Position numbers and translations under genes: made by a program
Notes under the pieces: model-generated
Database searches by the model: none
What the model was told of the DNA's origin: nothing
What the model saw: the letters and a program-made list of their open reading frames with translations, nothing else
Shown here: in pieces, positions 1 to 64,000 of the stretch
How positions within the stretch are numbered: position 1 is the first letter of the stretch
How the letters are laid out: each line of letters opens with the position of its first letter
Assembly: GCF_041248615.1 (NCBI RefSeq)
Contig: NZ_CP158426.1
Strand: one strand, 5' to 3'
DNA length: 64,000 nucleotides
Source of the DNA: Escherichia coli
Lineage (GTDB): Bacteria; Pseudomonadota; Gammaproteobacteria; Enterobacterales; Enterobacteriaceae

Positions 1-1117
1 TCGCCGCGAAACACTGGTAATCGGGCAGTATGGGCGTGACGGTATCAGCCTGGCAGAAGCGCGAGAAGAACTGATTGCTGCAAAGAAGCTGCTTAAAGCA
101 GGCCAGTCGCCGGCCGCGGCTAAACGTGACGGTATCAAAAAGATTCGTGGTGCCGAGACGTTTGCGGTACATACCGACAGTTATATGAAACACGTCATCC
201 TGGCTGAAAGTACCCGCGCAATGAAGCAGGCAGTGATCGACCGTGACATACTTCCGGTTCTTGGCAACAAAATGATGGCTGAAATTACCACATCGATGGT
301 TCGTGATTTGTGTGACCGGATTGTCGAACGCGGTGGTCGGGCAACAGCAGTACAGGCCAGGGAGATCATCAGCAGCGTATACCGTCACGCCAATGACCGT
401 GGTCATGGTTTGTTTAATCCTGCGGCTGACATTAAACCTTCGTCTATCGCCATATTTAAACCACGAGAGCGAACACTGACACCAGAAGAAATTGGTCTGT
501 TCTTCCGCACGCTGGATGCCATTGGTGCTATGGGCACTATGAAAATGGCTTTAAAGCTGGTGCTTATCACTATGGTCCGTAAAGGCGAATTCACCAATGC
601 AACGTGGGATGAAATAGATTTTAAAAAATGGACATGGACAATTCCTTCAGACCGCATGAAGGGAAGTCGGGCGCACGTTATTTACCTGCCTAAACAGGCA
701 CAGGATATATTAGTCGGGTTGCAGATGTGCGCTGGTGGAAGTGAATATCTGGTTCCTGGTCGTTACAATTTCCGGAAGCCATTATCTAATGCCGCGCTGA
801 ACTCTCTGATCGACAGAACGGTGAAAATAATAAATGAAGATGGTGAGCATATTCAGGACTTCACCGTACACGATATGCGCCGTACAGCCAGTACGTTGTT
901 GCATGAGGCTGGTTATCCTTCAGACTGGATTGAAAAGGCTCTGGCACATGAGCAGAAAGGTGTGCGCGCCGTATATAACAAAGCGGAATACGCCAGACAG
1001 CGCGCCTACATGTTGCAGCAGTGGGCCGATATGATTGATTCCTGGATTAACGGGGAGCATACGGATCTGATTCCGTTCTCCCCGTCGAAGTTTGAGAGGT
1101 GGATGGCGGGGGAATAA
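1..1117 (+). CDS. int: Tyrosine integrase (P4-like), 5'-partial
   Basis: Reading frame is open from window position 2 and continuous with ORF 185..1117; C-terminal catalytic region HDMRRT...VRAVYNKAEY...WAD typical of tyrosine recombinases. Confidence 0.88.
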   Translation, partial: RRETLVIGQYGRDGISLAEAREELIAAKKLLKAGQSPAAAKRDGIKKIRGAETFAVHTDSYMKHVILAESTRAMKQAVIDRDILPVLGNKMMAEITTSMVRDLCDRIVERGGRATAVQAREIISSVYRHANDRGHGLFNPAADIKPSSIAIFKPRERTLTPEEIGLFFRTLDAIGAMGTMKMALKLVLITMVRKGEFTNATWDEIDFKKWTWTIPSDRMKGSRAHVIYLPKQAQDILVGLQMCAGGSEYLVPGRYNFRKPLSNAALNSLIDRTVKIINEDGEHIQDFTVHDMRRTASTLLHEAGYPSDWIEKALAHEQKGVRAVYNKAEYARQRAYMLQQWADMIDSWINGEHTDLIPFSPSKFERWMAGE

Positions 1118-1120
1118 CGT

Positions 1121-1315
1121 TTAATTATTCTGCTGATTTTCTTCCATCTCGGCTTCTGCTGCCAGTGATTCAATTTTATCTGCGAATATTGCTGACAGTG
1201 TTGCAAATTCAGCATCAGTGACAGCGGGAATTGGAACAAACCTGATCCCGCTGTGTGCAAGCATGTTTGCAGTTTCAAGGCATTTCCTTAAATCTGCTGG
1301 TGATGCCCTGTTCAT
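1121..1315 (-). CDS. Hypothetical small protein (64 aa), start overlaps stop of methyltransferase gene (ATGA)
   Basis: In-frame ATG at 1315 overlapping MTase stop; the longer 104-aa ORF in the track is likely an overcall. Confidence 0.35.
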   Translation of the reverse strand: MNRASPADLRKCLETANMLAHSGIRFVPIPAVTDAEFATLSAIFADKIESLAAEAEMEENQQNN

Positions 1316-1962
1316 GCTGCACGCTCCCGCCCCTGGTTGTCTGTTGGTGACAGCGGAGCATTGCTGAATGCATTTGTTAATCTGGCAATATCCAACGCGT
1401 ATCCAGGGTGTAGTTGCACTGCCGGGTCTTCGCACTGATTACCCCAAACATCGAAACCATGAGACGACTGGCGGGCGAACAGTTCAATGCGAGAAACATC
1501 GCCTAACAATTGCACAAGTTTTTCACGAACGATATCTGGTTTTCTTGAATGCTCAAGCCGCGGTGCGGTAAATGACTGAACGATCCCTGCATTAATGCGC
1601 GTAGGTAGTTTTCCCTTTACCGCAAACAGGCAATCTTCACTATTGGCGCGAGTCATGTGCCCCATACCCATAACCAGTTTATCTGGTTGTCGACTACCAC
1701 ATTTTATCCACGTGAAGCCCTTCATCGTCATCAGACGAAATCCCCAGGCTTCAACAACTTTTAGTGCTTCGAGTGGTTGTGTTGGCACCCACCACATGGC
1801 CAACAGACAGTTTTCATCGGCCAAATCCCACACAGGAAGGCGGCAGATATCCATCACACTCATAACCGGATATTTAAAACCGGCACCGCGATTACCATCT
1901 GCGGCTTTGTCCCGGTATACCCAGGGTGGATCTGCATAGATTAGTGTGTATTTCTTAGTCAT
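1312..1962 (-). CDS. MT-A70 family DNA N6-adenine methyltransferase (orphan)
   Basis: Motif YADPPW near N-terminus (DPPW catalytic motif); no adjacent restriction endonuclease. Confidence 0.7.
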   Translation of the reverse strand: MTKKYTLIYADPPWVYRDKAADGNRGAGFKYPVMSVMDICRLPVWDLADENCLLAMWWVPTQPLEALKVVEAWGFRLMTMKGFTWIKCGSRQPDKLVMGMGHMTRANSEDCLFAVKGKLPTRINAGIVQSFTAPRLEHSRKPDIVREKLVQLLGDVSRIELFARQSSHGFDVWGNQCEDPAVQLHPGYALDIARLTNAFSNAPLSPTDNQGRERAA

Positions 1963-2254
1963 AAACCACCCCGCAACATCCTATACCGCTATAGTCGCCA
2001 CGGCGAAGGCCGTTACCTTTTGTGATACATTGGTCCCTGCGAACCGCGATCCTTGCACGCTCAACATCACCAGAAGCAACATCCATACACTGAAGCCAAA
2101 GGTGAGCGGCAATGCGGAACTGTCCTTTTTTCTCTCTTTCAATTGCGCGTTTTTCGATCTCTATCGCCGCAGGAGTAACGGCGACAATCTTTGACGGACT
2201 GCGCATTGAAACCTTGTTCATGTGATATTTTTCAAGTCGGCTTAACTTTCTCAC
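1955..2254 (-). CDS. Hypothetical early protein
   Basis: ORF in early leftward operon, 8-nt overlap with downstream MTase start; no recognised motif. Confidence 0.4.
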   Translation of the reverse strand: MRKLSRLEKYHMNKVSMRSPSKIVAVTPAAIEIEKRAIEREKKGQFRIAAHLWLQCMDVASGDVERARIAVRRDQCITKGNGLRRGDYSGIGCCGVVYD

Positions 2255-2363
2255 TTAATCCAACCCTCTCTGAAAATTAATGCCAGCAGATAAAGCCATG
2301 CTGAAACAGAGGCCAGGAATAAGTACCATCCTGACCATTTGCTCCAGTGCCTTAGCAGCACAC

Positions 2364-2612
2364 TCATGCAGCGTTGCTCACAGGACGATATACACGTTGC
2401 TGAACAGGAGGCTTTTTACCCTGGAACTCTGCCGGGCTTGCTGCCTGACGTTCATCAAGCCAACGCTCAACTTCGTCACGGTTCCATGCGCAGCGTTTGT
2501 CAGTGATATACCAGCGTTTAGGAAATTCACCTGCGCGCTCCATACGGTCGATAGTGCTCCATGACAGTGGCACCACCGCCAGGAGTTCCTTCTTACCTAA
2601 TGCACCTTTCAT
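2364..2612 (-). CDS. AlpA-family DNA-binding protein / putative excisionase
   Basis: 82 aa; LSWSTIDRMERAGEFPKRWYI...WNRDEVERWLDER matches AlpA/Xis-type winged HTH; located near int. Confidence 0.65.
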   Translation of the reverse strand: MKGALGKKELLAVVPLSWSTIDRMERAGEFPKRWYITDKRCAWNRDEVERWLDERQAASPAEFQGKKPPVQQRVYRPVSNAA

Positions 2613-2661
2613 AAATACCTCTCTTGGTTGCAGTGCGGCGCGCGTGGCGCCGCGGTGGTGG

Positions 2662-3543
2662 TTACATAGATGTTTCGTTTAATTCTTCCCGACGAACGCT
2701 GTAAACGTCGGTGGCTTTTGCCAGCAGTTCGTCATCATCTGAAAGTTTTTGTGCAATGTATTTGTAAGCCTTATCCAGTTCGGAGACAGTGCTGTAATTC
2801 ATCGCTGCGCTGGTAAAGGCCATCAGCATTTCTTCTGGATCACGGCTATCCGCTTTACGCGTTTGCTCATCATGCTTTTTCACTGGTTTAGCGTTGATCA
2901 GACTGTTCATTCCCGCAGCAGTAGTCGTTTGCGGAGTAATGTCTCGCTCAACGCGCGGTGCCGTTTCCTGTAATTCGTCAGGGGTGTAAACACCGAGAAG
3001 CACATCAGGAGCGTGCAGGCGAGCCCATCGTTTCGTGCAAAGATAGGCAAGCTGCTGGCGCGGATCCTGTTCCCACAATGGAGAGTTACGCACTCCGGCT
3101 TGCGCCATACTGATGGTAAGCTCACGGGGTTCTGCTTCTCCTTTAAGAACTGCTGACACAGTTACCGTCAGATTCGGTGATTTATCTGTTTTGCCGTTAA
3201 CATTCGACCAGTCACCGCTCCAGCGATAATTCAGGCGTGTCGCTAGCAGGCTGGAAGAGGATACGACCGCGTTTACCAACTGTGCTTCGTAGCCTAACGT
3301 TCCGTTTACCACATGCGTTTTCTGCGCCACGGCGAAAGGGTTCATTCCCCACTGTGCCGCCTGCATGGTCACCGCCAGACAATCGGCAGGTTTGCCTTCA
3401 AGATGTTTCGGTACAGTCGCTTTGCTTTGTGACATCAACTCCGCGAAACGCACCAGTTGATTCATGCCCTCGGGGCTGAAGATTGCCGCAGCAGTGCCTA
3501 CAGTTGCGCCTGGTTGTGATGTGATTGCGATATCATTGCTCAT
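2662..3543 (-). CDS. Single-strand annealing protein, Bet/RecT family
   Basis: 293 aa; GMNPF region and ERDITP motif shared with lambda Bet; immediately downstream of exonuclease gene with 4-nt overlap. Confidence 0.6.
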   Translation of the reverse strand: MSNDIAITSQPGATVGTAAAIFSPEGMNQLVRFAELMSQSKATVPKHLEGKPADCLAVTMQAAQWGMNPFAVAQKTHVVNGTLGYEAQLVNAVVSSSSLLATRLNYRWSGDWSNVNGKTDKSPNLTVTVSAVLKGEAEPRELTISMAQAGVRNSPLWEQDPRQQLAYLCTKRWARLHAPDVLLGVYTPDELQETAPRVERDITPQTTTAAGMNSLINAKPVKKHDEQTRKADSRDPEEMLMAFTSAAMNYSTVSELDKAYKYIAQKLSDDDELLAKATDVYSVRREELNETSM

Positions 3544-4361
3544 ACGTACATATCCTGTTTACGTGCCCAGTCAGGGCGTTTAATAATTTCCACGCCGCCC
3601 CATTCATCATTTATGCGGCATTCGTGATAGGTATTCAGATCCCGGCGGAACAGAGCGTGCCCGGCATCGACATCCGGCGCATCCAGCTCGAACACGCGTA
3701 CCGGATACCGACCACAATCAATGCTTTCGCTCACGGCAAGAAAGAAAAAACCATGCGGTTGACCAGTAACCCTCATTGCGCCTTCGCGGTACATTGCGTC
3801 CTGCACGTGGTAGCGGAATTCCTCGATGTGGCGTGCAAAACGGTCCATATCTGCAACCTTTTTCACGTCGACGATCACGTTGTGCTCGTTCAGCCATTTG
3901 TCTGGACGAATGCGGCACAACTCACCCGTCTCTTCATCGTTCCAGTACATTGATGCTTCGCAGTAACCAGGTGCTTCCAGCATCCAGCGTGCCGCCGGAT
4001 GAGCCATTGCGCTATCACGCATGAGCTCAAGTTTTCGCCACTGCTCGACATCAAGTACCGTAATACCCATATCCGCCACATCACGAAGAAATGCTTCTTC
4101 GTCAGCTTTACCTTGTTTTGTCCGACGATCGAATTTCGGTGAAACGATGAAGCGTTTGTCAAACTCTCCAGGTTCCAGAAGCAGACAGTGCAGAGCAGTA
4201 CCCATGTCCAGTGCAGACTTCTTCTCTTCGTCTTCCGGAGCAGCCTTCACCCATTTCAGAAGGGCAGGGTTCTTAGCCACCATATCTAGCTGCGACTTAC
4301 TCACGCCGTCACCGGCGTGGTAGTCCTCGTTGCTGATATCGAAATAAATTCCCGGATTCAT
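3540..4361 (-). CDS. PD-(D/E)XK exonuclease (RecE/YqaJ-like) partner of the annealase
   Basis: 273 aa; N-terminal ISNEDYHAG..SKSQL and RPDKW...VDVKK nuclease motif. Confidence 0.6.
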   Translation of the reverse strand: MNPGIYFDISNEDYHAGDGVSKSQLDMVAKNPALLKWVKAAPEDEEKKSALDMGTALHCLLLEPGEFDKRFIVSPKFDRRTKQGKADEEAFLRDVADMGITVLDVEQWRKLELMRDSAMAHPAARWMLEAPGYCEASMYWNDEETGELCRIRPDKWLNEHNVIVDVKKVADMDRFARHIEEFRYHVQDAMYREGAMRVTGQPHGFFFLAVSESIDCGRYPVRVFELDAPDVDAGHALFRRDLNTYHECRINDEWGGVEIIKRPDWARKQDMYV

Positions 4362-4672
4362 GCCGCGTCCCTCTGCCCATCAATCTGATCAGCCAGATCC
4401 CAGCGGGCGATAATTGCCATTGCCTCGCGCCGGTAGGCATCCATCAGTTCTTCGAACTCAGGGCTGTCTTTAGCAGCCTCCAGCACTTCCTGACGAACGC
4501 CTTTGCCTGTTACAACGTCGAAAGTTGAGGACAGTTGATGAAGTCGGATGCTCTCAATCAGTTCAACTTGTCGGTCATATAGCTGTTCTGACAGGCGGTA
4601 GTCCTTGTCGAATGCCAGCATGATTTTTTGAAGATTTTTCTGCTGATTAACGTTCATTATCAGCCCTCCCAT
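4358..4672 (-). CDS. Hypothetical early protein (104 aa)
   Basis: ORF in leftward early operon overlapping exonuclease start; no motif recognised. Confidence 0.45.
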   Translation of the reverse strand: MGGLIMNVNQQKNLQKIMLAFDKDYRLSEQLYDRQVELIESIRLHQLSSTFDVVTGKGVRQEVLEAAKDSPEFEELMDAYRREAMAIIARWDLADQIDGQRDAA

Positions 4673-4812
4673 ATCTCGTTATCGTTGGCTACATCGCGAG
4701 CTTCTTTGCTGACGAAAGCCCACTTAATGCCTTCCTGTAAGGTGCGGAACTTCCAGCTCATGAATCCGCATGCAGTAACGCAGTACCAACCGTTGATGAT
4801 TTTCCACTGCAT
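4660..4812 (-). CDS. Possible small protein (50 aa), first gene of leftward operon
   Basis: ATG at 4812 preceded by GAGG; below ORF-track threshold; speculative. Confidence 0.25.
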   Translation of the reverse strand: MQWKIINGWYCVTACGFMSWKFRTLQEGIKWAFVSKEARDVANDNEIWEG

Positions 4813-4818
4813 AACTTG

Positions 4819-4908
4819 TTACCTCGGTCTGTTACTGTTGAGGTAATGATTATGCGTATCTGGTTTGATGTCAATAGATATGAGTTAAAAAAATTACCCA
4901 TAAGGTAA
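4819..4908. promoter_or_regulatory. OL-like operator cluster: TTACC half-site at 4819, TTACTGTTGAGGTAA (4832-4846), TTACCCATAAGGTAA (4894-4908)
   Basis: TTACC-N5-GGTAA palindromes located between repressor gene 3' terminator and first leftward early gene. Confidence 0.55.
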
Positions 4909-4920
4909 TCTTGTTGGCAA

Positions 4921-4944
4921 TAAAAAAGCCGCCATAAGGCGGCT
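4921..4944 (-). terminator. Rho-independent terminator downstream of repressor gene
   Basis: Stem AGCCGCC/GGCGGCT, loop ATAA, A-run on plus strand = T-run on minus. Confidence 0.6.
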
Positions 4945-4965
4945 TACTTACTGAAAAATATGATT

Positions 4966-5550
4966 TTATTGTTTGTTTTTTTCGTTCTGGTTGATGACAA
5001 ATTCAATGTAACTTTCGATCTTTGCCTTCTCTGTTTCAGGTAACAATGCGTAGCGCGAGCGGTCATAGTTGATAGTTGCAGGGTCATGCGGATGAATCAG
5101 TAGTTCATATCCGTGACGCCCGAATGCAGATGCAACATTCTCCAGGGTGGAAATGGAAACGCTGACTTCATTGTTTAACAGGCGGCTTATTGTCACCTGG
5201 GCGACGCCGGATGCGCGGTGAAGTTTTCCCTGAGTTGAAAGGTCGCGGCTTTCACTCATCCAGCGTTCCAGGTTGTGAGCTGCCAGCTGACCAATGTCGC
5301 TTGGGCCGACAGGCTGAAAACCTTCCTGAGAAAGCGAGCGATCGATATCAAGCCAGTTACGGGGTTTATTGGCGGCAGCTTCAATTTTTCGCGCAACCTG
5401 GTCGCCGATAACCTTCTTGCCAAGAGCCCAGCGGTTTACCAGATTTGCCTGAGTTCCAAGTTTTTCTGCCATCCGCGTCTGAACACCATTGAATTCACGG
5501 TCGATCAAGTCGTTGAGATTTTGCCTGCGGACGTCCTGGATACTTTTCAT
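4966..5550 (-). CDS. CI-like prophage repressor with two HTH (XRE-type) domains, no S24 peptidase domain
   Basis: 194 aa; two HTH-like segments (res ~10-65 and ~100-150); divergent from Cro-like gene; operator clusters on both sides. Confidence 0.6.
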   Translation of the reverse strand: MKSIQDVRRQNLNDLIDREFNGVQTRMAEKLGTQANLVNRWALGKKVIGDQVARKIEAAANKPRNWLDIDRSLSQEGFQPVGPSDIGQLAAHNLERWMSESRDLSTQGKLHRASGVAQVTISRLLNNEVSVSISTLENVASAFGRHGYELLIHPHDPATINYDRSRYALLPETEKAKIESYIEFVINQNEKNKQ

Positions 5551-5605
5551 TTTCTGGAAAATCGCCTCATATATGAATCAGTAGATGATTCAATTTAAAG
5601 CAATA

Positions 5606-5668
5606 TTACCCAACAGGTAAATGCACCTCATAGGTAACTATCCTTGATTTTTGTTACCTTATGGGTGA
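5606..5668. promoter_or_regulatory. OR-like tripartite operator: TTACCCAACAGGTAA (5606-5620), GCACCTCATAGGTAA (5623-5637), TTACCTTATGGGTGA (5654-5668)
   Basis: Three 15-bp palindromic sites in the 154-bp gap between divergent repressor and Cro-like genes. Confidence 0.65.
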
Positions 5669-5679
5669 ATATTTATTAT
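5651..5679 (+). promoter_or_regulatory. Candidate pR: -35 TTGTTA (5651-5656), 17-bp spacer, -10 TATTAT (5674-5679)
   Basis: Sigma70-like hexamers with 17-bp spacing; third operator overlaps the spacer. Confidence 0.45.
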
Positions 5680-5704
5680 CTGAAATAAATATCAGGCAAT
5701 AGCT

Positions 5705-5935
5705 ATGAGCGATAACGGACATTTCGATTTCAAAAAGCACTGGCTTGCACTTACTCCGGATGAGCGTGAAGCCTTCGCACAGGAAGCCGGAACGACGAGT
5801 CACTATATCCAGACTCACTTAACAGGTAAGCGCAAAATGCCAGGTAAAGTATTGATGAATGGGCTTTTTAAAGCCTGTAAAACAAGACAATGGCTGCGCT
5901 CAAAAGCAGAACTGGCATACTTCTTCTACTCATGA
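5705..5935 (+). CDS. Cro-like small DNA-binding protein
   Basis: 76 aa, divergent from repressor, followed by terminator; HTH-like segment AFAQEAGTTSHYIQTHLTGKR. Confidence 0.5.
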   Translation: MSDNGHFDFKKHWLALTPDEREAFAQEAGTTSHYIQTHLTGKRKMPGKVLMNGLFKACKTRQWLRSKAELAYFFYS

Positions 5936-5956
5936 TATCCAGCCACAACCCTCTGT

Positions 5957-5980
5957 AGACCGCCACCCGGCGGTCTTTTC
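5957..5980 (+). terminator. Rho-independent terminator after cro-like gene
   Basis: Perfect 8-bp stem AGACCGCC/GGCGGTCT, loop ACCC, followed by TTTTC. Confidence 0.7.
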
Positions 5981-5990
5981 ATATCTATTC

Positions 5991-6005
5991 GTACCTCAAA
6001 GGTAA
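5991..6005. promoter_or_regulatory. Operator-like site GTACCTCAAAGGTAA downstream of cro terminator
   Basis: Imperfect TTACC-N5-GGTAA palindrome preceded by ATATCTATTCGTA, a 13-mer that recurs at 34241. Confidence 0.45.
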
Positions 6006-6085
6006 TAAAAAACCAAATCTGGTTGATCTTTTTTTTGTGTCAGCACAAAATGACCGTAATCCCAATACTAATAACAGGGCTTACC

Positions 6086-6286
6086 ATGGAAATCATTACA
6101 CGTATTGATGCCGCAAAGCGCGGACTTAAACGCTACTACACCGGAAAAACATGTAAGCACGGACATGACAGTGAACGCTGGGTTTACAACGGACACTGTG
6201 TTGAGTGCACCATGGAATCAAACCGTCGCATCAGGGCAGAGATTAAGCAGATCATGATTAATTCCTCCCCACAACATTCAAGCTGA
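6086..6286 (+). CDS. Small Cys/His-rich (zinc-ribbon-like) protein, possible regulator
   Basis: 66 aa from ATG 6086; CKHGH...CVEC motif; the longer track ORF from 6023 lacks an RBS. Confidence 0.4.
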   Translation: MEIITRIDAAKRGLKRYYTGKTCKHGHDSERWVYNGHCVECTMESNRRIRAEIKQIMINSSPQHSS

Positions 6287-6301
6287 TAGCGGAGATTAAT
6301 C

Positions 6302-7117
6302 ATGAGCAGACATGCAACAGATTGGGCCTGGGAGACAGATCCAGGTAGCTCGTCATTAAAGCTCATACTGCTCTCGATGGCTGACAGAGCCGATGAATAT
6401 AACCTCTGCTACCCCAGCATAGAACGCCTCGTTAAAGACACTTGCCTGAATAAAAAAACCGTGCAGGCCGGGCTTATATCGCTCATGAAAATGGGGCTTA
6501 TTTCAGATACCGGAGAGAGAAAGGGGGCGACGAAAAGAGTACGGGTTTTCTCTCTTAATATAACCAAAAACGGGAACATTAAAGGCAACCGGGAGGGGGG
6601 TAATGAACCCGAAAACGGTAATGTTACCGAAAACGGGAATATACCCAAAAACGGGATGTTGAATGATCCCAAAAACGGGATGTTGAATGATCCCAAAAAC
6701 GGGATCCAGAACCAGTCATATAACCAGTCATTTAACCAAGAGAGGGAGAGCAGGACAAAAAGCGGGGATTCTGTGCCTCATGACCCCGGCGCAAACAACG
6801 CCGTGATGAATAACTTTGTTCCTCCTGGTGGGCCAGGGCAATTAGGCAAATTTGTCATGCATGAACAATGGCAGCCATCAGATGACTTTCTTCGGAAAAG
6901 CTCATTGCAGGGGATCTACCTGGACAGTCTGCCAACGGCACAGGAACTTGCAGAGTTCAGAATTTACTGGATGGCTGAGGGTAAGGCATACCATCAGGCA
7001 CAGTGGGAGCAGAAGCTGGCAAGGCGGCTGCAGATTAGCAGACAGAAGCAATCAACATTACCTGATAACAACGTTCCGCACTGGAACAGCCCTGAAGCAT
7101 GGGAGGATTTCTTGTGA
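6302..7117 (+). CDS. Replication initiator (O-like) with N-terminal HTH and DnaT-like C-terminal domain; contains origin iterons
   Basis: C-terminus GKFVMHEQWQPSDDFL...EFRIYWMAEGKAYHQAQWEQKLARRLQI resembles E. coli DnaT C-terminus; iteron array inside gene. Confidence 0.7.
   Translation: MSRHATDWAWETDPGSSSLKLILLSMADRADEYNLCYPSIERLVKDTCLNKKTVQAGLISLMKMGLISDTGERKGATKRVRVFSLNITKNGNIKGNREGGNEPENGNVTENGNIPKNGMLNDPKNGMLNDPKNGIQNQSYNQSFNQERESRTKSGDSVPHDPGANNAVMNNFVPPGGPGQLGKFVMHEQWQPSDDFLRKSSLQGIYLDSLPTAQELAEFRIYWMAEGKAYHQAQWEQKLARRLQISRQKQSTLPDNNVPHWNSPEAWEDFL
6564..6707. repeat. Iteron array (6 direct repeats CC(A/G)AAAACGG(G/T)A..., including a perfect 24-bp tandem duplicate 6644-6667 / 6668-6691); probable phage origin of replication
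   Basis: Direct repeats read in sequence inside the O-like gene, analogous to lambda ori within O. Confidence 0.6.
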
Positions 7118-7899
7118 ACAACGTTTTTACCGCGATACAAAACCGTGACGGAGAAGCCCTTTCTCGCATGTCAGGTTATGAGCATCAGTACGTCAACAAT
7201 GACAATGTGGTGAACATGTCAGCAGAGAGGCTTGTTGATGCCCTTTTTAAACAGCTGAAACAACTGTTTCCGGCGGCAGTGGTAACCAACCTGAAGACGC
7301 CAGAGCAGGAAGTTGCTGCAAAACAGCAGTGGATTGCTGCGTTTGCCGAAGGGGGGATCCGAACCCGTGAACAGGTTTCTGCTGGTATGCGCCACGCCCG
7401 CGCCAGTGAATCTCCGTTCTGGCCGTCTCCAGGGCAATTTATCAAGTGGTGCAAAGACAGCAAGATGGTTCTTGGCGTCACCATTGACGATGTGATGGCG
7501 GAGTTTCACCGGTACAGCAAGGAAAAAAGTTTATATCCTGGTGGTCCCGAAAGATTCCCGTGGCGACATCCGGTTATGTACTGGGTCGTATGTGATACCC
7601 GCCGTGCAATGTATCAGCGCCAGCTTAGCGAGATTGAGGTTGAGAAACACGCGCGCAGGCTGCTCGATGATTGGGCGAAAAAGGTGGCTTCCGGACAGCA
7701 GATACCCGATCCGGTGATCAGCATACAGGCAAAGCCAGAACCCATGAGTACACCTCCGGACACAGGGAGAGACGTTTACCATCCACCAGGGCGAAGTTTC
7801 GGGTGCATGCCTAACGCCGCCACCCTTGGGGGAATAACACCGGCGCAGTGGCTGATGGAGGAATACAGGCGGGGAAAGGCGGCAGGATTTATCAAGTAA
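7099..7899 (+). CDS. Replication protein P-like helicase loader
   Basis: Segment QQWIAAFAEGGIRTREQVSAGMRHARASESPFWPSPGQFIKWC aligns with lambda P (RRQWVLAFRENGITTMEQVNAGMRVARRQNRPFLPSPGQFVAWC); true start may be slightly downstream of 7099. Confidence 0.75.
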   Translation: MGGFLVNNVFTAIQNRDGEALSRMSGYEHQYVNNDNVVNMSAERLVDALFKQLKQLFPAAVVTNLKTPEQEVAAKQQWIAAFAEGGIRTREQVSAGMRHARASESPFWPSPGQFIKWCKDSKMVLGVTIDDVMAEFHRYSKEKSLYPGGPERFPWRHPVMYWVVCDTRRAMYQRQLSEIEVEKHARRLLDDWAKKVASGQQIPDPVISIQAKPEPMSTPPDTGRDVYHPPGRSFGCMPNAATLGGITPAQWLMEEYRRGKAAGFIK

Positions 7900-7936
7900 T
7901 ACCAGCGCGATAGCGCATTTTTTTACGCCTCGACAA

Positions 7937-8013
7937 TTACCTGTTAGGTAATAAAATATTCTAAAATCTATTGATTTCGTGTCTTATGTGGTTTTTAATT
8001 ACCTCAGAGGTAA
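7937..8013. promoter_or_regulatory. Two operator-like palindromes TTACCTGTTAGGTAA (7937-7951) and TTACCTCAGAGGTAA (7999-8013) flanking TTATGTGGTT motif
   Basis: Perfect TTACC-N5-GGTAA sites in gap between P-like gene and next gene; second site ends 3 bp before ATG 8017. Confidence 0.5.
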
Positions 8014-8016
8014 ATC

Positions 8017-8370
8017 ATGAGAAAACAGATACAGGCTCTTGGTCGACTCAAAACAGGTCAGATGAACAAAACAGAATCTGCGTATTGCCAGCACCTTGAG
8101 CTGCGTAAACGTGCAGGAGAAATCGTCTGGTATCGATTTGAGGGTATCAAGCTGCGGTTAGCTGACAACTGCTTCCTGACTGTAGATTTTGCCGTGATGT
8201 TGGCTGACGGGCAGTTGGTGATGGTGGACGTTAAGGGAAGTAAGTCAGTCTTTACTGACGATGCGAGAGTCAAGATGAAGGTTGCGGCAGACAGCTATCC
8301 GTTTGTCTTTCAGGTTGCTTATCCAAAACCTAAAAAGCTCGGTGGTGGATGGGAGGTTGAGGAACTATGA
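8017..8370 (+). CDS. Hypothetical protein, DUF1064-like, possible PD-(D/E)XK nuclease fold
   Basis: 117 aa; D...VDVKG motif; family assignment from memory only. Confidence 0.45.
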   Translation: MRKQIQALGRLKTGQMNKTESAYCQHLELRKRAGEIVWYRFEGIKLRLADNCFLTVDFAVMLADGQLVMVDVKGSKSVFTDDARVKMKVAADSYPFVFQVAYPKPKKLGGGWEVEEL

Positions 8371-8975
8371 GCGAGAAGCCCAATGCTGCGGGATTGATTG
8401 TATCCGGTGATAAAAACCCGAATTGGAAGGGTGGGAAAATCGAAAAGGTTTGTTCCGTATGTGGCAGGCAATATCAGGTTAAGCGAGCCAACTCATCTTC
8501 AAGGTTCTGCTCACTTCAGTGTGTAGGAATTTCACAGCGAGGCAAGACGGTAAATCGGGAACTAAAGCGAGTATTAAAAATATGCTGCGTATGCGGATCT
8601 TCGTTCTCCGTTTTCTTGAGTCATGAGAAGCGTCATAAATGCTGCTCGAAACAGTGTTCCAACATAATGCGTTCTTCTCTGATGAAGGGGGAAGGAAATC
8701 CAAACTGGTCTGGTGGATTATCGAGATTGCCGTATCCGTGGGATTTCCGAGAAACGAGCAAGAGGGTTATTGAGCGAGATGGTTTTACTTGTCAGAACCC
8801 AGGTTGTGATGGAACAGACAAAAGGCTAACAACTCATCACATCAATTACGACAAGCAAGACTGTCGTCAGGAGAACCTTATTTGCCTTTGTTCGAGCTGT
8901 AACTCGAAGGCTAATTTCGGTCGGCATAAGTGGCAAAAGTTTTATGAATCACTGATGAAAAATAGATCGGCATGA
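8367..8975 (+). CDS. HNH endonuclease with two N-terminal zinc-ribbon-like modules
   Basis: 202 aa; C-terminal HHINYDKQDCRQENLICLCSSCNSKAN (HNH motif); two CxxC...C..C clusters. Confidence 0.7.
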   Translation: MSEKPNAAGLIVSGDKNPNWKGGKIEKVCSVCGRQYQVKRANSSSRFCSLQCVGISQRGKTVNRELKRVLKICCVCGSSFSVFLSHEKRHKCCSKQCSNIMRSSLMKGEGNPNWSGGLSRLPYPWDFRETSKRVIERDGFTCQNPGCDGTDKRLTTHHINYDKQDCRQENLICLCSSCNSKANFGRHKWQKFYESLMKNRSA

Positions 8976-9036
8976 ATCGACGATCTTTTTAGTTATCAAT
9001 GTAATCAATAAGTTATGCGGATAAGCGAGGGTAAAG

Positions 9037-9618
9037 ATGGAAAGTAATATCAAAGGGTTAGTTGCCGCCGGGCATGAGATGGCTTCGGAACTGAAAGCAG
9101 AATGTGGTGCCGTTGATATGCGTAGTGTGGCAAAGCTGATCAGCGATTTGGCAACGCAACTGGAAGTGCAACTGGTGCGTGCTAATGCGCTGGCCGAAGA
9201 CCAACAGAAAGCGATTGAGTCAATTAAGCAGGCTGATTCGGCTGTTAAGTTGGCACACGAGAAGTTTTCGGCGCTGGCAGCGGAGAATGCAAAGCTGAAG
9301 AAGTTCTGCAAAGACGCTGCATTCGATGCCGATTACGAAGCAGAGCTAGGTATGGAGAGAGGTGGATTCAGTGATGCGCTTAACGAAATCAAAACCCCAG
9401 CCACCGATGCTTTCCTGGCTGAAGTGCGGGCGCAGGGCGTGGATGCTGCTATAGAAGCTGCAAAAAATCTGGTGGCCCAAGAATATGAGTATAAGGATTT
9501 CAAAGCGGCGCAGAGTGATTGCTGTATGCACCCTGGTTCAGACCTGGTAGGGAAGGTTGAAATAACTGAGTGGTTAGTTGACTTTGCTGCCCAGCTTCGC
9601 AAAGGAGGCAACCAGTGA
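9037..9618 (+). CDS. Hypothetical coiled-coil protein
   Basis: 193 aa, alanine/glutamate-rich heptad-like stretch; no motif recognised. Confidence 0.45.
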   Translation: MESNIKGLVAAGHEMASELKAECGAVDMRSVAKLISDLATQLEVQLVRANALAEDQQKAIESIKQADSAVKLAHEKFSALAAENAKLKKFCKDAAFDADYEAELGMERGGFSDALNEIKTPATDAFLAEVRAQGVDAAIEAAKNLVAQEYEYKDFKAAQSDCCMHPGSDLVGKVEITEWLVDFAAQLRKGGNQ

Positions 9619-10100
9619 CTGGACATGCAGCAATCCTCGACATGTGCTGTGGCAGTCGCATGTTCTGGTTCGATAAGAATGACGACCGGGCGATATTTAG
9701 CGATATCAGAAAGGAAGAGCACACATTGTGTGATGGACGACGGCTGATAATTAGCCCTGACCTGATAGCAGATTTTCGTGCATTACCATTTGCAGACGCA
9801 TCGTTTCCGGTTGTTGTATTCGACCCTCCGCATCTTGAGCGTGTTGGTGATAACGCTTGGATGGGAAAGAAATATGGACGGCTGAATAAAGATACCTGGC
9901 GTGATGATTTGCAGCAGGGATTTAAAGAAGCCTTTCGTGTGTTGTGGCCATACGGCGTTCTGATTTTTAAATGGAATGAAACGCAAATACCTGTTCGCCA
10001 AATATTGGCACTGACCGACAGAAAGCCTGTTATCGGTCAACGAACAGGAAAGGGTGACAAGACCCACTGGATTATTTTTATGAAGGAGGGCAACCAGTGA
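9615..10100 (+). CDS. Small SAM-dependent DNA methyltransferase (DPPH motif; N6-A or N4-C)
   Basis: 161 aa; motif I-like ILDMCCGSRMF and motif IV VVVFDPPH; GTG start overlapping upstream stop. Confidence 0.55.
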   Translation: MTGHAAILDMCCGSRMFWFDKNDDRAIFSDIRKEEHTLCDGRRLIISPDLIADFRALPFADASFPVVVFDPPHLERVGDNAWMGKKYGRLNKDTWRDDLQQGFKEAFRVLWPYGVLIFKWNETQIPVRQILALTDRKPVIGQRTGKGDKTHWIIFMKEGNQ

Positions 10101-10864
10101 GCAAAATTGACTATCAGGCACTGCGTGAAAAGGCAGAGAAAGCAACGTGTGGTGTGTGGTCGCTCGAATATGGAGAGAGCCGATTTGATTGTGATGATGC
10201 GCTAATTCATCGTGACGTTGTTGGATATCTTCCCATTTGCAGAATTGAAGGAGCGCATCCTGAAAGCGGTTTCGATGAAGATTTCCAGATGGAACAGCAG
10301 GCCAATGCTGAATTTATTGCTGCCTTTAATCCAAAGGTTGCTTTGGCACTACTGGATGAACGGAAAAAAAACCAGCAATACATCAAATCCCGCGACCAGG
10401 AGAACGAGGATATTGCGCTAACGGTAGGGAAGCTGCGCGTTGAGCTGGAAGCAGCAAAAAAGCGCATAGCAGAACTGGAGAAAAGCGAAGAGCAACTCAT
10501 CAACGAGCGTGACCATGCTGAGTCTGCTTTAGCTGATATGTACTTTGCAGCAACCGGGGATAGGCCTGAGTGGAGTAACTGGTTCGGCTTTTCAGATGCC
10601 GTCGATGCCGTAGTTGACAGAATTGCTGATTTAGAAGCTAAACAATGCATTGAAGAGATGAGTAAACAAAGTTGCGAAGCTCGGGAGCGTGATTTGTTTG
10701 AATCATGGGTAATGCATTCAATTTGTATTTCCAAATCGACGCTTGAAGGATTGCGCACCGAAACTGGATACCGTAACGCGACCTTATCAGGAACAGACTT
10801 CAACCGCATGTGGGAACAATGGAAATCTATCCGCGCCGCTGGCATTCGCATCAAAGGAGAGTGA
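10097..10864 (+). CDS. Ead/Ea22-like early protein
   Basis: 255 aa; N-terminus MSKIDYQALREKAEKATCGVW resembles Ea22-like prophage proteins (memory-based); central coiled coil. Confidence 0.5.
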   Translation: MSKIDYQALREKAEKATCGVWSLEYGESRFDCDDALIHRDVVGYLPICRIEGAHPESGFDEDFQMEQQANAEFIAAFNPKVALALLDERKKNQQYIKSRDQENEDIALTVGKLRVELEAAKKRIAELEKSEEQLINERDHAESALADMYFAATGDRPEWSNWFGFSDAVDAVVDRIADLEAKQCIEEMSKQSCEARERDLFESWVMHSICISKSTLEGLRTETGYRNATLSGTDFNRMWEQWKSIRAAGIRIKGE

Positions 10865-10865
10865 T

Positions 10866-11414
10866 ATGACCACTATAACCGATAAGAAACAGTATCCCAG
10901 CGAGCAATATCTTAATGAGCTGATCACCAACATAGAGTTTGCTGCAAGGGCACCAGTTGAAGTCGTGAGAGCGATGGCAGCAGAGCTACAGAAGCGGCGC
11001 GAAGCTGATAGTGCAGAACCTGCAAGTAATCATGAAGAGTTGCCGCTTGATTATCTCCAAGGTCAAAAAGATGGTCTTGAATGGGCTGCGCAGCTTGCAG
11101 AAGCAAATCACCCACAAACTGGCGACTGGCTTTACGATGACCCGCTGGAGCTGGCTAAAGCTATCAGAAAAGGTCCTGACATGCCCGAATTCGATGGACC
11201 AACTCCGGTAACTCCGGATGGTTGGATAAGCTGTAGTGAGCGAATGCCCGCTCAAGATGATTGGATTTTAATTTATTCAAAGCACGGCGAGTATATGGCA
11301 GGACAGGTACAAGGGGAATACGTGGAGTTGAGCGACGGCACTTTATCGTGGTTAGGGAACGCCTTGTACTGGATGCCTCTACCGGAACCGCCGCAGGAGG
11401 TTAACCGTGGCTAA
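10866..11414 (+). CDS. DUF551-like protein
   Basis: C-terminal WISCSERMP...ALYWMPLPEPP resembles DUF551 signature; ATG 10866 immediately after upstream stop (track ORF start 10743 rejected). Confidence 0.5.
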   Translation: MTTITDKKQYPSEQYLNELITNIEFAARAPVEVVRAMAAELQKRREADSAEPASNHEELPLDYLQGQKDGLEWAAQLAEANHPQTGDWLYDDPLELAKAIRKGPDMPEFDGPTPVTPDGWISCSERMPAQDDWILIYSKHGEYMAGQVQGEYVELSDGTLSWLGNALYWMPLPEPPQEVNRG

Positions 11415-11688
11415 CCTGCAACTAGCCGTTAAAGGTGAATACTTCGATGCCATCATTCGCGGAGAGAAAACGGAAGAGTATCGCCTGTGTAATGACTACT
11501 GGAATAAGCGAATTATGTTCAGGGATTATGACCGACTGATTATCACAAAGGGATATCCGAAGCGCGACGACTCCAGTCGTAGAATTGACGTCCCGTATGA
11601 CGGATATGAAATCAAGACAATCACACATCCCCACTTCGGCGATAAACCGGTAAAGGTATACGCGATAAAGGTAAATATTGATGGCTAA
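11407..11688 (+). CDS. ASCH-domain-like protein
   Basis: 93 aa; GEKTEEYR resembles ASCH GxKTxExR motif. Confidence 0.45.
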   Translation: MANLQLAVKGEYFDAIIRGEKTEEYRLCNDYWNKRIMFRDYDRLIITKGYPKRDDSSRRIDVPYDGYEIKTITHPHFGDKPVKVYAIKVNIDG

Positions 11689-12019
11689 ATCAGCAGCAGA
11701 GCGCAAAGCCGCTCAGAGAGCCAGACAAGCTGCATCTGGTGTGCGTAAGCTGGAGATTGTGCTTGATGCTCAGGAAATTGAAATGCTGGAGCGTAACTGC
11801 GCCGCCCGGCGCCCTGGTCGAGATCCCTATGAAATGGCCGAGTACATCGCGCTGCTGATCCGCCAGGATGATGCCCGGGTGCGCGGGCGTATAAAATCGA
11901 TCAGCAGAAAACGTTGCGGTAAGTGCGGCGAGAGAGTTCCAGTTAATTCATGCCCGTGCAATGGTGACTCGCAATGCTGGGTGACTAAAGGCTGGCATGA
12001 AACGAAATTAATAGTGTGA
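11678..12019 (+). CDS. Hypothetical protein with C-terminal Cys cluster (CGKCG...CPCNGDSQC); candidate regulator
   Basis: 113 aa; stop codon TGA lies inside palindrome GTGACATGTCAC; last gene before packaging module. Confidence 0.45.
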   Translation: MMAKSAAERKAAQRARQAASGVRKLEIVLDAQEIEMLERNCAARRPGRDPYEMAEYIALLIRQDDARVRGRIKSISRKRCGKCGERVPVNSCPCNGDSQCWVTKGWHETKLIV

Positions 12020-12027
12020 CATGTCAC
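12016..12027. repeat. 12-bp perfect palindrome GTGACATGTCAC (copy 1 of 3)
   Basis: Exact palindrome read in sequence; overlaps stop of upstream gene; terminator 41 bp downstream. Confidence 0.9.
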
Positions 12028-12068
12028 GAGTAGATTATGCATGATGAATTTGATGTGTTTTGAATACT

Positions 12069-12094
12069 GCCGCCAACTATGGCGGCTTTATTTT
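12069..12094 (+). terminator. Rho-independent terminator between early/middle genes and packaging module
   Basis: Stem GCCGCCA/TGGCGGC, loop ACTA, followed by TTTATTTT. Confidence 0.7.
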
Positions 12095-12105
12095 GCATGG
12101 TACTA

Positions 12106-12120
12106 TTACCACAACGGTAA
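12106..12120. promoter_or_regulatory. Operator-like palindrome TTACCACAACGGTAA upstream of terS (weaker second site 12124-12138)
   Basis: Perfect half-sites, 18 bp upstream of terS ATG. Confidence 0.5.
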
Positions 12121-12137
12121 CTATTACCACGGTGGTT

Positions 12138-12734
12138 ATGATGCCTGCTGAACCTAAAACCTATAAACGCAAATCAACGCAATTTAAGCCACTAACAGCA
12201 ATGCAGGAGGCTTATTGCCAGTCATACATCAAAACGCCTGAAAACCAGACTCAGGCAGCGATTAACGCAGGATTCTCCCCAAATACAGCGGCAGTTAAAG
12301 CCAGTGTCATGATGCGCGATGAACGCATTCAAAAACGGATTGCCGAGTTGATGGAGGAGCGCAACAAACGAATGCGCGTCAGTGCTGATTACGTTCTCAT
12401 GCGCCTGGTGGAGATCGACCAGATGGACGTGATCGATATCCTCAACGACGATGGGAGCCTTAAACCAATCCGTGAGTGGCCGAAAATCTGGCGCACTACG
12501 CTTAGTGGCTTTGATCTGTCATCGACCATCATGAACATGAACGAGGATTCGATAGAGACAATCCTCAAAAAAATTAAATGGCCTGACAAGGTGAAGAACC
12601 TCGAACTGATTGGTAAGCACGTCGACGTCAACGCATTCAAAGAACGCCTGGATGTTAATGTGAATGTGACAATTGCTGATCGCATAGCGGCAGCCAGGAA
12701 GAGACTGAAAGAACGTCAGGATGGCAATCAGTGA
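12138..12734 (+). CDS. Terminase small subunit
   Basis: LTAMQEAYCQSY...QTQAAINAGFSPNTAAVKAS...RIQKRIAEL resembles small-terminase family signature; track start 12060 lies inside terminator hairpin and is rejected. Confidence 0.75.
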   Translation: MMPAEPKTYKRKSTQFKPLTAMQEAYCQSYIKTPENQTQAAINAGFSPNTAAVKASVMMRDERIQKRIAELMEERNKRMRVSADYVLMRLVEIDQMDVIDILNDDGSLKPIREWPKIWRTTLSGFDLSSTIMNMNEDSIETILKKIKWPDKVKNLELIGKHVDVNAFKERLDVNVNVTIADRIAAARKRLKERQDGNQ

Positions 12735-14206
12735 CAGATACAGCGTTATCTCCTGAAGAGCAGTTAATCGAGGATATTGCAGGGTTCACTCACGATCCGC
12801 TTGGCTATGCCCTCTATGCGTTCCCGTGGGGGGAAGAGGGTACTGAACTGGCACATGCCACCGGTCCACGTCAGTGGCAGGCCGATGCGTTCCGAGAGAT
12901 ACGTGATCACCTGCAGAATCCAGAGACGCGATATCAGCCGCTTATGCTGGCACGTGCTTCTGGTCACGGTATTGGTAAATCCGCATTCATCTCAATGCTG
13001 ATCAACTGGGGCATGTCCACTTGCGAGGATTGTAAGGTCGTGGTGACCGCCAACACCGACAACCAGCTACGAACGAAGACCTGGCCGGAAATTATCAAGT
13101 GGTCGAACCTTGCTATCACGAAAGACTGGTTTACCTGTACCGCTACCGCGATGTACAGCAATGACCCTGGGCACGACAAGCGGTGGCGAGCTGACGCAAT
13201 CCCCTGGTCTGAGCACAACACTGAGGCATTCGCCGGACTACACAACGAGCGCAAACGCATCATCGTGGTATTCGACGAAGCATCCAACATTGCCGATCTG
13301 GTGTGGGAGGTAGCAGAGGGTGCGCTGACGGACGAAGACACTGAGATTATCTGGGTGGCATTCGGAAACCCTACACGTAACACCGGGCGTTTCCGCGAAT
13401 GTTTCCGCAAATATAAACACCGCTGGAAAACTGCGCAGATTGACAGCCGGACGGTGGAAGGCACTAACAAACAGCAGTTGCAGAAATGGGTTGATGACTA
13501 CGGGGAAGACAGCGACTTCGTTAAAATCCGTGTGCGCGGCATATTCCCGGATGCATCTGAATTGCAGTTTATCCCTACCGGCCTTACTGACGAGGCAATG
13601 AAACGGGTGGTAACCGCTGCGCAGGTTGCACATGCTCCGGTGATAATCGGCGTTGACCCGGCATACTCCGGCGTTGATGACGCTGTGATATACCTGCGGC
13701 AGGGGCTGCACAGTAAGGTGCTATGGACTGGTAACAAGACCACCGACGATCTGATTATGGCGAAGCGTATCGCTGACTTTGAAGACCAGTACCAGGCTGA
13801 CGCAGTGTTCATCGACTTCGGTTACGGAACTGGTCTGAAGTCAATCGGTGATGGCTGGGGACGTACATGGCAACTTGTTCCGTTCAGCGGTGCGTCCACT
13901 GACCCGCAGATGCTTAACAAGCGTGGGGAGATGTTCAACTCATGCAAGACATGGCTGAGGCTGGGCGGCATGCTGGATGACCAGGAAACAGCAGACGACC
14001 TGTCGGCGGCAGAGTACAAAGTTCGAGTGGACGGTAAAATCGTTATCGAACCGAAGGAAGATATCAAGGAGCGGCTTGGGCGTTCTCCTGGTAAAGGCGA
14101 TGCGCTACTGCTGACGTTTGCGTTCCCTGTGTCGAAGCGTCTGCGAATTCCCGGGCAGCAGAACCAGCAAGGCAAGGCCATCACAGATTACGATCCATAT
14201 GCTTAA
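12731..14206 (+). CDS. Terminase large subunit
   Basis: 491 aa; Walker A-like ARASGHGIGKS; ATPase and nuclease-type layout; overlaps terS stop. Confidence 0.85.
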   Translation: MTDTALSPEEQLIEDIAGFTHDPLGYALYAFPWGEEGTELAHATGPRQWQADAFREIRDHLQNPETRYQPLMLARASGHGIGKSAFISMLINWGMSTCEDCKVVVTANTDNQLRTKTWPEIIKWSNLAITKDWFTCTATAMYSNDPGHDKRWRADAIPWSEHNTEAFAGLHNERKRIIVVFDEASNIADLVWEVAEGALTDEDTEIIWVAFGNPTRNTGRFRECFRKYKHRWKTAQIDSRTVEGTNKQQLQKWVDDYGEDSDFVKIRVRGIFPDASELQFIPTGLTDEAMKRVVTAAQVAHAPVIIGVDPAYSGVDDAVIYLRQGLHSKVLWTGNKTTDDLIMAKRIADFEDQYQADAVFIDFGYGTGLKSIGDGWGRTWQLVPFSGASTDPQMLNKRGEMFNSCKTWLRLGGMLDDQETADDLSAAEYKVRVDGKIVIEPKEDIKERLGRSPGKGDALLLTFAFPVSKRLRIPGQQNQQGKAITDYDPYA

Positions 14207-14280
14207 TCCGCTGGTGGGGATAATACTGCTGATATCCTCTGGTGAGGATAAAACAAAGCCAGCTCATCGGCTGGCTGTTT

Positions 14281-14292
14281 GTGACATGTCAC
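14281..14292. repeat. 12-bp palindrome GTGACATGTCAC (copy 2 of 3)
   Basis: Exact; 4 bp past stop of minus-strand gene 14297..14653 and directly followed (minus orientation) by hairpin AGCCAGC/GCTGGCT plus T-run. Confidence 0.9.
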
Positions 14293-14296
14293 GGTG

Positions 14297-14653
14297 TTAT
14301 TGCTCGCTTAACTTCTGCTTCAGCAAGTAACCTTCGAGCATCCAGATTTTGTTTACAGCATTCTGCCGGGCAATCTTCCGACCAATTTCTGCATCAAAAT
14401 TTTCCGGACTTGCACAGGCACTCTCTCCGGTGACGGTGAAGCCATTCTTCAGTACCAATACGCAGAAAGTCAGGAGGTCTGTAGATTTATGCGCTGTCCA
14501 TGAATCGCCAACACCCATATTGGCAGCACGAATGCCGTCATAAGCAGTAAAGAAATGCTCTTCAAGAATGATGCTTTCGATATATTGAGGCGTAACGCGC
14601 GGTGCCGTTTTGCCTTTCTCAACGATTTCTTTTTCGATTTGCTGGTCGTTCAT
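14297..14653 (-). CDS. Hypothetical moron protein, antisense to virion genes
   Basis: 118 aa ORF with SD AAGGTGAG upstream of ATG; lies between terL and portal on opposite strand with own terminator; family unknown. Confidence 0.5.
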   Translation of the reverse strand: MNDQQIEKEIVEKGKTAPRVTPQYIESIILEEHFFTAYDGIRAANMGVGDSWTAHKSTDLLTFCVLVLKNGFTVTGESACASPENFDAEIGRKIARQNAVNKIWMLEGYLLKQKLSEQ

Positions 14654-14766
14654 AATCTCACCTTAAAAAAATGCCCGGCGAACCTGGCGAACTGGAAGCA
14701 ATGAGTTATGCCTTCCGTGGCTGTACGGGTTTACAGCATGAAGTCATCGCAATGGCGTCCTGCTGT

Positions 14767-14809
14767 AAAAAAGGGCGGTGATAGTCCTTCAAGGGAAACT
14801 ATCACCGCC
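14767..14809 (-). terminator. Rho-independent terminator downstream of tRNA-Arg
   Basis: 12-bp perfect stem GGCGGTGATAGT/ACTATCACCGCC with A-run on plus strand (T-run on minus). Confidence 0.7.
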
Positions 14810-14852
14810 AAGCCCCTGGAACTTCTGGCATCACGGTCCTTAGGCGTGATTC

Positions 14853-14929
14853 TGGCGTGGCATGCAGGATTCGAACCTGCGACCAACCGCTTAGAAGGCG
14901 GTTGCTCTGTCCGACTGAGCTAATGCCAC
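14853..14929 (-). tRNA. tRNA-Arg (anticodon UCU), phage-encoded
   Basis: 77 nt; reverse complement GTGGCATTAGCTCAGTCGGACAGAGCAACCGCCTTCTAAGCGGTTGGTCGCAGGTTCGAATCCTGCATGCCACGCCA; 7-bp acceptor stem, T-loop GGTTCGAATCC, anticodon loop CTTCTAA, encoded CCA; close to E. coli argU in layout. Confidence 0.85.
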
Positions 14930-15251
14930 AACGCTGAGAGCACTTAGCCTGTTAAGGCGCCACACTTTGTCGCGGCTCCATAAATGCTCTCATCGTTGTA
15001 CCCTCGTCTCTTCCGAGGCGTCACACCGAATCGCCGGGATGGTGAATCCCCGTGCGCGGAATAAAACCGCTCGACTTGCACATTCCGGCTACCTGGTTCG
15101 TTTGCCCGAGCAAGGGAGGGTGCCCCTTAAACGTATCCAGACCGCTATCGGCGCATGTGCCATACACCGTACTGCTCAAAATAAAATCTCACTCCACCTG
15201 TTCAATTTAACGACAGGCCAGTCAGGTTAGTAACCGGAATGAACTCTTTGG

Positions 15252-15266
15252 TTACCTGAAAGGTAA
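15252..15266. promoter_or_regulatory. Operator-like palindrome TTACCTGAAAGGTAA upstream of head gene cluster, followed by ATATGTGGTT-N5-GGTAAT (15309-15329)
   Basis: Perfect TTACC-N5-GGTAA; downstream motif shared with tailspike upstream region. Confidence 0.5.
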
Positions 15267-15356
15267 TAATTTGTGCGTTAAATGTCAACTGTCTACGATA
15301 AATAAATCATATGTGGTTAAATTGGTAATAATTTAATTGCGTACGGAGTCATTGAT

Positions 15357-15563
15357 ATGTGCATGGGTAGCTCACCATCAGTGCCTGCAACACCAGAAGT
15401 TCAGGCAGCACCACAGGAGCAGGATGCCGCCGTTGTTGATGCCCGCGACGAAGAAACTCGTCGCCGTCGCGCTGCTGCTGGTCGTAGTTCTACGCTGCTT
15501 ACCGGTTCTCAGGGCGACACATCAACCGCTAATACCAGCGGTAAAACGCTGCTTGGTCAGTAA
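15357..15563 (+). CDS. Small Ala/Arg-rich head-module protein
   Basis: 68 aa; shares translation initiation context CGGAGTCATTGA(T/A)ATG with portal gene. Confidence 0.4.
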   Translation: MCMGSSPSVPATPEVQAAPQEQDAAVVDARDEETRRRRAAAGRSSTLLTGSQGDTSTANTSGKTLLGQ

Positions 15564-15577
15564 CCGGAGTCATTGAA

Positions 15578-17257
15578 ATGGCGGAAACAACTAAAGAGCG
15601 ATTGAACAAACAGTTCGCACAACTTGAAAGCGAGCGTCAGTCGTTCGAGCCGCACTGGCGCGAGTTGAGTGATTACATCAACCCACGTGGTTCCCGCTTT
15701 CTGACTTCTGAGGTCAACCGTAACGATCGACGCAATACACGCATTATTGATTCGACCGGGACTATGGCGGCGCGCACTCTCGCCAGCGGCATGATGTCAG
15801 GCATCACAAGCCCCGCGCGTCCGTGGTTTCGCCTGGCTACGCCAGATCCTGAAATGATGGATTATGGCCCTGTTAAGTTGTGGCTTGAGGCAGTTCAGAA
15901 CCGCATGAACGATATGTTCAATAAGTCGAATCTCTACCAGTCTCTTCCGCAGTTATACGGAAGCCTCGGCACATACAGCACTGGTGCAATGGCAGTGCTG
16001 GAGGATGACGAGGACATCATTCGCACAATGCCATTCCCGATAGGCAGTTACTACCTGGCTAACTCACCTCGTGGCAGTGTTGACACCTGTTTTCGCAAGT
16101 TCTCTATGACTGTTCGTCAGCTTGTTCAGGAGTTCGGGCTAAATAACGTCAGCGAATCCGTAAAAAGCATGTGGGAAAGCGGCACCTACGAGAAGTGGAT
16201 CGAAGTGATGCATTCGGTTTACCCGAACATTGACCGCGATACATCGAAGCTGGATAGCAAGAACAAGCCATTCAAATCGGTTTATTACGAGGTTGGTGGA
16301 GATAACGACAAGTTGTTGCGTGAGTCCGGATTCGATGAGTTTCCAATTATGGCTCCGCGCTGGGAAGTTAACGGCGAAGATGTTTATGGATCATCATGCC
16401 CGGGTATGCTGGCGCTTGGACCTGTTAAGGCATTGCAGCTTCTCCAGAAGCGCAAGTCGCAGTTGATTGATAAAGCCACCAATCCGCCGATGGTTGCTCC
16501 GACTTCCCTCAAGAATCAGCGCGCCTCCCTTCTTCCTGGCGACATCACGTATATCGATCAGATTACTGGTCAGGATGGCTTCAGGCCTGCTTATCTGGTT
16601 AACCCCAGTACAGCAGATTTGGTGGCAGACATTCAGGACACTCGTCAAATCATTAACAGCGCCTACTTTGTCGATCTGTTCATGATGTTGCAGAACATCA
16701 ATACCCGCTCGATGCCTGTTGAAGCGGTGATCGAAATGAAAGAAGAAAAACTTCTGATGTTGGGGCCGGTTCTGGAGCGTCTGAACGACGAATGTCTTAA
16801 TCCTCTCATTGACCGCGCTTTCTCGATGATGGTGCGCAAAAACATGCTGCCGCCACCGCCTGACGCGATGGAAGGCATGCCCCTGAAGGTCGAATACATT
16901 TCCGTCATGGCTCAGGCGCAGAAGTCTATCGGCCTGTCCAGTCTGGCGTCCACGGTTAACTTCATTGGTCAACTTGCGCAAGCGAAACCAGAAGCTCTCG
17001 ACAAACTCAACGTTGATCAGGCGATCGATGCATTCGCTGATATGTCCGGAGTGTCTCCAACCGTCATTGTTCCGCAGGAACAGGTTGAGCAGGCTCGCCA
17101 GCAACGGGCACAGCAACAACAGCAGCAACAAATGATGGCGATGGGGATGGCGGCGGCACAGGGGGCCAAGACGCTAAGCGAAGCTAAAACTTCGGATCCG
17201 AGTGTGTTGTCAGCTATGGCGAATGCAGTTAGTGGTCAGGGTGGGCAATCACAATGA
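15578..17257 (+). CDS. Portal (head-to-tail connector) protein, podovirus type
   Basis: 559 aa, position after terL, C-terminal Q-rich tail; resembles T7 gp8-type connector by recollection. Confidence 0.75.
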   Translation: MAETTKERLNKQFAQLESERQSFEPHWRELSDYINPRGSRFLTSEVNRNDRRNTRIIDSTGTMAARTLASGMMSGITSPARPWFRLATPDPEMMDYGPVKLWLEAVQNRMNDMFNKSNLYQSLPQLYGSLGTYSTGAMAVLEDDEDIIRTMPFPIGSYYLANSPRGSVDTCFRKFSMTVRQLVQEFGLNNVSESVKSMWESGTYEKWIEVMHSVYPNIDRDTSKLDSKNKPFKSVYYEVGGDNDKLLRESGFDEFPIMAPRWEVNGEDVYGSSCPGMLALGPVKALQLLQKRKSQLIDKATNPPMVAPTSLKNQRASLLPGDITYIDQITGQDGFRPAYLVNPSTADLVADIQDTRQIINSAYFVDLFMMLQNINTRSMPVEAVIEMKEEKLLMLGPVLERLNDECLNPLIDRAFSMMVRKNMLPPPPDAMEGMPLKVEYISVMAQAQKSIGLSSLASTVNFIGQLAQAKPEALDKLNVDQAIDAFADMSGVSPTVIVPQEQVEQARQQRAQQQQQQQMMAMGMAAAQGAKTLSEAKTSDPSVLSAMANAVSGQGGQSQ

Positions 17258-17550
17258 CAGATTACGAAGACGATCAACTGAAAGAAGAAAACGCCCGTAA
17301 GCAACGTGACATGGCGCAGCGTGAAATTGATGACATTCGCTTTGTCATGAGCAGTGAACAGGGGCGTCGCGTTGTCTGGTCGGTGCTGGAGAAAGGCCGT
17401 GTGTTTTCCGCTATCTCACCGATGGACGCTATGGCAATGGCATTTAATGAGGGGCAACGCAATCTGGCGCTGGAACTGTTTCAGCGCGTTATGGCGCATT
17501 GCCCTGAACAGTATTTGAAGATGGCCAAAGAGGCCAGTGAACAGGAGTGA
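17254..17550 (+). CDS. Hypothetical head-module protein
   Basis: 98 aa, overlaps portal stop. Confidence 0.45.
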   Translation: MTDYEDDQLKEENARKQRDMAQREIDDIRFVMSSEQGRRVVWSVLEKGRVFSAISPMDAMAMAFNEGQRNLALELFQRVMAHCPEQYLKMAKEASEQE

Positions 17551-18248
17551 TCATGAATTTATTTGAGCGTTTGCTGTATCGCCGTCTTTGCAATGAGCAA
17601 CCAGTCGATGGTGGAGCAGCTCCGGCTGCGTCAGAACCGTCAGCGCCTGCAGGTGATAACCATGCTCCAGTTGGTGATCCATCACAACCGGAAGGTGATA
17701 AGTCACAACCTGTTGCTGATGGCGATAAACCTGCTGATGACAAAAATCCTGAAAACGATAAGCAGGATGAAAAAAAGGACGGCGATAAACCAGAGGGTGC
17801 GCCTGAGAAGTACGAGTTTCAGGCTGCCGAAGGCGTAGAGCTGGATACAGAAGCGTTGAAGGAATTCGAGCCGGTGGCGCGAGAACTAAACCTGACCAAC
17901 GAGCAAGCGCAAAAGCTGGTTGATGCTTATCCGAAGATTCTGGCAGGTGTTCAGCAGCGCCAGGTAGAAGCCTGGCAGAAAACAACCGAGCAGTGGGCTG
18001 CGGATGTAAAAGCTGACAAAGAAATCGGTGGCGACAAGTTGATTTCTAACCTTAGCGCCGCACAGCGTGCGCTTGACCAGTTCGGGACACCTGAACTCAA
18101 AGAATATCTGAACACCACCGGGCTGGGTAATCACCCTGATCTGGTCAAAACGTTCGTGAAAATCGGAAAGGCGATGTCTGAAGATGGCATGGTCACCGGT
18201 GGTAATGAAGGCCAGCGTAGTGCGGCCGAAGTGCTCTATGGCAAATAA
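17547..18248 (+). CDS. Scaffolding protein (putative)
   Basis: 233 aa, acidic low-complexity N-terminus, helical C-terminus, located between portal and capsid genes. Confidence 0.55.
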   Translation: MIMNLFERLLYRRLCNEQPVDGGAAPAASEPSAPAGDNHAPVGDPSQPEGDKSQPVADGDKPADDKNPENDKQDEKKDGDKPEGAPEKYEFQAAEGVELDTEALKEFEPVARELNLTNEQAQKLVDAYPKILAGVQQRQVEAWQKTTEQWAADVKADKEIGGDKLISNLSAAQRALDQFGTPELKEYLNTTGLGNHPDLVKTFVKIGKAMSEDGMVTGGNEGQRSAAEVLYGK

Positions 18249-18256
18249 GAGAGGAA

Positions 18257-19249
18257 ATGACAATGGCTGTTAAAGGCTTAACTGCGCTAACGCTGGCTGA
18301 CTGGGGTAAGCGCGTCGATCCAAACGGGAAAGTCGATAAGATTATCGAGCTTCTCGGTCAAACTAACCCGATCCTTCAGGATATGCCTTTTGTCGAAGGG
18401 AACCTTCCTACCGGACACCGAACCACCATTCGTTCTGGTTTACCTTCAGCTACCTGGCGTTTGCTGAACTATGGCGTACAGCCAAGCAAATCAACCACAG
18501 TGCAGGTAACCGATTCCGTTGGCATGCTGGAAACCTATGCGGAAGTCGATAAGTCACTGGCTGATCTGAACGGCAATACCGCCGAATTCCGCCTGTCTGA
18601 AGACCGCGCATTTATTGAAGCGATGAATCAGCAGATGGCGCAGACGCTGTTTTATGGTGATTCCAGCGTTAACCCTCAGCAGTTTATGGGACTGTCCTCC
18701 CGCTATTCCAGCCTGTCTGCGGGTAATGCTCAGAATATCATTGATGCTGGTGGCACGGGTACAGATAACACCTCAATCTGGTTAGTGGTGTGGGGCGAAA
18801 ACACCGTGCATGGCATCTTCCCGAAAGGGCAGAAGGCTGGCATCCAGATGGAAGATAAAGGCCAGGTGACACTGGAAGATGCTAATGGCGGCAAGTACGA
18901 AGGCTATCGCACCCATTACAAATGGGATAACGGACTTGCTCTGCGTGACTGGCGTTATGTTGTTCGCATTGCAAACATCGATGTCAGCAATCTTTCAGAA
19001 CCATCCTCTGCCGCAAATATTGCGAAGTTGATGGTTAAAGCACTACATCGCATTCCAAACCGTGGCATGGGCCGCCCGGTGTTCTACATGAACCGCACTG
19101 TAGGCCAGGCTCTTGATCTGCAGTCTCTGGAGAAAACATCTCTGGCTATCAGCGTAAAAGAGACAGAAGGCGAGTGGTGGACTTCATTCCGTGGTGTACC
19201 AATCCGTGAAACTGATGCGCTTCTGGAAACAGAAGCCCGCGTGGTGTAA
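18257..19249 (+). CDS. Major capsid protein
   Basis: 330 aa; position after scaffold; followed by hairpin GTGGGTC/GACCCAC (19266-19285). Confidence 0.7.
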   Translation: MTMAVKGLTALTLADWGKRVDPNGKVDKIIELLGQTNPILQDMPFVEGNLPTGHRTTIRSGLPSATWRLLNYGVQPSKSTTVQVTDSVGMLETYAEVDKSLADLNGNTAEFRLSEDRAFIEAMNQQMAQTLFYGDSSVNPQQFMGLSSRYSSLSAGNAQNIIDAGGTGTDNTSIWLVVWGENTVHGIFPKGQKAGIQMEDKGQVTLEDANGGKYEGYRTHYKWDNGLALRDWRYVVRIANIDVSNLSEPSSAANIAKLMVKALHRIPNRGMGRPVFYMNRTVGQALDLQSLEKTSLAISVKETEGEWWTSFRGVPIRETDALLETEARVV

Positions 19250-19300
19250 CGCCTGTTATTAACCTGTGGGTCGTAACAGACCCACTAATGGAGAAAGAAG

Positions 19301-19738
19301 ATGATCACCGACAAACTGTTGATGTTCTCCGAAGCTCAGGCGGTTACGAATACCGCGGCTTCTACTGACGTAATCGATCTCGGTCCAATTGACGGAAAAC
19401 GTCGTGATATCGGCGTGGGTTACCCGCTTGAGTTTTGGGTGCTGGTTAACGCAGCCGCCGCAGCAAGCGGTGATGCAACTGTAAACATCCAGTTGCAGAC
19501 GAGTGAGAATAACACCTCATGGACCACTATTTATGATAGTGGCGCACTGGTAAAGACCGCCCTGACAGCAGGTAAACGAGTTGTTTCTGCAAAGGTGCCT
19601 GCCGGTGTTCAGCGATATCTGCGTGTTAACTACTCCGTCGCAACTGGCCCACTAACGGCCGGCAAATTCACTGCGGGTATCAGTCTGGATGCTGATGCCA
19701 ATACGCCGTACCCGATCCGCTCAAAAGTAACTGGTTAA
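19301..19738 (+). CDS. Putative capsid decoration / minor structural protein
   Basis: 145 aa, directly after major capsid gene. Confidence 0.4.
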   Translation: MITDKLLMFSEAQAVTNTAASTDVIDLGPIDGKRRDIGVGYPLEFWVLVNAAAAASGDATVNIQLQTSENNTSWTTIYDSGALVKTALTAGKRVVSAKVPAGVQRYLRVNYSVATGPLTAGKFTAGISLDADANTPYPIRSKVTG

Positions 19739-19739
19739 G

Positions 19740-20084
19740 GTGATATCGATGTCAGGTGAGAAACCAAGATACCGCGTTCTGCGCCTCTCTCATATCCATA
19801 ACACACTGTGGCCGGAGGGGGCAGAAATCGAATACGAAGGTGAGCCTGGTAGCGCACTGGAACCTGTTAACGATGCAGCCAGACAGGCAAAAGCAAAAGT
19901 TGCAGGAAAGGTGTCTATGGCAGCAACCAGCATCAAAATCATCAACGATGTGTCAGATGATGGTGAACTGGATAAGCTCCGTGAAGAGTACGAATTGCTC
20001 TTTAACGAGAAGCCACACCATAACGCCAAAGCAGAAACGCTCCGCGAGAAGATCGCAGATAAGCGTAAAGAACTGGGCGTGTAA
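19740..20084 (+). CDS. Hypothetical structural-module protein
   Basis: 114 aa ORF followed by terminator. Confidence 0.4.
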   Translation: MISMSGEKPRYRVLRLSHIHNTLWPEGAEIEYEGEPGSALEPVNDAARQAKAKVAGKVSMAATSIKIINDVSDDGELDKLREEYELLFNEKPHHNAKAETLREKIADKRKELGV

Positions 20085-20100
20085 GCCTCGCGAATCAGAC

Positions 20101-20122
20101 AAGGGGCTTCGGCCCCTTTATT
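20101..20122 (+). terminator. Rho-independent terminator inside structural module
   Basis: Stem AAGGGGC/GCCCCTT, loop TTCG, followed by TTTATT. Confidence 0.65.
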
Positions 20123-20134
20123 GCAGGAGTGTAT

Positions 20135-20458
20135 ATGGAACTCGTAAACCTCAAAACCGGCACTGACAGCTACCAGGATGAGAGCGGAGAAACCAGAACT
20201 CGCGATGAATACCCGTGGGGGCTGTGCATCACGCTGAATAACGACACATTGAATAAGCTGAAGGCGCAACCTAAGGGCGTCGGAACAGAAGTGATGATAA
20301 CTGCAAAGGCTGTTATTCGAGGCCTGTCTGCCAGAGAAACTGACGATGGTGTTAATCGCAGCGCCGATCTGCAGATCACTGATATGGCGATCGCTACTGT
20401 TTCCGGGGATGTAGAAAAATCAGCGGCTGAAACTCTGTACGGCAATGGGGGTGAGTAA
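20135..20458 (+). CDS. Hypothetical structural-module protein
   Basis: ATG 20135 with SD AGGAG 5 nt upstream (track start 20129 is GTG). Confidence 0.4.
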   Translation: MELVNLKTGTDSYQDESGETRTRDEYPWGLCITLNNDTLNKLKAQPKGVGTEVMITAKAVIRGLSARETDDGVNRSADLQITDMAIATVSGDVEKSAAETLYGNGGE

Positions 20459-21063
20459 TGGCCTCTGTAGTAGAGATCTGCAATCGTGCGCTGTCCAATA
20501 TTGGCAATAGCCGTAGCATTAACAGCCTGACGGAAGCCAGCAAGGAAGCGGGGGAATGTTCGCTGCACTTTGAGGCCTGCCGTGATGCTGTGCTTTCTGA
20601 TTTTGACTGGAACTTTGCTACCAAACGCGTGGCGCTTGCAGATACGAACAATCCGCCGCCAGACTGGGAATACGCATACCAGTACCCGTCCGATTGTCTG
20701 CGCATTACTGAAATTATGCTTCCTGGTGTACGCAATCCAACAGCAGCAATGCGCGTTCAGTACGAAGTTGGTGCAGACACCAACGGAACAGGAAAGTTGA
20801 TCTACACAGACCAGCCGCAGGCATGGCTCAAGTATGTATCTCGCGTTTCAGATGTGAACATGTTTGATGCCATTTTTATGGAGGCGTTGGCCTGGCGTCT
20901 TGCGGCAGCTATTAACATGGCGCTGACTGGGAATGCAGACCTCGGTACGTTTGCCCTCAATATGTACAATCGCGTGATTCTTAGTGCTGGCTCGCATAGC
21001 CAGAATGAATCACAGGAACCACAGCCACCGGTTGATGAGTTTACCATTGCGAGGTTGTCCTGA
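20458..21063 (+). CDS. Putative tail tubular protein A / adaptor
   Basis: 201 aa, position equivalent to T7 gp11 ahead of large tubular protein; weak sequence resemblance only. Confidence 0.4.
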   Translation: MASVVEICNRALSNIGNSRSINSLTEASKEAGECSLHFEACRDAVLSDFDWNFATKRVALADTNNPPPDWEYAYQYPSDCLRITEIMLPGVRNPTAAMRVQYEVGADTNGTGKLIYTDQPQAWLKYVSRVSDVNMFDAIFMEALAWRLAAAINMALTGNADLGTFALNMYNRVILSAGSHSQNESQEPQPPVDEFTIARLS

Positions 21064-23534
21064 TGGCTATCAGTTGGATCCAGCCCAGCTTTGCCGGTGG
21101 TGAGATTGGACCGTCTTTGTACGGTCGTATCGACATGGCGAAGTACCAGGTGGCATTGCGCAAGTGCGATAACTTTATCGTGCGGCAGTATGGCGGCGTT
21201 GAGAATCGACCTGGTACGCGTTTTGTCGGTGCCGCCAAATACCCAAATCGGAAATGCCGCCTGATCCCGTTCCAGTTCTCGACGGTTCAGACCTATGCTC
21301 TGGAGTTCGGACACCAGTACATGCGCGTTATCAAAGATGGTGCGTTGGTGCTGAACAGCAGCAATGTTATTTATGAAATTGCCACGCCATATACTGAAGC
21401 CGATCTGTTCCGAATTAAATTCACGCAAAGCGCCGACGTGCTTACGCTGGTTCACCCGGCATACCCGCCGAAAGAGTTGCGCCGATATGCTCATGACAAC
21501 TGGCAACTGGTTGATGTGGTAACGAAGAACGGGCCATTTGAAGATATCAATATTGACGAGTCAGTGACGGTTTATGCCAGCGCCAGCACCGGGACAATTA
21601 CGTTAACGGCAAGCGCCTCTATTTTTGGCGCGGAGCAGGTAGGCAAATTGTTCTATCTGGAACAGCCTGCAGTGGATTCAGTGCCGGTATGGGAAACCAG
21701 TAAGAGTACGTCGATTGGCGATATTCGCCGTGCAGACAGTAACTACTATCGCGCCGTTACAGCAGGCAAAACAGGTACTTTGCGCCCTTCGCATACAGAA
21801 GGCACATCATGGGATGGCTGGGGCGGATCCGGTGATGATGATACTGGCATTGAGTGGGAGTATCTGCACAGTGGTTTTGGCATTGCCCGTATAACTGCTG
21901 TAAATGGCACTACTGCAACTGCTGAGGTGATTTCCTATATCCCTTCGCAGGTCGTTGGCGAGGATAATGCCAGCTATAAATGGGCTAAATATGCCTGGAA
22001 CAGTGTTAACGGTTATCCTGGCACGGTTGTTTATTATCAACAACGTCTTTACTTCGCCGCATCGACAGCGTTCCCTCAGACTATCTGGGCCAGCCGTACT
22101 GGGGATTATAAGGATTTTGGCAAAAGCAATCCTACGCAGGATGACGACAGAATTATCTACACCTATGCCGGGCGTCAGGTTAATGAGATCCGCCACCTGA
22201 TTGATGTCGGTTCGCTGGTGGCACTGACTTCCGGAGGTGAGTACGTCATCACCGGCGACCAGAACAAAGTGTTAACCCCATCATCATTTGCATTCAGCTC
22301 TCAGGGATCAAATGGCTCAAGCAACGTCCCACCAATTGCCGTGGCGAATATTGCTCTGTTCGTCCAGGAGAAAGGCAGTGTTGTCCGTGATCTAGCCTAC
22401 TCATTCGATGTTGACGGCTATCAGGGGAACGACCTGACCATCCTTGCCAATCATCTTTTTCAGAAGCACAGCATTGTTGACTGGTGCTTCTCTATTGTCC
22501 CTTACTCCAGCGCCTTCTGCATTCGTGATGACGGTAAATTACTGGTGATGACCTATTTGCGTGATCAGCAGGTTTTTGCATGGGCACCACAATCCAGTAC
22601 CGGAAAATATGAAAGTACATGCAGTATCAGCGAAGGCAATGAAGATGCGGTGTATTTCGTCGTTAACCGAACCGTTAACGGGCAAAGAGTGAGATACATC
22701 GAGCGACTGTCCAGCCGTTTATTTACCAGCGATGAAGATGCTTTCTTTGTTGATTCTGGCCTTAGCTATGATGGAAGAAATACGTCTGACAGAACGATGA
22801 TCATCACTGGTGGTTCTGGCGAATGGGATTACCGCGCGGAATATACAATCAGTGTTTCTGGTGGTGCGTACTTCACCAGTAGTGATGTTGGTGCGCAACT
22901 ACAGTTCCCTTATACCGGAGCTGGTCCTGATACTGGCTATGAAGTGTCAAAAGAATTACGTTGCGACATTATTTCTGTAACCAGCAATACCGCAGTAGTG
23001 GTTCGTGCTAACAGGAACGTCCCGCCATCCCTCAGGAATGTGGCCACCACGAACTGGCAGATGGCGCGCCGGACATTTGGCGGCTTGTCTCATCTTGAAG
23101 GCCAGACCGTAAACATCCTCTCTGATGCGAACGTGGAACCACAAAAAGTGGTTTCCGGAGGTGCCGTCACGCTGGAATCACCGGGGGCTGTTGTGCACAT
23201 CGGCCTGCCAATAACTGCTGAATTCGAAACACTGGATATCAACATTAACGGACAGGAAACGCTGCTGGACAAAAAACAGGTGATCCCGTCCGTTACTCTG
23301 GTTGTGAATGCCAGTCGCGGCATCTGGGCGACTACGCCCGGCGGTAAATGGTACGAATATCCACAGCGTGAATTCGAGTTCTACGATGATCCTGTTGATG
23401 ATGCTACCGGAAAAGTAGAAGTGAAACTGGACAGTAACTGGGGCAAAAACGGGCGTGTAAAAATCCGTCAGCTTGACCCGTTGCCGCTGTCTGTTCTTGC
23501 CGTTATTCCTCGCCTTACTGTTGGGGGATTCTGA
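21063..23534 (+). CDS. Putative tail tubular protein B (nozzle)
   Basis: 823 aa, N-terminus ...SFAGGEIGPS... and gene order resemble T7 gp12-type proteins. Confidence 0.5.
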   Translation: MAISWIQPSFAGGEIGPSLYGRIDMAKYQVALRKCDNFIVRQYGGVENRPGTRFVGAAKYPNRKCRLIPFQFSTVQTYALEFGHQYMRVIKDGALVLNSSNVIYEIATPYTEADLFRIKFTQSADVLTLVHPAYPPKELRRYAHDNWQLVDVVTKNGPFEDINIDESVTVYASASTGTITLTASASIFGAEQVGKLFYLEQPAVDSVPVWETSKSTSIGDIRRADSNYYRAVTAGKTGTLRPSHTEGTSWDGWGGSGDDDTGIEWEYLHSGFGIARITAVNGTTATAEVISYIPSQVVGEDNASYKWAKYAWNSVNGYPGTVVYYQQRLYFAASTAFPQTIWASRTGDYKDFGKSNPTQDDDRIIYTYAGRQVNEIRHLIDVGSLVALTSGGEYVITGDQNKVLTPSSFAFSSQGSNGSSNVPPIAVANIALFVQEKGSVVRDLAYSFDVDGYQGNDLTILANHLFQKHSIVDWCFSIVPYSSAFCIRDDGKLLVMTYLRDQQVFAWAPQSSTGKYESTCSISEGNEDAVYFVVNRTVNGQRVRYIERLSSRLFTSDEDAFFVDSGLSYDGRNTSDRTMIITGGSGEWDYRAEYTISVSGGAYFTSSDVGAQLQFPYTGAGPDTGYEVSKELRCDIISVTSNTAVVVRANRNVPPSLRNVATTNWQMARRTFGGLSHLEGQTVNILSDANVEPQKVVSGGAVTLESPGAVVHIGLPITAEFETLDININGQETLLDKKQVIPSVTLVVNASRGIWATTPGGKWYEYPQREFEFYDDPVDDATGKVEVKLDSNWGKNGRVKIRQLDPLPLSVLAVIPRLTVGGF

Positions 23535-23998
23535 TGATCGATGTTCAAATTATTCCCGCTACCGAAGAGCATCTTCAGATGATTTTGCCGGATGTTCGTC
23601 AGGCTGATATTGACGAACTGTATGCGGTATCGCTGATGACTACCGAAGATGCGCTGCGCGTTGGTCTTCGCACTGCGACTATGGCCTGGTCAGGGTTCGC
23701 GAACGGAGAACTGGTAACCATGTTTGGTGTATCTCCGGCGTCAATGATCGGTGGCAATGGTACGCCCTGGCTGGTAGGAACCAGCCGTATTGAAAAATAT
23801 CAGAAGACATTTCTGCGCCACTGCCGCCCTGTATTGCAGCAGATGCTGGCAGTTTATCCGCGCCTGGAAAACTACGTCGACGAGCGAAACCATGTTGCCA
23901 AAGCATGGCTGCACTGGCTTGGATTCAGGCTTGAAGAAGCCGCGCCTTATGGTGCTCTTGGTCTTAATTTCCACAGATTTCACATGGAGAGAAAATAA
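23534..23998 (+). CDS. Hypothetical virion protein
   Basis: 154 aa, overlapping start/stop with neighbours. Confidence 0.4.
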   Translation: MIDVQIIPATEEHLQMILPDVRQADIDELYAVSLMTTEDALRVGLRTATMAWSGFANGELVTMFGVSPASMIGGNGTPWLVGTSRIEKYQKTFLRHCRPVLQQMLAVYPRLENYVDERNHVAKAWLHWLGFRLEEAAPYGALGLNFHRFHMERK

Positions 23999-24543
23999 TG
24001 TGCGATCCGGTTATTGCTGGTGGCGCAATGCTCGCCATGAGTGGCATTCAGGCATACACCCAGTACCAACAGGGAAAGTATGCCTCGAAGGTTGCAGAAG
24101 CGAACGCAGATATAGCCACAGCTCAGGCAAATGATGCAATAAACAGAGGTAACGCTGAAGCTGAGCAACGGCGCAGAGAGACCCGGCAGCGGCTTGGTAC
24201 TCAAGCGGCGACAATGGGGGCGACCGGCGCCGATTTATCTACCGGTAACGCGCTGGATATATTTGGCGACACTGCCCAGTTTGGCGCTCTTGATTCGCTG
24301 ACGACGGTGAATAACGCGCAACGCGAGGCTTACGGTTATCAGGTTCAGGCTGCCAACTATAAAGCAGAAGCCAGTTCAGCCCGTAAACAGGGGAATGTGG
24401 GAGCAGCAACAACATTGCTCACTGCGCCTCTGAAGGCATACGGTGCGTACCAGATGTTTGGTGGGACGTGGAGTCCGTTTACTCAAAGCACTCCTGCGCC
24501 AATCGGGGCAGCAGCAGGAACCAGATTACCCGGAGGATTATAA
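23998..24543 (+). CDS. Putative internal virion protein (small, Ala/Gln-rich)
   Basis: 181 aa, N-terminal hydrophobic segment; position like T7 gp14. Confidence 0.45.
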   Translation: MCDPVIAGGAMLAMSGIQAYTQYQQGKYASKVAEANADIATAQANDAINRGNAEAEQRRRETRQRLGTQAATMGATGADLSTGNALDIFGDTAQFGALDSLTTVNNAQREAYGYQVQAANYKAEASSARKQGNVGAATTLLTAPLKAYGAYQMFGGTWSPFTQSTPAPIGAAAGTRLPGGL

Positions 24544-27056
24544 TGCCAGTCGTACCAACAGTATCCGGACGTCAGGTTGAGAGCCGTGGAGTTCAGTCAG
24601 CAGGCTTGCAGACGTTTTCTCAGCCAGGTATTGGTGATGCTTTTGTTCGGGCAGGGGCAGAGGCTATTGATGTTTTTGGTCAGGCAAAACAGCGTGCCAA
24701 TATCGCTCTGGCTCAGGAGGCATCTCTTAACCTCAGTCAGATAAGCAGCGATCTGCTGAATAACCCTGAAACAGGTTTGCTTAACCTGAAAGGGAAAAAT
24801 GCTATTGGAAAAGGTCAGGAGTATACGCAGCAGTTTGATGCTCGGGCCGAACAACTGGCTATGTCGCTGCCGGATGAACAGGCTCGTAATGCTTTCATGC
24901 AGCAGGCGCAGCAGCAGCGCATTCAGTTCACTACGCAGGCAGGGCGGCACGAGATAGGGCAAATAAATGCCTACGAAGAAGGCCAGTTTCAGGCTACGCT
25001 GCTGAACAATGGTAAAAATGCCGCAGCATTGTATGGCGACAACGCCGCATACGTATTGGCTAATAAGCAAACTTTCCAGCAAATTGAGGATTACGGCATT
25101 GCACATGGCTGGAGTGACGAGCAAATCCAGGCCAAGAAAATCGAGTTTAAAGAGAAGGTTGCTGATGCCGCATTGTCCCAGTGGTCGGCAAACAATGCGA
25201 CCGCATTCATCCAAAGTAATGGCGAGTTAAGTGATACTGCTGCTGGAGCTCGCCGTGCTGTAGCAGATAGTGACTCTTCCGAGCGTGCCCGTGGCATACG
25301 CAACAATAACCCAGGAAATCTCGAATACAGCAAAACTAATCCGTGGGTAGGCCAGACCGGTGATGATGGTCGATTTGCTAAATTCGAAACACCTGAACAC
25401 GGGATTCGTGCATTAGGGCGGAACCTGATGTCGTATCAGAGGCAGGGTATTGATACCGTCAGCGAGATAATTAATCGCTGGGCACCGCCTACTGATAAAA
25501 ATGACACTATGTCGTATATCAAAGCAGTGTGCGAACAACTTGGCGTTTCTGCTGATGAGCCTCTCGATGCATCTAATCCTGATACCCTGAAGGCGCTTTG
25601 TGCAGCCATTATCCATCATGAGAACGGTAGCCAGCCATACAGTGATCAGCAGTTAACTGCTGGTGTCAGTGCAGCACTTGGTTTATCAACAATTCCAACC
25701 AACACCAAACGCTATACCGGTAATGCAGCATTCGATGCGGCATCTCCTGAGGCGCAGGCAAGTTTTATGCGACAGGCGGATCAACTGCGTCGGCAGCAGC
25801 AGGCTGAATATAAAACGATGATTGACAGCCAGGTTCGCGATGCGACAGCTGCGTATATGCGTGGCGTTGAATTTCCTAACCCACCTGGTGAGGCTGATTT
25901 TATTGCAGCTTATGGAGTAAGAGAAGGAAACCTGCGATATACCGAGTTCAGAAATACGCAAATCGCCGGACAGTATATAGGCTCTTTCCGCAACATGCCG
26001 ACAAGCAGCATTACAGCATATGTTGAGCAATTACGCCCGGATACTGGTGAGACAGGGGAGGGTTATGCGGCACGAGCCGCTCTTTATGACAACGTTGTGT
26101 CGGCTGCAAGTCAGGTGATAAAGCAGCGACAGGCTGATCCTGTACAGTTCTCTCTTGCCGCCGGACAGGCAAAGCCTATCGACATGAGCAATAAGGATAA
26201 CTTTGGACAGAGCGTTGCCTTGCGTGCTGCTCAGGTCAGTGACCTTGCTAAGTCATATGGCACTCCACTGACGTTCTTTTCCAAAGACGAGGCCAATCAG
26301 ATCGGTGTTTTCTTTCGTGATGCGCCCGTTTCCCAACAGGCAGCATATCTCGATACCATCAGGCAGAGCACTGGTGGTGGGCAGGTGTATATGTCAGCAC
26401 TACAGCAGATCAGTGCCAACGCTCCATCTGCTGCCGTTGCCGGGATACTGATGGATAAGCCAGGTGGTATTTTGGCAGAAAAAAACTGGTTTAATCCGGA
26501 TGTTTCCGTGTCTCCTGAAACCGCTGCGCAGACAATTCTTGCTGGCGCGGCGGCTCGTAAAGGTACTGATGATGCGAAAGGTATTCCGATGCCTAAAGAT
26601 GCTGATCTTCGCCTTGAGTTTTCTGACATGGTGAAGGATGCATTTGCTGGTGACGCTCAGGGGGCATCAATGGCATACGAGATCGCAAAGGATTATTACG
26701 CTGGTGTGATGGCGAAAAAAGGCGTGGTATCAGGCGAAATTGACAATGATGTCTGGAAACAGGCTGTTAACGTAGCTACAGGTGGCGTGCATGACTATAA
26801 CGGAATGGGGAATGTCCTTTTGCCGTGGGGAATGTCTGCAGAGCAATTCGATAAGCAGGTTAATCAGGTTTGGAATGAACAAGTTGTCGGCTCCGGGATA
26901 AAAACACCGCCTGGTCAGTATGGTTTGCAAAGTTACGGCGATAGTCAGTATCTGGTGAAACTTGGTACTGGTTATCTGCTGAAAGATGATGGTTCTCCCG
27001 TTGTTCTTAATCTGACACAGAAGCGTCAGAGATTCTCCGGAGATATTCCGCAATGA
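24543..27056 (+). CDS. Large internal virion / ejection protein, possible cell-wall hydrolase region
   Basis: ATG 24543 overlaps upstream stop (track start 24468 rejected); conserved GIRNNNPGNLEY segment. Confidence 0.5.
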   Translation: MPVVPTVSGRQVESRGVQSAGLQTFSQPGIGDAFVRAGAEAIDVFGQAKQRANIALAQEASLNLSQISSDLLNNPETGLLNLKGKNAIGKGQEYTQQFDARAEQLAMSLPDEQARNAFMQQAQQQRIQFTTQAGRHEIGQINAYEEGQFQATLLNNGKNAAALYGDNAAYVLANKQTFQQIEDYGIAHGWSDEQIQAKKIEFKEKVADAALSQWSANNATAFIQSNGELSDTAAGARRAVADSDSSERARGIRNNNPGNLEYSKTNPWVGQTGDDGRFAKFETPEHGIRALGRNLMSYQRQGIDTVSEIINRWAPPTDKNDTMSYIKAVCEQLGVSADEPLDASNPDTLKALCAAIIHHENGSQPYSDQQLTAGVSAALGLSTIPTNTKRYTGNAAFDAASPEAQASFMRQADQLRRQQQAEYKTMIDSQVRDATAAYMRGVEFPNPPGEADFIAAYGVREGNLRYTEFRNTQIAGQYIGSFRNMPTSSITAYVEQLRPDTGETGEGYAARAALYDNVVSAASQVIKQRQADPVQFSLAAGQAKPIDMSNKDNFGQSVALRAAQVSDLAKSYGTPLTFFSKDEANQIGVFFRDAPVSQQAAYLDTIRQSTGGGQVYMSALQQISANAPSAAVAGILMDKPGGILAEKNWFNPDVSVSPETAAQTILAGAAARKGTDDAKGIPMPKDADLRLEFSDMVKDAFAGDAQGASMAYEIAKDYYAGVMAKKGVVSGEIDNDVWKQAVNVATGGVHDYNGMGNVLLPWGMSAEQFDKQVNQVWNEQVVGSGIKTPPGQYGLQSYGDSQYLVKLGTGYLLKDDGSPVVLNLTQKRQRFSGDIPQ

Positions 27057-28855
27057 GTTACTTTGGCCTTAATCCAGTAAACCAGAATCAGCAGCTTGAC
27101 GAAGCAGCATCAAATCCAGCTGGCTTTAACAGCGATGTTGGTTTTTTCGACAATGCTGTAGGAGCGGCATTGTCTGGTTTGTACTCCGGGCTGGTGGCAA
27201 AGCCAGATCAGTTGCTATGGGCAGGGATGGATAAAATCGTATCCCCGATTGCTCAGTTTGTTAACGAAAACACCTCGCTCAATGACACTTCAGTTTCATA
27301 CATTGCTGAGCAGAGAAAACTAGCAGAGCAGCAGGTTAAGCGGCTGACGCCTGATGCCGCGACAACCGGAACCGCCGGGCAGGTTCTTTATGGGTTGTTC
27401 GATATGGGCGGGCAGGCTGTTGTCGGTACAACGCTCGGTGGTCCTGTCGGAGGTGCAGCGGCGGTAACTTCGCTACAGGGTTTTTCTGAGTTTGAACGGC
27501 TGACAGCACAGGGTGTTGATTTCAGGACGGCGAAGGAAGCGGGATTAGTGCAGGGCATTACTGCTGGTGCCGGAACACTGATCCCTATGAGCCTCGGGTT
27601 ACGTGCTGGTGGTGCGCTGGCGGAAGGTGTGGCGGCTCAGCTTGCGCGGACGGGTGAAAGTTCAGTGCGACGCGCCGCAGCAACAGCAGTACGTGCAACG
27701 CCAGATATTGCCTATGCCGCAGGTACAAATATTGCGTTCGGTATGGCACAGCGTGGGCTTACTGCAAAAACGCTTCGTGATGGTGGCTATAGCGAAATGG
27801 CTAACCAGTATGATGTGTTGGATCGACAGGCAATTGCTATTGATGCTGTTCTTGGGGTGGCGTTTGGTGGTGTCGGCAGATTTATTAACTCTCGCGGCGA
27901 GTCTACAAGCGCACCAAATTTTTCACCAGTTGATATTGATGCTGCACTGGCGGCGAATGCCGCTCATCATGCTGAAATTGATATTGCTCCCGGCGTTCCG
28001 ATCAACGTGCTTTCGCGTAATTCGCACATTCAGGCTCTGCGAAAAGCCATGTCTGATGTTAGCCAGGGGAGACCTGTAGACGTTGCCAGCATTGTTGAGT
28101 CTGCATCTTTCAGTGAAATTCCTGGGCCCAAGAGTCTGCTGTCTCAGGCAGTTAATGAGGCTCTGTCATCTGTAGATGATGGAGTAACGGCGCGCGCTAT
28201 AGAAAATCGGTTGCTTGAAGAACAGGCCGCGCAGCTTTTGTCGCGTGGCGATAGACAGGTTTACCAGTCTGAAATCGCTAATAGCCAACGAATTATTGAA
28301 AATCTCACTGAACAGCGCGCACAAATTCTTGCAGAAGAGCCAACCGGGAGCGGTAAGGCTTTATCTCGTGCTCGATCAGATAAACAGGCCAGACTTCGCG
28401 ATATTGATCAACGAATCCGGCAGGCACAAGAACGCCTGGAATTTTCCCGTAACGCGTTGGCACCGCACGAGCCTGGCGGTCAGTTTTTTGAAGCTCGAGC
28501 AGAACTGGCACGACGACAGCAGGCAGAAAGTGAACTTAATGCTCAGGCTGTTTCATTCTATAAAACAGCAGAGGTCAGGACGCCAGACGAAGTAGCTCCT
28601 TTTGAGCCCGGTAAGATATTGCAACAGACAGAACAAAAAATGATGGCAGATCCGGCAGGAGATATTGATCTGCGTATAGCTGAAGACTCGCTGCTTGAAT
28701 CTCCGGACATGATAATCACCGTGCTGGATGATGATGGTAATCCACAATCGCGCAGTGCGCGTGAAGTACTGGATGAAGCGAACAGGGAAAGTGAGCAGGC
28801 AATACAGGATTCCAGCCTGTTTGATGTCGCTGTGGCGTGTTTCTTGAGAGGTTAA
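27053..28855 (+). CDS. Internal virion / ejection protein
   Basis: 600 aa, Ala/Gly-rich, overlapping upstream stop. Confidence 0.5.
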   Translation: MSYFGLNPVNQNQQLDEAASNPAGFNSDVGFFDNAVGAALSGLYSGLVAKPDQLLWAGMDKIVSPIAQFVNENTSLNDTSVSYIAEQRKLAEQQVKRLTPDAATTGTAGQVLYGLFDMGGQAVVGTTLGGPVGGAAAVTSLQGFSEFERLTAQGVDFRTAKEAGLVQGITAGAGTLIPMSLGLRAGGALAEGVAAQLARTGESSVRRAAATAVRATPDIAYAAGTNIAFGMAQRGLTAKTLRDGGYSEMANQYDVLDRQAIAIDAVLGVAFGGVGRFINSRGESTSAPNFSPVDIDAALAANAAHHAEIDIAPGVPINVLSRNSHIQALRKAMSDVSQGRPVDVASIVESASFSEIPGPKSLLSQAVNEALSSVDDGVTARAIENRLLEEQAAQLLSRGDRQVYQSEIANSQRIIENLTEQRAQILAEEPTGSGKALSRARSDKQARLRDIDQRIRQAQERLEFSRNALAPHEPGGQFFEARAELARRQQAESELNAQAVSFYKTAEVRTPDEVAPFEPGKILQQTEQKMMADPAGDIDLRIAEDSLLESPDMIITVLDDDGNPQSRSAREVLDEANRESEQAIQDSSLFDVAVACFLRG

Positions 28856-28860
28856 ATTAA

Positions 28861-31335
28861 ATGAGACAGGAATGTATACAAGCGGTCCAGCAGGCGGCGC
28901 AGCGCACGTTAACGGCGCGAGAAATACAGAACATTGAAGACCGCATTTATCGAAATATGCGCTCCATTGCTCGTGATGACCCGATGTCGTGGAGACAACT
29001 TTCCGAATCAGAGCGGCTATATCGTGCAGCACAATTGGCATCTGAGGAATTACAGCGAGAAGCGGCATTAAAGAAACGTCGTGTGGCCCTCACTATAGCC
29101 GCACGTCAGAGATTGGATAAATTTATCAATAGCTATCAAGGGGCTGATGGGAAACTTGGCGCTCTTAACCGTACTATTGCTTTTAATGCAGACGGTAAAT
29201 CGAATTTCCTCTCTGTTGAGTCCAGAACAAAAGCCACTCGTGATTATGCATTGAGTCAATTGCAGGAGGCATTCGAAGCAGTTGATCCTCGCTTTTTTGG
29301 TCTGTTTGAAGATGAAGCGGGCGTACGTGACCTGGTATATGAAATGCGAGGGCAAAATACTGGCAATTCTAAAGCAAGAAAAGGTGCTAAGGCGTGGAGA
29401 GAAGTGACAGATCTACTGCGCCGCCGGTTTAATGATGCTGGTGGGGACATTGGCTATCTCGAAAACTGGGGGATCCCTCAGCATCATTCTATGGAAAAGG
29501 TTGGGGCGGTATCAAAGGATAAGTGGGTTAGCGATGTTATAGGTAAGCTGGATCGCAAATATTATATCCGAGCCGATGGACAACTGATGAACGATGCCGA
29601 GTTGTCTGCATTTCTTGGAGAGGCTTATAACACGATCGCTACTGGTGGGCTGAATAAGCTTACTGATACCGGAATGCGAATTTCCGGCGCACGTGCTAAC
29701 CGTGGTAATGCATCACGACAGATACATTTCAAAGATGCAGATTCCTATCTGCAATATCAGCAACTTTATGGCGATCGCTCTCTATGGGAAATCATGGTCG
29801 GTCACCTGGAAGGTATCAGTAAAGATATTGCACTGGTGGAAACATATGGCCCAAACCCCGATCATGTTTTCCGCTCTCTTCTTGATCAGGTGAAGGCAGA
29901 AACGGCAACAGCTAACCCGAGTAAAACCGGTAAAGTCGAGCGGCTGGCGAACAACACAGAGAATCTGTACAACTTTATTTCCGGAAAGACACAGCCTGTA
30001 GCGAATCCGCACATCGCGCGATGGTCTGACAATATCCGCAACTGGCTGGTTGCCAGCAGACTCGGATCTGCGTTGCTATCATCGTTCTCTGATCTTGGAA
30101 CCATGTATCTGTCTGCGAAGGTGACCAACCTTCCAATGAACCAGTTATTCCGCAACCAGCTTGAAGCTATGGACCCAACGAACCGTACAGAACTTGCGCG
30201 GGCGCGCCGCGCTGGTCTGGCGATGGAATCTCTACTTGGCAGCGTTAACCGCTGGGCGATGGATAATATGGGGCCGTCAGTGTCTCGTTGGGCGGCAACG
30301 GCGGTAATGCGTGCCAGTGGGCTTACAGCATGGTCAGATGCGCACAAGCGCGCCTATGGCGTAACCATGATGGGAAGCCTGGGAGAAGTAGTGTCACGGA
30401 CACCAGACCTTCGTAGCCTCGATGATTCTGATTTTCGTATCCTGAAAAGCAAAGGGATTACTGACACAGACTGGAGCGTATGGAAGCTGGCGCAACAGGA
30501 GGACTGGGGGAACGGTAATAATACGATGCTGACACCGGAAAGCATTATGCGTATCCCTGATTCAGCAGTTAAACATCTTGGTGAGCCTGAGCGCGTGAAA
30601 TTTGAGGCAATGCGTAAATTGCTAGGTGCCGTAACTGAAGAAGTTGATATGGCTGTTATTACACCGGGAGCTCGTGAGCAACTGATAACCGGTTCTGGTA
30701 TTCAGCGTGGAACATGGAAAGGTGAATTAACGAGAAGTGTTTTCCTGTTTAAATCTTTCCCTATCTCGGTTGTTATGCGTCACTGGTCACGCGCTATGGG
30801 TATGCCGTCTGCTGGTGGGCGTGCGGCATATATTGCGACGTTTATTGCCAGTACGACCATTCTTGGCGCTTTGTCGCAGCAACTTAACGACCTTGCGTCT
30901 GGTCGTAATCCTCGAGAGATGACAGGAGAAGATGCCGCAAAATTCTGGCTTGGTGCTCTACTGAAAGGTGGTGGTCTTGGCCTTTACGGTGACTTTTTAT
31001 TGTCAGATCACACCAGGTACGGAAGCGGCGCGCTGGCGTCGATGCTTGGCCCGGTAGCTGGTCTGGTTGATGACGTGGTGAAGATTGCTCAGGGCATACC
31101 GTTAAATGCTGTGGAAGGGAAGAGTGAGCAGACTGGTGGTGATCTGGTGAAGCTGGGGAAAGGTTTGATGCCTGGTGCGAATCTCTGGTATTTGAAGGCG
31201 GCTCTCGATCACATGATCTTTAACCAGATGCAGGAGTATTTTTCACCAGGCTATTTGCGTAAAATGGAGCAACGTTCGAAGAAAGAGTTTAACCAGACAT
31301 ACTGGTGGCGACCTCAGGATGTCACTCCGCAATAA
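28861..31335 (+). CDS. Large internal virion / ejection protein
   Basis: 824 aa, third of three consecutive large genes before tailspike. Confidence 0.5.
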   Translation: MRQECIQAVQQAAQRTLTAREIQNIEDRIYRNMRSIARDDPMSWRQLSESERLYRAAQLASEELQREAALKKRRVALTIAARQRLDKFINSYQGADGKLGALNRTIAFNADGKSNFLSVESRTKATRDYALSQLQEAFEAVDPRFFGLFEDEAGVRDLVYEMRGQNTGNSKARKGAKAWREVTDLLRRRFNDAGGDIGYLENWGIPQHHSMEKVGAVSKDKWVSDVIGKLDRKYYIRADGQLMNDAELSAFLGEAYNTIATGGLNKLTDTGMRISGARANRGNASRQIHFKDADSYLQYQQLYGDRSLWEIMVGHLEGISKDIALVETYGPNPDHVFRSLLDQVKAETATANPSKTGKVERLANNTENLYNFISGKTQPVANPHIARWSDNIRNWLVASRLGSALLSSFSDLGTMYLSAKVTNLPMNQLFRNQLEAMDPTNRTELARARRAGLAMESLLGSVNRWAMDNMGPSVSRWAATAVMRASGLTAWSDAHKRAYGVTMMGSLGEVVSRTPDLRSLDDSDFRILKSKGITDTDWSVWKLAQQEDWGNGNNTMLTPESIMRIPDSAVKHLGEPERVKFEAMRKLLGAVTEEVDMAVITPGAREQLITGSGIQRGTWKGELTRSVFLFKSFPISVVMRHWSRAMGMPSAGGRAAYIATFIASTTILGALSQQLNDLASGRNPREMTGEDAAKFWLGALLKGGGLGLYGDFLLSDHTRYGSGALASMLGPVAGLVDDVVKIAQGIPLNAVEGKSEQTGGDLVKLGKGLMPGANLWYLKAALDHMIFNQMQEYFSPGYLRKMEQRSKKEFNQTYWWRPQDVTPQ

Positions 31336-31344
31336 GGAAGTGTT

Positions 31345-31518
31345 GTGTTTTTAATTATTTTGAGTGTAATAATTTCTGGTGGATTGTTATTTATTGACCA
31401 CTACAAATATTTTCTTAACCCTCAGACTCAAGCTATTTGCTGGTTCATCTTTGTTGTGCAGGGAGTAGTTCTTGTTGCAAGCCTTATTGAGGGGAGGCCT
31501 CTTATTTTTACTGGGTAA
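31345..31518 (+). CDS. Possible small hydrophobic protein (57 aa)
   Basis: GTG 31345 with SD AAGGA 5 nt upstream; hydrophobic translation; below track threshold. Confidence 0.3.
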   Translation: MFLIILSVIISGGLLFIDHYKYFLNPQTQAICWFIFVVQGVVLVASLIEGRPLIFTG

Positions 31519-31530
31519 ATAGGTGACTAC

Positions 31531-31827
31531 ATGCAAGCTATAGGATTCATTGTTTATATCGTCGTTGGTCTTTTTCAGTTGGCAGCAATTATGGCTGGGC
31601 TTGAATCATGGTGGGGATTGCACTGGATAATTGCAGCCCCCATCGCTTTCATCGTGAGCTATATTCCATTTGTTGGAGCGATTGTTGGTATGGTTGGCGC
31701 TGTGGATGTATGGCGGTGGGAGTGGTGGCAGGCTGGCCTTCTATTCTTTGGTGGGATAATCTTTGCTATTGTCTGCGGTGGAATGTCATCATTTTTCGAA
31801 TGGCTATCATTCAGAAAAGAGACGTGA
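31531..31827 (+). CDS. Small integral membrane protein (3 predicted TM helices)
   Basis: 98 aa, highly hydrophobic; stop TGA lies inside GTGACATGTCAC. Confidence 0.5.
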   Translation: MQAIGFIVYIVVGLFQLAAIMAGLESWWGLHWIIAAPIAFIVSYIPFVGAIVGMVGAVDVWRWEWWQAGLLFFGGIIFAIVCGGMSSFFEWLSFRKET

Positions 31828-31835
31828 CATGTCAC
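31824..31835. repeat. 12-bp palindrome GTGACATGTCAC (copy 3 of 3)
   Basis: Exact; overlaps stop codon of membrane protein gene; terminator hairpin starts at next base. Confidence 0.9.
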
Positions 31836-31860
31836 AGGCCGCTTTCGCGGCCTTGTTTTT
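31836..31860 (+). terminator. Rho-independent terminator
   Basis: Stem AGGCCGC/GCGGCCT, loop TTTC, followed by TGTTTTT. Confidence 0.7.
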
Positions 31861-32020
31861 AACGAATGCCACCGCCGCCCGGGCGGGAATCCGCAGAACG
31901 CCCACCGCAGCGGGAGCCGTCAGCGGCAGTATCGCTGTCGTGCTGACAACGGCCGGCAAAGGCCTGAGTTGAAGCTACCAGAGACAACAAAACGAACAGT
32001 GCAGCAAATGCTTTTTTCAT
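31859..32020 (-). CDS. Possible small secreted protein (signal peptide), start at internal Met
   Basis: MKKAFAALFVLLSLVASTQAFA signal-like N-terminus; weak RBS. Confidence 0.3.
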   Translation of the reverse strand: MKKAFAALFVLLSLVASTQAFAGRCQHDSDTAADGSRCGGRSADSRPGGGGIR

Positions 32021-32094
32021 TGTGAAAAATTTCCATCTATAAGCCACCTCAATGTGGCGTCAATGAGTGTAGCACTGACTTTTGTTTCGTCCAC

Positions 32095-32117
32095 AAAAAA
32101 GCCCGCAGCGCGGGCTT
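32095..32117 (-). terminator. Rho-independent terminator of AT-rich moron gene
   Basis: Stem GCCCGC/GCGGGC with A6 on plus strand; overlaps stop codon. Confidence 0.65.
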
Positions 32118-32655
32118 ACCAAAACTTGTACCACGGGGATTTATCCTTCAATGGACAATCCTTCCATCGTGTGGCCAACCATTCATATTCTTTAAAATAT
32201 GTGTTTATGTTTTCTTTTTCTCTAATGGCTTGTATAAGAGGTAGCGCAATCTGATAGTTATTTACAACGGAGCTGTAAAATACTTCCTTAATCATGGTCT
32301 CATCATAAGTTTTCCGCTTCACGCTCACAGCCATGCGTTCGTAGAAACCTAGACAGTAAATTATTTCTCTCTTCTCTGTCTTTTCTTCATCCGTAAGATC
32401 AGCCTGCCCATTGCTTGGATACATATAAGAGCGGAATGATTTGTTCGATTCGTGAATGCGGCGCATAGTAGATAGGCCTTTCTTATAATCTACATCAAAC
32501 CTGCTTTCACCAAGGAATACTGAAGTGTGTACTTTTCTCGCTGTATTTACATTATAAATAATAGTAGCGATAGCTATGAACAAGCCAAGCGAAACCGCGA
32601 CTGCACTTACGATTTGAGCCACAGCCATGGCAAATTGCATTTCTTCACTTAACAC
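32116..32655 (-). CDS. AT-rich moron: membrane-anchored protein (N-terminal TM helix plus ~140-aa cytoplasmic domain); candidate superinfection-exclusion / abortive-infection factor
   Basis: 179 aa; GC visibly lower than flanking phage DNA; own GTG start with GGAGA SD, own terminator; lies in a position analogous to P22 sieA (between ejection genes and ant). Confidence 0.55.
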   Translation of the reverse strand: MLSEEMQFAMAVAQIVSAVAVSLGLFIAIATIIYNVNTARKVHTSVFLGESRFDVDYKKGLSTMRRIHESNKSFRSYMYPSNGQADLTDEEKTEKREIIYCLGFYERMAVSVKRKTYDETMIKEVFYSSVVNNYQIALPLIQAIREKENINTYFKEYEWLATRWKDCPLKDKSPWYKFW

Positions 32656-32784
32656 AAACTGTCTCCAGACATGAAAACGGGGCCTAATGGCCCCGTCATT
32701 AAACTATCCGAATGTTAAACGCCTTCGTACTCGTCAAATTTTCTCATGTGGGCTCCTCCTGTATCGGTGCCTAATCGCTATGGA

Positions 32785-32799
32785 TCACCCGTGAGGTAA
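32785..32799. promoter_or_regulatory. Operator-like palindrome TCACCCGTGAGGTAA
   Basis: TTACC-N5-GGTAA variant in gap between moron and ant genes. Confidence 0.4.
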
Positions 32800-32865
32800 T
32801 AGTAAGCTATTCACCTGCAATCTGTACAGAATTATTTAAAGGCACATCCCTGTGCCGCCGCCCCG

Positions 32866-33576
32866 TCAGAAGAACCCTGCCTTGTCGTTGATGTATTCCG
32901 CGTGAGTCTGGATATCACGCAGGCATTTGCTCACACCGACGATGTAGCAAAACATGGTGGTCAGCTCCGCCGCCGCGCCCGATACGTCGTGCCCGTCGTC
33001 CTGTAACTGGTTCAGCAGATTCATCAGCAGTGAGTTCTCCGTCAGGCCGAGAACACCAGACGGAGAATGAATCAGACTGCGGTAGCCGGGCTTCAGTGGG
33101 GCGCTGTAGGTTTTGTTCTCTATCTTCATTGCCTGCATCACTGCTGATGCTGTGGCGTTGGCTACCTGGTCGGCAACCATCTTTATGCGTTCTTCCTGCG
33201 GGAGCGAGTTTTTAATGTAACTTCCGGTGCGGCGGATCTGAGGAAGAACCTCACCTGTAACCCATTTACGAAAGCGGTAGGGGATAGTGCCTGGTGTCAC
33301 CGCATCGCGGCAGCGGAGGATCAGTGTGTAGAGGCCTGACTCGGAGATGATGTTGATCTCTTTTACTCGGCTGTCAAAAATCGCACGATGTTCATGCCCT
33401 ATGTTGAACATAGACCTTTCATCATCATCCAGTTTTTCAAGTGATTGGGTGACGTTTTGGATACGCAGCGCACTACAAACGTCTTGGGCTACAAACCATG
33501 GTTGGCCATCGATAATGATGGAACGGATAGGGTTAACAGATTCAAATTTGAAGATGGCAGTTTGAGCATTAGCCAT
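32866..33576 (-). CDS. Antirepressor (Bro-N domain plus C-terminal Ant-type domain)
   Basis: N-terminus FKFESVNPIRSIIIDGQPWFVAQDVCSAL...ISESGLYTLILR...VLPQIRRTGSY is a Bro-N signature; ATG 33576 has GGAG SD (track GTG start 33591 rejected). Confidence 0.7.
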   Translation of the reverse strand: MANAQTAIFKFESVNPIRSIIIDGQPWFVAQDVCSALRIQNVTQSLEKLDDDERSMFNIGHEHRAIFDSRVKEINIISESGLYTLILRCRDAVTPGTIPYRFRKWVTGEVLPQIRRTGSYIKNSLPQEERIKMVADQVANATASAVMQAMKIENKTYSAPLKPGYRSLIHSPSGVLGLTENSLLMNLLNQLQDDGHDVSGAAAELTTMFCYIVGVSKCLRDIQTHAEYINDKAGFF

Positions 33577-33594
33577 GGTGGTTATCTCCACTTA

Positions 33595-33608
33595 GTGATT
33601 TTAATCAC
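33595..33608. promoter_or_regulatory. Near-perfect 14-bp palindrome GTGATTTTAATCAC overlapping ant ribosome-binding region
   Basis: Read in sequence; 6/7 half-site symmetry; directly upstream of ant SD. Confidence 0.4.
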
Positions 33609-33731
33609 CACCGCAACGCCAATTACTGGTGGTGAACTGGACAAGGTTGGCGTACCGGCCTAAGTGGTACCGGCGTCCTTTCGGACCCCTGCCCAGCCCA
33701 CCATAATTCGGATATAGCTGTGCTTAACGCA

Positions 33732-33755
33732 TAAAAAAACCACGTCTGGCGTGGT
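33732..33755 (-). terminator. Rho-independent terminator downstream of small antirepressor-domain gene
   Basis: Stem ACCACG/CGTGGT with A7 run on plus strand. Confidence 0.6.
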
Positions 33756-33845
33756 ATGCGCCACTTAGTAACTCGGGACGCCAATCCCGGCACTGGATTT
33801 TGCCAGTGCCAGATTACTATGGCACAAGAGGAGTGCGATGTAAAT

Positions 33846-33860
33846 TTACCGCAAAGGTAA
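33846..33860. promoter_or_regulatory. Operator-like palindrome TTACCGCAAAGGTAA
   Basis: Perfect half-sites, 32 bp beyond the 3' end of gene 33892..34149. Confidence 0.45.
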
Positions 33861-33891
33861 ATATAAGCACTCCAGTTGGTAATTGCAAACC

Positions 33892-34149
33892 TTATCTGGT
33901 TTGTTTTCGTAATTGTTCGGCACAATAGTCGAGATGTGTTTGCAGATCCCGCATAGACATCTGTGAGCTGGTGACGTAGTTAATCAGTGCAGTCAGTTCG
34001 GCAAGTGGGCCATCGACATTAAATCCATCCTTATCGAGATCCCGGAGTAATTTCATCAAGTGCGATCCCTCCACCAGTGACCTGACGCCTCCCGGCGTGT
34101 GAATCCTTTCGGTAAATCCGTCTTCCAGTGGATAGTGATACTGCTGCAT
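33892..34149 (-). CDS. Small stand-alone antirepressor-domain protein (85 aa), LexA-box controlled
   Basis: ATG 34149 with SD GGAGAAG; sequence aligns with C-terminal ~65 aa of the Bro-N antirepressor (IH-P-GV...LM-LL..L..DG..V.G..AELT...YV...RD-QTH..Y); LexA box 22 bp upstream. Confidence 0.5.
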   Translation of the reverse strand: MQQYHYPLEDGFTERIHTPGGVRSLVEGSHLMKLLRDLDKDGFNVDGPLAELTALINYVTSSQMSMRDLQTHLDYCAEQLRKQTR

Positions 34150-34168
34150 CTTATCTTCTCCATGCAAT

Positions 34169-34188
34169 AACTGTATATTTATACAGTA
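34169..34188. promoter_or_regulatory. LexA (SOS) box AACTGTATATTTATACAGTA
   Basis: CTGT-N8-ACAG with AT-rich spacer, near consensus TACTGTATATATATACAGTA; immediately upstream of small antirepressor gene. Confidence 0.7.
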
Positions 34189-34225
34189 GCAAATAATTTG
34201 TTTGCTATCCAGCACGTTTTGCAAA

Positions 34226-34240
34226 TCACCTGAAAGGTAA
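34226..34240. promoter_or_regulatory. Operator-like palindrome TCACCTGAAAGGTAA in divergent region upstream of tailspike; followed by ATATGTGGTT-N5-GGTAAT (34271-34291)
   Basis: TTACC-N5-GGTAA variant; shares ATATCTATTCGTA 13-mer with site at 5981. Confidence 0.45.
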
Positions 34241-34344
34241 TATCTATTCGTATTTACAGTCTTTCTATCCATATGTGGTTTTTCAGGTAATAGAATAACC
34301 AGATATGCGGCGCAACGGGTGCTGCGACTATCTGGAGATTTAAC

Positions 34345-36927
34345 ATGACGGTCTCAACCGAAGTTGACCACAACGAATACACCGGTAACGGAGTTACGAC
34401 ATCGTTTCCGTATACTTTCCGCATTTTCAAAAAATCCGACCTGGTTGTTCAGGTGTCTGACCTGAACGGGAACGTAACAGAATTGGTTCTGGATACCGGT
34501 TATACAGTAACTGGAGCTGGCACTTATAGTGGCGGTTCTGTGGTTCTTCCGTCTCCGCTTGCTACTGGATGGAGAATTACGATAGATCGTGTGCTTGATG
34601 TAGTACAGGAGACAGATCTTCGCAATCAGGGAAAGTTTTTTCCCGAAGTGCATGAAGATGCCTTTGACTACCTGACGATGCTGATCCAGCAATGTTTTGG
34701 GTGGTTCAGACGTGCATTGATGAAACCATCTTTGCTTGCAAAATATTACGATGCAAAGCAAAACAGAATTTCTAACCTTGCAGATCCATCACTTGAGCAG
34801 GACGCTGTAAATAATCGCTCAATGCGTAATTATGTCGATGCTGCAATCGCCGGAGTTGTTGGTGGTTTTGGTTGGTTTATTCAGTATGGTTCTGGGGCAG
34901 TATACAGAACGTTCCAGGATAAGATGCGTGACGTTTATAATGTTAAAGATTATGGGGCGAAAGGTGACAATATTAACGATGATACGCTAGCATTTATTGC
35001 AGCAGCAAATGCTCTCGGAGAGGGCGGAAAGTTATATATTCCAACAGGAACATACAATTTAACTGGTCCAGTTAATATACCACCAGTGAATATGTGCGGC
35101 GATGGGCAGGGTGAAACAGTTATTGTGTTTGACAATACCACATCACCAAAAGACGGCTTTGTTTTCGCTGCGCCAACTAAATATGATATTGAATTTGGTT
35201 TAAGTCACCTTACAGTTAAAAGAAAAGGCGGGAATGGAGCTAATGCTATATATACCCCAAGAGGTGTCGGGCTTAACCATCTAAGACCAAAACCAACATT
35301 TAGATTTTTATCTTTCTGTTCTGAAACTGCAAATATTGATTCTGATGAATTCGCTCAGAAATACGGCTGGGAATGGTCTTTTAACTGTGGTGATAGTTGG
35401 CAGTTCACAATCGAACGCATTGATGCTGTTGGATGTTATCAGATAGCCAAAAGTTATAATGAACAGTTCCTTGATGGATTCATTCGCACCGCTCCAGAAG
35501 AGGGGATTTTATCAATGCGTGTGAGTGATATCACAACGCATAATGTTGCAAATTTTTTTGAAATTAAGCAGAAGACATATTTTACATTGCTTAATATTGA
35601 TGCCGCCAAGGCATTACGAGGCATTTACGACGCTGATGATCGTATATTTGAAACGAATCGTTATGCTTATGGTGAATGTATATGCACAAATGTTGGTATT
35701 AATGCCCAACTTGAACCAGTACGGCTGGATAACAGATTCCTGCTCATCATGAATGGTATGTTTATTCACCGCGCAGCAAAAGGTTACGATCATGGTCTGG
35801 AATGGGTTGGTCTTAAGCTTAGTCGTGCTCGCGTGTGTTCATTCCAGGGAATTGAGATCGGCACTGCCAGAGGGTATTCAGGGACTAAGAAAGGGATTGT
35901 TCTTGACGCCGGTGATGCAAATAACTTTACCAATGTAACTTTTGGTTTGCTTGATGTGTGCGCACAGATTGGCGATTCCAATTCACAGTATGGTGCCAAC
36001 TTTGCAACATGCTTTAATAATGTGAGCATTAATGCTGACACCGTATTGTTATTCGATTTGCAGCTATGCAGAAATTTCCATTGTGATGGATACGGAGCAT
36101 CTTCTGCCTACACTCTTCAGCAATTCCATAGGAACAGTGATGACACAAGCAATACTTATACATTTAGTAATGTAGGTAAACACAATCTCTACACTGACAA
36201 CTCGCTGTACCTACATAATTCTGCTTCGCTGGAGAACGGGAAGAATATACGTATTGATACACGAAACGGATTATCTGTTAGCACTCAAGCAGATACTGGT
36301 TCCGCAGGAAATAACTTCCTTATAATTCGTAGGACTGGTGTTGATATAGACAGTTTTGAGTTAAGGACTCGCAGTACAGCAGGTGCATATACATATATTA
36401 ATACACCTGAAACTCATTTTTCTGGCCTTATAAAACCAACTGTTGATAATGTTAACTCAAACGGAACATCAGCATTTCGATGGTCACAGGTATACGCTGG
36501 TACTGGCAGTATCAACACGTCGAATGAAGAGCTGAAATTGCGTATTGAGGCTGACGAGAAAACAACAGAATCAGAGCGTCTTGCTGCGCTTGAAATAAAG
36601 GAAAATATCTGGAGGTTTAAATTTAAAGATGCAGTAAAGATCAAGAGTGATGGCGCTCGGATTCATTTCGGTGTTGGTGCACAAACTGTAGGTAATATTC
36701 TCAGAAAATACGGTCTTGACCCTAATAACTATGCGTTCTGGTGTTATGATGAATGGGATGATATTTATGCTCCAGAAGTATTGATTAGGAGTGTTAAAAA
36801 CAATGAAACAGGAGAGTGGTACGACGAGGAATATTACACAGGAAGGCAGATTATTATTAAACCTGCTGGCTATCAGTATGGTATCAGATACGAGGAACTT
36901 CTGATGTTTATTCTTATGTTTATTTAA
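34345..36927 (+). CDS. Tailspike / tail fibre protein with conserved N-terminal attachment domain and AT-rich exchangeable distal part
   Basis: 860 aa; N-terminal ~190 aa at phage-typical GC, remainder AT-rich; Gly/Asn-rich beta-helix-like repeats; C-terminal segment possibly a chaperone-like domain. Confidence 0.7.
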   Translation: MTVSTEVDHNEYTGNGVTTSFPYTFRIFKKSDLVVQVSDLNGNVTELVLDTGYTVTGAGTYSGGSVVLPSPLATGWRITIDRVLDVVQETDLRNQGKFFPEVHEDAFDYLTMLIQQCFGWFRRALMKPSLLAKYYDAKQNRISNLADPSLEQDAVNNRSMRNYVDAAIAGVVGGFGWFIQYGSGAVYRTFQDKMRDVYNVKDYGAKGDNINDDTLAFIAAANALGEGGKLYIPTGTYNLTGPVNIPPVNMCGDGQGETVIVFDNTTSPKDGFVFAAPTKYDIEFGLSHLTVKRKGGNGANAIYTPRGVGLNHLRPKPTFRFLSFCSETANIDSDEFAQKYGWEWSFNCGDSWQFTIERIDAVGCYQIAKSYNEQFLDGFIRTAPEEGILSMRVSDITTHNVANFFEIKQKTYFTLLNIDAAKALRGIYDADDRIFETNRYAYGECICTNVGINAQLEPVRLDNRFLLIMNGMFIHRAAKGYDHGLEWVGLKLSRARVCSFQGIEIGTARGYSGTKKGIVLDAGDANNFTNVTFGLLDVCAQIGDSNSQYGANFATCFNNVSINADTVLLFDLQLCRNFHCDGYGASSAYTLQQFHRNSDDTSNTYTFSNVGKHNLYTDNSLYLHNSASLENGKNIRIDTRNGLSVSTQADTGSAGNNFLIIRRTGVDIDSFELRTRSTAGAYTYINTPETHFSGLIKPTVDNVNSNGTSAFRWSQVYAGTGSINTSNEELKLRIEADEKTTESERLAALEIKENIWRFKFKDAVKIKSDGARIHFGVGAQTVGNILRKYGLDPNNYAFWCYDEWDDIYAPEVLIRSVKNNETGEWYDEEYYTGRQIIIKPAGYQYGIRYEELLMFILMFI

Positions 36928-37343
36928 AATATAGCGCAGGGATGCGCTATTCAACTATTTTATAAAATTAATAACTATTCATGCGATATAATGTGGCCTC
37001 TTTTATCTTTGCAGAATTAAAAACTATAGAAAATATTTTGTATTATTATAAATGCTTCTGGATCATATTAATCAGTTTGCCATCTATTAGAACTTTGATT
37101 ATTGATGCATCAATTATTTAACATAGTGGTTGTGCGCAACTCCACTAACGATTGAATATAGATTGTTATTTTTGTTTACACTGTCACACAAGAACATCCT
37201 TACCTGTCAATCAACATTATTATTTTTTGATTCCATGATGTTGATTTGTGATGTAAAAAAATACATATTAAACCATATATGGATTGTAATTCGTGGTTAC
37301 AATTCTTGTTGTTTTTTTATGGTGAGATAAAAAAGGTGTTTTA

Positions 37344-37745
37344 ATGTCATTTCAATTAACAGGAGAGTCAATAAATCAATGGCTTAGCCTTGGTTCTCTA
37401 GCAGCGGTGATAGCAGGAGTGCCTCCAGAAGTAGCTCTTGGGTCTTTGTCAGGAGCGGTAATTTTTGTTACCTCTGCTGTAGAGTATCCTGTTCGTCGTC
37501 GTGTACTCTTGTCGATACTCAGCTTTCTTTGTGGTCTTCTCTTTTACAAACCAACTGCATCAATTCTTATAGGCATAGCCAGTCTAATTCCTACCATTAC
37601 TCAGGACTCTTTCGAGAAAGGGATTGTTTTCTCTGCTGGCGCATTTGTGTCAGCAATAGTCGCAGTGCGAATTGGCATCTGGCTCTATCACCATTCCGAT
37701 AATCCACGCGAGTTAATTCCTGGGAGAAAAGACGATGGTAACTAA
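37344..37745 (+). CDS. Putative holin (multi-TM membrane protein)
   Basis: 133 aa, several hydrophobic helices, first gene of lysis cassette. Confidence 0.5.
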   Translation: MSFQLTGESINQWLSLGSLAAVIAGVPPEVALGSLSGAVIFVTSAVEYPVRRRVLLSILSFLCGLLFYKPTASILIGIASLIPTITQDSFEKGIVFSAGAFVSAIVAVRIGIWLYHHSDNPRELIPGRKDDGN

Positions 37746-38043
37746 TGAGCTTGTTTTGCTTATCACCAATGCAGTTATTTGTACTGGCATAGCAATTCGC
37801 GTTGTCACATTCCGGCGTAACGGCTCTCAACACCGAAGGTTGGGAGGCTGGCTTGCTTATTTCCTGATTGTTGCTGCAGCTAGTATTCCTGTTCGTGTCG
37901 TCTATGCAATCTGGTTACGTACGCCAATGGCTGTGGATTTATCTGAGGTCATTATCAACGCTGTCATGCTTGCAGCGGTTATTAAAACGCGCGGTAACGT
38001 CGTGCAGATTTTTAAAATAACGAGGTCTAAACATGGAGATTAA
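37735..38043 (+). CDS. Putative second holin / antiholin
   Basis: 102 aa, three hydrophobic segments, charged C-terminus. Confidence 0.45.
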
Positions 38044-38662
38044 ACAATTCCAGCGAGCTGCTGGTATTAGCGAGGCGCTGGCCGCACGCTGGTTCTCGCA
38101 TATAACTTCTGCGATGAAAGAGTTTGGTATCAGCAAAACCGAAGATCAGGCAATGTTTATTGCTCAGGTCGGGCATGAGTCTGGTGGTTTCACCAGGTTG
38201 CAGGAGAATTTCAACTACAGTGTCAGCGGTCTAGCTAACTTCGTTCGGGCTGGGCGTCTCACTCAGGGGCAGGCTAATGCACTTGGTCGCCGTGCTGGTG
38301 AACCACCATTGCCACTTGAGCGCCAGCGCGCGATCGCAAATCTGGTATACAGCAAACGCATGGGTAACAATGCTCCCGGCGATGGCTGGAATTACCGTGG
38401 GCGCGGGCTTATCCAGATTACCGGTTTGAATAACTATCGTGACTGCGGAAACGGCCTAAAAGTGGACCTGCTGGAGAATCCTGAGCTGTTGACGCAGGGC
38501 GAATACGCGGCTCGTAGCGCGGCGTGGTTCTTCTCCAGCAAAGGCTGCATGAAGTATACCGGCGATATTGCACGTGTAACTTTGATTATCAATGGTGGCA
38601 GGAACGGCATCGACGACCGGAGAGCGCGGTACATCACTGCCAGTAAGGTGCTGGCGGTATGA
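38033..38662 (+). CDS. Endolysin, glycoside hydrolase family 19-like
   Basis: 209 aa; motifs GHESGGF and [15 protein letters not shown]. Confidence 0.75.
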
Positions 38663-39141
38663 TCTGGGCATTCGTAAAAGCATACTGGAAACAGTTGCTT
38701 ATCGTGGCGGTGCTTGCTGTTCTGGTCATATCAGGAGTTGTTGCCTGGAATGTACACGGTAGCCGTCAGTACGACGCCGGGTATGCACAGGCGAAGGAAG
38801 ACCGCAAAGCTGAAGATGAGAGAGTTCGTCAGCACTACGAACAGGAGAAAGCGACCAATGAACGTGAAGCTCAGCAGAGGATCGACCAGGCGCGCAATGA
38901 TGCTCTTGATGCTGCCGCTCGCGCTGGCCGGTTGCAGCAACAACTCTTTGCCATCCGTGAGCAGCTCAGGCAGTATAACGCCATTGTCGGCGCTGGGACA
39001 TCAGCCGCAGACACCGGAGTTTTGCTTGCCGACGTGCTCAGCAAATCTCTCGAGAGAAACAGACAACTGGCAGAGTATGCTGACCGGGCAGCCGAAGCCG
39101 GAAGAGTCTGCGAAAAACAGTACGACACTCTGACCAGATAG
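38659..39141 (+). CDS. Rz-like i-spanin
   Basis: 160 aa, N-terminal TM helix then coiled-coil; contains embedded +1-frame lipoprotein gene. Confidence 0.65.
38858..39133 (+). CDS. Rz1-like o-spanin lipoprotein embedded in Rz
   Basis: Alternate frame inside Rz; ATG 38858 with AGGAG upstream; signal peptide with lipobox LALAGC. Confidence 0.5.
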   Translation: MNVKLSRGSTRRAMMLLMLPLALAGCSNNSLPSVSSSGSITPLSALGHQPQTPEFCLPTCSANLSRETDNWQSMLTGQPKPEESAKNSTTL

Positions 39142-39292
39142 CATGGCATTTTTCATGGTACTGATTTCCGGTGACGGTATATAAAACGGTACTAGAAAAA
39201 TGAAGTTTTGGAAAAATGTTATCACTCAATTTGTTATGATTGTCGTAAATAATTGAGTGGGAATGATTTTGATCCCTGCACTATGAATGAAC

Positions 39293-39322
39293 AAAACCCT
39301 CTGTTACTACAGAGGGTTTTTT
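39293..39322. terminator. Bidirectional intrinsic terminator between prophage end and yfgI
   Basis: Stem AACCCTCTG/CAGAGGGTT, A-run before and T-run after. Confidence 0.65.
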
Positions 39323-39360
39323 ATCTTCAAGAATTATAGGCTTGAAGTTACTTACATCGA

Positions 39361-39900
39361 TTAATTAAACCAGCTGTCCGATTTGTTCTCTTCTGCTTTG
39401 CCCACGCTTTTCATCATATCTCGACCGCCCTCAGTCATATTCCTGTTTGCGTCAGCTTCAGATTGCACCACATCGGTTTGCGCAGCTTTGTGCTTCAGTT
39501 CCTGATCGATAAATTCGTTTTCTCGCTTAACGCGGGCTTCTTCTTTCGCCAGCGCCAGTTTTTGTTTCTGAATCTCTAAACTGCGCAGCTCATCTTCATA
39601 ACTTTGATCGCGTTTTTTGTCCGCAGTGGCTTCGGCGTCCAGTTTATCCTGACGAGCTTTCTTATTCGCCGCTGCCGTTGCCGCTCTTTTATTAGCCGCG
39701 GCCTGGGCGTTTGCGCGACGTTGCTTCTCTTGCTGGATTTCCCTGTTGCGCTCCGCGACCCATTCGTCATGCTGCCTTTGCTCTTCATTTTTACCTTGCT
39801 GTTCCGCTTCTGCGACAGCAGAGAGTTGATCCTGCAATGATGAGGCGATAGCCGGATAGCTTAAGGAGGCTAAGATGGCGCAAAGAAAAACTTTCTTCAT
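39361..39900 (-). CDS. yfgI: YfgI (nalidixic acid resistance-associated periplasmic protein)
   Basis: 179 aa, signal peptide, charged coiled region; matches recollection of E. coli YfgI and local synteny. Confidence 0.85.
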   Translation of the reverse strand: MKKVFLCAILASLSYPAIASSLQDQLSAVAEAEQQGKNEEQRQHDEWVAERNREIQQEKQRRANAQAAANKRAATAAANKKARQDKLDAEATADKKRDQSYEDELRSLEIQKQKLALAKEEARVKRENEFIDQELKHKAAQTDVVQSEADANRNMTEGGRDMMKSVGKAEENKSDSWFN

Positions 39901-39915
39901 GACTCCTCCTGATTA

Positions 39916-40434
39916 TTAGCTCTTTTCAGGACATTTGGTATTTGGCTGAATACGCGTTTCGTTATACGTCGTGGTAATAACAACGGCTAAACCTGTCGTA
40001 AACTGGCACTCTTTACCCACCTGGGTGGAGGTATACACTTTGGTGCCTTCCTTATACGTTAGAGAAACACCTTCCACTAAGGTTTTATCATTCACCATAG
40101 AACCCGCTGCCGCGCCAACAGCTCCGCCGCCAACTGCACCTGCCGTCGTTCCGGAATTGCTGCCAGACCCCACGTTGTGGCCGATTACACCGCCAGCGAC
40201 TGCACCAATAAGCGCGCCGAAGGCTTGTGCGTTTCGTTTATTTTGGGAGTTGTCTACGGCAACTTTTGCGGGAAGAATGGAAATAATATTAACGGTTTTA
40301 GTTTCTTGTTTGGTATTCAGTTGATCGGTTTGATAAACATCGGCGGCATGATCATCAGCATTTGACTGGCATCCTGCCAGAGTGAATGACGCCAACATTG
40401 CCACAGGCAGAAGACATTTTTTAAATTTCATCAC
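39916..40434 (-). CDS. yfgH: YfgH outer-membrane lipoprotein (glycine-zipper)
   Basis: 172 aa, lipobox LAGC, Gly-rich zipper segment. Confidence 0.85.
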   Translation of the reverse strand: MMKFKKCLLPVAMLASFTLAGCQSNADDHAADVYQTDQLNTKQETKTVNIISILPAKVAVDNSQNKRNAQAFGALIGAVAGGVIGHNVGSGSNSGTTAGAVGGGAVGAAAGSMVNDKTLVEGVSLTYKEGTKVYTSTQVGKECQFTTGLAVVITTTYNETRIQPNTKCPEKS

Positions 40435-40744
40435 TATTCCTTGTTATACACATTACGAAAAATAAGACATTTAAGATCATCAAAAGAGGAAAGTAAATGT
40501 ATTGCGTATAAAGGAATAGATTAAATTTATTAAAATTCATGTGGAAAATAATTTATAAAAATACATCATTAAAACATATGTATTAATTTTATATTTATTT
40601 CGCAGCCAAACAGGATAAACATCAGTCAGGACAAAGACGTAAAATTTAAGATGAAAGAATATCTGCCGCTTTGATAATCCCAAAGAGCAAAAGCATCCGA
40701 CAGCGAGGTGCCGTTATGTTCTGTGAAAGTGGAGAAGGTAACCG

Positions 40745-40936
40745 CTAACGTTGTACCGGTGATTCGACGGAGAGTGTGGATTGCTGAGCTTCTTTTTTGC
40801 TCTGATGGTGCTGCCATGCACCGACGGACGAGTAGATAAAACGGCCAAAGAAGAAGATAAAGCTGATGAGCAGTACGATACGGGTCATGCGACTGTTAAA
40901 TCGGTGTCGTTTTCGCATACTGGTTGCCTGACTCAC
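40745..40936 (-). CDS. yfgG: YfgG small membrane protein
   Basis: 63 aa, single TM, conserved position. Confidence 0.7.
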   Translation of the reverse strand: MSQATSMRKRHRFNSRMTRIVLLISFIFFFGRFIYSSVGAWQHHQSKKEAQQSTLSVESPVQR

Positions 40937-41287
40937 AAAAGGTTCCTTGAAGTATGTCCCACGCTGTGGACGGTACTTACATTAAGGCACAACAGGACAA
41001 AATGGTCAATTCTTCGTTATGTAAAAAAGCGTCAGTGGATACATATTTTAATGTTATGGAAGTTAATTTAATTATTTACAATGATGATGTAATAATGATG
41101 AATTAACATGATAAACGTAATAATTCATTAATCAGGGTTATTTTGTTTGATATATATCAATTGGAACTTTCATATGACACTTAGAATCAATGCTCTCTAT
41201 AGTGATGAATAATCATCATTCGAAGTCAGGTGGGATGCCTGTCTGAATACACCTCCTTCAGGATGTGGGGGATTCTGCTGAGCATCT

Positions 41288-43531
41288 ATGAAACTGAATG
41301 CAACTTATATAAAAATACGTGATAAATGGTGGGGGCTTCCGCTGTTCCTGCCTTCTTTAATCTTGCCCATTTTCGCCCACATTAATACTTTCGCGCATAT
41401 TTCTTCCGGTGAGGTTTTTCTCTTTTATCTGCCTCTGGCTCTGATGATCAGCATGATGATGTTTTTCAGCTGGGCGGCATTGCCAGGGATCGCCTTAGGG
41501 ATTTTTGTCCGCAAATATGCAGAGCTGGGTTTTTACGAAACGCTCTCATTAACGGCTAATTTTATTATCATTATCATTCTCTGTTGGGGCGGTTACAGGG
41601 TCTTTACTCCCCGGCGTAACAACGTTTCACATGGTGATACCCGTTTAATTTCCCAGCGTATATTCTGGCAGATTGTGTTTCCTGCAACGCTGTTTCTGAT
41701 ACTTTTCCAGTTTGCTGCGTTTGTAGGATTACTGGCGAGCAGAGAAAATCTGGTCGGCGTCATGCCTTTTAACCTCGGGACCTTAATCAATTATCAGGCC
41801 TTACTGGTGGGCAATCTGATTGGTGTCCCGCTGTGCTACTTCATCATTCGTGCAGTGCGAAATCCGTTTTATTTACGTAGTTATTATTCGCAATTAAAAC
41901 AGCAGGTTGATGTAAAAGTCACCAAAAAAGAGTTCGCACTCTGGCTACTGGCATTAGGTGCTTTACTGCTGCTGTTATGCATGCCGTTAAATGAAAAAAG
42001 CACAATTTTTAGCACCAACTATACCTTGTCATTATTGCTGCCCCTGATGATGTGGGGAGCGATGCGCTATGGTTATAAGCTAATTTCGCTGCTCTGGGCG
42101 GTCGTGTTGATGATCAGCATCCACAGCTATCAAAATTACATTCCCATTTATCCTGGCTATACCACGCAGCTGACCATAACCTCCTCCAGTTATCTGGTAT
42201 TCTCTTTTATTGTCAATTATATGGCTGTACTGGCAACCCGTCAGAGAGCGGTAGCCAGACGCATTCAGCGGCTTGCGTATGTGGACCCGGTGGTTCATCT
42301 GCCAAATGTTCGCGCCCTGAATCGCGCGTTGCGTGATGCCCCCTGGTCTGCGCTTTGTTATTTACGCATCCCCGGCATGGAAATGCTGGTTAAGAACTAT
42401 GGCATCATGCTACGGATTCAATACAAGCAAAAACTTTCTCACTGGCTGTCACCATTGCTGGAACCGGGTGAAGATGTTTATCAGCTATCGGGTAACGATC
42501 TCGCGCTGCGACTGAATACAGAATCGCACCAGGAGCGCATTACCGCACTGGATAGCCATCTCAAGCAATTTCGTTTCTTTTGGGATGGAATGCCGATGCA
42601 ACCGCAGATTGGCGTCAGTTACTGCTATGTGCGCTCGCCAGTGAATCATATCTACTTACTGCTGGGAGAGCTAAATACGGTCGCCGAACTTTCCATCGTG
42701 ACCAACGCCCCAGAAAATATGCAGCGTCGCGGGGCAATGTATTTGCAACGCGAATTGAAAGATAAAGTCGCGATGATGAATCGACTACAGCAGGCGCTGG
42801 AACACAACCATTTTTTCCTGATGGCCCAGCCGATTACCGGTATGCGTGGCGATGTCTACCATGAAATTCTTCTGCGCATGAAAGGTGAGAATGATGAACT
42901 GATCAGCCCCGACAGCTTCTTGCCGGTCGCGCACGAATTTGGTTTATCGTCGAGTATCGACATGTGGGTCATTGAGCATGCGCTGCAATTTATGGCTGAA
43001 AACAGAGCGAAGATGCCCGCTCACCGTTTTGCCATTAATCTGTCGCCAACCTCGGTATGTCAGGCTCGTTTTCCCGTTGAAGTCAGTCAGCTGCTGGCTA
43101 AATATCAAATTGAAGCGTGGCAACTTATTTTTGAAGTCACCGAAAGTAATGCTCTGACAAATGTTAAGCAGGCGCAAATCACCTTGCAGCATCTTCAGGA
43201 ATTAGGCTGCCAGATTGCGATTGATGATTTCGGCACCGGCTACGCCAGCTATGCGCGGCTTAAAAATGTGAATGCCGATCTGCTTAAAATTGACGGCAGT
43301 TTTATCCGCAATATTGTGTCAAATAGTCTGGATTATCAGATAGTGGCGTCGATTTGCCACCTGGCGCGAATGAAGAAAATGCGGGTAGTGGCAGAGTACG
43401 TTGAAAACGAAGAGATCCGCGAGGCGGTGCTCTCTTTGGGGATCGATTATATGCAGGGTTATCTTATTGGTAAGCCGCAACCGTTAATTGATACGCTGAA
43501 TGAAATCGAACCCATTCGCGAAAGTGCCTGA
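41288..43531 (+). CDS. pdeF: c-di-GMP phosphodiesterase PdeF (MASE1-GGDEF-EAL)
   Basis: 747 aa, N-terminal multi-TM sensor domain, C-terminal EAL domain; synteny with ppx/ppk. Confidence 0.9.
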   Translation: MKLNATYIKIRDKWWGLPLFLPSLILPIFAHINTFAHISSGEVFLFYLPLALMISMMMFFSWAALPGIALGIFVRKYAELGFYETLSLTANFIIIIILCWGGYRVFTPRRNNVSHGDTRLISQRIFWQIVFPATLFLILFQFAAFVGLLASRENLVGVMPFNLGTLINYQALLVGNLIGVPLCYFIIRAVRNPFYLRSYYSQLKQQVDVKVTKKEFALWLLALGALLLLLCMPLNEKSTIFSTNYTLSLLLPLMMWGAMRYGYKLISLLWAVVLMISIHSYQNYIPIYPGYTTQLTITSSSYLVFSFIVNYMAVLATRQRAVARRIQRLAYVDPVVHLPNVRALNRALRDAPWSALCYLRIPGMEMLVKNYGIMLRIQYKQKLSHWLSPLLEPGEDVYQLSGNDLALRLNTESHQERITALDSHLKQFRFFWDGMPMQPQIGVSYCYVRSPVNHIYLLLGELNTVAELSIVTNAPENMQRRGAMYLQRELKDKVAMMNRLQQALEHNHFFLMAQPITGMRGDVYHEILLRMKGENDELISPDSFLPVAHEFGLSSSIDMWVIEHALQFMAENRAKMPAHRFAINLSPTSVCQARFPVEVSQLLAKYQIEAWQLIFEVTESNALTNVKQAQITLQHLQELGCQIAIDDFGTGYASYARLKNVNADLLKIDGSFIRNIVSNSLDYQIVASICHLARMKKMRVVAEYVENEEIREAVLSLGIDYMQGYLIGKPQPLIDTLNEIEPIRESA

Positions 43532-43535
43532 ATAA

Positions 43536-43564
43536 TGCGGGCCGACATTTCTTGTCGGCCCGCA
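43536..43564. terminator. Bidirectional terminator between pdeF and ppx
   Basis: Stem TGCGGGCCGACA/TGTCGGCCCGCA. Confidence 0.7.
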
Positions 43565-43569
43565 AAGCA

Positions 43570-47182
<3,613 letters not shown>

Positions 47183-47311
47183 TACCACTTTTACTCCGTT
47201 TTATTCACGGGACACTGCCTGGATATTATGGCGAGCAATATTGGCAGATGTCCAACTATGCCAGAAAAGGGGGAAAAAAACTGCTGGAGCTTGCGATTTA
47301 CAGGTGAATTG

Positions 47312-47340
47312 AAAAACGCCAGCGGCAGAGCTGGCGCTTT
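47312..47340 (-). terminator. Terminator of purMN operon
   Basis: Stem CGCCAGC/GCTGGCG followed by T-run on minus strand. Confidence 0.65.
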
Positions 47341-47353
47341 AACTACGGGGGCA

Positions 47354-47991
47354 TTACTCGTCGGCAGCGTAGCCCTGCGGCGGCAGACGTTGACCATCCA
47401 GCCACGCGGCGTTTTCGTGCATTTTCAGACGACCATCGGCAAACCAGCTAATCACCAGTGGATAAATAGCGTGTTCCTGGGTTTGCACGCGGGCGGTGAT
47501 GTCATCCTCCGTATCACCAGCAAATACCGGGACTTTCGCCTGTAAAATAACCGGGCCACCGTCCAGTTCATCGGTGACGAAATGCACCGATGTACCGTGC
47601 TCTTCATCGCCATTTTCCAGCGCCTGACGATGGGTGTGTAATCCGGGATATTTCGGCAGCAGAGAAGGGTGAATGTTCAGCAAACGCCCGGCATAGTGGG
47701 AGACAAACGCCGGGCTGAGAATGCGCATAAAACCAGCCAGCACGACCACATCGGGTGCGTACATGTCGATTTCATGAATCAACTCCCGGTCATAGGCTTC
47801 ACGACTGTCAAACGCGCTGGCGATGAGCGTATGCGTTGCAATACCCGCCTGGCGGGCGCGTTCAAGGCCGAACGCGTCGGCCTTATTGCTGAAAACTGCC
47901 CGTACGGTGCCTTTAATTTTATTGGTTTTGCAGGCGTCAATAATTGCCTGCAAATTACTTCCGTTGCCGGAAATAAGCACCACAATATTCA

Positions 47992-47992
<1 letters not shown>
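47354..47992 (-). CDS. purN: Phosphoribosylglycinamide formyltransferase
   Basis: 212 aa, matches PurN. Confidence 0.95.
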
Positions 47993-49047
<1,055 letters not shown>

Positions 49048-49092
49048 TTACTTGCGGTAGAAAAATAAAATTCGGCGCAATTCTAACAGGGA

Positions 49093-49108
49093 AAGCAAAC
49101 GTTTGCGA
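49093..49108. promoter_or_regulatory. PurR operator (pur box) upstream of purMN
   Basis: AAGCAAACGTTTGCGA matches pur box consensus ACGCAAACGTTTGCGT. Confidence 0.8.
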
Positions 49109-49353
49109 GACTGCTTTACACAACCTTTTTGCACGTCTTTTCCCCAGGCGCGCGGCAAAACAATACTTGTACCAGGGCAAAGGATCGTTTTCGGATGGAA
49201 TAATCTTCTTCCATAACCATTTGAATACAAAATAACTTTATCTCAAACCGTTATCATTTTGACTAAAGTCAACGAAAATAATATTGCCGGCTTGAAGAAA
49301 GGAGGTATAATCCGTCGATTTTTTTTGTGGCTGCCCCTCAAAGGAGAAAGAGT

Positions 49354-49980
49354 ATGAAGATCGTGGAAGTCAAACACCCACTCGTCAAACACAAGCTGGG
49401 ACTGATGCGTGAGCAAGATATCAGCACCAAGCGCTTTCGCGAACTCGCTTCCGAAGTGGGTAGCCTGCTGACTTACGAAGCGACCGCCGACCTCGAAACG
49501 GAAAAAGTAACTATCGAAGGCTGGAACGGCCCGGTAGAAATCGACCAGATCAAAGGTAAGAAAATTACCGTTGTGCCAATTCTGCGTGCGGGTCTTGGGA
49601 TGATGGACGGTGTGCTGGAAAACGTTCCGAGCGCGCGCATCAGCGTTGTCGGTATGTACCGTAATGAAGAAACGCTGGAGCCGGTACCGTACTTCCAGAA
49701 ACTGGTTTCTAACATCGATGAGCGTATGGCGCTGATCGTTGACCCAATGCTGGCAACCGGTGGTTCCGTTATCGCGACCATCGACCTGCTGAAAAAAGCG
49801 GGCTGCAGCAGCATCAAAGTTCTGGTGCTGGTCGCTGCGCCAGAAGGTATCGCAGCGCTGGAAAAAGCGCACCCGGACGTCGAACTGTATACTGCATCGA
49901 TTGACCAGGGACTGAACGAGCACGGATACATTATTCCGGGCCTCGGCGATGCCGGTGACAAAATCTTTGGTACGAAATAA
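49354..49980 (+). CDS. upp: Uracil phosphoribosyltransferase
   Basis: 208 aa from ATG 49354 with AAGGAG SD. Confidence 0.95.
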
Positions 49981-49996
49981 AGAATAAAAATAATTA

Positions 49997-50025
49997 AAGC
50001 CGACTTTAAGAGTCGGCTTTTTTTT
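49997..50025 (+). terminator. Rho-independent terminator after upp
   Basis: Stem AAGCCGACT/AGTCGGCTT, loop TTAAG, T8 run. Confidence 0.8.
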
Positions 50026-50065
50026 GAGTAAAGCGCCTATAACACATAATACAGAGGATAATACT

Positions 50066-51355
50066 ATGACGCGCCGTGCTATCGGGGTGAGTGAAAGACC
50101 GCCACTTTTACAGACAATCCCGCTTAGTTTGCAACATTTGTTCGCCATGTTTGGTGCAACCGTCCTGGTGCCCGTCTTATTTCATATTAACCCGGCGACT
50201 GTACTGTTATTTAACGGTATAGGAACACTGCTGTATCTCTTCATCTGTAAAGGGAAAATTCCGGCTTATCTTGGTTCCAGCTTTGCCTTTATTTCACCGG
50301 TATTGTTACTGTTGCCGTTGGGGTATGAAGTCGCGCTGGGCGGCTTTATTATGTGCGGCGTGCTGTTCTGCCTGGTTTCTTTTATCGTGAAGAAAGCGGG
50401 GACCGGCTGGCTGGACGTGCTGTTTCCACCTGCGGCAATGGGCGCAATCGTTGCCGTCATCGGTCTGGAGCTGGCGGGCGTAGCTGCCGGTATGGCAGGT
50501 TTACTCCCGGCTGAAGGGCAAACTCCAGACTCCAAAACCATCATCATCTCCATTACCACGCTGGCGGTTACGGTTTTAGGTTCCGTGCTGTTTCGTGGTT
50601 TCCTGGCAATTATCCCGATTTTAATTGGCGTGCTGGTGGGCTACGCGCTCTCTTTCGCAATGGGAATTGTCGATACCACGCCGATTATTAATGCTCACTG
50701 GTTTGCGCTGCCAACTCTCTATACGCCGCGCTTCGAGTGGTTTGCCATTCTGACTATTCTGCCAGCGGCGTTAGTGGTTATTGCCGAACACGTAGGGCAC
50801 CTGGTGGTAACGGCTAATATCGTCAAAAAAGATCTGCTGCGCGATCCAGGTCTGCACCGTTCGATGTTTGCTAACGGCTTGTCGACCGTGATCTCCGGCT
50901 TCTTTGGCTCCACGCCAAATACCACCTACGGGGAAAACATTGGCGTGATGGCGATCACCCGTGTTTACAGTACCTGGGTTATCGGCGGGGCAGCGATTTT
51001 CGCTATCCTGCTTTCCTGCGTCGGTAAACTGGCTGCTGCTATCCAGATGATCCCATTGCCGGTGATGGGCGGCGTTTCGCTGCTGCTTTATGGTGTCATC
51101 GGTGCTTCCGGTATTCGTGTTTTGATCGAATCGAAAGTGGATTACAACAAAGCACAGAACCTGATCCTGACTTCCGTGATTTTGATCATCGGTGTCAGTG
51201 GCGCGAAGGTAAACATCGGCGCGGCGGAGCTGAAAGGTATGGCGCTGGCGACCATCGTCGGTATCGGCTTAAGTTTGATCTTCAAACTGATTAGTGTGCT
51301 GCGCCCTGAAGAAGTGGTGCTGGACGCAGAAGACGCGGATATAACAGACAAATAA
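50066..51355 (+). CDS. uraA: Uracil:proton symporter
   Basis: 429 aa from ATG 50066; NCS2-family transporter. Confidence 0.95.
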
Positions 51356-51449
51356 TGTACCGACCGGGCAGTGTTGCTGCCCGGTTCAAACATCATGGGA
51401 TTCTGTGGTAAACTTCTCGCGATTTTGTGAAATCCTGGTTGAGGTATCT

Positions 51450-52151
51450 CTGAACACACCGGCACAGCTCTCTTTGCCACTTTATCTTCCTGACGACGAA
51501 ACCTTTGCAAGTTTCTGGCCGGGGGATAACTCCTCTTTACTGGCCGCGCTGCAAAACGTGCTGCGTCAGGAACATAGCGGTTACATCTATCTCTGGGCAC
51601 GCGAAGGCGCGGGGCGCAGCCATCTGCTGCACGCGGCTTGCGCGGAATTGTCGCAGCGTGGCGATGCGGTGGGCTATGTCCCGCTGGATAAACGCACCTG
51701 GTTTGTTCCGGAAGTGCTCGACGGTATGGAGCATTTGTCGCTGGTCTGTATCGACAACATTGAGTGTATTGCAGGCGATGAGTTGTGGGAGATGGCGATT
51801 TTCGATCTCTACAATCGAATTCTGGAATCGGGCAAAACACGGTTGTTAATCACCGGCGATCGTCCACCGCGGCAGTTGAATCTGGGATTACCGGATCTCG
51901 CGTCGCGTCTCGACTGGGGGCAGATCTACAAATTGCAGCCACTTTCTGATGAAGATAAGTTGCAGGCGCTACAGTTACGCGCGCGTTTGCGTGGTTTTGA
52001 ACTGCCGGAAGATGTGGGGCGTTTCTTGTTGAAGCGGCTCGACAGAGAGATGCGCACGTTATTTATGACGTTGGATCAGTTGGATCGTGCGTCGATTACC
52101 GCGCAACGTAAGCTGACCATTCCGTTTGTGAAAGAAATTCTGAAACTGTAG
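51450..52151 (+). CDS. hda: DnaA regulatory inactivator Hda
   Basis: AAA+ DnaA-like; start taken at CTG 51450 by analogy with K-12 annotation (uncertain), stop 52151. Confidence 0.85.
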
Positions 52152-52165
52152 ACAAGACGTTTATT

Positions 52166-52228
52166 GTCGGATGCGCACCCATAGTATTCGTCGGCCGGAT
52201 AAGACGCGGCAAGCGTCGCATCCGGCAA
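52166..52228. repeat. REP (repetitive extragenic palindromic) element(s)
   Basis: CGGCCGGATAAGACGCGGCAAGCGTCGCATCCGGCA, typical REP consensus. Confidence 0.75.
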
Positions 52229-52256
52229 TGTGCTTCAACTAGCGATGGAGCACTTC

Positions 52257-52616
52257 TTAACCCACGATTTCCAGCACCTGCTCCGGTGGACGACCAATTC
52301 GCGCTTTGCCATTCGCGACCACAATCGGGCGCTCCATTAGCTTCGGATTATCCACCATTGCCTGAATCAGCGCCTCTTCGCTAAGCGAACTGTCAGCCAG
52401 GTTCAGTTCTTTATAAAGATCCTCTTTCTGGCGCATCAATTCACGAGCGCTATTCATCCCCAGCATTTTCAGCAAATCACGCAGCGTTGCCGCATCGGCG
52501 GGTGTCTCAAGGTAGAGCACCACTTCTGGCTCCACGCCGTTTTCTTTCAGCAGGTTTAGCGTTTCCCGGCTCTTTGAACAGCGTGGGTTATGGTAGATTT
52601 TTACCTGTTTGGTCAT
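52257..52616 (-). CDS. yfgD: ArsC-family reductase YfgD
   Basis: 119 aa, N-terminal CxxS/C motif region (NPRCSKS). Confidence 0.85.
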   Translation of the reverse strand: MTKQVKIYHNPRCSKSRETLNLLKENGVEPEVVLYLETPADAATLRDLLKMLGMNSARELMRQKEDLYKELNLADSSLSEEALIQAMVDNPKLMERPIVVANGKARIGRPPEQVLEIVG

Positions 52617-52636
52617 TGTTCTTCCTTTAATGCGAA

Positions 52637-54100
52637 TTACATCTTGGTATAAGGCTTAAAGCGTTCCTGCAGCTGGCGCAACTGGTCGATGCGCGCATCG
52701 TAACGCGCTTGTTGCAGGCTGCCTAATTTCACCTGAGAACTGGCGCTACTCAACAAGGAAATGGCCTGATCGAGTCGCCCGGCGAGCGCATAACCTTCTG
52801 CTCGCGCAGCCAGTTCCTGATCGCGGTTATTTAGCGCGGCTTCCGCCTGTGCCAGTAAATCCCAGCCGTTGCTGTCATCTTTATTGTTAAAAGTGTAGCG
52901 ATTCAGAATATTGGCCGCTTCTTGTGGTTGACCGCCTTGCAGATAAGCGTTCGCCAGGTTGAGCTGCAACACTGGATTGGTGCGCAAATCGCGGGCATTT
53001 TTCAGGCGATTGATAGCGTCATTGGCTTTGTTTTGCCCAAGATCGATATCGGTAGCCAGATCGAGATACCATGCGTTGCCAGGTTCTGCCGCCAGTAACG
53101 GTTGCAGCGTTTTACGCGCTTCGTCGTATTTATTGGCTTCCATCGCCTGTAAAGCACGACCATATTGCGCCGCTCGTTGCTGACGAACGTTTCCTTTCGC
53201 CCATTCATCCAGCAAATCACTGGTGAGCTGGTTACGTCCGGAATTATACATCCCCAGTGTGCGCGCTTTCGCCAGATAGAAATCTTCCGACGACTGCACC
53301 ACCATCGGACGCATCTGATTAGCACGGTTGCGGGCATCTGCCAGACGACTTTCCGGCAACGGGTGAGTCAATAAAATTTCCGGCGGACGCGAGGAGTAAC
53401 GCGCCTGATCGAGCAATTTTTCGAGGAAGGTCGGCATCGCCTGCGGATCGAATCCCGAGCGTTGCAGCACCTGAATACCAATGCGGTCCGCTTCCTGTTC
53501 ATTTTGCTGGGTGAAACTGATCATCCCCTGGCGCGTTCCCGCCAGTGTACCGGTCAGCGCAGCCATCCCCGCCTGCGGACTGGCCATCGCCAGTAAAATA
53601 GAACCTAATGCGCCGACCCAGGTCAGCGGCGCGCTGCGCTGCTGATCTTCCATCGCTCGCGCCAGGTGACGTTGGGTGACGTGGGAGATTTCGTGCGCCA
53701 TAACTGAAGCCAGTTGACTTTCGTTATCGGAATAACGGAACAGGGCAGAGTGCAGCACCACGTTGCCGCCAAAGAAAGCAAAGGCGTTAATTTCGTCGTT
53801 GTTGATCAGAAAGAAATGAAACGGTGTCTTAACCGAATTGGCATGCGAAACCAGACGCATACCCAGCGAATTAATATATTGCGTTAACAGCGGGTCATTA
53901 ATTAACGGCGCGCTGCCGCGTAGCTGGCGGACATAATAGTCGCCCATCTGCATTTCCTGGCCAATGGAAAGCGTGCTTCCTGCGGAGGTTCCCATATCCG
54001 GCAAGGTGTCTGCGCTGTCGGCAAACGCCGGGGCTACCTGACCAATGGTCATAGCAGCAATGAGGGTTGCAACCAGGTTTTTTTTCAACTGCCTGAACAT
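52637..54100 (-). CDS. bepA: Beta-barrel assembly-enhancing protease BepA (M48 peptidase with TPR)
   Basis: 487 aa, signal peptide, HEISH zinc motif, C-terminal TPR repeats. Confidence 0.9.
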
Positions 54101-54312
54101 AACCTCTATCCTGTATTTCTGAAGATAGTCATTTGACCGATACTGTGAAATATCGTTCCCACCGCGCCGCCTTTGAGTGTAACGGCGAAGATTAGCCCAC
54201 TCAAATGACTTTTCAGTTTCCTGAATCCGTCATAAAAAGCGAAGTCTTTTTTGTGACATTTCGATACAATTGCGGATCGCAATCCCGCTCTTGAGGTTCA
54301 GGGAAGGTCTTT

Positions 54313-55374
54313 ATGCTCGAAATGTTGATGCAATGGTATCGCCGCCGTTTTAGCGACCCGGAAGCGATTGCCTTGCTGGTTATTTTAGTTGCCGGATTTG
54401 GCATTATCTTTTTCTTTAGTGGCCTGCTTGCTCCGTTGCTGGTGGCTATTGTGCTGGCCTATTTGCTGGAATGGCCAACCGTGCGCCTGCAATCTATTGG
54501 CTGCTCCCGCCGCTGGGCGACGTCGATTGTATTGGTGGTTTTCGTCGGTATATTGCTACTGATGGCGTTCGTGGTACTGCCTATCGCCTGGCAACAGGGC
54601 ATCTACTTAATCCGCGATATGCCGGGGATGCTCAATAAGCTTTCTGACTTTGCCGCCACGTTGCCGCGCCGCTATCCGGCGTTGATGGATGCGGGCATTA
54701 TTGATGCAATGGCCGAAAATATGCGCAGTCGGATGCTTACCATGGGCGATTCGGTGGTGAAAATTTCCCTCGCCTCGCTGGTCGGTTTGCTCACCATAGC
54801 TGTCTATCTGGTGCTGGTGCCATTGATGGTCTTCTTCCTGTTGAAAGACAAAGAGCAGATGCTGAACGCCGTTCGTCGGGTGCTACCGCGTAACCGCGGA
54901 CTGGCAGGACAGGTGTGGAAGGAGATGAATCAACAAATCACCAACTATATCCGCGGCAAAGTGCTGGAGATGATCGTGGTGGGGATTGCCACCTGGCTGG
55001 GATTCTTACTCTTCGGGCTGAACTATTCGCTGCTGCTGGCGGTGCTGGTCGGCTTCTCGGTACTTATTCCGTACATTGGTGCATTTGTGGTGACCATTCC
55101 GGTGGTTGGCGTGGCGCTATTCCAGTTTGGTGCTGGCACGGAATTCTGGAGCTGCTTCGCGGTGTATCTGATTATTCAGGCGCTGGACGGTAACCTGTTA
55201 GTACCTGTGTTGTTCTCCGAAGCGGTTAACCTGCATCCGCTGGTCATTATTTTATCAGTAGTGATCTTCGGTGGTTTGTGGGGATTCTGGGGCGTATTCT
55301 TCGCCATTCCATTGGCGACGCTGATCAAAGCCGTGATTCACGCCTGGCCCGATGGGCAAATCGCGCAAGAATAA
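54313..55374 (+). CDS. perM: AI-2E family permease PerM
   Basis: 353 aa polytopic membrane protein. Confidence 0.85.
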   Translation: MLEMLMQWYRRRFSDPEAIALLVILVAGFGIIFFFSGLLAPLLVAIVLAYLLEWPTVRLQSIGCSRRWATSIVLVVFVGILLLMAFVVLPIAWQQGIYLIRDMPGMLNKLSDFAATLPRRYPALMDAGIIDAMAENMRSRMLTMGDSVVKISLASLVGLLTIAVYLVLVPLMVFFLLKDKEQMLNAVRRVLPRNRGLAGQVWKEMNQQITNYIRGKVLEMIVVGIATWLGFLLFGLNYSLLLAVLVGFSVLIPYIGAFVVTIPVVGVALFQFGAGTEFWSCFAVYLIIQALDGNLLVPVLFSEAVNLHPLVIILSVVIFGGLWGFWGVFFAIPLATLIKAVIHAWPDGQIAQE

Positions 55375-55410
55375 TCTTCAGCCCGACGAACTGTTTCGCC
55401 GGGCTGATTT

Positions 55411-56259
55411 TTAGGGTTCCTGACGTAAATAAATAGCCCGATAACAAATACTCACCAGCACTGCACCGCCGATAATATTACCCAGCATCACCGGGAGCAG
55501 ATTGGCGGTAATAAAATGGCTGACCGTCAGTGCCGGAAAATTGTCTGCGCTACTGTGCGCCAGTTGCCAGAAGGGGGGAGGGGCGAAATGGCGAATGGCA
55601 ATGGCGAACGGAATCACAAACAAATTGGCGATACAGTGCTCAAAGCCACTGGCGACAAACAGGGTGATGGGCAAAATCATGGCGACGATTTTGTCGCATA
55701 ATGAACGCCCGCAATAACTCATCCACAGCGCCAGGCAAACCATCAGATTGCACATAATGCCGAGGCTGACAGATTCAGTAAATGTATGATGCATTTTGCC
55801 CTCGGCGCATTGTAAAACCGCGACTCCCCACATCGCGTTTTCACTCATCACCAGCCCGGAAAACCAGATTAACAAACTGAAACAGGCAATACCTGCCAGA
55901 TTACCGCAGGCCACCAGAAGTGCATTAATCAGCCATGTTCGCCAGCTAATAACGCCCCGACTTTTTGCCATCACCGTCATTACCGACGAGGTGAACAGGC
56001 TGGTGCCGCAAACCGCCAGCAAAATAAAGCCGAGTGTAAAGCAAAGGCCACCCACCAGATGGGTTAATGCCTGTGAAGACGGGGCATCGGCGATAACGGA
56101 AAGGTAAAAAGTAAATCCGATCGCCATAAACACGCCAGCGGACATCGCCATTAAAAAGACCGACACTTTGCTGCGGGCAATTTTATGGGCGGCAATCCGT
56201 TCAGCGATTGCCGCTTTTCTGGCGCTCAACTGCAAGTCGAAAGAGAGTTTGTTTCTCAT
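55411..56259 (-). CDS. focB: Formate channel FocB
   Basis: 282 aa FNT-family channel, adjacent to hyf operon. Confidence 0.85.
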   Translation of the reverse strand: MRNKLSFDLQLSARKAAIAERIAAHKIARSKVSVFLMAMSAGVFMAIGFTFYLSVIADAPSSQALTHLVGGLCFTLGFILLAVCGTSLFTSSVMTVMAKSRGVISWRTWLINALLVACGNLAGIACFSLLIWFSGLVMSENAMWGVAVLQCAEGKMHHTFTESVSLGIMCNLMVCLALWMSYCGRSLCDKIVAMILPITLFVASGFEHCIANLFVIPFAIAIRHFAPPPFWQLAHSSADNFPALTVSHFITANLLPVMLGNIIGGAVLVSICYRAIYLRQEP

Positions 56260-56280
56260 GAATACTCCTGCAAAAGCAGA

Positions 56281-58296
56281 TTACAACACCTCGCGAACCG
56301 AGATCCCCAGACGCTGCATTCGTGACAGCAGCGTGGTGCGCTTCATCCCTAATCGTGTCGCCGCGCCACGGGGCCCGGCAACAATGCCATTGGTTTCTCG
56401 CAATACCTGAACAATGCGCTGACGTTCTTCTTCGTCATTCTCTGGCGTCGTCGGGTGCAGCAACTGTGCCATTGAACTGCGAAGCGCTGAATCTTCATTT
56501 AGCGTCGGCAGTAAACGGCTTTGTCGGACATTAAGATGTAAATTCAGACTGTTACCGCGAGTCAGTAGTACCGCCCGCTCAATCACGTTTTCCAGCTCGC
56601 GCACGTTGCCCGGCCAGTCCCACGACATCAACTGGCGTAGCGCCTCGGTCGGGATGGCGTCAATTGCGCGATTCATATGGCGCGCCATTTTTTGCGTGAA
56701 ATGTTTTGCTAAAAGAGGGATATCTTCCGGACGGTCGCGTAGCGGGGGCAATTCCAGTGGGAAGACATTCAGGCGATAAAAGAGATCGCTGCGAAACTGG
56801 CGATCTTCAACCATTTGCCACAAATCACGGTTGGTGGCGGCAATGACTCTGACATTTACCGGGATCGTTCTACTCCCGCCGAGACGCTCAATCTCCCGTT
56901 CCTGCAATACGCGCAGCAGTTTAGGCTGAAGTTCTAACGGCAGATCGCCAATTTCATCGAGAAACAACGTGCCGCCATCGGCAATTTCAAAACGACCACG
57001 ATGGGTATTAATCGCACCAGTAAATGCCCCTTTGTCATGACCGAATAACTCACTTTCCAGAAGACTGGCGGGGATGGCAGCGCAGTTGATTTTGACCAGT
57101 GGCTTGTCGCGTCGTGGGCTAAGTTGATGGATCGCTCTGGCGATCACCTCTTTGCCGGTTCCGGTTTCACCACAAATCAACACCGTACTGTCGCTCTTCG
57201 CCACAATATCTACCTGCTGGAGCAAATCTTCCATTGCCTGGCTTTGATAGATAATGTCACCGACGCCCAGATTCGAAAGGAGCTGCTCGCTAAGCTGGTG
57301 GTTTTCTTGCTGCAAGCTTTCCTGCAAATCGGTCATGCTGCGCCAGGCATCGGCATTGCCAACGGCAATAGCGATGCGATCGGCAATATGTTGTAGTAGC
57401 TGGCAGTTTTCCTCACTAAAGAGAGTGGAAGAGGTATGCGCCAGCAACAATGCGCCCGGTGTATGGTTGCCAAAGGTGAGCGGTATAAGGAGCGCAGATT
57501 CGCAGCCGTTAGATGCAAGTAAGTGTAATAACGGGTCGCGTTGCCAGAGAAACAGATCGTCTGCACGGTGCGTCAAGGTCGGTTGTCGGGTTTGTAGCGT
57601 TTGTGTCAGCAATACACTTTCGCCAGGCATACAGCGTGGCAGACACGCACAATGTGAGGCAGAAAGATCGCTGCACCACAGGCTGAACTTCTCGTTCTTT
57701 CGATGATCGCCCAGTACCATACTGACTGAAGCCAGACCGAAAAAATGATGGATCTCACGAGCGACGTCAGCGATCAGATCGTCGAGATCAAGATGTGACA
57801 ACACTGCATTAGTGATATCCACCAGTACCCGATGATGATCGCGATCTTTCTCCAGCAAACGCAGCGCCACCTGCTGTTCTTCATCATTGAGCCATGATTG
57901 CAGAACCGGAGTGATTATGTGTGCCAGCCAGTTAAACAGTGTGCAATCCTGGGGAGTAAAACGACTGCCGTGGGTGCGAATAAAGCGTAGCTCCGCCATT
58001 CCACTACTGCCGAGAAGGACGGCGTGGCGCGAATAATCGACCATCTCACCCTGATACTCTGTTGTTGCCGTCACATCGCTGCCATCATCATGGTAGCGGT
58101 AATAGAAGTTGCTTTTGAGAACATGCAGTTCAATAAGTTGTACCGGGCTGAACGGCGGCGGCAGCGGGATGAAGGCGCGTAATAAAGACGCCTTGCCGTG
58201 TTTCTGCGCTAACCGCTCCGCGAGCATTCCGTTTACCGCTTCAATTGTTATTCCTTGCGGCGGGGCAAACATCGCCTCGTCTGACATAGCCATCAA
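56281..58296 (-). CDS. hyfR: Sigma54-dependent transcriptional activator HyfR
   Basis: GAF plus AAA+ sigma54 activator domain ([14 protein letters not shown]) and C-terminal HTH. Confidence 0.9.
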
Positions 58297-58322
58297 CAGT
58301 CCTTATTAATGAGAAATCCTTC

Positions 58323-58736
58323 TCACGCAATTTTTCTGGCCATCAGATAGATGGCCGGTTCCTGCACAATTTCATCCAACAGATGAATGAATTGAATGCT
58401 ACGCGCCTGCCACACAGACGTCGCGTCATCCGCCAGTGGCGCGAATGCCCGGGTCAACAGGGCGGTGTGGCTGGTGTCAATAACAATCTCACCAAAAGTC
58501 ATCACCCCCAGCATCTTACGTCGGGCTTGCTCCTCTTCGACCAGTGCAAGCCAATCTTCGTATTCCGTCAGTGGGCAGCGGAAGGCGACATTCAGACAAT
58601 CAATCACGCCAACGTGATGGCCGATAGCCAACGAGTAATACATTACCTGGGAGCTGTGTTCCGGCATCTCGTCGCTACTGGCGATAAATTTTTTTCGCAG
58701 CGTCCAGAAAACAATTTCCCTGCACTCCTCAGCCAT
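58323..58736 (-). CDS. hyfJ: Hydrogenase-4 component J
   Basis: 137 aa, operon position. Confidence 0.85.
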
Positions 58737-59487
58737 GTAACCCCCGGAGAACGCGAAAGAGTTGCTGAACGATACTATTGAGACGCGGATCGTCGGCTTC
58801 GCGCAACCAGGTGTTAACCCGATTTCCTGTGGGATCGTCGCTTAAATGGCGCAGGAGTCGATCGCAAATTTCTCGCCCTTGACGATAGCCCGCCAGCCGC
58901 CTCGCTTCTCGCTCAATGGCGATACGCTGTGATGGCGGGATCTGCGGCCACAGCGGTTGCATGGTCACCCCGGTGGGATCGCGATAATCCACCGCGTGAA
59001 TCTTCTGTTGCAGCAAACCGAGCGCCACGGCGAAACCGTGAATGGTGGCGGCCGGTGTTGGCGGGCAGCCGGGGATCCAAACATCAATGGGGACAATGGT
59101 GTCGCTGCCGCCCCAGACGCTGTAGAGATCGTGGAAAATACCGCCGCCGACACCGCACGCGCCGTAGGAAACACAGATTTTATGATCGGGGGCAGACTCA
59201 TACGCCCGAAGTGCAGGCATACGCATCGCCCGGGTGACTGCGCCAGTAAATAACAAAATATCGGCGTGACGCGGTGATGAAACAACCTTAATGCCAAAAC
59301 GTTCTGCGTCGAATACTGGTGTGATGGCGGCAAAAATTTCGATTTCACAGGCGTTGCAGCCGCCGCAATCGACGCGATAAACGTAGGCTGAGCGACGGAT
59401 ATCCTGTAGCAAATGCCGCTTCATCTTTTGCGTTTGCTCGTCCAGCGTGATGGGCTGGCTGACATGTTGTGTAAGCACTGGACTCAT
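58729..59487 (-). CDS. hyfI: Hydrogenase-4 small subunit (NuoB-like)
   Basis: 252 aa, Cys motifs of NuoB-type Fe-S subunit. Confidence 0.9.
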
Positions 59488-60029
59488 AGCTGCTCCTTAG
59501 CCACCAGCGGTACATCTGTGTTGTCGTTAATCAGCGTCGCGTGTTGTTTGCATTCCGGGCAGACGCTCGCTTGCGCCCGCAACATTTCGCGGTTTTGTGG
59601 CGCATTTTGTTGCTGTGCCAACAGTTCTGCAGCCAGTGCGACGGTTTTTTGCGGGGCAAACGGGCGTTCGCAACGGCTGCAGCGTTGTAGATGGAACGTC
59701 GCGCGGGTATAGAGATCGGCTTTATTGGTGACGGTCAGTTCAAAGTTATTGGTAAGCTGGATGGCTCTGGTCGGGCACACTTCTTCACAACGTCCGCAGT
59801 AAATACAACGCCCCAGATAGAGCTGCCAGGTGCGCGAATTTTGCTGGTCGTTGGTCTGGATAGTCAGCGCATTTGCCGGACAAGCACAGGCGCAGGCACC
59901 GCAGGCAATACATTGGCTGGGCATCAGGTCCGGTTTCCCGCGAAAGCCTGGGCTGACCTCCAGTGGCGCGAAGGGATATTTCACCGTCGCGGTTCCGGCG
60001 CGCATAATAGTTTTAAGTAACTTCAGCAT
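59484..60029 (-). CDS. hyfH: Hydrogenase-4 ferredoxin-type subunit (2x 4Fe-4S)
   Basis: Two CxxCxxCxxxCP motifs. Confidence 0.9.
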
Positions 60030-60038
60030 TTTCTGTCC

Positions 60039-61754
60039 TTACTTCAGCGGCGAACGGTTACGATCAATGCCGTAGCGTTCGATCTCTTTATACGGCACGG
60101 TTTTTGACTGGCGCTTGCGCACATCAACCAGCGTCACACGGTCGGTACAGGAGTAGCAGGGATCAAGGCTACCGATAATTAGCGGTGCGTCAGAAACGGT
60201 ATTGCCGCGCAGCATGTAACGCAGCACTGGCCAGTTGGCGTAGGTGGCGGCACGACAGCGCCAGCGGAACAATTTTTGGTTATCACCGAGCATGCTCCAG
60301 TGCACGTCTTCACCACGTGGCGCTTCAACAAAGCCCAGCGCGAATGCGTGAGGTTTATAGCTAAAGCCTTCGGTCAGCAGTGGGGTATCTGGCATGTTGT
60401 CGAGGGCAAATTCCAGCATTGCCAGCGAATCAAACGTCTCTTTGACACGGACCATCACGCGGGAGAAGACATCGCCGCCGGTAAAGGTAAACAGCGTTTT
60501 GGGAATATTGCCGTAGTCGGCGTAGGGGTGATCAAAGCGCAAATCACGGGCAAAACCACTGCCGCGGATCAGCGGCCCGACAGGGCTATAATCACGGGCG
60601 ATTTGTCGGTCGAGAATGCCAATGCCCTGAGTGCGTTGTTCCATATTCGGCGTGGCAAGTAGCATCTCTACCAGCTCCGACACGTCGGCGCGCATCTCGC
60701 GCACCAGTTTCAGCGTTTGCAGACGTTGCTCTTTGAGAATATCGCGGCGCACACCACCAATCAGATTCAGACCGTAGGTTTTACGCGACCCGGTCAGCAA
60801 TTCCGCCATCGTCATCGACTTTTCCCGCACGCGGAAAAATTGCATAAAGCCGGTATCAAAACCAACAAAATGGCAGGAGAGGCCAAGGTTGAGCAAATGA
60901 CTATGCAGCCGTTCGACTTCCAGCAGAATCGAGCGAATAGTATGCGCTCGTTGCGGCACCTCAATCCCCAGTGCATTTTCAACCGAGTTGGTATAGGCCA
61001 CACTGTGGGCAAAACCGCAAATCCCACACACGCGGTCGGATAAGAAGGTCACTTCGTTGTAGCCCATCCGCGTTTCTGCCAGTTTCTCCATGCCGCGATG
61101 GACATAAAACAGGCGGTAATCAGCATCGACAATTTGCTCGCCATCCACAAACAAGCGGAAGTGACCTGGTTCATCGGAGGTGATATGCAGCGGGCCGACA
61201 GGGATCACCCGCGCATCGCTGTTGCCCTCGTTGATAAACGGATACGTTTCGGTATCAGTCGTCGGTTCTGGGCGCAGTCGATAATCCATCGCGTCTTTGC
61301 GCAGCGGATGCATATCTTCCGGCCAGTCATCGGGCAACACCAGCCGACGCTGATCCGGCAGGCCAACCGGAATCAGCCCGTACATATCGCGAATTTCTCG
61401 CTCGCCCCAGACCGCGGCAGGGACGCGCGGTGTGACTGACGGAAACTCCCGACTGTCGGCATCGACCAGTGCCTTCACCACGATCCAGCATTTTTCGGCC
61501 CCTTCCATAGAAAGGGCATAATAAACCGCGTAATGACCGTTAAGTGTCCGCTCGTCGTTGCCAAACAGGACTGGAAGCCAGCCATCATGTTGATAATAAA
61601 GATAATGCACAACGTCAGGCAGCAGATTGATTTTCACCGTAATGGTGACCTGTTCAGGCGTTTGTCGCTCTTCATCCAGCACCGCGCCGGGGAACTGCAT
61701 TTTCAGGGCGGCGAGAATCGCTTCGCCACGATTTGACGATGAATTAACGTTCAC
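60039..61754 (-). CDS. hyfG: Hydrogenase-4 large (NiFe) subunit
   Basis: NuoCD-like; start placed at GTG 61754 with GGAG SD (track start 61799 likely too long). Confidence 0.9.
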
Positions 61755-63324
61755 TGTGTTTCTCCGAAACAGATGCGGTGCCTGAAGGCAAAAAATCATG
61801 CCAGGTGCTACGTTGTGCAGGCAGGTCGTGCGTCCCTGAGAGGACTATAGTGGAAGCGCCCGCCAGGATCCTGATGACAGGTTGTGGAATATGCGTTCCC
61901 ATCGCCAGCATCATGACCAGCAGAATCACCATTGGCGAGGTGGTCAACCAGCCAAGTTCACCCCGGTTAACGGCCTGCGGCGGTTTCGCCATTAACACCC
62001 GCGCAGCCATCCGTACCAGGCCCGCCAGCACCAGCGTTAACAGCAATAACAGCAGGACGATAAGCAGCAGATGATTACGCGCCAGTCCGGCGGTAACGGT
62101 CATAAATTCGCTAAGAAAAATGTTGAAGGGCGGCATCCCTGCCAACGCCAGCGCACCGCCGCCAAACAGCACGGCGGTAAATGGCATGATTTTAAGCATT
62201 CCGCAGACGACGTTGAGATCGCGCGTGCCGTACTTGAGCAGTACATTGCCGGAACCGCAGAACAGCAGCGTTTTTGCCAGACTGTGGTTTAAGGTGTGCA
62301 GCAGCGCAGCAAAAATTCCCAGCGGCCCGCCAATGCCTAGCGCCACCGCGACCAGTCCCATGTTCTCCACGCTGGAGTACGCCAGCAGACGCTTAATGTC
62401 CCGCTGTACCAGAATGAAAAATGCCGCCACGGCAACCGACAACATGCCGAAGATGAGCAACAACCGGTTGGGGAAATCGCTGCCGATGGCCTGGCAGATA
62501 ATGATGTAATAGCGAATCAGCACCAACAGCGCGCAGTTCAGCAATACGGCGGAGAGCAGGGCGCTGACCGGACTCGGCGCTTCACTGTGAGCATCTGGCA
62601 GCCAGGCGTGCATGGGGAATAGCCCGGTTTTGGTGCCAAAGCCAATTAGCACAAACACAAAGGCCAACAGCATTAATGTTGGGTCAAGCAAGGACGATTG
62701 CTTAAGAACCTCGCTCCAGAATATCGCCATTTCTGCCTGCGGCATAACGCTGGCGGCGTTGGCGTATACCAGCACGGTACCGAACAGACCAAAAGCGACA
62801 CCAACAGTACAAATAATGATGTACTTCCATGCAGCTTCCAGCGATGAACGCTGACCGTAAATGCCTACCAGAAACGCCGAGCTTAAGGTGGTGGCTTCGA
62901 TTGCCGCCCACATCACAATCAGGTTATTGCTGGTAACAACCAGCAGCATGGTGAACAAAAACAGATGGAAGAAACCGTAGTAATCGCACAGCGTAACGGG
63001 TGAAAGCTCGCCGTGTGCCACTTCATGACGCATGTAGCCAATCGAGTAAACACCGGTGAGAAAGCCAATCACACCAAGAATGGCGAGGAACAAACCGCCC
63101 AGACCATCAATGTGAAGCCACAGTCCCGCAGCGAATATTTCTCCCGCATCAGCGGCAGTTTGGACCACCCACAGTGCCAGAATCAGCAGCAGTGTGATCC
63201 CTAAGCCATGTAGTACTGTCACCGTGCGAGTCGCAGAGTGCCCCCGTTTCCGGCAGGCAAAACAGAGCAGCGAAAAAAGCAGCGGCGTGAGCAGGAGTAA
63301 AGCGAACATCACAGAATAACTCAT
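61744..63324 (-). CDS. hyfF: Hydrogenase-4 membrane subunit F (NuoN/L-like antiporter subunit)
   Basis: 526 aa polytopic. Confidence 0.9.
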
Positions 63325-63328
63325 CTCA

Positions 63329-63979
63329 TTATCCCTTCAGCGCGGTCAAGTTATTCACGTCCAGCGTGCCGTGGGTACGCCATATTTTTCTTGCCAGTAA
63401 CACCATCACAATGACGGCGAAGATGGCGTCGGTAGCGATACCAATTTCCACCAGTTCCGGTGCACGCCAGGCAAGAAGCGCCAGTACCAGATGGGAGCCG
63501 TTTTCCATCAGGCAGTAACCAAAAATTTGCCGCAGGATATTGCGCTGGCTGACAATGCACAGCAGGCCAAGCAGAAAATGACCTAACGCCACCGCCAGCG
63601 CTGGTTTCAGCCCGGTAGCCATCGGTAGCTTCACGGGCTGAACGACAAATGCGCAAAGCAGGACAATTAACGCCGCGAGCAGTGTCATCATTGCCGGACC
63701 GAGTAACGCTTTTTCCGGGATGTTCTGGGGAATATTTCGTGCAGCGTAAGTCATGACTAACGGTACCAGCAGCACTTTGGTGATAAAGGCGCTGGCGGAC
63801 CAGATCAGCAGTTGCTCTGCGACGAACAGGCACGAGAGGGTGGCGAAAATAGACACCAGCACCAGCGACTGGCAGGCGTAAAATCCGCATGACAGGCGAT
63901 AGCTTTTGACGCTAATCACAAACAGCGATGTCAGCATCATCAGTCCCGCCAGATTATTTACGATCATAGAACCGGTCAT
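63329..63979 (-). CDS. hyfE: Hydrogenase-4 membrane subunit E
   Basis: 216 aa polytopic; next upstream gene (hyfD) stop lies at window end. Confidence 0.9.
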
Positions 63980-64000
63980 TCATCATCTCCTTACTGCAAC

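Follow-up and report, generated by a model that had tools for sequence, protein, structure and literature searches.

How are the late genes of a temperate phage switched on when no Q antiterminator can be recognized in its genome? The question is raised by a prophage in a stretch of 64,000 nucleotides of Escherichia coli DNA, here called the window. Our joint reading, to which we assign a probability of about 0.75, is that this is a Uetakevirus prophage at guaA that has no Q, has an operator ahead of each transcription unit, is induced through antirepressors, and modulates late transcription with a ribbon-helix-helix (RHH) protein and a palindrome.

Results

Gene annotation and the flank beyond the window were taken from RefSeq record NZ_LT599825.1, 1440001–1504000 (E. 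coli NRZ14408). From core to core, the prophage is 39,592 bp long, and viable relatives are 39.1–39.9 kb. Compared per 20-kb half, the phages phiv142-3, PAS61, HEMP4, ZX5, and phiV10 show 96–98% nucleotide identity with it over 73–86% of the length. Synteny is full and the genes correspond one by one, with the lengths that they have in phiV10. When the window record is compared by annotation with phiv142-3, phiV10, epsilon15, and Tyrion, the Uetakevirus gene order is seen to be kept: terS-terL, portal to internal virion proteins, tailspike, lysis, attP, int, early-left, cI/cro, replication, and gp49-like regulator. By this whole-prophage comparison, the prophage belongs to Uetakevirus, the genus of epsilon15/phiV10-like temperate podoviruses, so that the likeness suspected in a preliminary description of the sequence goes beyond mere resemblance. 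The lambda-like regulatory and recombination region, the podovirus-type virion module, and the lysis cassette after the tailspike, which that description took for a hybrid, are all present, but this is the standard published layout of the genus. The architecture is already known and ordinary, and the pair of regulator and palindrome described below is the only point that may be new.

The prophage and its five close relatives have in common the integrase, the attP core, the guaA 3′ site, the repressor, and the lysis cassette after the tailspike. In contrast to phiV10, which has an O-acetyltransferase gene between the tailspike and lysis genes, the window prophage has none there, and it differs from its close relatives in its own mix of nin-like genes (HNH endonuclease, methyltransferase) and in a minus-strand tRNA-Arg. 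Epsilon15, the type species, has the same architecture, with a gp49 homologue directly upstream of terS and no Q, but its serotype-conversion genes differ. In the parts shared with the window prophage, DNA identity is only about 76–79%, as measured on 65FD, 66FD, and PAT1, Salmonella phages of the epsilon15 type.

The right end was placed by alignment of the intergenic region: prophage-free genomes match from 39252 on, and phage genomes match up to 39268. The interval is the 17-bp attR core, ATTGAGTGGGAATGATT (39252–39268, plus strand), a copy of the last four codons and the stop of guaA. The same core is found at attL, 340 bp before window position 1 in the RefSeq record, and in the attP of phiV10, and it occurs once in K-12. 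The preliminary description gave the prophage as 1–39292; its left end, however, lies outside the window, and position 1 is only the window edge inside int. It was correct in the positions of the Rz stop (39141) and of a terminator from 39293, and the host junction that it expected between them is there. The insertion, described as on the guaA side of yfgI, is more exactly at the 3′ end of guaA itself. The bidirectional terminator (39293–39320) is host DNA, the native guaA/yfgI terminator. This same attP/attB pair, 17-bp core and guaA 3′ site included, has already been published for phiV10, epsilon15, and ZX5 (PMC9782041). Integration would have occurred by Campbell recombination at this known attB of the genus, and the phage arm would give guaA back its stop codon and a copy-like terminator. 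A related prophage junction at guaA is seen in 538 of 5426 complete E. coli genomes (~10%).

At the left edge lies the plus-strand tyrosine integrase gene (1–1117), which is truncated by the window start; the full gene in RefSeq is 1251 nt, as in phiV10, and starts 134 nt before position 1. The minus-strand early-left operon (1121–4812; RefSeq, Pfam, and PHROG) encodes a PerC-like activator (1955–2206, with PerC and PHROG matches), an AlpA/excisionase-like HTH protein (2364–2612), RecT (2662–3543), a RecE-like nuclease (3540–4361), a DUF1382 protein, an MT-A70 methyltransferase, and two small ORFs. A cI/cro-type immunity region spans 4966–5935. Its minus-strand repressor gene (4966–5550) encodes two HTH motifs and matches only HTH_3 in Pfam; the Pfam search found no Peptidase_S24 domain in the protein. 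This repressor is the protein studied as the ZX5 ORF21 repressor, and that of epsilon15 is reported to be only 42% similar to it (PMC9782041). The plus-strand genes from 5705 to 7899 (RefSeq and PHROG) comprise a Cro-like gene, followed by a terminator at 5957–5976, a small zinc-finger ORF, and the DnaT-like and lambda-P-like replication genes (6302–7899). The plus-strand nin-like block (8017–11688; RefSeq, Pfam, and PHROG) contains DUF1064/resolvase-like, Eae-like, DNA methyltransferase, Ead/Ea22, DUF551, and ASCH genes.

The epsilon15-type podovirus genes together span 12138–31335. They are preceded by an intrinsic plus-strand terminator hairpin, GCCGCCA-ACTA-TGGCGGC with a T run (12069–12096), conserved across the genus. 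The terS and terL genes occupy 12138–14206 on the plus strand, where the likely terS start is ATG 12138, in place of the TTG at 12060 used by RefSeq. An antisense insert (14297–14929) carries a Gp49/Sf6 gp66-family gene (14297–14653) and tRNA-Arg(TCT) (14853–14929), both on the minus strand. The plus-strand virion module (15357–31335), with phiV10 gene lengths, encodes a small ORF, portal, Bbp19-like protein, protease, major capsid protein, Bbp16-like cement, staple protein, tail tube proteins, and internal virion proteins. The tailspike gene (34345–36927, plus strand) encodes a conserved N-terminal part of about 195 residues, then a pectate-lyase-like receptor-binding part with an endosialidase-chaperone at the C-terminus; for this receptor-binding part, phage isolates offer no near match at the DNA level. 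The plus-strand lysis cassette (37344–39141) has two holin genes and genes for a GH19 endolysin and an Rz-type spanin (DUF2514).

The prophage is apparently intact, judging from its genes. A defective remnant that has lost phage production is very unlikely, since the length is full, both att cores are intact, there are no breaks in the int, terminase, portal, capsid, tail, internal virion, and lysis genes, all of phiV10 lengths, and the annotation carries no pseudogene flags. No positive sign of decay was seen: the plus-strand ORF at 8367–8975 in the nin-like block is left unannotated in RefSeq, but it is an intact HNH endonuclease gene.

Is there a Q gene that the first inspection overlooked? 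The Q families PF03589, PF06530, and PF06323 gave no match in any non-virion CDS at E-values up to 0.1–1, PHROG searches found no antitermination family, and there is no Q among the genes of the nin-like block. A structure search with the model of the gene at the Q position (11681–12019) did not find a Q-like fold. The earlier statement that no Q is recognizable therefore stands, and on these searches a lambda-type Q is truly absent from the prophage, as in the whole genus.

The motif TTACC-N5-GGTAA has seven perfect and six one-mismatch sites, all intergenic at unit starts; chance alone would give about 0.06 perfect copies (64,000 positions/4^10). These operators stand before every transcription unit, including the late ones. 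In the OL region (4832–4908), two operators flank a promoter-like pL (TTGACA-17-AATCAT, 4874–4846, minus strand), and in the OR region (5606–5668), two overlap a promoter-like pR (5651–5679). Two perfect operators with a promoter-like site (7930–7957) lie ahead of the nin-like block at 7937–8013. Another two, one perfect and one with a single mismatch (12106–12138), immediately precede the terS start codon, and a perfect one (15252–15266) precedes the portal/structural operon by about 100 nt; both locations have annotated counterparts in the epsilon15 record, which labels the motif ahead of terS, gp3, and the tail fibre gene as repressor sites. Further sites are an operator in the leftward accessory region (33846–33860) and an operator-like site near a LexA box (34226–34240). 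The operators are assigned to the cI-like protein by position only, and against this assignment the half-sites of epsilon15 look alike to those of the window although its repressor is reported to be only 42% similar. The promoter-like hexamers in late intergenic regions are weak, and a promoter scan finds no more of them than in shuffled sequences.

The plus-strand gene at 11681–12019 encodes a 112-residue regulator of the epsilon15 gp49/phiV10 p55/N15 gp46 family (phrog_536). In the predicted structure, its N-terminal part has the strand-helix-helix arrangement of the Arc/MetJ/CopG fold, and the C-terminal part is a cysteine cluster. Three perfect copies of the palindrome GTGAC-N2-GTCAC occur in the window, at the borders of the late modules and each next to a terminator, against a chance expectation of about 0.004 (64,000/4^12). 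Copy 1, GTGACATGTCAC (12016–12027), overlaps the regulator stop codon and a weak −35-like hexamer; copy 2 (14281–14292) is just past the bidirectional terminator (14257–14276) after terL; and copy 3 (31824–31835), which abuts a terminator (31836–31853), overlaps the stop codon of the last rightward ORF. Epsilon15 has the palindrome at the same three positions. Tyrion has two at equivalent positions by both counts, and a third, at the record junction, only if the record is treated as circular. Copy 2 is missing from phiv142-3, and the sequence from terL to portal varies among the relatives.

In 147 kb around distant regulators that are at most about 45% identical, GTGAC-N2-GTCAC ranks first of all 5-N2-5 palindromes, with 10 copies at five of eight loci (shuffle mean 0.135); the remaining three loci are without it. 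The palindrome accompanies the regulator family into unrelated phage types (N15, Mu-like, and others) with different module borders, and in three lineages it shares bases with the regulator gene's 3′ end. Its adjacency to terminators was not seen outside the genus. These patterns make it probable that GTGAC-N2-GTCAC is the binding site of the 112-residue protein.

The minus-strand accessory, immI-like region (31859–34149; RefSeq, Pfam, Rfam, and PHROG) includes genes for a membrane protein, a DUF4760 protein, and a BRO-N antirepressor (32866–33576). A C4 antisense RNA (RF01695, 33625–33708, minus strand; 66 bits, gathering score 45) lies upstream of the BRO-N gene and is co-oriented with it, as in P1/P7-type immI, and an isrK-like RNA (RF01394, 33733–33809, minus strand) scores 67 bits, above the Rfam gathering score. 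A near-consensus LexA box, CTGTATATTTATACAG (34171–34186), stands upstream of a leftward gene (33892–34149) for an 84-residue protein with a weak PHROG anti-repressor match (E = 6.5e-7). The antirepressor/repressor pair of ZX5 has been manipulated experimentally (PMC9782041).

Discussion

We propose that the prophage is organized as terminator-insulated units (pL, pR-cro, replication, nin-like block, terS-terL, portal-to-virion, antirepressor, and tailspike-lysis), with one or two repressor-type operators ahead of each. Because operators precede each unit, one non-cleavable repressor could directly shut off the late units as well as the early ones. Induction would then most likely proceed via antirepressors: the LexA box would guard the 84-residue gene, and the BRO-N antirepressor would sit behind an operator and the isrK/C4-type RNAs. 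With the RHH protein and its palindrome, the phage would itself modulate late transcription; the protein might activate a promoter whose −35 is in copy 1, or alter termination at the adjacent hairpins. The scattered repressor sites and this small DNA-binding protein thus probably stand in for Q, and the strong motif statistics are consistent with the earlier suggestion that late control rests on operator and palindrome elements.

It is possible, if doubtful, that there is no dedicated late regulator, and that the antirepressor frees the dispersed operators so that sigma-70 promoters drive every unit. In that case the palindromes would be insulators or roadblocks at borders of convergent transcription, or recombination boundaries of accessory cassettes. 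The operators before every unit agree with this, as do the location of copies 2 and 3, beside terminators and exactly at the meeting points of rightward late and leftward accessory genes, the variable terL-portal stretch, and the absence of copy 2 from phiv142-3. However, the spread of the palindrome with the regulator family to phages with other module borders, and its overlap with the 3′ end of the regulator gene, argue against this reading.

A Q analogue of different fold is unlikely. The 112-residue protein would bind the palindrome in a constitutive promoter (−35, GTGACA) and modify RNA polymerase to read through the hairpin at 12069–12096 and later terminators; without it, only an RNA of about 40–60 nt would be made, as at lambda pR′-tR′. 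The order here (a small regulator as the last early gene, the weak promoter-like site GTGACA-18-CATGAT on the palindrome, the conserved proximal terminator, and the first late gene) mimics the Q-pR′-tR′-S order of the Qλ, Q21, and Q82 families, and the other palindromes adjoin the two terminators that follow in the late direction. The TraR/YbiI zinc-finger proteins are RNA polymerase binders, but the weak profile match to them is not significant (E = 0.04). The regulator resembles none of the three Q families in sequence or in fold, RHH is the classic fold of operator-binding repressors and activators, and the −10-like hexamer is a weak one that epsilon15 and Tyrion do not share. Unlike a lambda-type late region, that of the window has operators of its own and is broken up by antisense inserts. 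Furthermore, N15 and one distant locus (L088) have an RHH homologue alongside a true Q gene, so the family is no general replacement for Q. Least probable of all is that the PerC-like protein is the late activator. In its favour are matches to the PerC family and to PHROG 'transcriptional activator' families, and the presence of a conserved gene in phiV10, epsilon15, and Tyrion. Against it, the gene lies at a distance from the late ones, and the analysis found no target motif for the protein.

The RHH protein and palindrome, acting with the dispersed operators, remain our preferred reading, and its parts have parallels elsewhere. As in the SOS-controlled antirepressor systems (186 Tum, the N15 antirepressor operon, and Gifsy), the repressor has no self-cleavage domain and a LexA box precedes a small gene, a putative antirepressor by its weak PHROG match; the window prophage differs in having a second antirepressor, of BRO-N type, under different control. 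P1 immI likewise has a C4-family RNA directly upstream of the antirepressor gene. P1 immunity also has one repressor motif scattered over many transcription units, the C1 operators, a likeness drawn from established knowledge of P1. The P1 operator is asymmetric, whereas that of the window prophage is symmetric, and the immunity centre here is a lambda-like cI/cro.

Results and discussion

The annotation was taken from RefSeq NZ_LT599825.1, 1434001–1482000 (E. coli NRZ14408), in which record position 1440001 corresponds to window position 1, and a junction probe (38400–41400) matched this record with 100% identity. The annotated gene order is xseA, guaB, guaA, prophage, yfgI, yfgH, yfgG, and pdeF; in K-12, which is prophage-free here, yfgI directly follows guaA. 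When each 20-kb half was compared separately by megablast with 50,697 phage records, the phages phiv142-3, PAS61, HEMP4, ZX5, and phiV10 showed 96–98% identity over 73–86%, while coverage by TL-2011b was 76% for the first half and fell to 45% for the second, and relatives from Salmonella and Enterobacter were 76–80% identical. Phages phiv142-3, phiV10, epsilon15, and Tyrion are classified as Uetakevirus, and comparison of the annotations shows one-for-one agreement with phiV10 in gene order and gene lengths, with equal lengths for int (1251 nt), terL (1476), portal (1680), capsid (987), the large virion proteins (2472, 2514, 1803, and 2475), endolysin (630), and Rz (483). The resemblance to epsilon15/phiV10-like phages noted in the preliminary description is therefore right, and megablast of the two halves, gene order, and gene lengths make it a matter of genus membership. 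The layout described there as hybrid does combine lambda-like early genes with an epsilon15-type virion module and lysis genes after the tailspike, but its unusualness was overstated, since this is normal for the genus.

The prophage is longer than the window. The int gene begins 134 nt to the left, so that the window edge falls within it, and a 17-bp core, ATTGAGTGGGAATGATT, is found at the guaA end at 5660–5676 of the annotated record stretch L002 (window coordinate plus 6000), 340 bp left of the window, and is repeated at 39252–39268. Prophage-free genomes align from 39252 on and phage genomes up to 39268, and the four-way alignment of K-12 attB, attL, attR, and phiV10 attP gives the Campbell pattern. 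The host junction was correctly assigned to the guaA side of yfgI, but the borders need correction, as the att alignment puts the left end outside the window. Because the final four guaA codons and the stop are contained in the core, this gene is restored after integration. The attP arm (L002 5677–5760, left of the window) contains a hairpin, AACCCTCTGTTTTTGCAGAGGGTTTTT, that hardly differs from the native terminator of guaA/yfgI at 39293–39320, and the phage would thus give guaA a look-alike terminator after integration. The core-to-core length is 39,592 bp, and viable relatives are 39.1–39.9 kb long. The prophage could be defective, but the annotation shows neither truncated genes nor pseudogene flags, and so it looks intact. 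A related junction of lysis module and yfgI is present in 538 of 5426 complete E. coli genomes. This element is an ordinary, already described prophage type at a known, published insertion site, and since the type is characterised and common, the finding changes little as it stands. Its practical use lies in the presence of a relative at guaA in about one-tenth of complete E. coli genomes and in the tailspike, which is a new receptor-binding variant.

The absence of a Q-like late antiterminator, claimed from the sequence, is upheld by Pfam, PHROG, and structure searches. None of the 30 non-virion proteins matched the three Q families in Pfam at permissive E-values, and none of 20 proteins matched antitermination families in PHROGs. 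A search for RNA-based antitermination and for known RNA elements of other kinds (Rfam, gathering thresholds) matched only the tRNA, isrK, and C4. The Q position, directly upstream of terS, is taken by a conserved regulator of different fold, the 112-aa product of the gene at 11681–12019. It has no Pfam domain but matches phrog_536, 'transcriptional regulator' (E 1e-54), and is phiV10 p55 and epsilon15 gp49; the RefSeq record of epsilon15, the source of our annotations for that phage, notes similarity to N15 gp46. Its modelled fold is ribbon-helix-helix (RHH), on which ground it was rejected as a Q. The sole profile match of the regulator family among solved structures was to a TraR/YbiI zinc finger, at a non-significant E of 0.04, and no weight was put on it. 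A PerC-family 'transcriptional activator', conserved across the genus, is encoded in the early-left operon (1955–2206, minus strand).

The repressor-type operator TTACC-N5-GGTAA is perfect at 4894, 5606, 7937, 7999, 12106, 15252, and 33846, where about 0.06 copies would be expected by chance (64,000/4^10), and occurs with one mismatch at 4832, 5654, 5991, 12124, 32785, and 34226. Every operator is intergenic and at the start of a transcription unit: some lie on either side of promoter-like pL and pR, which surround the cI-like gene, and others stand ahead of the nin-like block, terS, the portal operon, the antirepressor, and the tailspike. In epsilon15, this motif is annotated as repressor-binding sites at the corresponding places, among them those ahead of terS, gp3, and the tail fibre gene. 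Terminators at 5957, 12069, 14257, and 31836 separate the units. A scan of the late intergenic regions for sigma-70 promoters gave no more matches than shuffled sequence, and no late promoter was assigned from it. Translation of terS from the RefSeq start, TTG 12060, would pass through the conserved terminator hairpin and two operators. ATG 12138, which has a GGTGG ribosome-binding site and agrees with the annotations of phiv142-3, epsilon15, and Tyrion, is more likely the start, judging from these signals.

The palindrome GTGACATGTCAC has three perfect copies in the window, compared with about 0.004 expected (64,000/4^12). Copy 1 (12016–12027) overlaps the stop codon of the regulator gene, copy 2 (14281–14292) lies directly past the terminator 3′ of terL, and copy 3 (31824–31835) abuts the terminator at the end of the virion operon. 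All three equivalent positions carry it in epsilon15; Tyrion has it at two by both counts and at the third, which falls at the record junction, only if the record is treated as circular. Each of these two phages has an overall DNA identity of about 76–80%. In phiV10, phiv142-3, and TL-2011b, two of the three positions have the palindrome. The order of the regulator–terS spacer (palindrome, hairpin with T run, two operators, ATG) is kept across the genus. The literature searched contained no relevant mention of the palindrome sequences.

A narrower regulator alignment used to find related loci gave close relatives only. We therefore turn to eight loci (147 kb) encoding regulators at most about 45% identical to that of the window, with contexts from exact-protein look-ups. 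Among all 1024 possible 5-N2-5 palindromes, GTGAC-N2-GTCAC ranks first in these loci, with 10 copies in five of the eight; the runner-up half-site has four copies, all in one locus, and shuffles gave a mean of 0.135 copies and a maximum of 1. It is absent from the other three. One copy is 12 nt before a terS gene (L090), and pairs of sites 23 bp apart follow a Bro-N gene in L091 and precede a holin in L095. In a Mu-like element (L093), one copy falls within the regulator gene, inside its 3′ end. Phage N15 has three perfect sites (28550, 33237, and 39269): the stop codon of gene 46, which codes for the regulator homologue, overlaps with one, repA contains another, and the remaining one falls between genes 33 and 32, on the upstream side of the terminator preceding the antirepressor operon. 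The top rank and the enrichment over shuffles are good evidence, at the level of sequence, of a functional tie between palindrome and regulator, and most simply the palindrome is a putative binding site of the regulator. Adjacency of palindrome and terminator holds within the genus but not at the distant loci, and was dropped as a general feature of the family.

Several features bear on induction. HTH motifs are present in the repressor, but Pfam shows no Peptidase_S24 domain in it. A near-consensus LexA box, CTGTATATTTATACAG (34171–34186), lies ahead of a leftward gene (33892–34149) for an 84-aa protein with a weak PHROG anti-repressor match. As the repressor has no cleavage domain, this suggests SOS induction via the putative antirepressor behind the LexA box. 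An isrK-type RNA (33733–33809) and a C4 antisense RNA (33625–33708), both on the minus strand and above the Rfam gathering score, are directly upstream of the BRO-N antirepressor gene (32866–33576), with a perfect operator at a promoter-like site above them. This RNA control module is of the P1/Gifsy type and lies, in this podovirus prophage, within the late region. Work on ZX5 showed that its homologous repressor and antirepressor shift the lysis–lysogeny balance (PMC9782041).

We take as established what the element is and where its att sites lie, that Q families are absent, that the motifs are enriched, and that the RNA families match. In the mechanism that we propose, a single repressor would silence all units via dispersed operators, and SOS- and RNA-controlled antirepressors would lift this repression. 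The RHH protein, with its cysteine cluster, would then bind the palindromes and tune late transcription, either by activating a promoter with its −35 in palindrome copy 1 or by altering termination at the hairpins next to the palindromes. A more far-reaching reading, to which we give a chance of about one in four, is that the epsilon15 gp49/N15 gp46 family of small RHH proteins with a cysteine cluster recognises GTGAC-N2-GTCAC and that in Uetakeviruses, which have no Q, this pair would be the missing late-transcription switch, acting at the promoter–terminator cassette before terS and at the terminators bounding the late modules. If true, late genes would here be controlled by a DNA-bound route other than Q, and one widespread in enterobacterial prophages. 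The pair, and the explanation of Q-less late control by it, may be the only part with some novelty.

Late expression might instead follow from plain derepression with no late regulator, a reading that would draw on the operators ahead of terS and the portal operon and would give the palindromes some other purpose, such as insulation. The RHH protein might also act as an antiterminator in the manner of Q, whose position it occupies; N15 and a further locus (L088) encode a true Q alongside the regulator homologue, and so the family is no general Q substitute. Alternatively, the PerC-like protein might be the late activator. Since promoter scans were no better than chance, the choice between the RHH–palindrome switch and these rivals needs experiments. 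Operators at every unit, the regulator–palindrome pair, and antirepressors under SOS and RNA control would together offer a testable answer to the timing of late genes in a phage with no Q.

The tailspike gene matches phage isolates in its first ~587 nt only. For 34932–37344, which takes in the receptor-binding part (pectate-lyase-like, its C-terminus of the endosialidase-chaperone type) and the AT-rich spacer of 416 bp that follows the gene, the phage collection contains nothing close. The O-acetyltransferase of phiV10 is absent here. An intact ORF of 202 aa (8367–8975, plus strand), unannotated in the RefSeq record, has HNH endonuclease matches (PHROG E 4e-23), and an HNH endonuclease is annotated in the corresponding block of Tyrion. 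Two minus-strand genes at 14297–14929, one of the Gp49/Sf6 gp66 family and one for tRNA-Arg(TCT), lie antisense to the late region and split it between terL and the portal operon; the sequence at this place differs in phiv142-3, whose tRNA is annotated on the opposite strand.

Follow-up and report, generated by a model that had tools for sequence, protein, structure and literature searches.

Orphan methyltransferases of prophages

Some phage enzymes methylate the adenine of GATC without a restriction partner, as is the case for T4 Dam, P1 Dam and M.EcoVT2Dam. Orphan enzymes also reside in prophages of Escherichia coli. M.EcoGI and M.EcoGII were found to be non-specific and silent in lysogens, and an anti-restriction role was proposed for them (PMC5778455). 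The described enzymes closest to the one analysed here are M.EcoGV, from the Stx2a phage of E. coli O104:H4, and M.EcoPA8orf6770P (gp5), from the Stx2a phage PA8; the PA8 and O104:H4 enzymes are 99% identical to each other. When overproduced, M.EcoGV reportedly methylates GATC in vivo (PMC10810198), and it is listed as GATC-specific (PMC6602927).

The study of purified M.EcoPA8orf6770P gave another result. Alone, the enzyme showed near-background activity on DNA, Dam-free DNA included. Together with PNB-2 it formed a 1:1 complex in vitro, which prefers 16S rRNA and 30S subunits, and the mutation of DPPW to APPA led to loss of the induction and virulence phenotype (PMC10810198). The authors proposed that the C-terminal tail of the PA8 type matters for PNB-2 binding, and reported that AlphaFold failed on the complex of the methyltransferase with PNB-2. 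They also stated that the 16S rRNA result comes from a SAM-consumption assay and that the modified base was not identified (PMC10810198). The two accounts disagree: close homologues are listed as Dam-like GATC enzymes on in vivo grounds, whereas the sole biochemical study describes a methyltransferase of 16S rRNA that depends on a partner and controls the induction of Stx prophages. The solved relatives of the MT-A70 family act as heteromeric complexes (PMC7544214).

Position of the genes in the prophage

The window, i.e., the whole 64-kb stretch of DNA that was analysed, matches NZ_LT599825.1 at 100%, and the coordinates of the prophage genes agree exactly with the RefSeq annotation there. 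The prophage, of E. coli NRZ14408, is phiV10/epsilon15-like and is integrated adjoining guaA. The first-pass annotation had described a prophage with two methyltransferase genes, bearing DPPW and DPPH, with no cognate restriction gene, and with the stop of the MT-A70 gene overlapping the start of a 64-aa open reading frame. This description was borne out. The phiV10-type gene content and RefSeq agree on the prophage; the two genes are supported by their reading frames, PHROG, PADLOC and RefSeq, and the MT-A70 gene also by Pfam; no restriction gene is annotated in the prophage; and the overlap is an ATGA at 1312-1315. The genes themselves are already known from RefSeq, the phiV10 record and the REBASE-derived model libraries. 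The features that the argument needs are the following.

1..1117, plus strand: P4-type tyrosine integrase, 3' part (Pfam Phage_integrase and Phage_int_M), convergent with the operon
1121..1315, minus strand: DUF1382 / lambda Orf63-like gene, 64 aa (PF07131; RefSeq WP_001077940.1), last gene of the leftward early operon
1312..1315, minus strand: ATGA stop/start overlap of the methyltransferase TGA and the DUF1382 ATG, read from the sequence, inside the junction GCAGCATGA
1312..1962, minus strand: MT-A70 family (beta-class, DPPW) adenine methyltransferase gene, 216 aa (reading frame and sequence; Pfam PF05063; RefSeq WP_192459670.1)
1955..2221, minus strand: PerC-family small regulator gene, 83-99 aa depending on the choice of start (Pfam PF06069, 30.1 bits, cutoff 22.6; phrog_868, E = 5.7e-62; RefSeq and phiV10 annotation)
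2251..2367, minus strand: 38-aa hydrophobic open reading frame, translation MSVLLRHWSKWSGWYLFLASVSAWLYLLALIFREGWIK, equivalent to the phiV10 p35 'membrane protein' (mapped by coordinates)
2364..2612, minus strand: AlpA-family excisionase/regulator gene (Pfam PF05930; phrog_66; RefSeq and phiV10 annotation), upstream in the same operon as the methyltransferase
9615..10100, plus strand: minimal class I SAM-dependent amino-methyltransferase, 161 aa, predicted from its reading frame and phrog_954 (E = 9.1e-88); RefSeq WP_192459672.1

Positions 1121-1962 hold the final two genes of the leftward early operon. Counted from int, the order is int, DUF1382, MT-A70, PerC, AlpA, RecT, exonuclease and repressor, and an identical gene arrangement is annotated in phiV10 with 97-99% identity. 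The integrase gene (RefSeq CDS 1439867-1441117) starts 133 nt ahead of the window, next to guaA, and its stop lies 3 nt from the stop of the DUF1382 gene. What seems to be a gap between the AlpA-like and PerC-like genes is occupied by the 38-aa reading frame, which is absent from the RefSeq annotation of the genome. The stop of the PerC-like gene overlaps the start of the methyltransferase gene by 8 nt. A scan of 900-6300 for promoters and terminators gave counts no higher than those of shuffled sequence and nothing usable near 1100-2400; its sole notable features were a promoter-like element (positions 4874-4846) and a hairpin resembling a terminator (4945-4926), immediately downstream of the repressor gene, both on the minus strand. 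No RNA family of Rfam matched within 1-12000. Judged from gene order, the early-left lytic operon that contains the MT-A70 gene is probably silent in the lysogen. A methylome comparison of lysogen and cured strain that returned no motif would therefore be uninformative, since the operon is probably repressed in the lysogen and host Dam would mask GATC.

The MT-A70 methyltransferase

The 216-aa protein begins with MTKKYTLIYADPPWVYRD and has its DPPW motif at residues 11-14. It matches PF05063 over the whole length of the model (residues 5-176 against positions 1-172 of 172; 80.6 bits with a cutoff of 23.9; E = 1.7e-22) and the PHROG 'DNA methyltransferase' family (E = 2.9e-120). The MTase_II and orphan-MTase models of PADLOC match the methyltransferase genes of the prophage at 257 and 243 bits, and no NCBIfam family matches the MT-A70 protein. 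The DPPW motif stands near the N-terminus, ahead of the SAM-binding region, which is the permuted order, and aligns with the DPPW of ciliate MTA1. Sequence matches in the PDB are MTA1 (E = 2.5e-13) and METTL3 of METTL3-METTL14 (E = 4e-06), and they cover residues 3-172. Among 20 homologues down to 60% identity, P12 and W14 never vary, the conservation of D11 and P13 is 90% or higher, and some 55 further positions are likewise invariant. The protein is predicted to be an intact adenine-N6 methyltransferase.

The catalytic core comprises residues 1-187, whereas the C-terminal tail, residues 188-216, is lineage-specific. No target-recognition domain can be recognised in this core of about 187 aa, although sequence-specific DNA enzymes usually have one. 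The AlphaFold model, made with 20 close homologues in the alignment, was poor (mean pLDDT of 68, with loops and tail below 50).

The core places the protein in the prophage family of M.EcoGV and M.EcoPA8orf6770P, as judged by alignment. Over residues 1-187 it is 82% identical to the PA8 enzyme (90% positives, E = 1e-123) and likewise 82% identical to M.EcoGV over 187 aa. All are prophage-borne orphans of the MT-A70 type with an N-terminal DPPW, encoded by the penultimate gene of a leftward early operon near int. The family is large, with 2566 homologues, and the gene of the window type, with an identity of at least 95%, was found in 537 of the 5426 complete genomes of E. coli (about 10%). Its surroundings are variable on both flanks. 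In P22-like phages a 68%-identical homologue sits between ninB and ninD, and in the phages of the L111 type the gene comes first in an island with three methyltransferase genes, of which the second is a homologue of the 161-aa DPPH protein and the third a C5-cytosine DNA methylase (PF00145, 70.8 bits). Neither the P22-type nor the L111-type gene has a DUF1382 gene nearby. The MT-A70 gene is a self-contained module that occupies several different operon positions across temperate enterobacterial phages.

The DUF1382 gene and the conserved junction

The product of the last gene matches PF07131 over the full model (residues 1-60 against positions 1-60 of 60; 105.7 bits with a cutoff of 27; E = 1.3e-30) and the lambda Orf63 chain of PDB entry 8dsb (E = 5.8e-13); no NCBIfam family matches it. 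Lambda Orf63 has been described as pro-lytic (PMC10869804), a phenotype that was reported within the family for lambda and phi24B only (PMC10869804, PMC5575149). It is a dimer with a ligand-binding cleft, the partners of which are not known (PMC10869804). The lambda gene, too, is small and early-left, situated between int and the recombination genes, but its neighbours are orf60a and orf61, and no methyltransferase is close by. The protein of the window resembles the 'second Orf63-like' paralogue that follows the methyltransferase in Stx phages (PMC8614690), and is 49% identical to gp4 of phage PA8.

The first-pass annotation laid emphasis on translational coupling of this small gene to the methyltransferase, and one could suppose that its product is an accessory or regulatory subunit of the enzyme, made in matching amounts through the coupling. 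The ATGA overlap is accompanied by a good ribosome-binding element, a Shine-Dalgarno-like GGGAG 8 nt upstream of the DUF1382 ATG, and the ligand-binding cleft of the Orf63 dimer counts in favour as well. The DUF1382 gene directly follows the methyltransferase in 23 of 23 loci of the PA8 type and in the Stx phage records, though the proteins are only 49% identical, and in three of the 80 close-relative loci it stands immediately upstream instead. However, the junction GCAGCATGA is kept in 77 of those 80 loci ahead of at least 11 different downstream genes. DUF1382 is the downstream gene in only 36 of them (about 45%), a Ser/Thr phosphatase takes the same place in 21, and unrelated small reading frames in the rest. 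Lambda Orf63 and the methyltransferase genes of the P22 and L111 types do without each other, and four-base overlaps are routine in this prophage, where they occur at 10 gene junctions by the annotated coordinates. A subunit role for the DUF1382 protein is consequently regarded as very improbable.

Comparison of these neighbourhoods indicates that the 64-aa gene fills a slot for swappable cargo and is not a methyltransferase-specific partner. The translational coupling would then be generic, because the slot lies behind a conserved GCAGCATGA stop/start junction. Of the earlier claim, the overlap stood, whereas the special partnership did not, given the 11 or more downstream genes found behind the junction and the 10 four-base overlaps. 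For the PA8 homologue, moreover, experiment has shown a partner that is encoded upstream and not downstream (PMC10810198).

The second methyltransferase and orphan status

The 161-aa protein is encoded in the early-right eae/ead region, and its gene overlaps both neighbours, an eae-like and an ead-like gene, by 4 nt. It contains an N-terminal motif I of the SAM-binding type (LDMCCGS) and a motif IV (VVVFDPPH) with DPPH at residues 70-73. Residues D9, D30, R32 and D70-P71-P72-H73 are invariant in 45 diverse homologues. The protein shows the class I pattern: a Rossmann-type fold, a motif I rich in glycine, an acidic residue following strand 2, and DPPH. Its AlphaFold model is good (pLDDT of 93.7) and matches generic class I methyltransferases; the nearest solved structures in the fold search are RNA and small-molecule enzymes. 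A sequence search of the PDB gave no match, no family of Pfam or NCBIfam reached its threshold, and the MTase_II and oMTase models of PADLOC did match. We take the protein to be a second, independent, predicted orphan minimal amino-methyltransferase, for which DNA as the substrate is an annotation label from PHROG and PADLOC. In the phages of the L111 type its homologue adjoins the C5 DNA methylase. The DPPH family counts 7492 homologues and was found in 942 E. coli genomes (about 17% of the complete genomes). It is a very widespread family with thousands of members and without a Pfam family or a solved relative, and finding its substrate would fill a gap in annotation.

Inactivating changes in the catalytic motifs, which would have told against the first-pass claim of two methyltransferases, were looked for in both proteins and none was found; the motifs are intact and conserved in the homologues compared (20 and 45, respectively). 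This bears on the view that the two genes are silent or decaying passengers without current function. Such a view could appeal to M.EcoGI and M.EcoGII, which are not expressed in lysogens (PMC5778455), and to a few damaged relatives: one with a premature stop (L055), one with a frameshift (L077), and the L081 type, in which a deletion leaves a short fragment of the DPPH gene. Both genes of the window, however, are full-length with every invariant residue in place, their families are large and strongly conserved (2566 and 7492 homologues; 537 and 942 E. coli genomes), and the phenotype of the PA8 homologue depends on the catalytic motif (PMC10810198). We give the passenger view very little credence.

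Both methyltransferases are orphans, as the RefSeq annotation of the prophage contains no restriction endonuclease gene and the contexts examined for homologues of either enzyme show no conserved nuclease neighbour. The only unannotated nuclease-like reading frame of the prophage, at 8367-8975, precedes the gene of the 161-aa methyltransferase by 640 nt on the same strand. From this proximity it might be argued that one of the two enzymes supplies the modification activity of a restriction-modification system with its nuclease elsewhere in the prophage. However, the reading frame falls in a phage HNH family of the homing type (phrog_1271), related phage records with either methyltransferase lack a match to it at the corresponding position, and the PADLOC model for orphan methyltransferases matches as well. 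The HNH reading frame was rejected as a cognate nuclease on account of its family and of its absence from that place in related phages. Together with the homologue contexts, this makes a restriction-modification system hardly credible.

DNA or rRNA as the substrate

The first-pass annotation had held the target specificities to be unknown. This was too strong for the MT-A70 enzyme, since it overlooked the published GATC and 16S rRNA work on a core of 82% identity. Neither result can be transferred cleanly to the enzyme of the window, because the C-terminal tail and the upstream gene differ. After residue 187 the tails are unrelated: here 29 aa ending in GYALDIARLTNAFSNAPLSPTDNQGRERAA, in PA8 21 aa ending in IVKFLEKTNERKNDVDKGITS. 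The loci of the PA8 type share the layout, in that a small upstream gene overlaps the start of the methyltransferase gene with its stop and a DUF1382 gene follows, but the upstream gene is PNB-2 in PA8 and PerC-like here. The hosts of the genes also differ, PA8 being a Sepvirinae Stx phage and the present element a podovirus of the phiV10 type. BLASTP of the PerC-like protein against PNB-2 gave no alignment, and homology of the two was rejected on that ground; tblastn with PNB-2 on the sampled loci of the 216-aa window type gave no match either. Tail and upstream gene go together: all 21 loci with the PA8 tail have PNB-2, and a PerC-like gene stands upstream wherever the tail of the 216-aa window type was sampled. 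The paired PerC-like and methyltransferase sequences are nearly identical among relatives.

The reading to which we lean, with modest confidence, is that the MT-A70 enzyme is an orphan, lytic-phase, Dam-like DNA adenine methyltransferase, with GATC specifically being less probable than the DNA reading as such. The early operon would be derepressed on infection or induction and the enzyme made; with SAM it would methylate adenines in replicating phage DNA, most probably those of GATC, as Dam does. Progeny genomes would leave fully methylated as a result, and full methylation may protect them from restriction enzymes that are blocked at methylated GATC-containing sites, or may support Dam-dependent control. 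The DUF1382 protein would be an accessory protein like lambda Orf63, not a subunit of the methyltransferase. The L111-type island with its C5 DNA methylase suggests, by guilt by association, a function in DNA modification. GATC itself is not depleted in the prophage (140 sites, observed/expected 0.92, similar to the host flank), which fits every reading. What runs against a DNA substrate is the near-background activity on DNA of the purified PA8 homologue when alone (PMC10810198), the core of about 187 aa without a recognisable target-recognition domain, and the heteromeric state in which the solved MT-A70 relatives act.

The main competitor, which we consider rather unlikely, is that the enzyme is mainly an RNA adenine methyltransferase acting on 16S rRNA in the 30S subunit and directed by the PerC-like upstream product in the place of PNB-2. 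Expressed from the prophage, it would tune translation and, through it, spontaneous prophage induction. The 82%-identical core of the PA8 enzyme, with its 1:1 partner complex and its preference for 16S rRNA and 30S (PMC10810198), argues for this, as do the overlap of the upstream gene with the methyltransferase start, as in PA8, and the presence of a PerC-like gene upstream in 77 of 80 close loci. The co-occurrence of tail type and upstream gene type points the same way, and METTL3, a writer of m6A in RNA, is among the closest solved relatives. However, no similarity between PNB-2 and the PerC-like protein could be detected, and diverged relatives carry intervening genes that separate the PerC-like gene from the methyltransferase by 147-1089 nt. 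The gene directly upstream may also be NinB, DUF1382, a 52-aa or an 82-aa reading frame, so that there is no universal partner. The assay behind the rRNA result measured SAM consumption and did not identify the modified base (PMC10810198), and in some phages the associated C5 DNA methylase points to DNA.

The two substrates could also be combined, although we consider this quite improbable: the core of about 187 aa may be a catalytic cassette that is retargeted by swapping a C-terminal docking tail and a small protein encoded upstream. If this were true, the partner would be PNB-2 in Stx phages, the PerC-like protein here and other small proteins elsewhere, and the same enzyme would write m6A on GATC DNA in one phage but on RNA, be it 16S rRNA or some other, in a second phage. 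The PerC-like 'transcriptional activator' of this prophage would then be a methyltransferase specificity subunit.

Comparison with known systems

The nearest described counterpart of the locus as a whole is phiV10, in which p31-p36 (integrase, DUF1382, DNA methyltransferase, PerC-like activator, membrane protein and AlpA) agree with the present locus in gene content, order and overlaps; the nucleotide identity is about 98.8% for positions 1100-2300 of the window. In the early-right region of phiV10, in contrast, neither the 161-aa DPPH methyltransferase nor the HNH reading frame finds a match. M.EcoGI and M.EcoGII resemble the MT-A70 enzyme in being prophage-borne, beta-class orphan adenine methyltransferases of E. 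coli, but they are not described as MT-A70 proteins, are 349 aa long, and have DPPY and a central target-recognition domain (PMC5778455). An identity of the present enzyme with M.EcoGII was rejected for these differences of length, motif and domain. The ciliate MTA1 complex and METTL3-METTL14 are the closest solved systems by sequence and share the DPPW site and the permuted motif order; they work as obligate heteromers with extra DNA- or RNA-binding subunits. T4 Dam, P1 Dam and M.EcoVT2Dam belong to different protein families and motif classes, and the likeness to them that we propose is functional only. This use of phage Dam-type orphan methyltransferases as an analogy is drawn in part from PMC6602927. 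With M.EcoGV and M.EcoPA8orf6770P the enzyme of the window has the core in common and differs in tail and upstream gene, which makes it a useful comparison construct for establishing what sets the substrate.

The prophage and its leftward early operon

Window positions 1-3600 are 100% identical to the chromosome of E. coli isolate NRZ14408 (NZ_LT599825.1, from position 1440001). In the RefSeq annotation of that record, a prophage of approximately 39 kb lies directly 3' of guaA and extends from the start of a P4-type integrase, 133 nt before the window, to lysis genes ending near window position 39141. Its early region and structural genes match Escherichia phage phiV10 (genus Uetakevirus, epsilon15-like podoviruses), with 98.8% identity over window 1100-2300. 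The leftward early operon is tightly packed and contains, in transcription order:

4660-4812 and 4358-4657: two small ORFs
3540-4361: PD-(D/E)XK exonuclease
2662-3543: RecT
2364-2612: AlpA-like regulator
2251-2367 (-): 38-aa hydrophobic ORF, MSVLLRHWSKWSGWYLFLASVSAWLYLLALIFREGWIK, verified by translation
1955-2221 (-): PerC-like protein
1312-1962 (-): MT-A70 methyltransferase
1121-1315 (-): DUF1382 protein

The phiV10 record has the same gene order, namely integrase (p31), DUF1382 (p32), DNA methyltransferase (p33), PerC-like activator (p34), 38-aa membrane protein (p35) and AlpA (p36), and the module is the p32-p34 arrangement of that phage. The 38-aa ORF, annotated as p35 in phiV10 and missing from the RefSeq record of NRZ14408, lies in what looks like an empty stretch between the AlpA-like gene, whose stop codon it overlaps, and the PerC-like gene. 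The PerC-like stop and the methyltransferase start overlap by 8 nt, and the DUF1382 stop lies 3 nt from that of the convergent integrase gene. A terminator-like hairpin and a promoter-like site (4874-4846) come after the gene for a repressor-like HTH protein (4966-5550). Overall, the promoter and terminator scan returned no more sites than shuffled sequence, so the timing of expression is deduced solely from gene order. The operon is probably silent in lysogeny.

The 216-aa methyltransferase starts with MTKKYTLIYADPPW and carries DPPW at residues 11-14, as seen in the ORF listing and the sequence. It covers the whole of PF05063 (MT-A70, 80.6 bits), as the 64-aa protein does PF07131 (DUF1382, 105.7 bits). 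The methyltransferase and the 161-aa DPPH protein encoded at 9615-10100 (+) match PHROG 'DNA methyltransferase' families (E=2.9e-120 and 9.1e-88, respectively) and MTase_II models of PADLOC, a library of anti-phage defence protein models (257 and 243 bits). These family scans confirm the MT-A70, DUF1382 and 161-aa ORFs as genes. The DPPW enzyme, its stop overlapping the 64-aa start, and the DPPH enzyme had all been named in the first-pass annotation, and all are present. Of 5426 complete E. coli genomes, 537 carry the window-type MT-A70 gene. It is very unlikely that the window copy is a silent relic. Identity with M.EcoGII was rejected, as that enzyme has 349 aa and a DPPY motif.

Other features of the prophage were recorded alongside. 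The small regulator at 1955-2221 (-) is of the PerC family (Pch-like), and the phiV10-type prophage that carries it is widespread. In EPEC and EHEC, PerC/Pch proteins switch on the LEE virulence island, so this prophage could alter host expression wherever such targets are present. A tRNA-Arg gene is annotated in RefSeq between the terminase and portal genes (14853-14929 (-)). An Rfam search of 1-12000 matched no RNA family. CTAG is strongly depleted across window 1-39200 (13 sites; observed/expected 0.09 by base composition and 0.41 by a Markov estimate); E. coli and its phages commonly avoid this tetranucleotide.

The stop/start junction and the DUF1382 gene

The ATG of the 64-aa ORF overlaps the methyltransferase TGA as ATGA, with a GGGAG element 8 nt upstream. 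The overlap is genuine but nothing exceptional: four-base overlaps are found at ten gene junctions of the prophage in RefSeq coordinates, two of them flanking the 161-aa gene.

The 64-aa protein matches PDB 8dsb (E=5.8e-13), deposited as 'Xis (Excision72)', the aligned sequence of which we take to be lambda Orf63. An NMR study describes Orf63 as a dimeric, phage-restricted early protein with pro-lytic effects, the partners of which are not known (PMC10869804). The neighbours of orf63 in lambda are orf60a and orf61, and no methyltransferase gene is close by.

The junction was surveyed in 80 viral loci encoding close relatives of the MT-A70 enzyme. In 77 of them the junction reads GCAGCATGA or a near variant, and the ATG of the next gene overlaps the stop. 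DUF1382 lies directly 3' of the methyltransferase in 36 loci and directly 5' in three, and had no match in the other 41. What follows the conserved junction is DUF1382, a lambda-type Ser/Thr phosphatase (21 loci) or one of nine or more further ORFs, unrelated and 53-120 aa long. As the same junction precedes many unrelated genes, it behaves as a module boundary; the position 3' of the methyltransferase is a cargo slot, and the coupling is generic. The frequent adjacency of DUF1382 might suggest a methyltransferase subunit, but with so many relatives lacking it nearby this is hardly credible.

Many MT-A70 homologs share an Ala-Ala ending (...AA), encoded by GCAGCA just before the overlapping ATGA (window 1312-1320 (-); A1; viral loci L002-L167), and so do a 703-aa C5 methylase and the 52-aa upstream ORF of locus L074. 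This may reflect recombination or a ribosome-binding constraint only, or also a C-terminal Ala-Ala degradation signal.

The 161-aa DPPH protein and orphan status

The 161-aa protein has LDMCCGS near its N-terminus and VVVFDPPH at residues 66-73. It also matched the PADLOC 'orphan methyltransferase' model; no Pfam or NCBIfam family scored above threshold and no PDB sequence matched. The family is very large (7492 proteins at E<=1e-5; 2009 cluster representatives at 50% identity), and D9, D30, R32, P48, DPPH (70-73), E105, R108, K119 and W120 are invariant in 45 diverse homologs. AlphaFold gave a confident minimal Rossmann methyltransferase (mean pLDDT 93.7, pTM 0.88). The DPPH motif points to an exocyclic or amide nitrogen as the methylation target; that the substrate is DNA comes from annotation, not from a result. 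The gene had no match in phiV10. Its best phage DNA matches are Stx2c phages (95.7%), and 942 of 5426 complete E. coli genomes carry it at >=80% nucleotide identity, in up to five places per genome.

The first-pass annotation held that neither enzyme has a cognate restriction enzyme, which agrees with the RefSeq annotation of the prophage, where no restriction endonuclease is found. The single unannotated nuclease-like ORF (8367-8975 (+), 202 aa, with CxxC pairs and an HNH motif) belongs with phage HNH endonuclease families (phrog_1271, E=3.7e-23) and weakly matches Pfam HNH_3 and PADLOC ZorE-type HNH models. It had no match at the corresponding position, between the DUF1064 and eae-like genes in phiV10-type records, nor in Stx phage records. 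On both grounds it was rejected as a cognate restriction enzyme, and it looks like a homing-type insertion. A hidden restriction partner is regarded as highly improbable.

Genomic contexts of the methyltransferase

The directly upstream gene also varies: PerC-like in the window type, PNB-2 in the PA8 (Stx2a phage) type, an ORF of approximately 52 aa in L074, DUF1382 in L060, L061 and L071, NinB in P22-like phages and an 82-aa ORF in L111. With both flanks variable, the gene has the look of a mobile, self-contained module. In P22-like prophages, ninB and ninD flank a 196-aa homolog with 68% identity.

Four loci (L111 3001-6388, L113, L118 and L119) hold a three-methyltransferase island that starts two ORFs 3' of a DnaB-type helicase gene. 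A 200-aa MT-A70 homolog is joined by an ATGA overlap to a full-length DPPH homolog (78% identity to the 161-aa protein), and the third gene encodes a 703-aa C5-cytosine DNA methylase (PF00145, 70.8 bits). By association, the island argues for a DNA modification role of both families. In sibling loci (L081 4600-4770; L112, L115-L117, L123), the DPPH gene is cut after approximately 30 codons and runs in-frame into the last 25 or so C5 methylase codons (MTNAATILDMCCGSRMFWFDKQDERAVFTD followed by NAVPPPFAEALVRANLPELCVSREAA), a deletion that removed most of both genes.

Proposed function and comparison with the PA8 enzyme

The closest studied relative is M.EcoPA8orf6770P, the DPPW-containing MT-A70 product of gp5 of phage PA8 (Gong, Chakraborty and Koudelka, NAR 2024; PMC10810198). 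Alone, the purified enzyme showed near-background SAM consumption, whether on RNA or on DNA (dam- DNA included). It co-purified with PNB-2, which the overlapping upstream gp6 encodes, at a 1:1 ratio, and the complex preferred 16S rRNA and 30S subunits; the modified base was not identified, according to the authors. A DPPW-to-APPA variant did not complement the spontaneous-induction and virulence phenotype, and gp6 and gp5 are apparently transcribed from a stationary-phase promoter (PMC10810198). For M.EcoGV, a highly similar enzyme of the O104:H4 outbreak strain, the same paper notes GATC methylation in vivo upon overproduction and a REBASE listing of such proteins as GATC enzymes; M.EcoGV homologs are likewise listed as GATC in a methylome paper (PMC6602927).

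On balance, we lean slightly towards the MT-A70 enzyme methylating DNA, as an orphan adenine methyltransferase acting in the lytic phase. The methylation would then probably be Dam-like and might complete that of rapidly replicating phage DNA; GATC as the specific target is proposed more tentatively. This reading draws on GATC methylation reported in vivo for an enzyme with an 82%-identical core, on the C5 DNA methylase found next to some homologs, on locations among genes of DNA metabolism, on the lack of a universal partner gene and on the 140 undepleted GATC sites of the prophage. Against it stand the PA8 study, with its negative in vitro result on DNA and a holoenzyme that preferred rRNA, and the lack of a target-recognition domain. 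A comparison of lysogen and cured methylomes is unlikely to be informative, since the lysogen probably does not express the operon and any GATC methylation would be hidden behind that of host Dam.

The main rival is an rRNA methyltransferase acting with a partner, for which the PerC-like protein is the candidate; we consider this rather unlikely. In a second set of 80 loci, the window-type tail always accompanies a PerC-like gene and the PA8-type tail accompanies PNB-2 in 21 of 21; each type may, however, represent one clonal lineage. In more distant relatives, the PerC-like gene and the methyltransferase lie 147-1089 nt apart, with other genes in between. L005 and L038, otherwise of window type, have a 1089-nt insertion there, possibly an insertion sequence or additional gene. 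The database protein P0005 (297 aa) joins PerC and MT-A70 Pfam domains in one chain, probably because of a frameshift or misassembly at the 8-nt overlap; were the fusion natural, it would matter for the partner hypothesis.

PA8 (KP682374.1) is arranged as int, HTH/Xis, DUF1627, DUF1382 (gp4), methyltransferase (gp5), PNB-2 (gp6) and PNB-1 (gp7), an ORF6N-domain protein (Pfam) and anti-repressor by PHROG. From the layouts of PA8 and PA28, we take the second Orf63-like copy of Stx phages (PMC8614690) to be the one 3' of the methyltransferase. PA8 gp4 is 49% identical to the window DUF1382 protein, whereas PNB-2 has no similarity to the PerC-like protein. The window enzyme lacks both the PA8-type tail and an upstream PNB-2 gene, so a role as 16S rRNA methyltransferase should not simply be carried over to it. 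PA8 gp5 is 82% identical to it over residues 1-187, with unrelated tails beyond, and the same 82% holds for the enzyme of O104:H4 phage P13374, a 99%-identical counterpart of gp5. The window enzyme is a member of the M.EcoGV/M.EcoPA8orf6770P family; public records already annotate all genes here, and work on a close homolog has been published.

Follow-up and report, generated by a model that had tools for sequence, protein, structure and literature searches.

The prophage locus described here raises the question of what two small genes at the head of an early operon, directly in front of an exonuclease gene and an annealase gene, contribute to the phage. The window, i.e. the whole stretch of 64,000 nucleotides that was analysed (Escherichia coli, RefSeq assembly GCF_041248615.1, contig NZ_CP158426.1), starts inside a prophage of the phiV10/ε15 type (Uetakevirus). 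A sequence-only reading of this DNA had suggested that two ORFs, of 50 and 104 aa, occupy the position that is held in lambda and P22 by host-modulating proteins of the Gam, Abc or Kil type. Lambda Gam shuts down the host DNA-degrading enzyme RecBCD.

Organisation of the leftward early operon

The following features were located in this part of the window:

2662 to 3543, minus strand: RecT single-strand annealing protein
3540 to 4361, minus strand: exo, a RecE-type PD-(D/E)XK exonuclease (DUF3799)
4358 to 4657, minus strand: the 99-aa gene, equivalent to phiV10p38, ε15 gp36 and phrog_856; start and Shine-Dalgarno read from the sequence
4660 to 4812, minus strand: ORF50, equivalent to phiV10p39, ε15 gp37 and phrog_898; it opens the leftward early operon
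4664 to 4670, minus strand: Shine-Dalgarno GGGAGGG of the 99-aa gene, inside the end of ORF50; read from the sequence
4831 to 4847, no strand assigned: second operator, reading ATTACCTCAACAGTAAC on the minus strand; it overlaps both the -10 element and what is probably the start of transcription
4846 to 4874, minus strand: PL-like sigma-70 promoter, TTGACA (4874-4869), 17-nt spacer, AATCAT (4851-4846)
4893 to 4909, no strand assigned: repressor operator ATTACCCATAAGGTAAT, a perfect palindrome match upstream of the PL -35 element, conserved in the phage alignment
4926 to 4945, minus strand: rho-independent terminator of the repressor transcript, located upstream of PL
4966 to 5550, minus strand: prophage repressor with two HTH domains (ε15 gp38 / SPC32H Rep type)

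Both ORFs were confirmed to lie on the minus strand in a leftward operon ahead of the exonuclease/annealase pair, and the positional argument also stands, in that they are the first genes of a repressor-controlled operon and directly precede exo and recT. The gene order is ORF50, the 99-aa gene, exo and recT, all tightly packed or overlapping: the stop codon of the 99-aa gene overlaps the start of exo (ATGA at 4361-4358), and the start of recT overlaps the stop of exo, again as ATGA. Unlike φ80, the window prophage is without a mog (agt) gene, and ORF50 abuts the 99-aa gene directly, a packing consistent with translational coupling of the two.

The larger gene proved to be real and shorter than had been proposed. 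Its start is ATG 4657 (MNVNQQ...), separated by 2 nt from the preceding ORF50 stop and by 6 nt from the Shine-Dalgarno upstream, and phiV10p38, ε15 gp36 and all other homologues start at the equivalent position; the product is therefore of 99 aa from this conserved ATG, the 104-aa version (4358-4672) representing only the mechanical maximum of the reading frame. ORF50 (50 aa) starts with the ATG at 4812, has GAGG 9 nt upstream and is the first cistron after PL, preceded by a 5'UTR of approximately 27 nt (estimated from the -10 element) for which no fold is predicted.

PL is bracketed by two operators of the pattern ATTACC-N5-GGTAAT, of which the window contains 18 operator-like sites where 1.9 are expected, and its -35 element, CTATTGAC, is invariant in the alignment of six diverged phages. 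The ε15 record annotates repressor-binding sites at homologous places, while that of phiV10 annotates a terminator at the place equivalent to 4926-4945. Lifting of the two-HTH repressor would activate the leftward promoter at 4874-4846 and yield a single transcript that covers all four genes from ORF50 to recT.

Conservation of both genes

Lack of conservation would have spoken against a function for these ORFs; both genes are present in 36 of 36 related Uetakevirus-type phage records, as well as in 558 of the 5426 complete E. coli genomes. Their homologues are annotated as "hypothetical" throughout, and their full-length matches in PHROGs, phrog_898 (E 2e-38) for ORF50 and phrog_856 (E 1e-55) for the 99-aa protein, are families of "unknown function". 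At dS values of approximately 1-2, dN/dS was 0.04-0.34 for the 99-aa gene and 0.04-0.3 in most pairs for ORF50, rising to 0.94 where the two C-terminal tail types of ORF50 are compared; these values are comparable to those of the repressor gene. Both genes are under purifying selection. It is highly improbable that either is a non-functional frame carried along with the operon, as might be supposed from the absence of annotation and of any Pfam, NCBIfam or PADLOC match to the two window proteins, since this is already contradicted by the conservation data, namely dN/dS well under 1 at saturating dS in most pairs and the maintenance of length, start codon and junctions across phages of Escherichia, Salmonella, Klebsiella and Enterobacter. 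A literature search found no experiments on either protein.

Relationship of the 99-aa protein to lambda Gam

The statement that no sequence similarity is recognisable holds for single-sequence and Pfam searches only and fails at the level of profiles, where the larger protein aligns with Gam. When the family profile (A4) was compared with lambda Gam alone, an E value of 0.0016 was obtained, and hhalign comparison with an alignment of Gam proteins gave a probability of 88.1%, an E value of 3.1e-6 and a score of 36.5. The aligned stretch pairs residues 31-86 with Gam 33-90 over 56 columns at approximately 21% identity. Column-shuffled controls (400) scored 11±2.3 with a maximum of 20.4 (20.4-22.8 for shuffles overall), and reversed alignments scored 16.5-17.9. 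Enlarging the alignments left the result unchanged; for comparison, the accepted pair Gam/GamL reaches 96.5%.

The Pfam Gam HMM (PF06064) matched its best family member, P0087, with an E value of 0.0042 over residues 31-94 (profile 33-96 of 98), the 17.7 bits being under the gathering score of 25; the window protein gave no Pfam hit even at an E value of 10 and so does not reach the PF06064 threshold. Among PDB sequences, Gam (5mbv, 2uuz) was the best non-repeat match to the family profile and aligned in the same register, with an E value of 0.26 that alone is not significant. The N-terminal 30 or so residues could not be aligned to Gam by any method used. These comparisons place residues 31-86 of the 99-aa protein as remotely homologous to Gam at profile level, a relationship that covers only the C-terminal two-thirds.

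Similarity of the family to GamL was colinear and not significant (hhalign E 0.011-0.075). No similarity was detected to RacC, the product of the small gene upstream of recE in Rac (E 0.64), to Abc1 (E 0.32) or to Abc2 (PF11043), for which there was no Pfam hit and hhalign gave an E value of 0.058 over 20 columns.

The physical features of the protein resemble those of lambda Gam (PF06064; 2UUZ, 5MBV), which is likewise of about 98 aa, acidic and helical. The window protein has a pI of 4.71 and a net charge of -6, and the pI lies between 4.55 and 5.2 in 18 of 18 family members, as against 4.7-5.0 for Gam, with lengths of 97-103 aa as against 98 aa for GamS. Structure prediction, which had been proposed as a check, returned for the 99-aa protein an AF2 model made up of helices only (3-51, 56-63 and 66-98; pLDDT 70.7), which had no match in a Foldseek search of the PDB, and for ORF50 a model that was too poor to use (pLDDT 54). 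Several family members have a proline where Gam has a G-L-P helix break. The model also predicts an N-terminal helix similar in length to that of Gam, in which this helix plugs the ssDNA channel of RecB (PMC5218532); unlike residues 31-86, it is not detectably related to its Gam counterpart.

Genomic context of the 99-aa family

As with lambda gam, the gene is situated immediately upstream of annealase/exonuclease genes in a repressor-controlled leftward operon. Across different phage backbones, family members immediately precede recombination genes, in most cases with an overlap of 4 bp, as observed in the window and 13 diverse loci; one of these loci belongs to a lambdoid phage that has an S24 CI repressor and a KilR of its own. 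The alignment of distant members was too diverged for locus scanning. The downstream partners are a DUF3799 exonuclease with RecT, a YqaJ exonuclease, RecT alone or a Sak4-like AAA_24 protein.

In many relatives (including L008, L009, L011, L096-L098 and 20 IMG/VR loci) the family gene is directly preceded by a homologue of φ80 Mog (Agt) with 44-68% identity, an arrangement shared with GamL of φ80/Lula, which is also of similar size and acidity. The functions of GamL and Mog are taken from the φ80 GenBank annotation and PMC12315714; in the φ80 record, Mog carries the annotation "anti-toxin for Gam; modifier of Gam" and GamL is described as toxic without Mog. In 80 IMG/VR loci, the gene downstream of Mog belongs to the 99-aa family in 20 cases, to GamL in 14 and to lambda-type Gam in seven, and to none of these three in the remaining 39. 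In 34 of the 41 loci with one of the three types, the match to the downstream gene starts 11 nt beyond that to Mog; each of the 20 Mog-linked family genes has exo (19) or a RecT-like gene (1) after it. The family is thus exchangeable with Gam and GamL in the slot between mog and the recombinase genes. GamL of φ80 shares the N-terminus of Gam, unlike the 99-aa family, which resembles the C-terminal two-thirds.

Distribution of Chi sites

According to published surveys, Chi is avoided by phages that encode Gam or Abc2 (PMC3784561, PMC12315714), with a rare exception class of phages that have both an inhibitor and Chi (PMC12315714). Unlike the usual Gam phages, the phage that carries the 99-aa gene here is rich in Chi: the window prophage has nine sites on one strand and none on the other, where a trinucleotide model predicts approximately 2.0 and 0.7, respectively, and in ε15 all six sites lie on the same strand. 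No Chi occurs in a stretch of about 13.5 kb surrounding the recombination module of the prophage. The prophage fits the exception class of PMC12315714, including its Chi-free stretch of 13.5 kb. Nine co-oriented Chi sites are nevertheless unusual in Gam-encoding phages and constitute the main caveat to a Gam reading; a Chi-rich genome argues against a simple lambda-like block of RecBCD.

Function of the 99-aa protein

We consider it probable that the 99-aa protein is a divergent RecBCD inhibitor of the Gam superfamily, which would add a third sequence type to Gam and φ80 GamL. The Gam-type function that had been suggested for the larger ORF would accordingly be favoured by its profile match and by its exchange with Gam and GamL, with the abundance of Chi weighing on the other side. 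As in Gam, the protein would probably form an acidic helical dimer, which would occupy the DNA-end binding site of host RecBCD and thereby inhibit the enzyme. Such a block would shield the ends of phage DNA, linear and rolling-circle alike, and the processing of double-strand ends would then pass to the phage RecE-like exonuclease and RecT.

There is a small chance that a Gam-like fold serves a different purpose, either the modulation or hijacking of RecBCD with Chi recognition retained, much as P22 Abc2 alters RecBCD, or an attack on another end-processing nuclease or a defence that guards RecBCD. The co-oriented Chi sites of the prophage and ε15, in the putatively active orientation, suggest that RecBCD-Chi recombination still matters to these phages; the N-terminal helix is unrelated to the channel plug of Gam, and the toxicity recorded for GamL without Mog implies that Gam-type activities can be modulated. 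Against this stand the absence of similarity to Abc2, the fact that the aligned region is the C-terminal portion of Gam, the exchange of the family with genuine Gam and GamL in one slot, and the resemblance of the Chi-free 13.5 kb to the published phages that combine inhibitor and Chi (PMC12315714).

The family shares with P22 Abc2, Abc1 and Arf, of which Abc2 acts on RecBCD, the character of a small early-left protein tied to a recombination module, but in P22 the abc genes are downstream of erf rather than upstream of the recombinase genes and no sequence relationship exists. The chance is slimmer that the 99-aa protein is a cofactor or assembly partner of exo/RecT in the manner of P22 Arf or Abc1, leaving host nucleases untouched. 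The gene is invariably a neighbour of exo or recT and in most cases overlaps the gene that follows, and the Chi-rich genome would then pose no problem; four unrelated partner sets (DUF3799, YqaJ, RecT alone, Sak4-like) are, however, hard to reconcile with a specific cofactor, profile homology is to Gam and not to Abc1, and the family substitutes for Gam and GamL behind Mog.

Confirmation of the favoured reading of the protein as a divergent RecBCD inhibitor would give a name to a third Gam-like anti-RecBCD type, carried by about one tenth of complete E. coli genomes and by every phage of the ε15/phiV10 type; Chi surveys that sort phages into "inhibitor-plus" and "inhibitor-minus" would then misclassify those of the ε15 type. 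A Gam-like gene beside abundant co-oriented Chi would, if confirmed, offer a concrete test case for the one-or-the-other rule in phages. RecBCD inhibitors trigger guard-type defences such as retrons and P2 Old, and compact gam-exo-recT cassettes are useful recombineering tools.

ORF50

The N-terminal 36 residues of ORF50 are highly conserved, with synonymous third-position changes. ORF50 and the two-HTH repressor region occur in 18 of the 20 Mog loci with the 99-aa family and in none of the 60 other Mog loci; in the Gam, GamL or other Mog loci, where ORF50 never occurs, kil, KilR or cIII is found. ORF50 is a small early protein in its own right that belongs to the immunity and early region of ε15-type phages, and its sequence pattern leads us to infer a fold of a beta-hairpin, a third strand and a helix.

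In common with Kil/KilR (lambda, P22, φ80 and Rac) and CIII, ORF50 is located in the slot just upstream of the recombination module or mog, where the genes encode approximately 47-73 aa, and it fills that slot in ε15-type phages; unlike them, it is the very first PL gene and displays no detectable homology. Comparison with the Kil proteins of lambda, P22, φ80 and Rac gave hhalign E values of 0.17-0.6, the Kil/KilR Pfam families (PF06301, PF27398) were unmatched, and no similarity was found to Kil, KilR, CIII, N, Ral, Arf, YdaE, YdaF, YdaG, lambda orf28 or Ea10. The proposal that the 50-aa ORF is of the Gam/Abc/Kil type therefore retains its positional argument, with no further link found.

By analogy with Kil, we would guess, and hold weakly, that ORF50 may act on a conserved host target, for example in cell division. 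It is possible, if doubtful, that it has no host-takeover role and instead regulates lysis-lysogeny or early transcription in the ε15-type switch (in a CIII-like, anti-termination-like or repressor-modulating manner). Its strict linkage to the two-HTH repressor region and its place as first cistron after PL would suit such a role, as would the presence of cIII in neighbouring slots of lambdoid phages. Yet ORF50 remains 75-85% identical while the repressors diverge to different immunity types (pN approximately 0.40), which argues for a conserved target independent of immunity type, and neither similarity to CIII or N nor an arginine-rich or amphipathic CIII-like motif was found.

A further reading, which we consider unlikely, takes both genes together: the 99-aa family would have the Gam fold with a different N-terminal helix in place of the "plug", and would re-tune RecBCD instead of silencing it outright, or hit another end-processing nuclease or RecBCD-guarding defence; co-oriented Chi would stay usable beside RecE/RecT, and ORF50 would represent a novel type of small early protein, directed at the host and confined to this phage group.

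Several other suggestions for ORF50 were rejected. A zinc-binding CxxxC derived from one weak Phage_zn_bind_5 match on an aberrant variant, and was discarded because L008, L096 and L098 have other residues in place of the cysteines. A transmembrane helix, suggested by helices in the AF2 model and by a chance resemblance to a segment of mucolipin, is at odds with relatives that carry D/E at position 7 and R at position 11. A nucleotide-level element inside the gene is unlikely given the third-position changes, the lack of an internal operator and the lack of an Rfam family near threshold. Finally, the reverse-strand ORF gp39 of phage Tyrion is unsupported, as the ORF50 frame is conserved there.

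The early-left operon

A prophage occupies the first 39.3 kb of the window; it shares about 96–98% identity with the phiV10-type phages of Escherichia (genus Uetakevirus, ε15 group), and the start of the window falls within its integrase gene. Both small ORFs reported upstream of the exonuclease by the sequence-only reading were located at their coordinates; the frame of the larger ORF proved real, while its length of 104 aa is a mechanical maximum, the real start being the ATG at 4657, which yields a 99-aa product. This start lies 2 nt past the stop of the 50-aa ORF (ORF50), is preceded by GGGAGGG and agrees with every homologue. The features of the region are as follows.

Features of the early-left region, in leftward order, and further operators
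4966-5550, minus strand: two-HTH repressor
4945-4926, minus strand: terminator following the repressor
4893-4909 and 4831-4847: operator-like palindromes flanking the leftward promoter on both sides
4874-4846, minus strand: promoter-like TTGACA-17-AATCAT
4660-4812, minus strand: ORF50
4358-4657, minus strand: 99-aa gene
3540-4361, minus strand: exonuclease, DUF3799/RecE-type
2662-3543, minus strand: RecT
Downstream of RecT, minus strand, in this order: AlpA-like, PerC-like, MT-A70 methylase and DUF1382 protein genes
5605-5621, 5990-6006, 7936-7952, 7998-8014, 12105-12139, 15251-15267 and others: further operator-like palindromes

ATGA overlaps are present at both the 99-aa gene/exo and the exo/recT junctions. 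The operator-like palindromes (ATTACC-N5-GGTAAT) number 18 in the window against 1.9 expected and are dispersed along the prophage, which suggests that the two-HTH repressor controls many promoters, as annotated for ε15. Six diverged phages share the -35 element and both promoter-flanking operators, and the equivalent positions in the ε15 record are annotated as repressor-binding sites. Based on this conservation and annotation, the gene order and the flanking operators, ORF50 and the 99-aa gene are the first and second cistrons of an early-left operon under repressor control.

Exo and recT are separate, overlapping ORFs in the window (2662-4361), as in most relatives; the phiV10 RefSeq record (L001 4600-6360) annotates them as a single fused CDS of 1761 nt. 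In the rightward operon, the second gene (6023-6286, plus strand) encodes an 87-aa product rich in cysteine and histidine (...CKHGHDSERWVYNGHCVEC...); it resembles a small zinc-binding protein and is conserved with ε15 gp40.

Conservation of the two genes

Conservation, on which the sequence-only reading had made its proposal depend, is evident, as both genes are kept together in 36/36 related phage records with mostly low dN/dS. They also occur in 558 of 5426 complete E. coli genomes, where the annotation is always "hypothetical protein", and both products give full-length matches to PHROG families of unknown function. In pairwise comparisons with ε15, Tyrion, BUCT554 and one Klebsiella prophage, the 99-aa gene returned dN/dS values of 0.04-0.34 at a dS of about 1-2, the repressor being similar, and ORF50 returned 0.04-0.3 in most pairs, rising to 0.94 when its two C-terminal tail types are paired. 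Since the invariant N-terminus of ORF50 carries synonymous third-position changes, and neither an operator (palindrome scan) nor an Rfam family was found inside the gene, the constraint acts on the protein. In Tyrion (L002 3058-3270, opposite strand) a 70-aa gp39 is annotated over the ORF50 frame, which is there 85% identical to that of the window; gp39 is probably a mis-call.

Relationship of the 99-aa protein to Gam

Word-indexed and exhaustive HMM searches of 1.84 billion cluster representatives recovered only a narrow enterobacterial family of homologues (37 clusters at E ≤ 1e-3), and the window protein matched none of the Pfam, NCBIfam or PADLOC models. A profile of 18 diverse family members (A4) detected lambda Gam, searched alone, at E 0.0016, and profile alignment placed columns 31-86 on Gam 33-90 (88.1% probability, E 3.1e-6, score 36.5). 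Control scores were 11±2.3 for 400 column shuffles (maximum 20.4) and 16.5-17.9 for reversed alignments; enlarged alignments left the A4/Gam values unchanged, the accepted pair Gam/GamL (the Gam-like protein of φ80) reaching 96.5%. The Pfam Gam HMM independently matched one family member, P0087, in the identical register (E 0.0042), the family remaining below the Pfam Gam threshold, and among PDB sequences the top non-repeat match was Gam (5mbv, 2uuz; E 0.26). Comparison with RacC, Abc2 and Abc1 found nothing, and similarity to GamL was not significant.

[quoted passage not shown] In enlarged alignments of lambda Gam and GamL (75 columns, 96.5%; L099 7555-7836, loci L101-L180) identity is clearest in that helix. 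Given these complementary likenesses, lambda Gam is the sequence bridge between GamL and the ε15-type family.

The Mog-associated slot

Divergent family members lie directly upstream of recombination genes in differing backbones, usually with a 4-bp overlap. Their neighbours are DUF3799 exo and RecT in ε15-like phages, a YqaJ exonuclease (ε15, L009), RecT directly (L006) or, for the weakest member, a Sak4-like AAA_24 protein (L007); locus L010, from a lambdoid phage, has an S24 CI repressor and a KilR of its own. In many relatives a gene of 320-340 aa, with 44-68% identity to φ80 Agt/Mog, separates ORF50 from the family gene. The φ80 record describes Agt/Mog as "anti-toxin for Gam; Mog (modifier of Gam)" and the next gene as "gamL, gam-like host nuclease inhibitor, toxic without Mog".

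Among 80 Mog loci from IMG/VR, the downstream gene belonged to the 99-aa family in 20, to GamL in 14 and to lambda-type Gam in 7, its match starting 11 nt past the end of the Mog match in 34 of these 41; the gene after the family member was exo in 19 of the 20 and RecT-like in 1. With all three types downstream of Mog, mostly at one spacing, they look like alternative cassettes of one slot, mog-X-recombinase. Other genes (cIII-like, 65-aa family, PerC-like) follow Mog in the remaining 39/80 loci, so that adjacency to Mog is supportive without being diagnostic.

The larger ORF's host-modulating role, initially proposed from position, is supported by the Gam profile homology and this context, and the best explanation, which we consider fairly probable, is that the 99-aa protein is a divergent, unannotated Gam-type anti-RecBCD protein. 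Against it count the score below the Pfam threshold, the unaligned N-terminus, the non-significant similarity to GamL and the Chi content of the prophage. The family is absent from the four lambdoid anti-RecBCD types named in PMC12315714 (Gam, GamL, Abc2, MuGam).

The 65-aa family (MNITCECVDMRTSVG...EWLAEQGY...; L189, L195, L199, L217, L243, L244, L247, L254, L261) starts about 12 nt past the Mog match, much as Gam-type genes do, and may be either one more occupant of the slot or unrelated. Small extra genes separate the Gam-like gene from exo in E. coli DETEC-S566 (L181 3452-3658, 68 aa, "MarR family") and Tyrion (L002 3607-3744, 45 aa), and three IMG/VR loci carry about 200-245 nt inserted there.

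Chi sites

According to two surveys, Chi is avoided by phages with Gam or Abc2, while inhibitor-free phages are Chi-rich (PMC3784561, PMC12315714). In the prophage, nine Chi sites (GCTGGTGG) lie on the plus strand (731, 14210, 18746, 22214, 24016, 27190, 27605, 29437, 30811) and none on the minus strand; a trinucleotide model predicts about 2.0 and 0.7. The six Chi sites of ε15 likewise all share a strand. A prophage this rich in Chi is at odds with Chi avoidance, and a less probable reading, sustained by this tension, is that the 99-aa protein modulates RecBCD instead of silencing it. Rare exceptions do combine an inhibitor with Chi, but without Chi near the recombination module (PMC12315714), and the prophage fits this class as Chi is absent between 731 and 14210, the 13.5 kb holding the recombination, immunity and replication region.

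ORF50

ORF50 has a conserved core (M-Q-W-K-I-I-N-G-W-Y-x-V-T-x-x-G-L-M-S-W-K-F-x-T-L-x-E-G-I-x-W-A-F-x-x-K) and a variable tail of two types. From the conserved pattern we infer a possible D/N-G beta-hairpin, third strand and helix; a helical AF2 model was distrusted owing to its low confidence. Zinc binding and a membrane helix were dropped, since the divergent copies (L008, L096, L098) keep neither the cysteine pair nor the hydrophobic stretch.

No similarity was found to Kil, KilR, CIII, N, Ral, Arf, YdaE or YdaF, and a Kil-like host effect would be a positional guess. ORF50 is absent from lambdoid locus L010 and from all 60 Mog loci with Gam, GamL or other genes, among which kil, KilR or cIII homologues occur; together with the two-HTH repressor it occurs in 18 of the 20 Mog/99-aa-family loci. 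It keeps 75-85% identity while the repressor splits into different immunity types, which suggests that its target may be a conserved host or core-phage component.

Follow-up and report, generated by a model that had tools for sequence, protein, structure and literature searches.

Palindromic candidate operators of the Rep repressor dispersed across the transcription units of a phiV10/epsilon15-type prophage in Escherichia coli

Introduction

Why should the palindrome that marks the leftward and rightward operators (OL and OR) of a prophage recur before its packaging, head and tail genes? The question is raised by a window of 64,000 nucleotides from E. coli NRZ14408, in which a prophage inserted at guaA carries copies of TTACC-N5-GGTAA at OL (two sites), OR (three sites) and module boundaries, as a preliminary description made from the sequence had reported. 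That description took the phage to be lambdoid, whereas it belongs with the phiV10/epsilon15-type podoviruses (Uetakevirus) and has an SPC32H-type Rep/Ant switch. Its proposal of direct repressor control of late modules is nonetheless the best reading of the data and agrees with the "repressor / lysogeny" labels of epsilon15. With a probability of roughly three in four, the palindrome would be a Rep operator heading nearly every transcription unit, the late copies acting in repression. The analysis covered the sites with their statistics and conservation, where they stand with respect to genes, terminators and promoter-like hexamers, and the homologies of Rep, of Ant and of the LexA box; the binding of the Rep tetramer to palindromic sites and its breaking by Ant are taken from the literature.

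The prophage and its regulatory genes

The left attachment core lies 340 bp before the window start. The regulatory genes and the right end are as follows.

4966 to 5550, minus strand: rep, master repressor, a full-length homolog of SPC32H Rep (PDB 5D50, E = 4e-42, residues 1-190)
5705 to 5935, plus strand: Cro-like small HTH regulator, divergent from rep (phrog_35)
32866 to 33576, minus strand: Bro-N::Ant fusion antirepressor
33625 to 33809, minus strand: isrK-type sRNA (33733-33809) and C4 antisense RNA (33625-33708), scoring 67 and 66 bits
33892 to 34149, minus strand: small antirepressor Ant, 86% identical to its homolog SPC32H Ant
34171 to 34186, no strand: LexA box CTGTATATTTATACAG at the ant promoter, invariant
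39252 to 39268, plus strand: attR core ATTGAGTGGGAATGATT, the right end of the prophage

Rep is 100% identical to phiV10 Rep and consists of an N-terminal HTH followed by a C-terminal part that matches the crystallised SPC32H Rep 92-198 fragment; searches of Rep revealed no S24 self-cleavage domain. The structurally studied SPC32H Rep is a tetramer with a looping-type tetramerisation fold that binds palindromic DNA, and it is inactivated by a LexA-controlled antirepressor, Ant, which disassembles the tetramer. Among six aligned Uetakevirus phages the N-terminal helix of Rep (NLVNRW..G.K.G..AR.IE) is invariant, with identity dropping to 42% outside it, and the Cro-like protein is 58-84% identical with an invariant HTH (AGTTSHYIQ.HLT). 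The isrK and C4 RNAs form the leader of the second antirepressor gene; the pair is also found in phiV10 and Tyrion and is absent from epsilon15. A conserved phrog_536 regulator of unknown family ends the early-right operon, just before terS.

Abundance and location of the palindrome

The 39.6 kb of the prophage hold seven exact copies of TTACC-N5-GGTAA (4894, 5606, 7937, 7999, 12106, 15252 and 33846) and 14 copies when one mismatch is allowed, against shuffle expectations per 64 kb of 0.02 and 1.09. When all 5-Nx-5 palindromes are counted without bias, it comes first in the prophage, and none of similar standing is seen in the host part of the window. Host DNA does not carry the motif at similar density: the 84.4 kb scanned contain no exact copy and six one-mismatch copies (prophage versus host, Fisher p = 3e-4, binomial p = 5e-4), three of them in the host part of the window, within pdeF, arsC and focB. 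Under the PGAP annotation 13 of the 15 operator-like sites fall in the 10.5% of the prophage that lies between genes (P = 1.5e-11), and the remaining two fall in the 5′ end of terS, which is probably over-extended. Copies with two mismatches are distributed differently, 23 in coding sequence versus one between genes; the intergenic one is 5623 at OR, and the others are noise.

The sites, about 15 in the prophage, are symmetric and 15-17 bp long with the extended consensus ATTACC-N5-GGTAAT, and because of this symmetry they have no orientation. As read from the sequence, the half-site centres are 10 bp apart, the spacing expected of an HTH dimer. All 13 sites listed in the preliminary description were recovered at their positions; it had overlooked 12124 and a further site upstream of int, 190 bp left of the window start. 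The sites in the window are the following.

4832 to 4846: OL proximal operator, one mismatch; shares its first base with the end of the -10 hexamer of a leftward TTGACA-17-AATCAT promoter
4894 to 4908: OL distal operator, exact; 62 bp from 4832
5606 to 5620: OR operator closest to rep, exact
5623 to 5637: OR middle operator, GCACC..GGTAA; two mismatches in the phiV10 lineage, exact in the epsilon15 lineage
5654 to 5668: OR operator closest to cro, one mismatch; in the spacer of the rightward promoter, whose -35 is a conserved TTGATT
5991 to 6005: operator, one mismatch; right behind the post-cro terminator (5957-5976)
7937 to 7951: operator behind the replication genes, exact; occupies the spacer of TCGACA-16-TAAAAT
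7999 to 8013: pair partner, exact, 62 bp downstream of 7937; includes the Shine-Dalgarno sequence of the next gene (..GAGGTAAatcATG)
12106 to 12120: operator, exact; flanked by a terminator (12069-12086) and terS
12124 to 12138: operator, one mismatch, 18 bp after 12106; shares bases with the ribosome-binding site of ATG 12141, probably the real start of terS
15252 to 15266: operator 5′ of the portal/head operon, exact; a conserved island amid diverged sequence
32785 to 32799: operator, one mismatch; separates the Bro-N::Ant gene from a DUF4760 gene
33846 to 33860: operator, exact; adjoins the -35 hexamer of the isrK/C4-ant (P1 immI-like) module promoter
34226 to 34240: operator, one mismatch; separates the divergent ant and tailspike promoters

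Three copies cluster between the divergent rep and cro genes, and two more stand at the leftward early promoter. The site that relatives carry at the lysis cassette has been lost in this prophage. The 13-mer ATATCTATTCGTA, which had been described as accompanying two of the sites, is real and occurs exactly twice (0.07 expected); one at 5981-5993 overlaps the operator at 5991, and the other begins at 34240, not 34241, and at the tailspike site is limited to the phiV10 lineage.

Promoter-like elements, terminators and spacing

Promoter calls were consensus matches only, and their total is not above shuffle expectation. At 4832, 5654, 7937, 15252 and 33846 the sites touch or overlap promoter-like hexamers, and the predicted start of the promoter beside 33846 coincides exactly with the Rfam 5′ end of isrK; no promoter at 32785, 5991 or 12106 was convincing. 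Two late loci have a further box.

15308 to 15329, plus strand: late-promoter-like box CATATGTGGTT-N5-GGTAAT with a half-operator inside, centred 62 bp from 15252
34270 to 34291, plus strand: late-promoter-like box TCCATA-17-TAGAAT ahead of the tailspike gene; its spacer holds a GGTAA half-site 50 bp from 34226

The full operators of the head, tailspike and lysis loci do not coincide with the best promoter-like element there but precede it by about 50-75 bp. A spacing of 62 bp between sites recurs in 15 instances in eight genomes, and most sites within same-direction gene series come directly after rho-independent terminators. The sites resemble promoter-associated operators, often arranged in 62-bp pairs.

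Conservation in related phages

The sites are kept in related phages: the palindrome stands at matching places in nine further genomes or loci, which come from phages of Escherichia, Salmonella, Enterobacter and Klebsiella and from two uncultured contigs, the shared positions being OL, OR, after cro, after the replication genes, and before terS, the head genes, the antirepressor modules, the tailspike gene and int. Eight genomes hold 72 exact sites at homologous loci as invariant islands within diverged intergenic DNA. The motif is invariant across the phage family, and it also comes out first among de novo palindromes in two loci where Rep identity is down to 52-55%.

The dispersed distribution itself is already known. 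In the epsilon15 reference record (NC_004775.2) seven homologous sites, among them those that precede terS, the head genes and the tail fibre gene, are labelled "repressor / lysogeny", while the phiV10 record and the PGAP record of the present genome annotate none of them. The two phages belong to the same genus and share the half-sites ATTACC-N5-GGTAAT, the sites at OL, behind the replication genes and ahead of terS, the head genes and the tail fibre gene, and, together with SPC32H, homologous Rep, small Ant and LexA box. They differ in that Rep is here only 42% identical overall to the Salmonella proteins, that this lineage has an extra site after cro and two around the additional P1-like isrK/C4-ant module, and that the lysis-cassette site is missing. 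Position and annotation together make Rep most likely the protein that binds the palindrome.

Comparison with P1 and lambda

Dispersed operators are classic in P1, whose C1 operators (22 asymmetric sites of 17 bp) are the closest analogue. In both systems a single master repressor has many prophage-wide operators (in P1 at replication, the late-gene regulator and the antirepressor operon) and is inactivated through antirepressors rather than cleavage; the c4 antisense RNA that precedes ant in P1 is matched here by a C4 RNA with an upstream predicted Rep site. C1 is, however, unrelated to Rep, and the sites of this prophage are symmetric and also stand directly before structural and packaging operons. 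With lambda the prophage shares a three-part OR between divergent repressor and cro genes, a multi-site OL and paired operators for which cooperative or looped binding is plausible, but its operators extend beyond OL and OR, and induction would proceed via Ant and not through an S24 self-cleavage domain.

Alternative explanations

The late copies could instead serve mainly another protein, either the Cro-like regulator in the course of lytic growth or a late regulator such as phrog_536, with Rep confined to OL and OR. The high conservation and invariant HTH of the Cro-like protein are compatible with this, as are the conserved regulator at the end of the early-right operon and the second conserved box of the late loci, CATATGTGGTT-N5-GGTAAT, which has the GGTAAT half-site in common and resembles an activator-dependent promoter. 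Since the full palindromes at late loci are indistinguishable from the OL and OR copies, a protein that binds the latter should also bind the former; moreover, those who annotated epsilon15 attributed such sites to the repressor, and operator sharing by Cro is compatible with use by Rep. We regard this alternative as unlikely. What remains plausible of a second regulator on the same motif is the Cro-like protein, which probably uses the same operators as Rep.

Somewhat less likely again are true stoperators, at which Rep bound inside transcription units would halt elongating RNA polymerase as in Cluster A mycobacteriophages. The stoperators of the L5 gp71 type number more than 20, are asymmetric 13-mers oriented with transcription, block elongation in an orientation-dependent manner and are bound by a repressor monomer with two DNA-binding domains. 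The description "stoperator-like" holds for the dispersal of many copies in short intergenic gaps throughout the genome, late region included, and 5991, 7937/7999, 12106/12124 and 32785 do lie inside same-direction gene series, two sites overlapping ribosome-binding sites and not obvious promoters. It fails on the sites themselves, most of which abut or overlap sigma70-like hexamers: because they are symmetric and the homolog of the repressor is a tetramer, identity with stoperators is rejected. With rho-independent terminators directly before most same-direction sites, read-through is restricted anyway, and a restart promoter explains these sites more simply.

It is improbable that the late copies are mainly linkers at module junctions, kept for exchange between related phages and of little regulatory effect. 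Such a role would suit 7999, which with its ribosome-binding site leads into a gene that varies from phage to phage (DUF1064 or a RuvC-type resolvase), and 33846, which compared with phiV10 has its central 5 bp inverted and another left flank, as though a junction lay inside the site. Junction use does not conflict with operator function, though; sharp conserved islands persist even where both flanks are homologous, and neither the fixed 62-bp spacing nor the association with promoters is expected of bare linkers. Least credible are small RNA hairpins acting as processing sites or translational operators: 7999 and 12124 overlap Shine-Dalgarno sequences and the epsilon15 record marks RNase III sites in some of these intergenic regions, but the predicted hairpins are weak (-1.1 to -6.8 kcal/mol), the arms are conserved as sequence with no compensatory changes found, and several copies lie in promoter spacers, untranscribed from that promoter.

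Proposed model

On the preferred reading, that of dispersed Rep operators, one or two operators would head PL, PR/PRM, terS, the head operon, int, the tailspike gene and the two antirepressor modules, with others at restart points behind the terminators of cro and the replication genes and, in relatives, at the lysis cassette. At many loci a promoter-proximal operator is accompanied by a second copy 62 bp away (about six helical turns), and the two could be linked by one tetramer through its two DNA-binding dimers. In the lysogen Rep would occupy every operator and silence each unit separately, the late ones included. Upon DNA damage LexA would let go of ant, and Ant would then dismantle the Rep tetramer, so that all units may be released at once.

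Distribution of the palindrome

The palindrome TTACC-N5-GGTAA is best read as an ordinary, promoter-associated operator of the prophage master repressor, Rep, with copies at the start of nearly all transcription units. Every site is a perfect or near-perfect palindrome; two are carried by OL (4832 and 4894) and three by OR (5606, 5623 and 5654), the operators that flank rep, and 10 more are found elsewhere in the prophage. A rescan recovered every site coordinate of the preliminary description, with 5623 as a two-mismatch copy, and added a site at 12124 that had been overlooked.

The window has seven exact copies where shuffles predict 0.02, and 16 copies with at most one mismatch where they predict 1.09, 13 of these 16 lying within 4832-34240. 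An unbiased count of all 5-Nx-5 palindromes ranks TTACC-N5-GGTAA first in the prophage and finds no comparable palindrome in the host part of the window. The reported confinement to the prophage is upheld as a difference in density: the prophage contains 7 exact copies and 14 copies at one mismatch or fewer, versus 0 exact and 6 one-mismatch copies across 84.4 kb of host sequence on its flanks (Fisher p = 3e-4, binomial p = 5e-4). Within the host part of the window, one-mismatch copies number three and occur inside the genes pdeF, arsC and focB.

By the PGAP annotation, 13 of the 15 prophage sites are intergenic, in a prophage of which intergenic sequence makes up 10.5% (P = 1.5e-11). The remaining two (12106 and 12124) lie inside a 5′ extension of the annotated terS gene, whose start is placed by PGAP and in phiV10 at a TTG at 12060. 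This start is probably too far upstream and the extension mis-called, because a terminator hairpin (12069-12086) and two operator sites are enclosed in it and the terS genes of epsilon15 and Salmonella phage SPC32H start at an ATG aligned with window position 12141. Two-mismatch copies were considered as additional operators and rejected as noise, 23 being coding and 1 intergenic; 5623 is the sole credible one.

The 13-mer ATATCTATTCGTA, described earlier as accompanying two of the sites, is indeed present in exactly two copies, 5981-5993 and 34240-34252, the second beginning at 34240 rather than at 34241. Its first copy overlaps the 5991 site at the left edge, its second the 34226 site at the right edge. 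The copy at the 5981 locus is conserved in Tyrion and phiV10; at the tailspike locus, a region unconserved in the genus, the 13-mer is restricted to the phiV10 lineage (with one mismatch in phiV10 itself), and its role as a general companion element was rejected on this ground.

Prophage identity and boundaries

The window is part of the E. coli NRZ14408 chromosome, and its prophage region shares about 97% identity with Escherichia phage phiV10, which belongs to the epsilon15-like podoviruses of the genus Uetakevirus. The published att core ATTGAGTGGGAATGATT, adjoining guaA, delimits a prophage of 39,609 bp. Because the left att core precedes the window start by 340 bp, one further site, upstream of int, also falls just outside the window. 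This one-mismatch copy, TTACCTTAAAGGTAT, is located between attL and int, 190 bp left of the window start (9811-9825 of L009, the stretch that reaches further left). It is kept with its flanks in all relatives and overlaps features labelled integrase and RNase III sites in the epsilon15 record; it may serve int as an operator of Rep, or may instead belong to attP.

Several other elements were encountered in the prophage. A phage-borne tRNA (14856-14929, minus strand; tRNA-Arg in the host record) sits between terL and the head operon, where the late genes run on the other strand. The DnaT-like replication gene contains three adjacent short tandem arrays at 6599-6738 (period 18 x 3.1; period 24 x 2.6 at 100% identity; period 12 x 2.4), which look like origin iterons. 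A second perfect palindrome, GTGACATGTCAC, has three copies, at the stop codon of the last early-right gene (12016-12027), just after terL (14281-14292) and immediately ahead of the terminator at the end of the structural operon (31824-31835). It occurs in 2-3 copies at homologous places in all seven relatives, always at operon ends adjoining rho-independent terminators, and may be recognised by a late regulator or by a factor acting in termination or antitermination.

Conservation across the genus

The epsilon15 reference record contains seven protein_bind features designated "repressor / lysogeny", with the sequence ATTACC-N5-GGTAAT, located at OL (three), after the replication genes, and before terS, the head genes and the tail fibre gene. 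Copies in the window are present at the post-replication, terS, head and tail fibre loci. Seven complete genomes were scanned (phiV10, epsilon15, Tyrion, SPN1S, BUCT554, BUCT711 and PAT1), with SPC32H used in the alignments and the spacing count only. These relatives span Escherichia, Salmonella, Enterobacter and Klebsiella, and each has 8-11 exact copies at homologous loci, as the proposed conservation would have it; overall about 15 sites per genome are found in the window prophage and its relatives. In intergenic alignments the palindrome stands as an invariant island amid diverged sequence, and 72 pooled exact sites add a flanking A and T, giving the unit ATTACC-N5-GGTAAT with an A/T-rich centre. 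The window sites are included in the Uetakevirus Rep operator set known from epsilon15, and their distribution extends an existing annotation without a new principle.

Constancy of the motif extends to diverged repressors. At two further loci, where Rep is 52-55% identical and has altered helix residues, the same palindrome is the top de novo motif and occupies the same places. Relatives of Rep are encoded on at least 317 IMG/VR contigs, and the best 80 are identical. No covariation of Rep and motif was found: only identical Reps were among the matches listed in the viral-contig scan, and homologs down to 52% identity keep TTACC-N5-GGTAA. Since the motif is unchanged even where Rep has diverged, operator specificity appears, at the sequence level, to be fixed across the family.

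The repressor and its antagonists

The regulatory genes are as follows.

4966-5550, minus strand: rep, 100% identical to the phiV10 repressor
5705-5935: Cro-like protein
33892-34149, minus strand: small antirepressor (Ant), 86% identical to SPC32H Ant
34171-34186: invariant LexA box beside the small Ant gene

Rep, encoded divergently from the cro-like gene, aligns over its full length with SPC32H Rep (PDB 5D50, E = 4e-42), and its C-terminal part aligns with the crystallised fragment of that protein (residues 92-198). Secondary literature on SPC32H describes Rep as a tetramer that binds palindromic sites, with DNA-binding dimers formed across dimers and a tetramerisation domain resembling DNA-looping domains, and describes Ant, itself tetrameric, as taking Rep apart. 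An N-terminal helix of Rep (NLVNRW..G.K.G..AR.IE) is invariant in six aligned phages, in which the rest of the protein falls to 42% identity; the helix-turn-helix (HTH) of the Cro-like protein is likewise invariant among six aligned phages, and this protein probably has the Rep operators in common with Rep. Co-variation of Ant with the Rep C-terminus was considered as the basis of immunity type and rejected, as Ant is 82-86% identical where the Reps are 42% identical. The small Ant gene with its LexA box is divergent from the tailspike gene. A further regulator, encoded before terS, has no Pfam or NCBIfam match.

Here, Rep would silence each transcription unit directly, and LexA-controlled Ant would release all units together. 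The sites, statistics, conservation and homologies are from the present analysis, and what is said of Rep oligomerisation and of how Ant acts is from the literature; we infer binding of Rep to the palindrome, repression at the late loci and, at the lower confidence given below, the bridging of paired sites.

Association with promoters and terminators

Most sites follow terminators or abut promoter-like hexamers, promoter-like matches overall being no commoner than in shuffles. At OL, the 4832 site begins with the last base of the leftward promoter TTGACA-17-AATCAT, and the 4894 site lies 62 bp upstream. At OR, a conserved -35 element, TTGATT, is followed by the 5654 site within the spacer. Downstream of the replication genes come a conserved terminator and then the 7937 site, which occupies the spacer of TCGACA-16-TAAAAT; the 7999 site, 62 bp further on, contains the ribosome-binding site of the next gene. 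The sites after cro and before terS directly follow terminators. A search at 32785, 5991 and 12106/12124 found no clear promoter.

Ahead of the head operon and of the tailspike gene, the palindrome has downstream of it a second conserved box, CATAT(G/A)(T/A)GGTT-N5-GGTAAT, which over all loci reads CATAT(G/A)(T/A)GGTT-N5-(G/T)GTA.. and has the appearance of a late promoter.

15308-15329: late-promoter-like box before the head operon
34270-34291: late-promoter-like box before the tailspike gene

The box resembles a weak promoter of the sigma70 type (TTCATA in most relatives or TCCATA in the window, then, at the tailspike gene, 17 nt and TAGAAT), and because its -35 is poor it may be dependent on an activator. 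A GGTAA half-site lies within the box, its centre being 62 bp away from the full site at the head locus and 50 bp away at tailspike. Relatives have a third late box before the lysis cassette (24739 in the phiV10 record, L001; 24751 in the epsilon15 record, L002), 53 bp from a full site; in the window prophage the full site at the lysis cassette has been lost. Before the lysis genes, the window copy of the box (about 37273) is diverged, and the prophage lacks the O-antigen acetylase gene that phiV10 carries there. Overall, a full operator is located 50-75 bp upstream of the best late-promoter candidates, and the 62-bp spacing between sites occurs 15 times across eight genomes.

A second antirepressor module

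The 33846 site belongs to a module that contains two RNAs upstream of a Bro-N::Ant fusion gene.

33625-33708, minus strand: C4 antisense RNA (Rfam)
33733-33809, minus strand: isrK-type sRNA (Rfam), of the Hfq-binding type

From a promoter-like sequence, TTTACA-17-CATAGT with a TG in front of it, transcription is predicted to start at the 5′ end of isrK; the -35 of this sequence is abutted by the palindrome. Both RNAs and the extra site recur in phiV10 and Tyrion, and epsilon15 has neither. This is a second antirepressor module resembling immI of phage P1 in a podovirus prophage. In the P1 immI operon, ant is controlled by a primary-repressor operator together with c4 RNA, and the layout in the window matches this as a functional analogy only.

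Alternative explanations

The late sites could be used by a regulator other than Rep. This is possible, yet the late copies are indistinguishable from those at OL and OR, so that such use would not be exclusive of Rep. A second alternative, that the sites are pure recombination linkers, has some support: the 7999 site is followed by different genes in different phages (DUF1064 in some, a RuvC-type resolvase in others), and the 33846 site has an inverted centre and a different left flank relative to phiV10. However, linkers leave the fixed spacing and the promoter association unexplained. Coincidence of operator and mosaic junction was noted at 7999-8016 (site plus ribosome-binding site) and at 33846-33860. 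RNA hairpins as the main function were rejected, the predicted structures being weak (-1.1 to -6.8 kcal/mol) and free of compensatory changes.

The sites had also been called stoperator-like. Stoperators of Cluster A mycobacteriophages are asymmetric, are oriented along transcription, number more than 20 per genome and block elongation, and their repressor is a monomer with two DNA-binding domains. The likeness stands for the dispersal of the sites and fails for symmetry, number and repressor type: the sites in the prophage are symmetric and show no orientation along transcription, there are about 15 rather than more than 20 per genome, and the homolog SPC32H Rep is described in secondary sources as a DNA-binding tetramer. 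A reading as true stoperators is considered unlikely.

Comparison with other repressor systems

Operators of lambdoid CI/Cro systems are limited to OL and OR, and CI is self-cleaving (S24) and RecA-stimulated. The premise that a repressor should bind at OL and OR alone holds for lambda and not for this phage group, and the window prophage has sites at 10 further positions; in Rep, no S24 self-cleavage domain was detected, the PHROG and NCBIfam matches being to HTH families only. The operators would work most like the dispersed C1 operators of P1, by analogy, where 22 such sites are spread over the genome and antirepressors and c4 RNA are part of the system. The P1 operator has an asymmetric 17-bp consensus (ATTGCTCTAATAAATTT), whereas the window motif is different and symmetric, and Rep has no match to the C1 family in PHROG or NCBIfam.

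New elements, as far as the sources show, are the transfer of the repressor-site annotation to the phiV10 lineage, the 62-bp pairing rule, the half-operators inside late-promoter boxes and the Rep site on a P1-like C4-ant module.

Paired sites and the biology of the family

Rep tetramers might lock every prophage transcription unit by bridging two sites at a fixed distance, a proposal that we consider doubtful, at roughly three chances in ten. The bridged partners would be a strong operator and either another operator or a degenerate half-operator lying within a core promoter. Partner spacing is 62 bp at OL, in the post-replication pair and at the head operon, and 50-53 bp at the tailspike and lysis promoters. 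Pairs of a core-promoter operator with a second about six helical turns away are frequent and fit a tetramer with two DNA-binding dimers. Were bridging to occur, late genes would be silenced by short DNA loops, beyond the mere absence of an early activator, and a single event, the breaking of the tetramer by Ant, would open all loops at once. The mutual dependence of about 15 sites would then have frozen operator specificity family-wide, even among Reps 42-55% identical, and therefore immunity in the group would be unable to diversify through operator recognition. The regular 62-bp pairing is a testable prediction on how the unusual SPC32H-type tetramer engages DNA.

This prophage type, to which O157-converting phages such as phiV10 belong, is very common in E. 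coli. The operator, repressor and antirepressor constitute a compact, portable set, and the operator model predicts which promoters fire upon Ant-mediated induction. Separate guarding of each module by the repressor, which is probable, would account for the silence of a 40-kb prophage without a lambda-like cascade.
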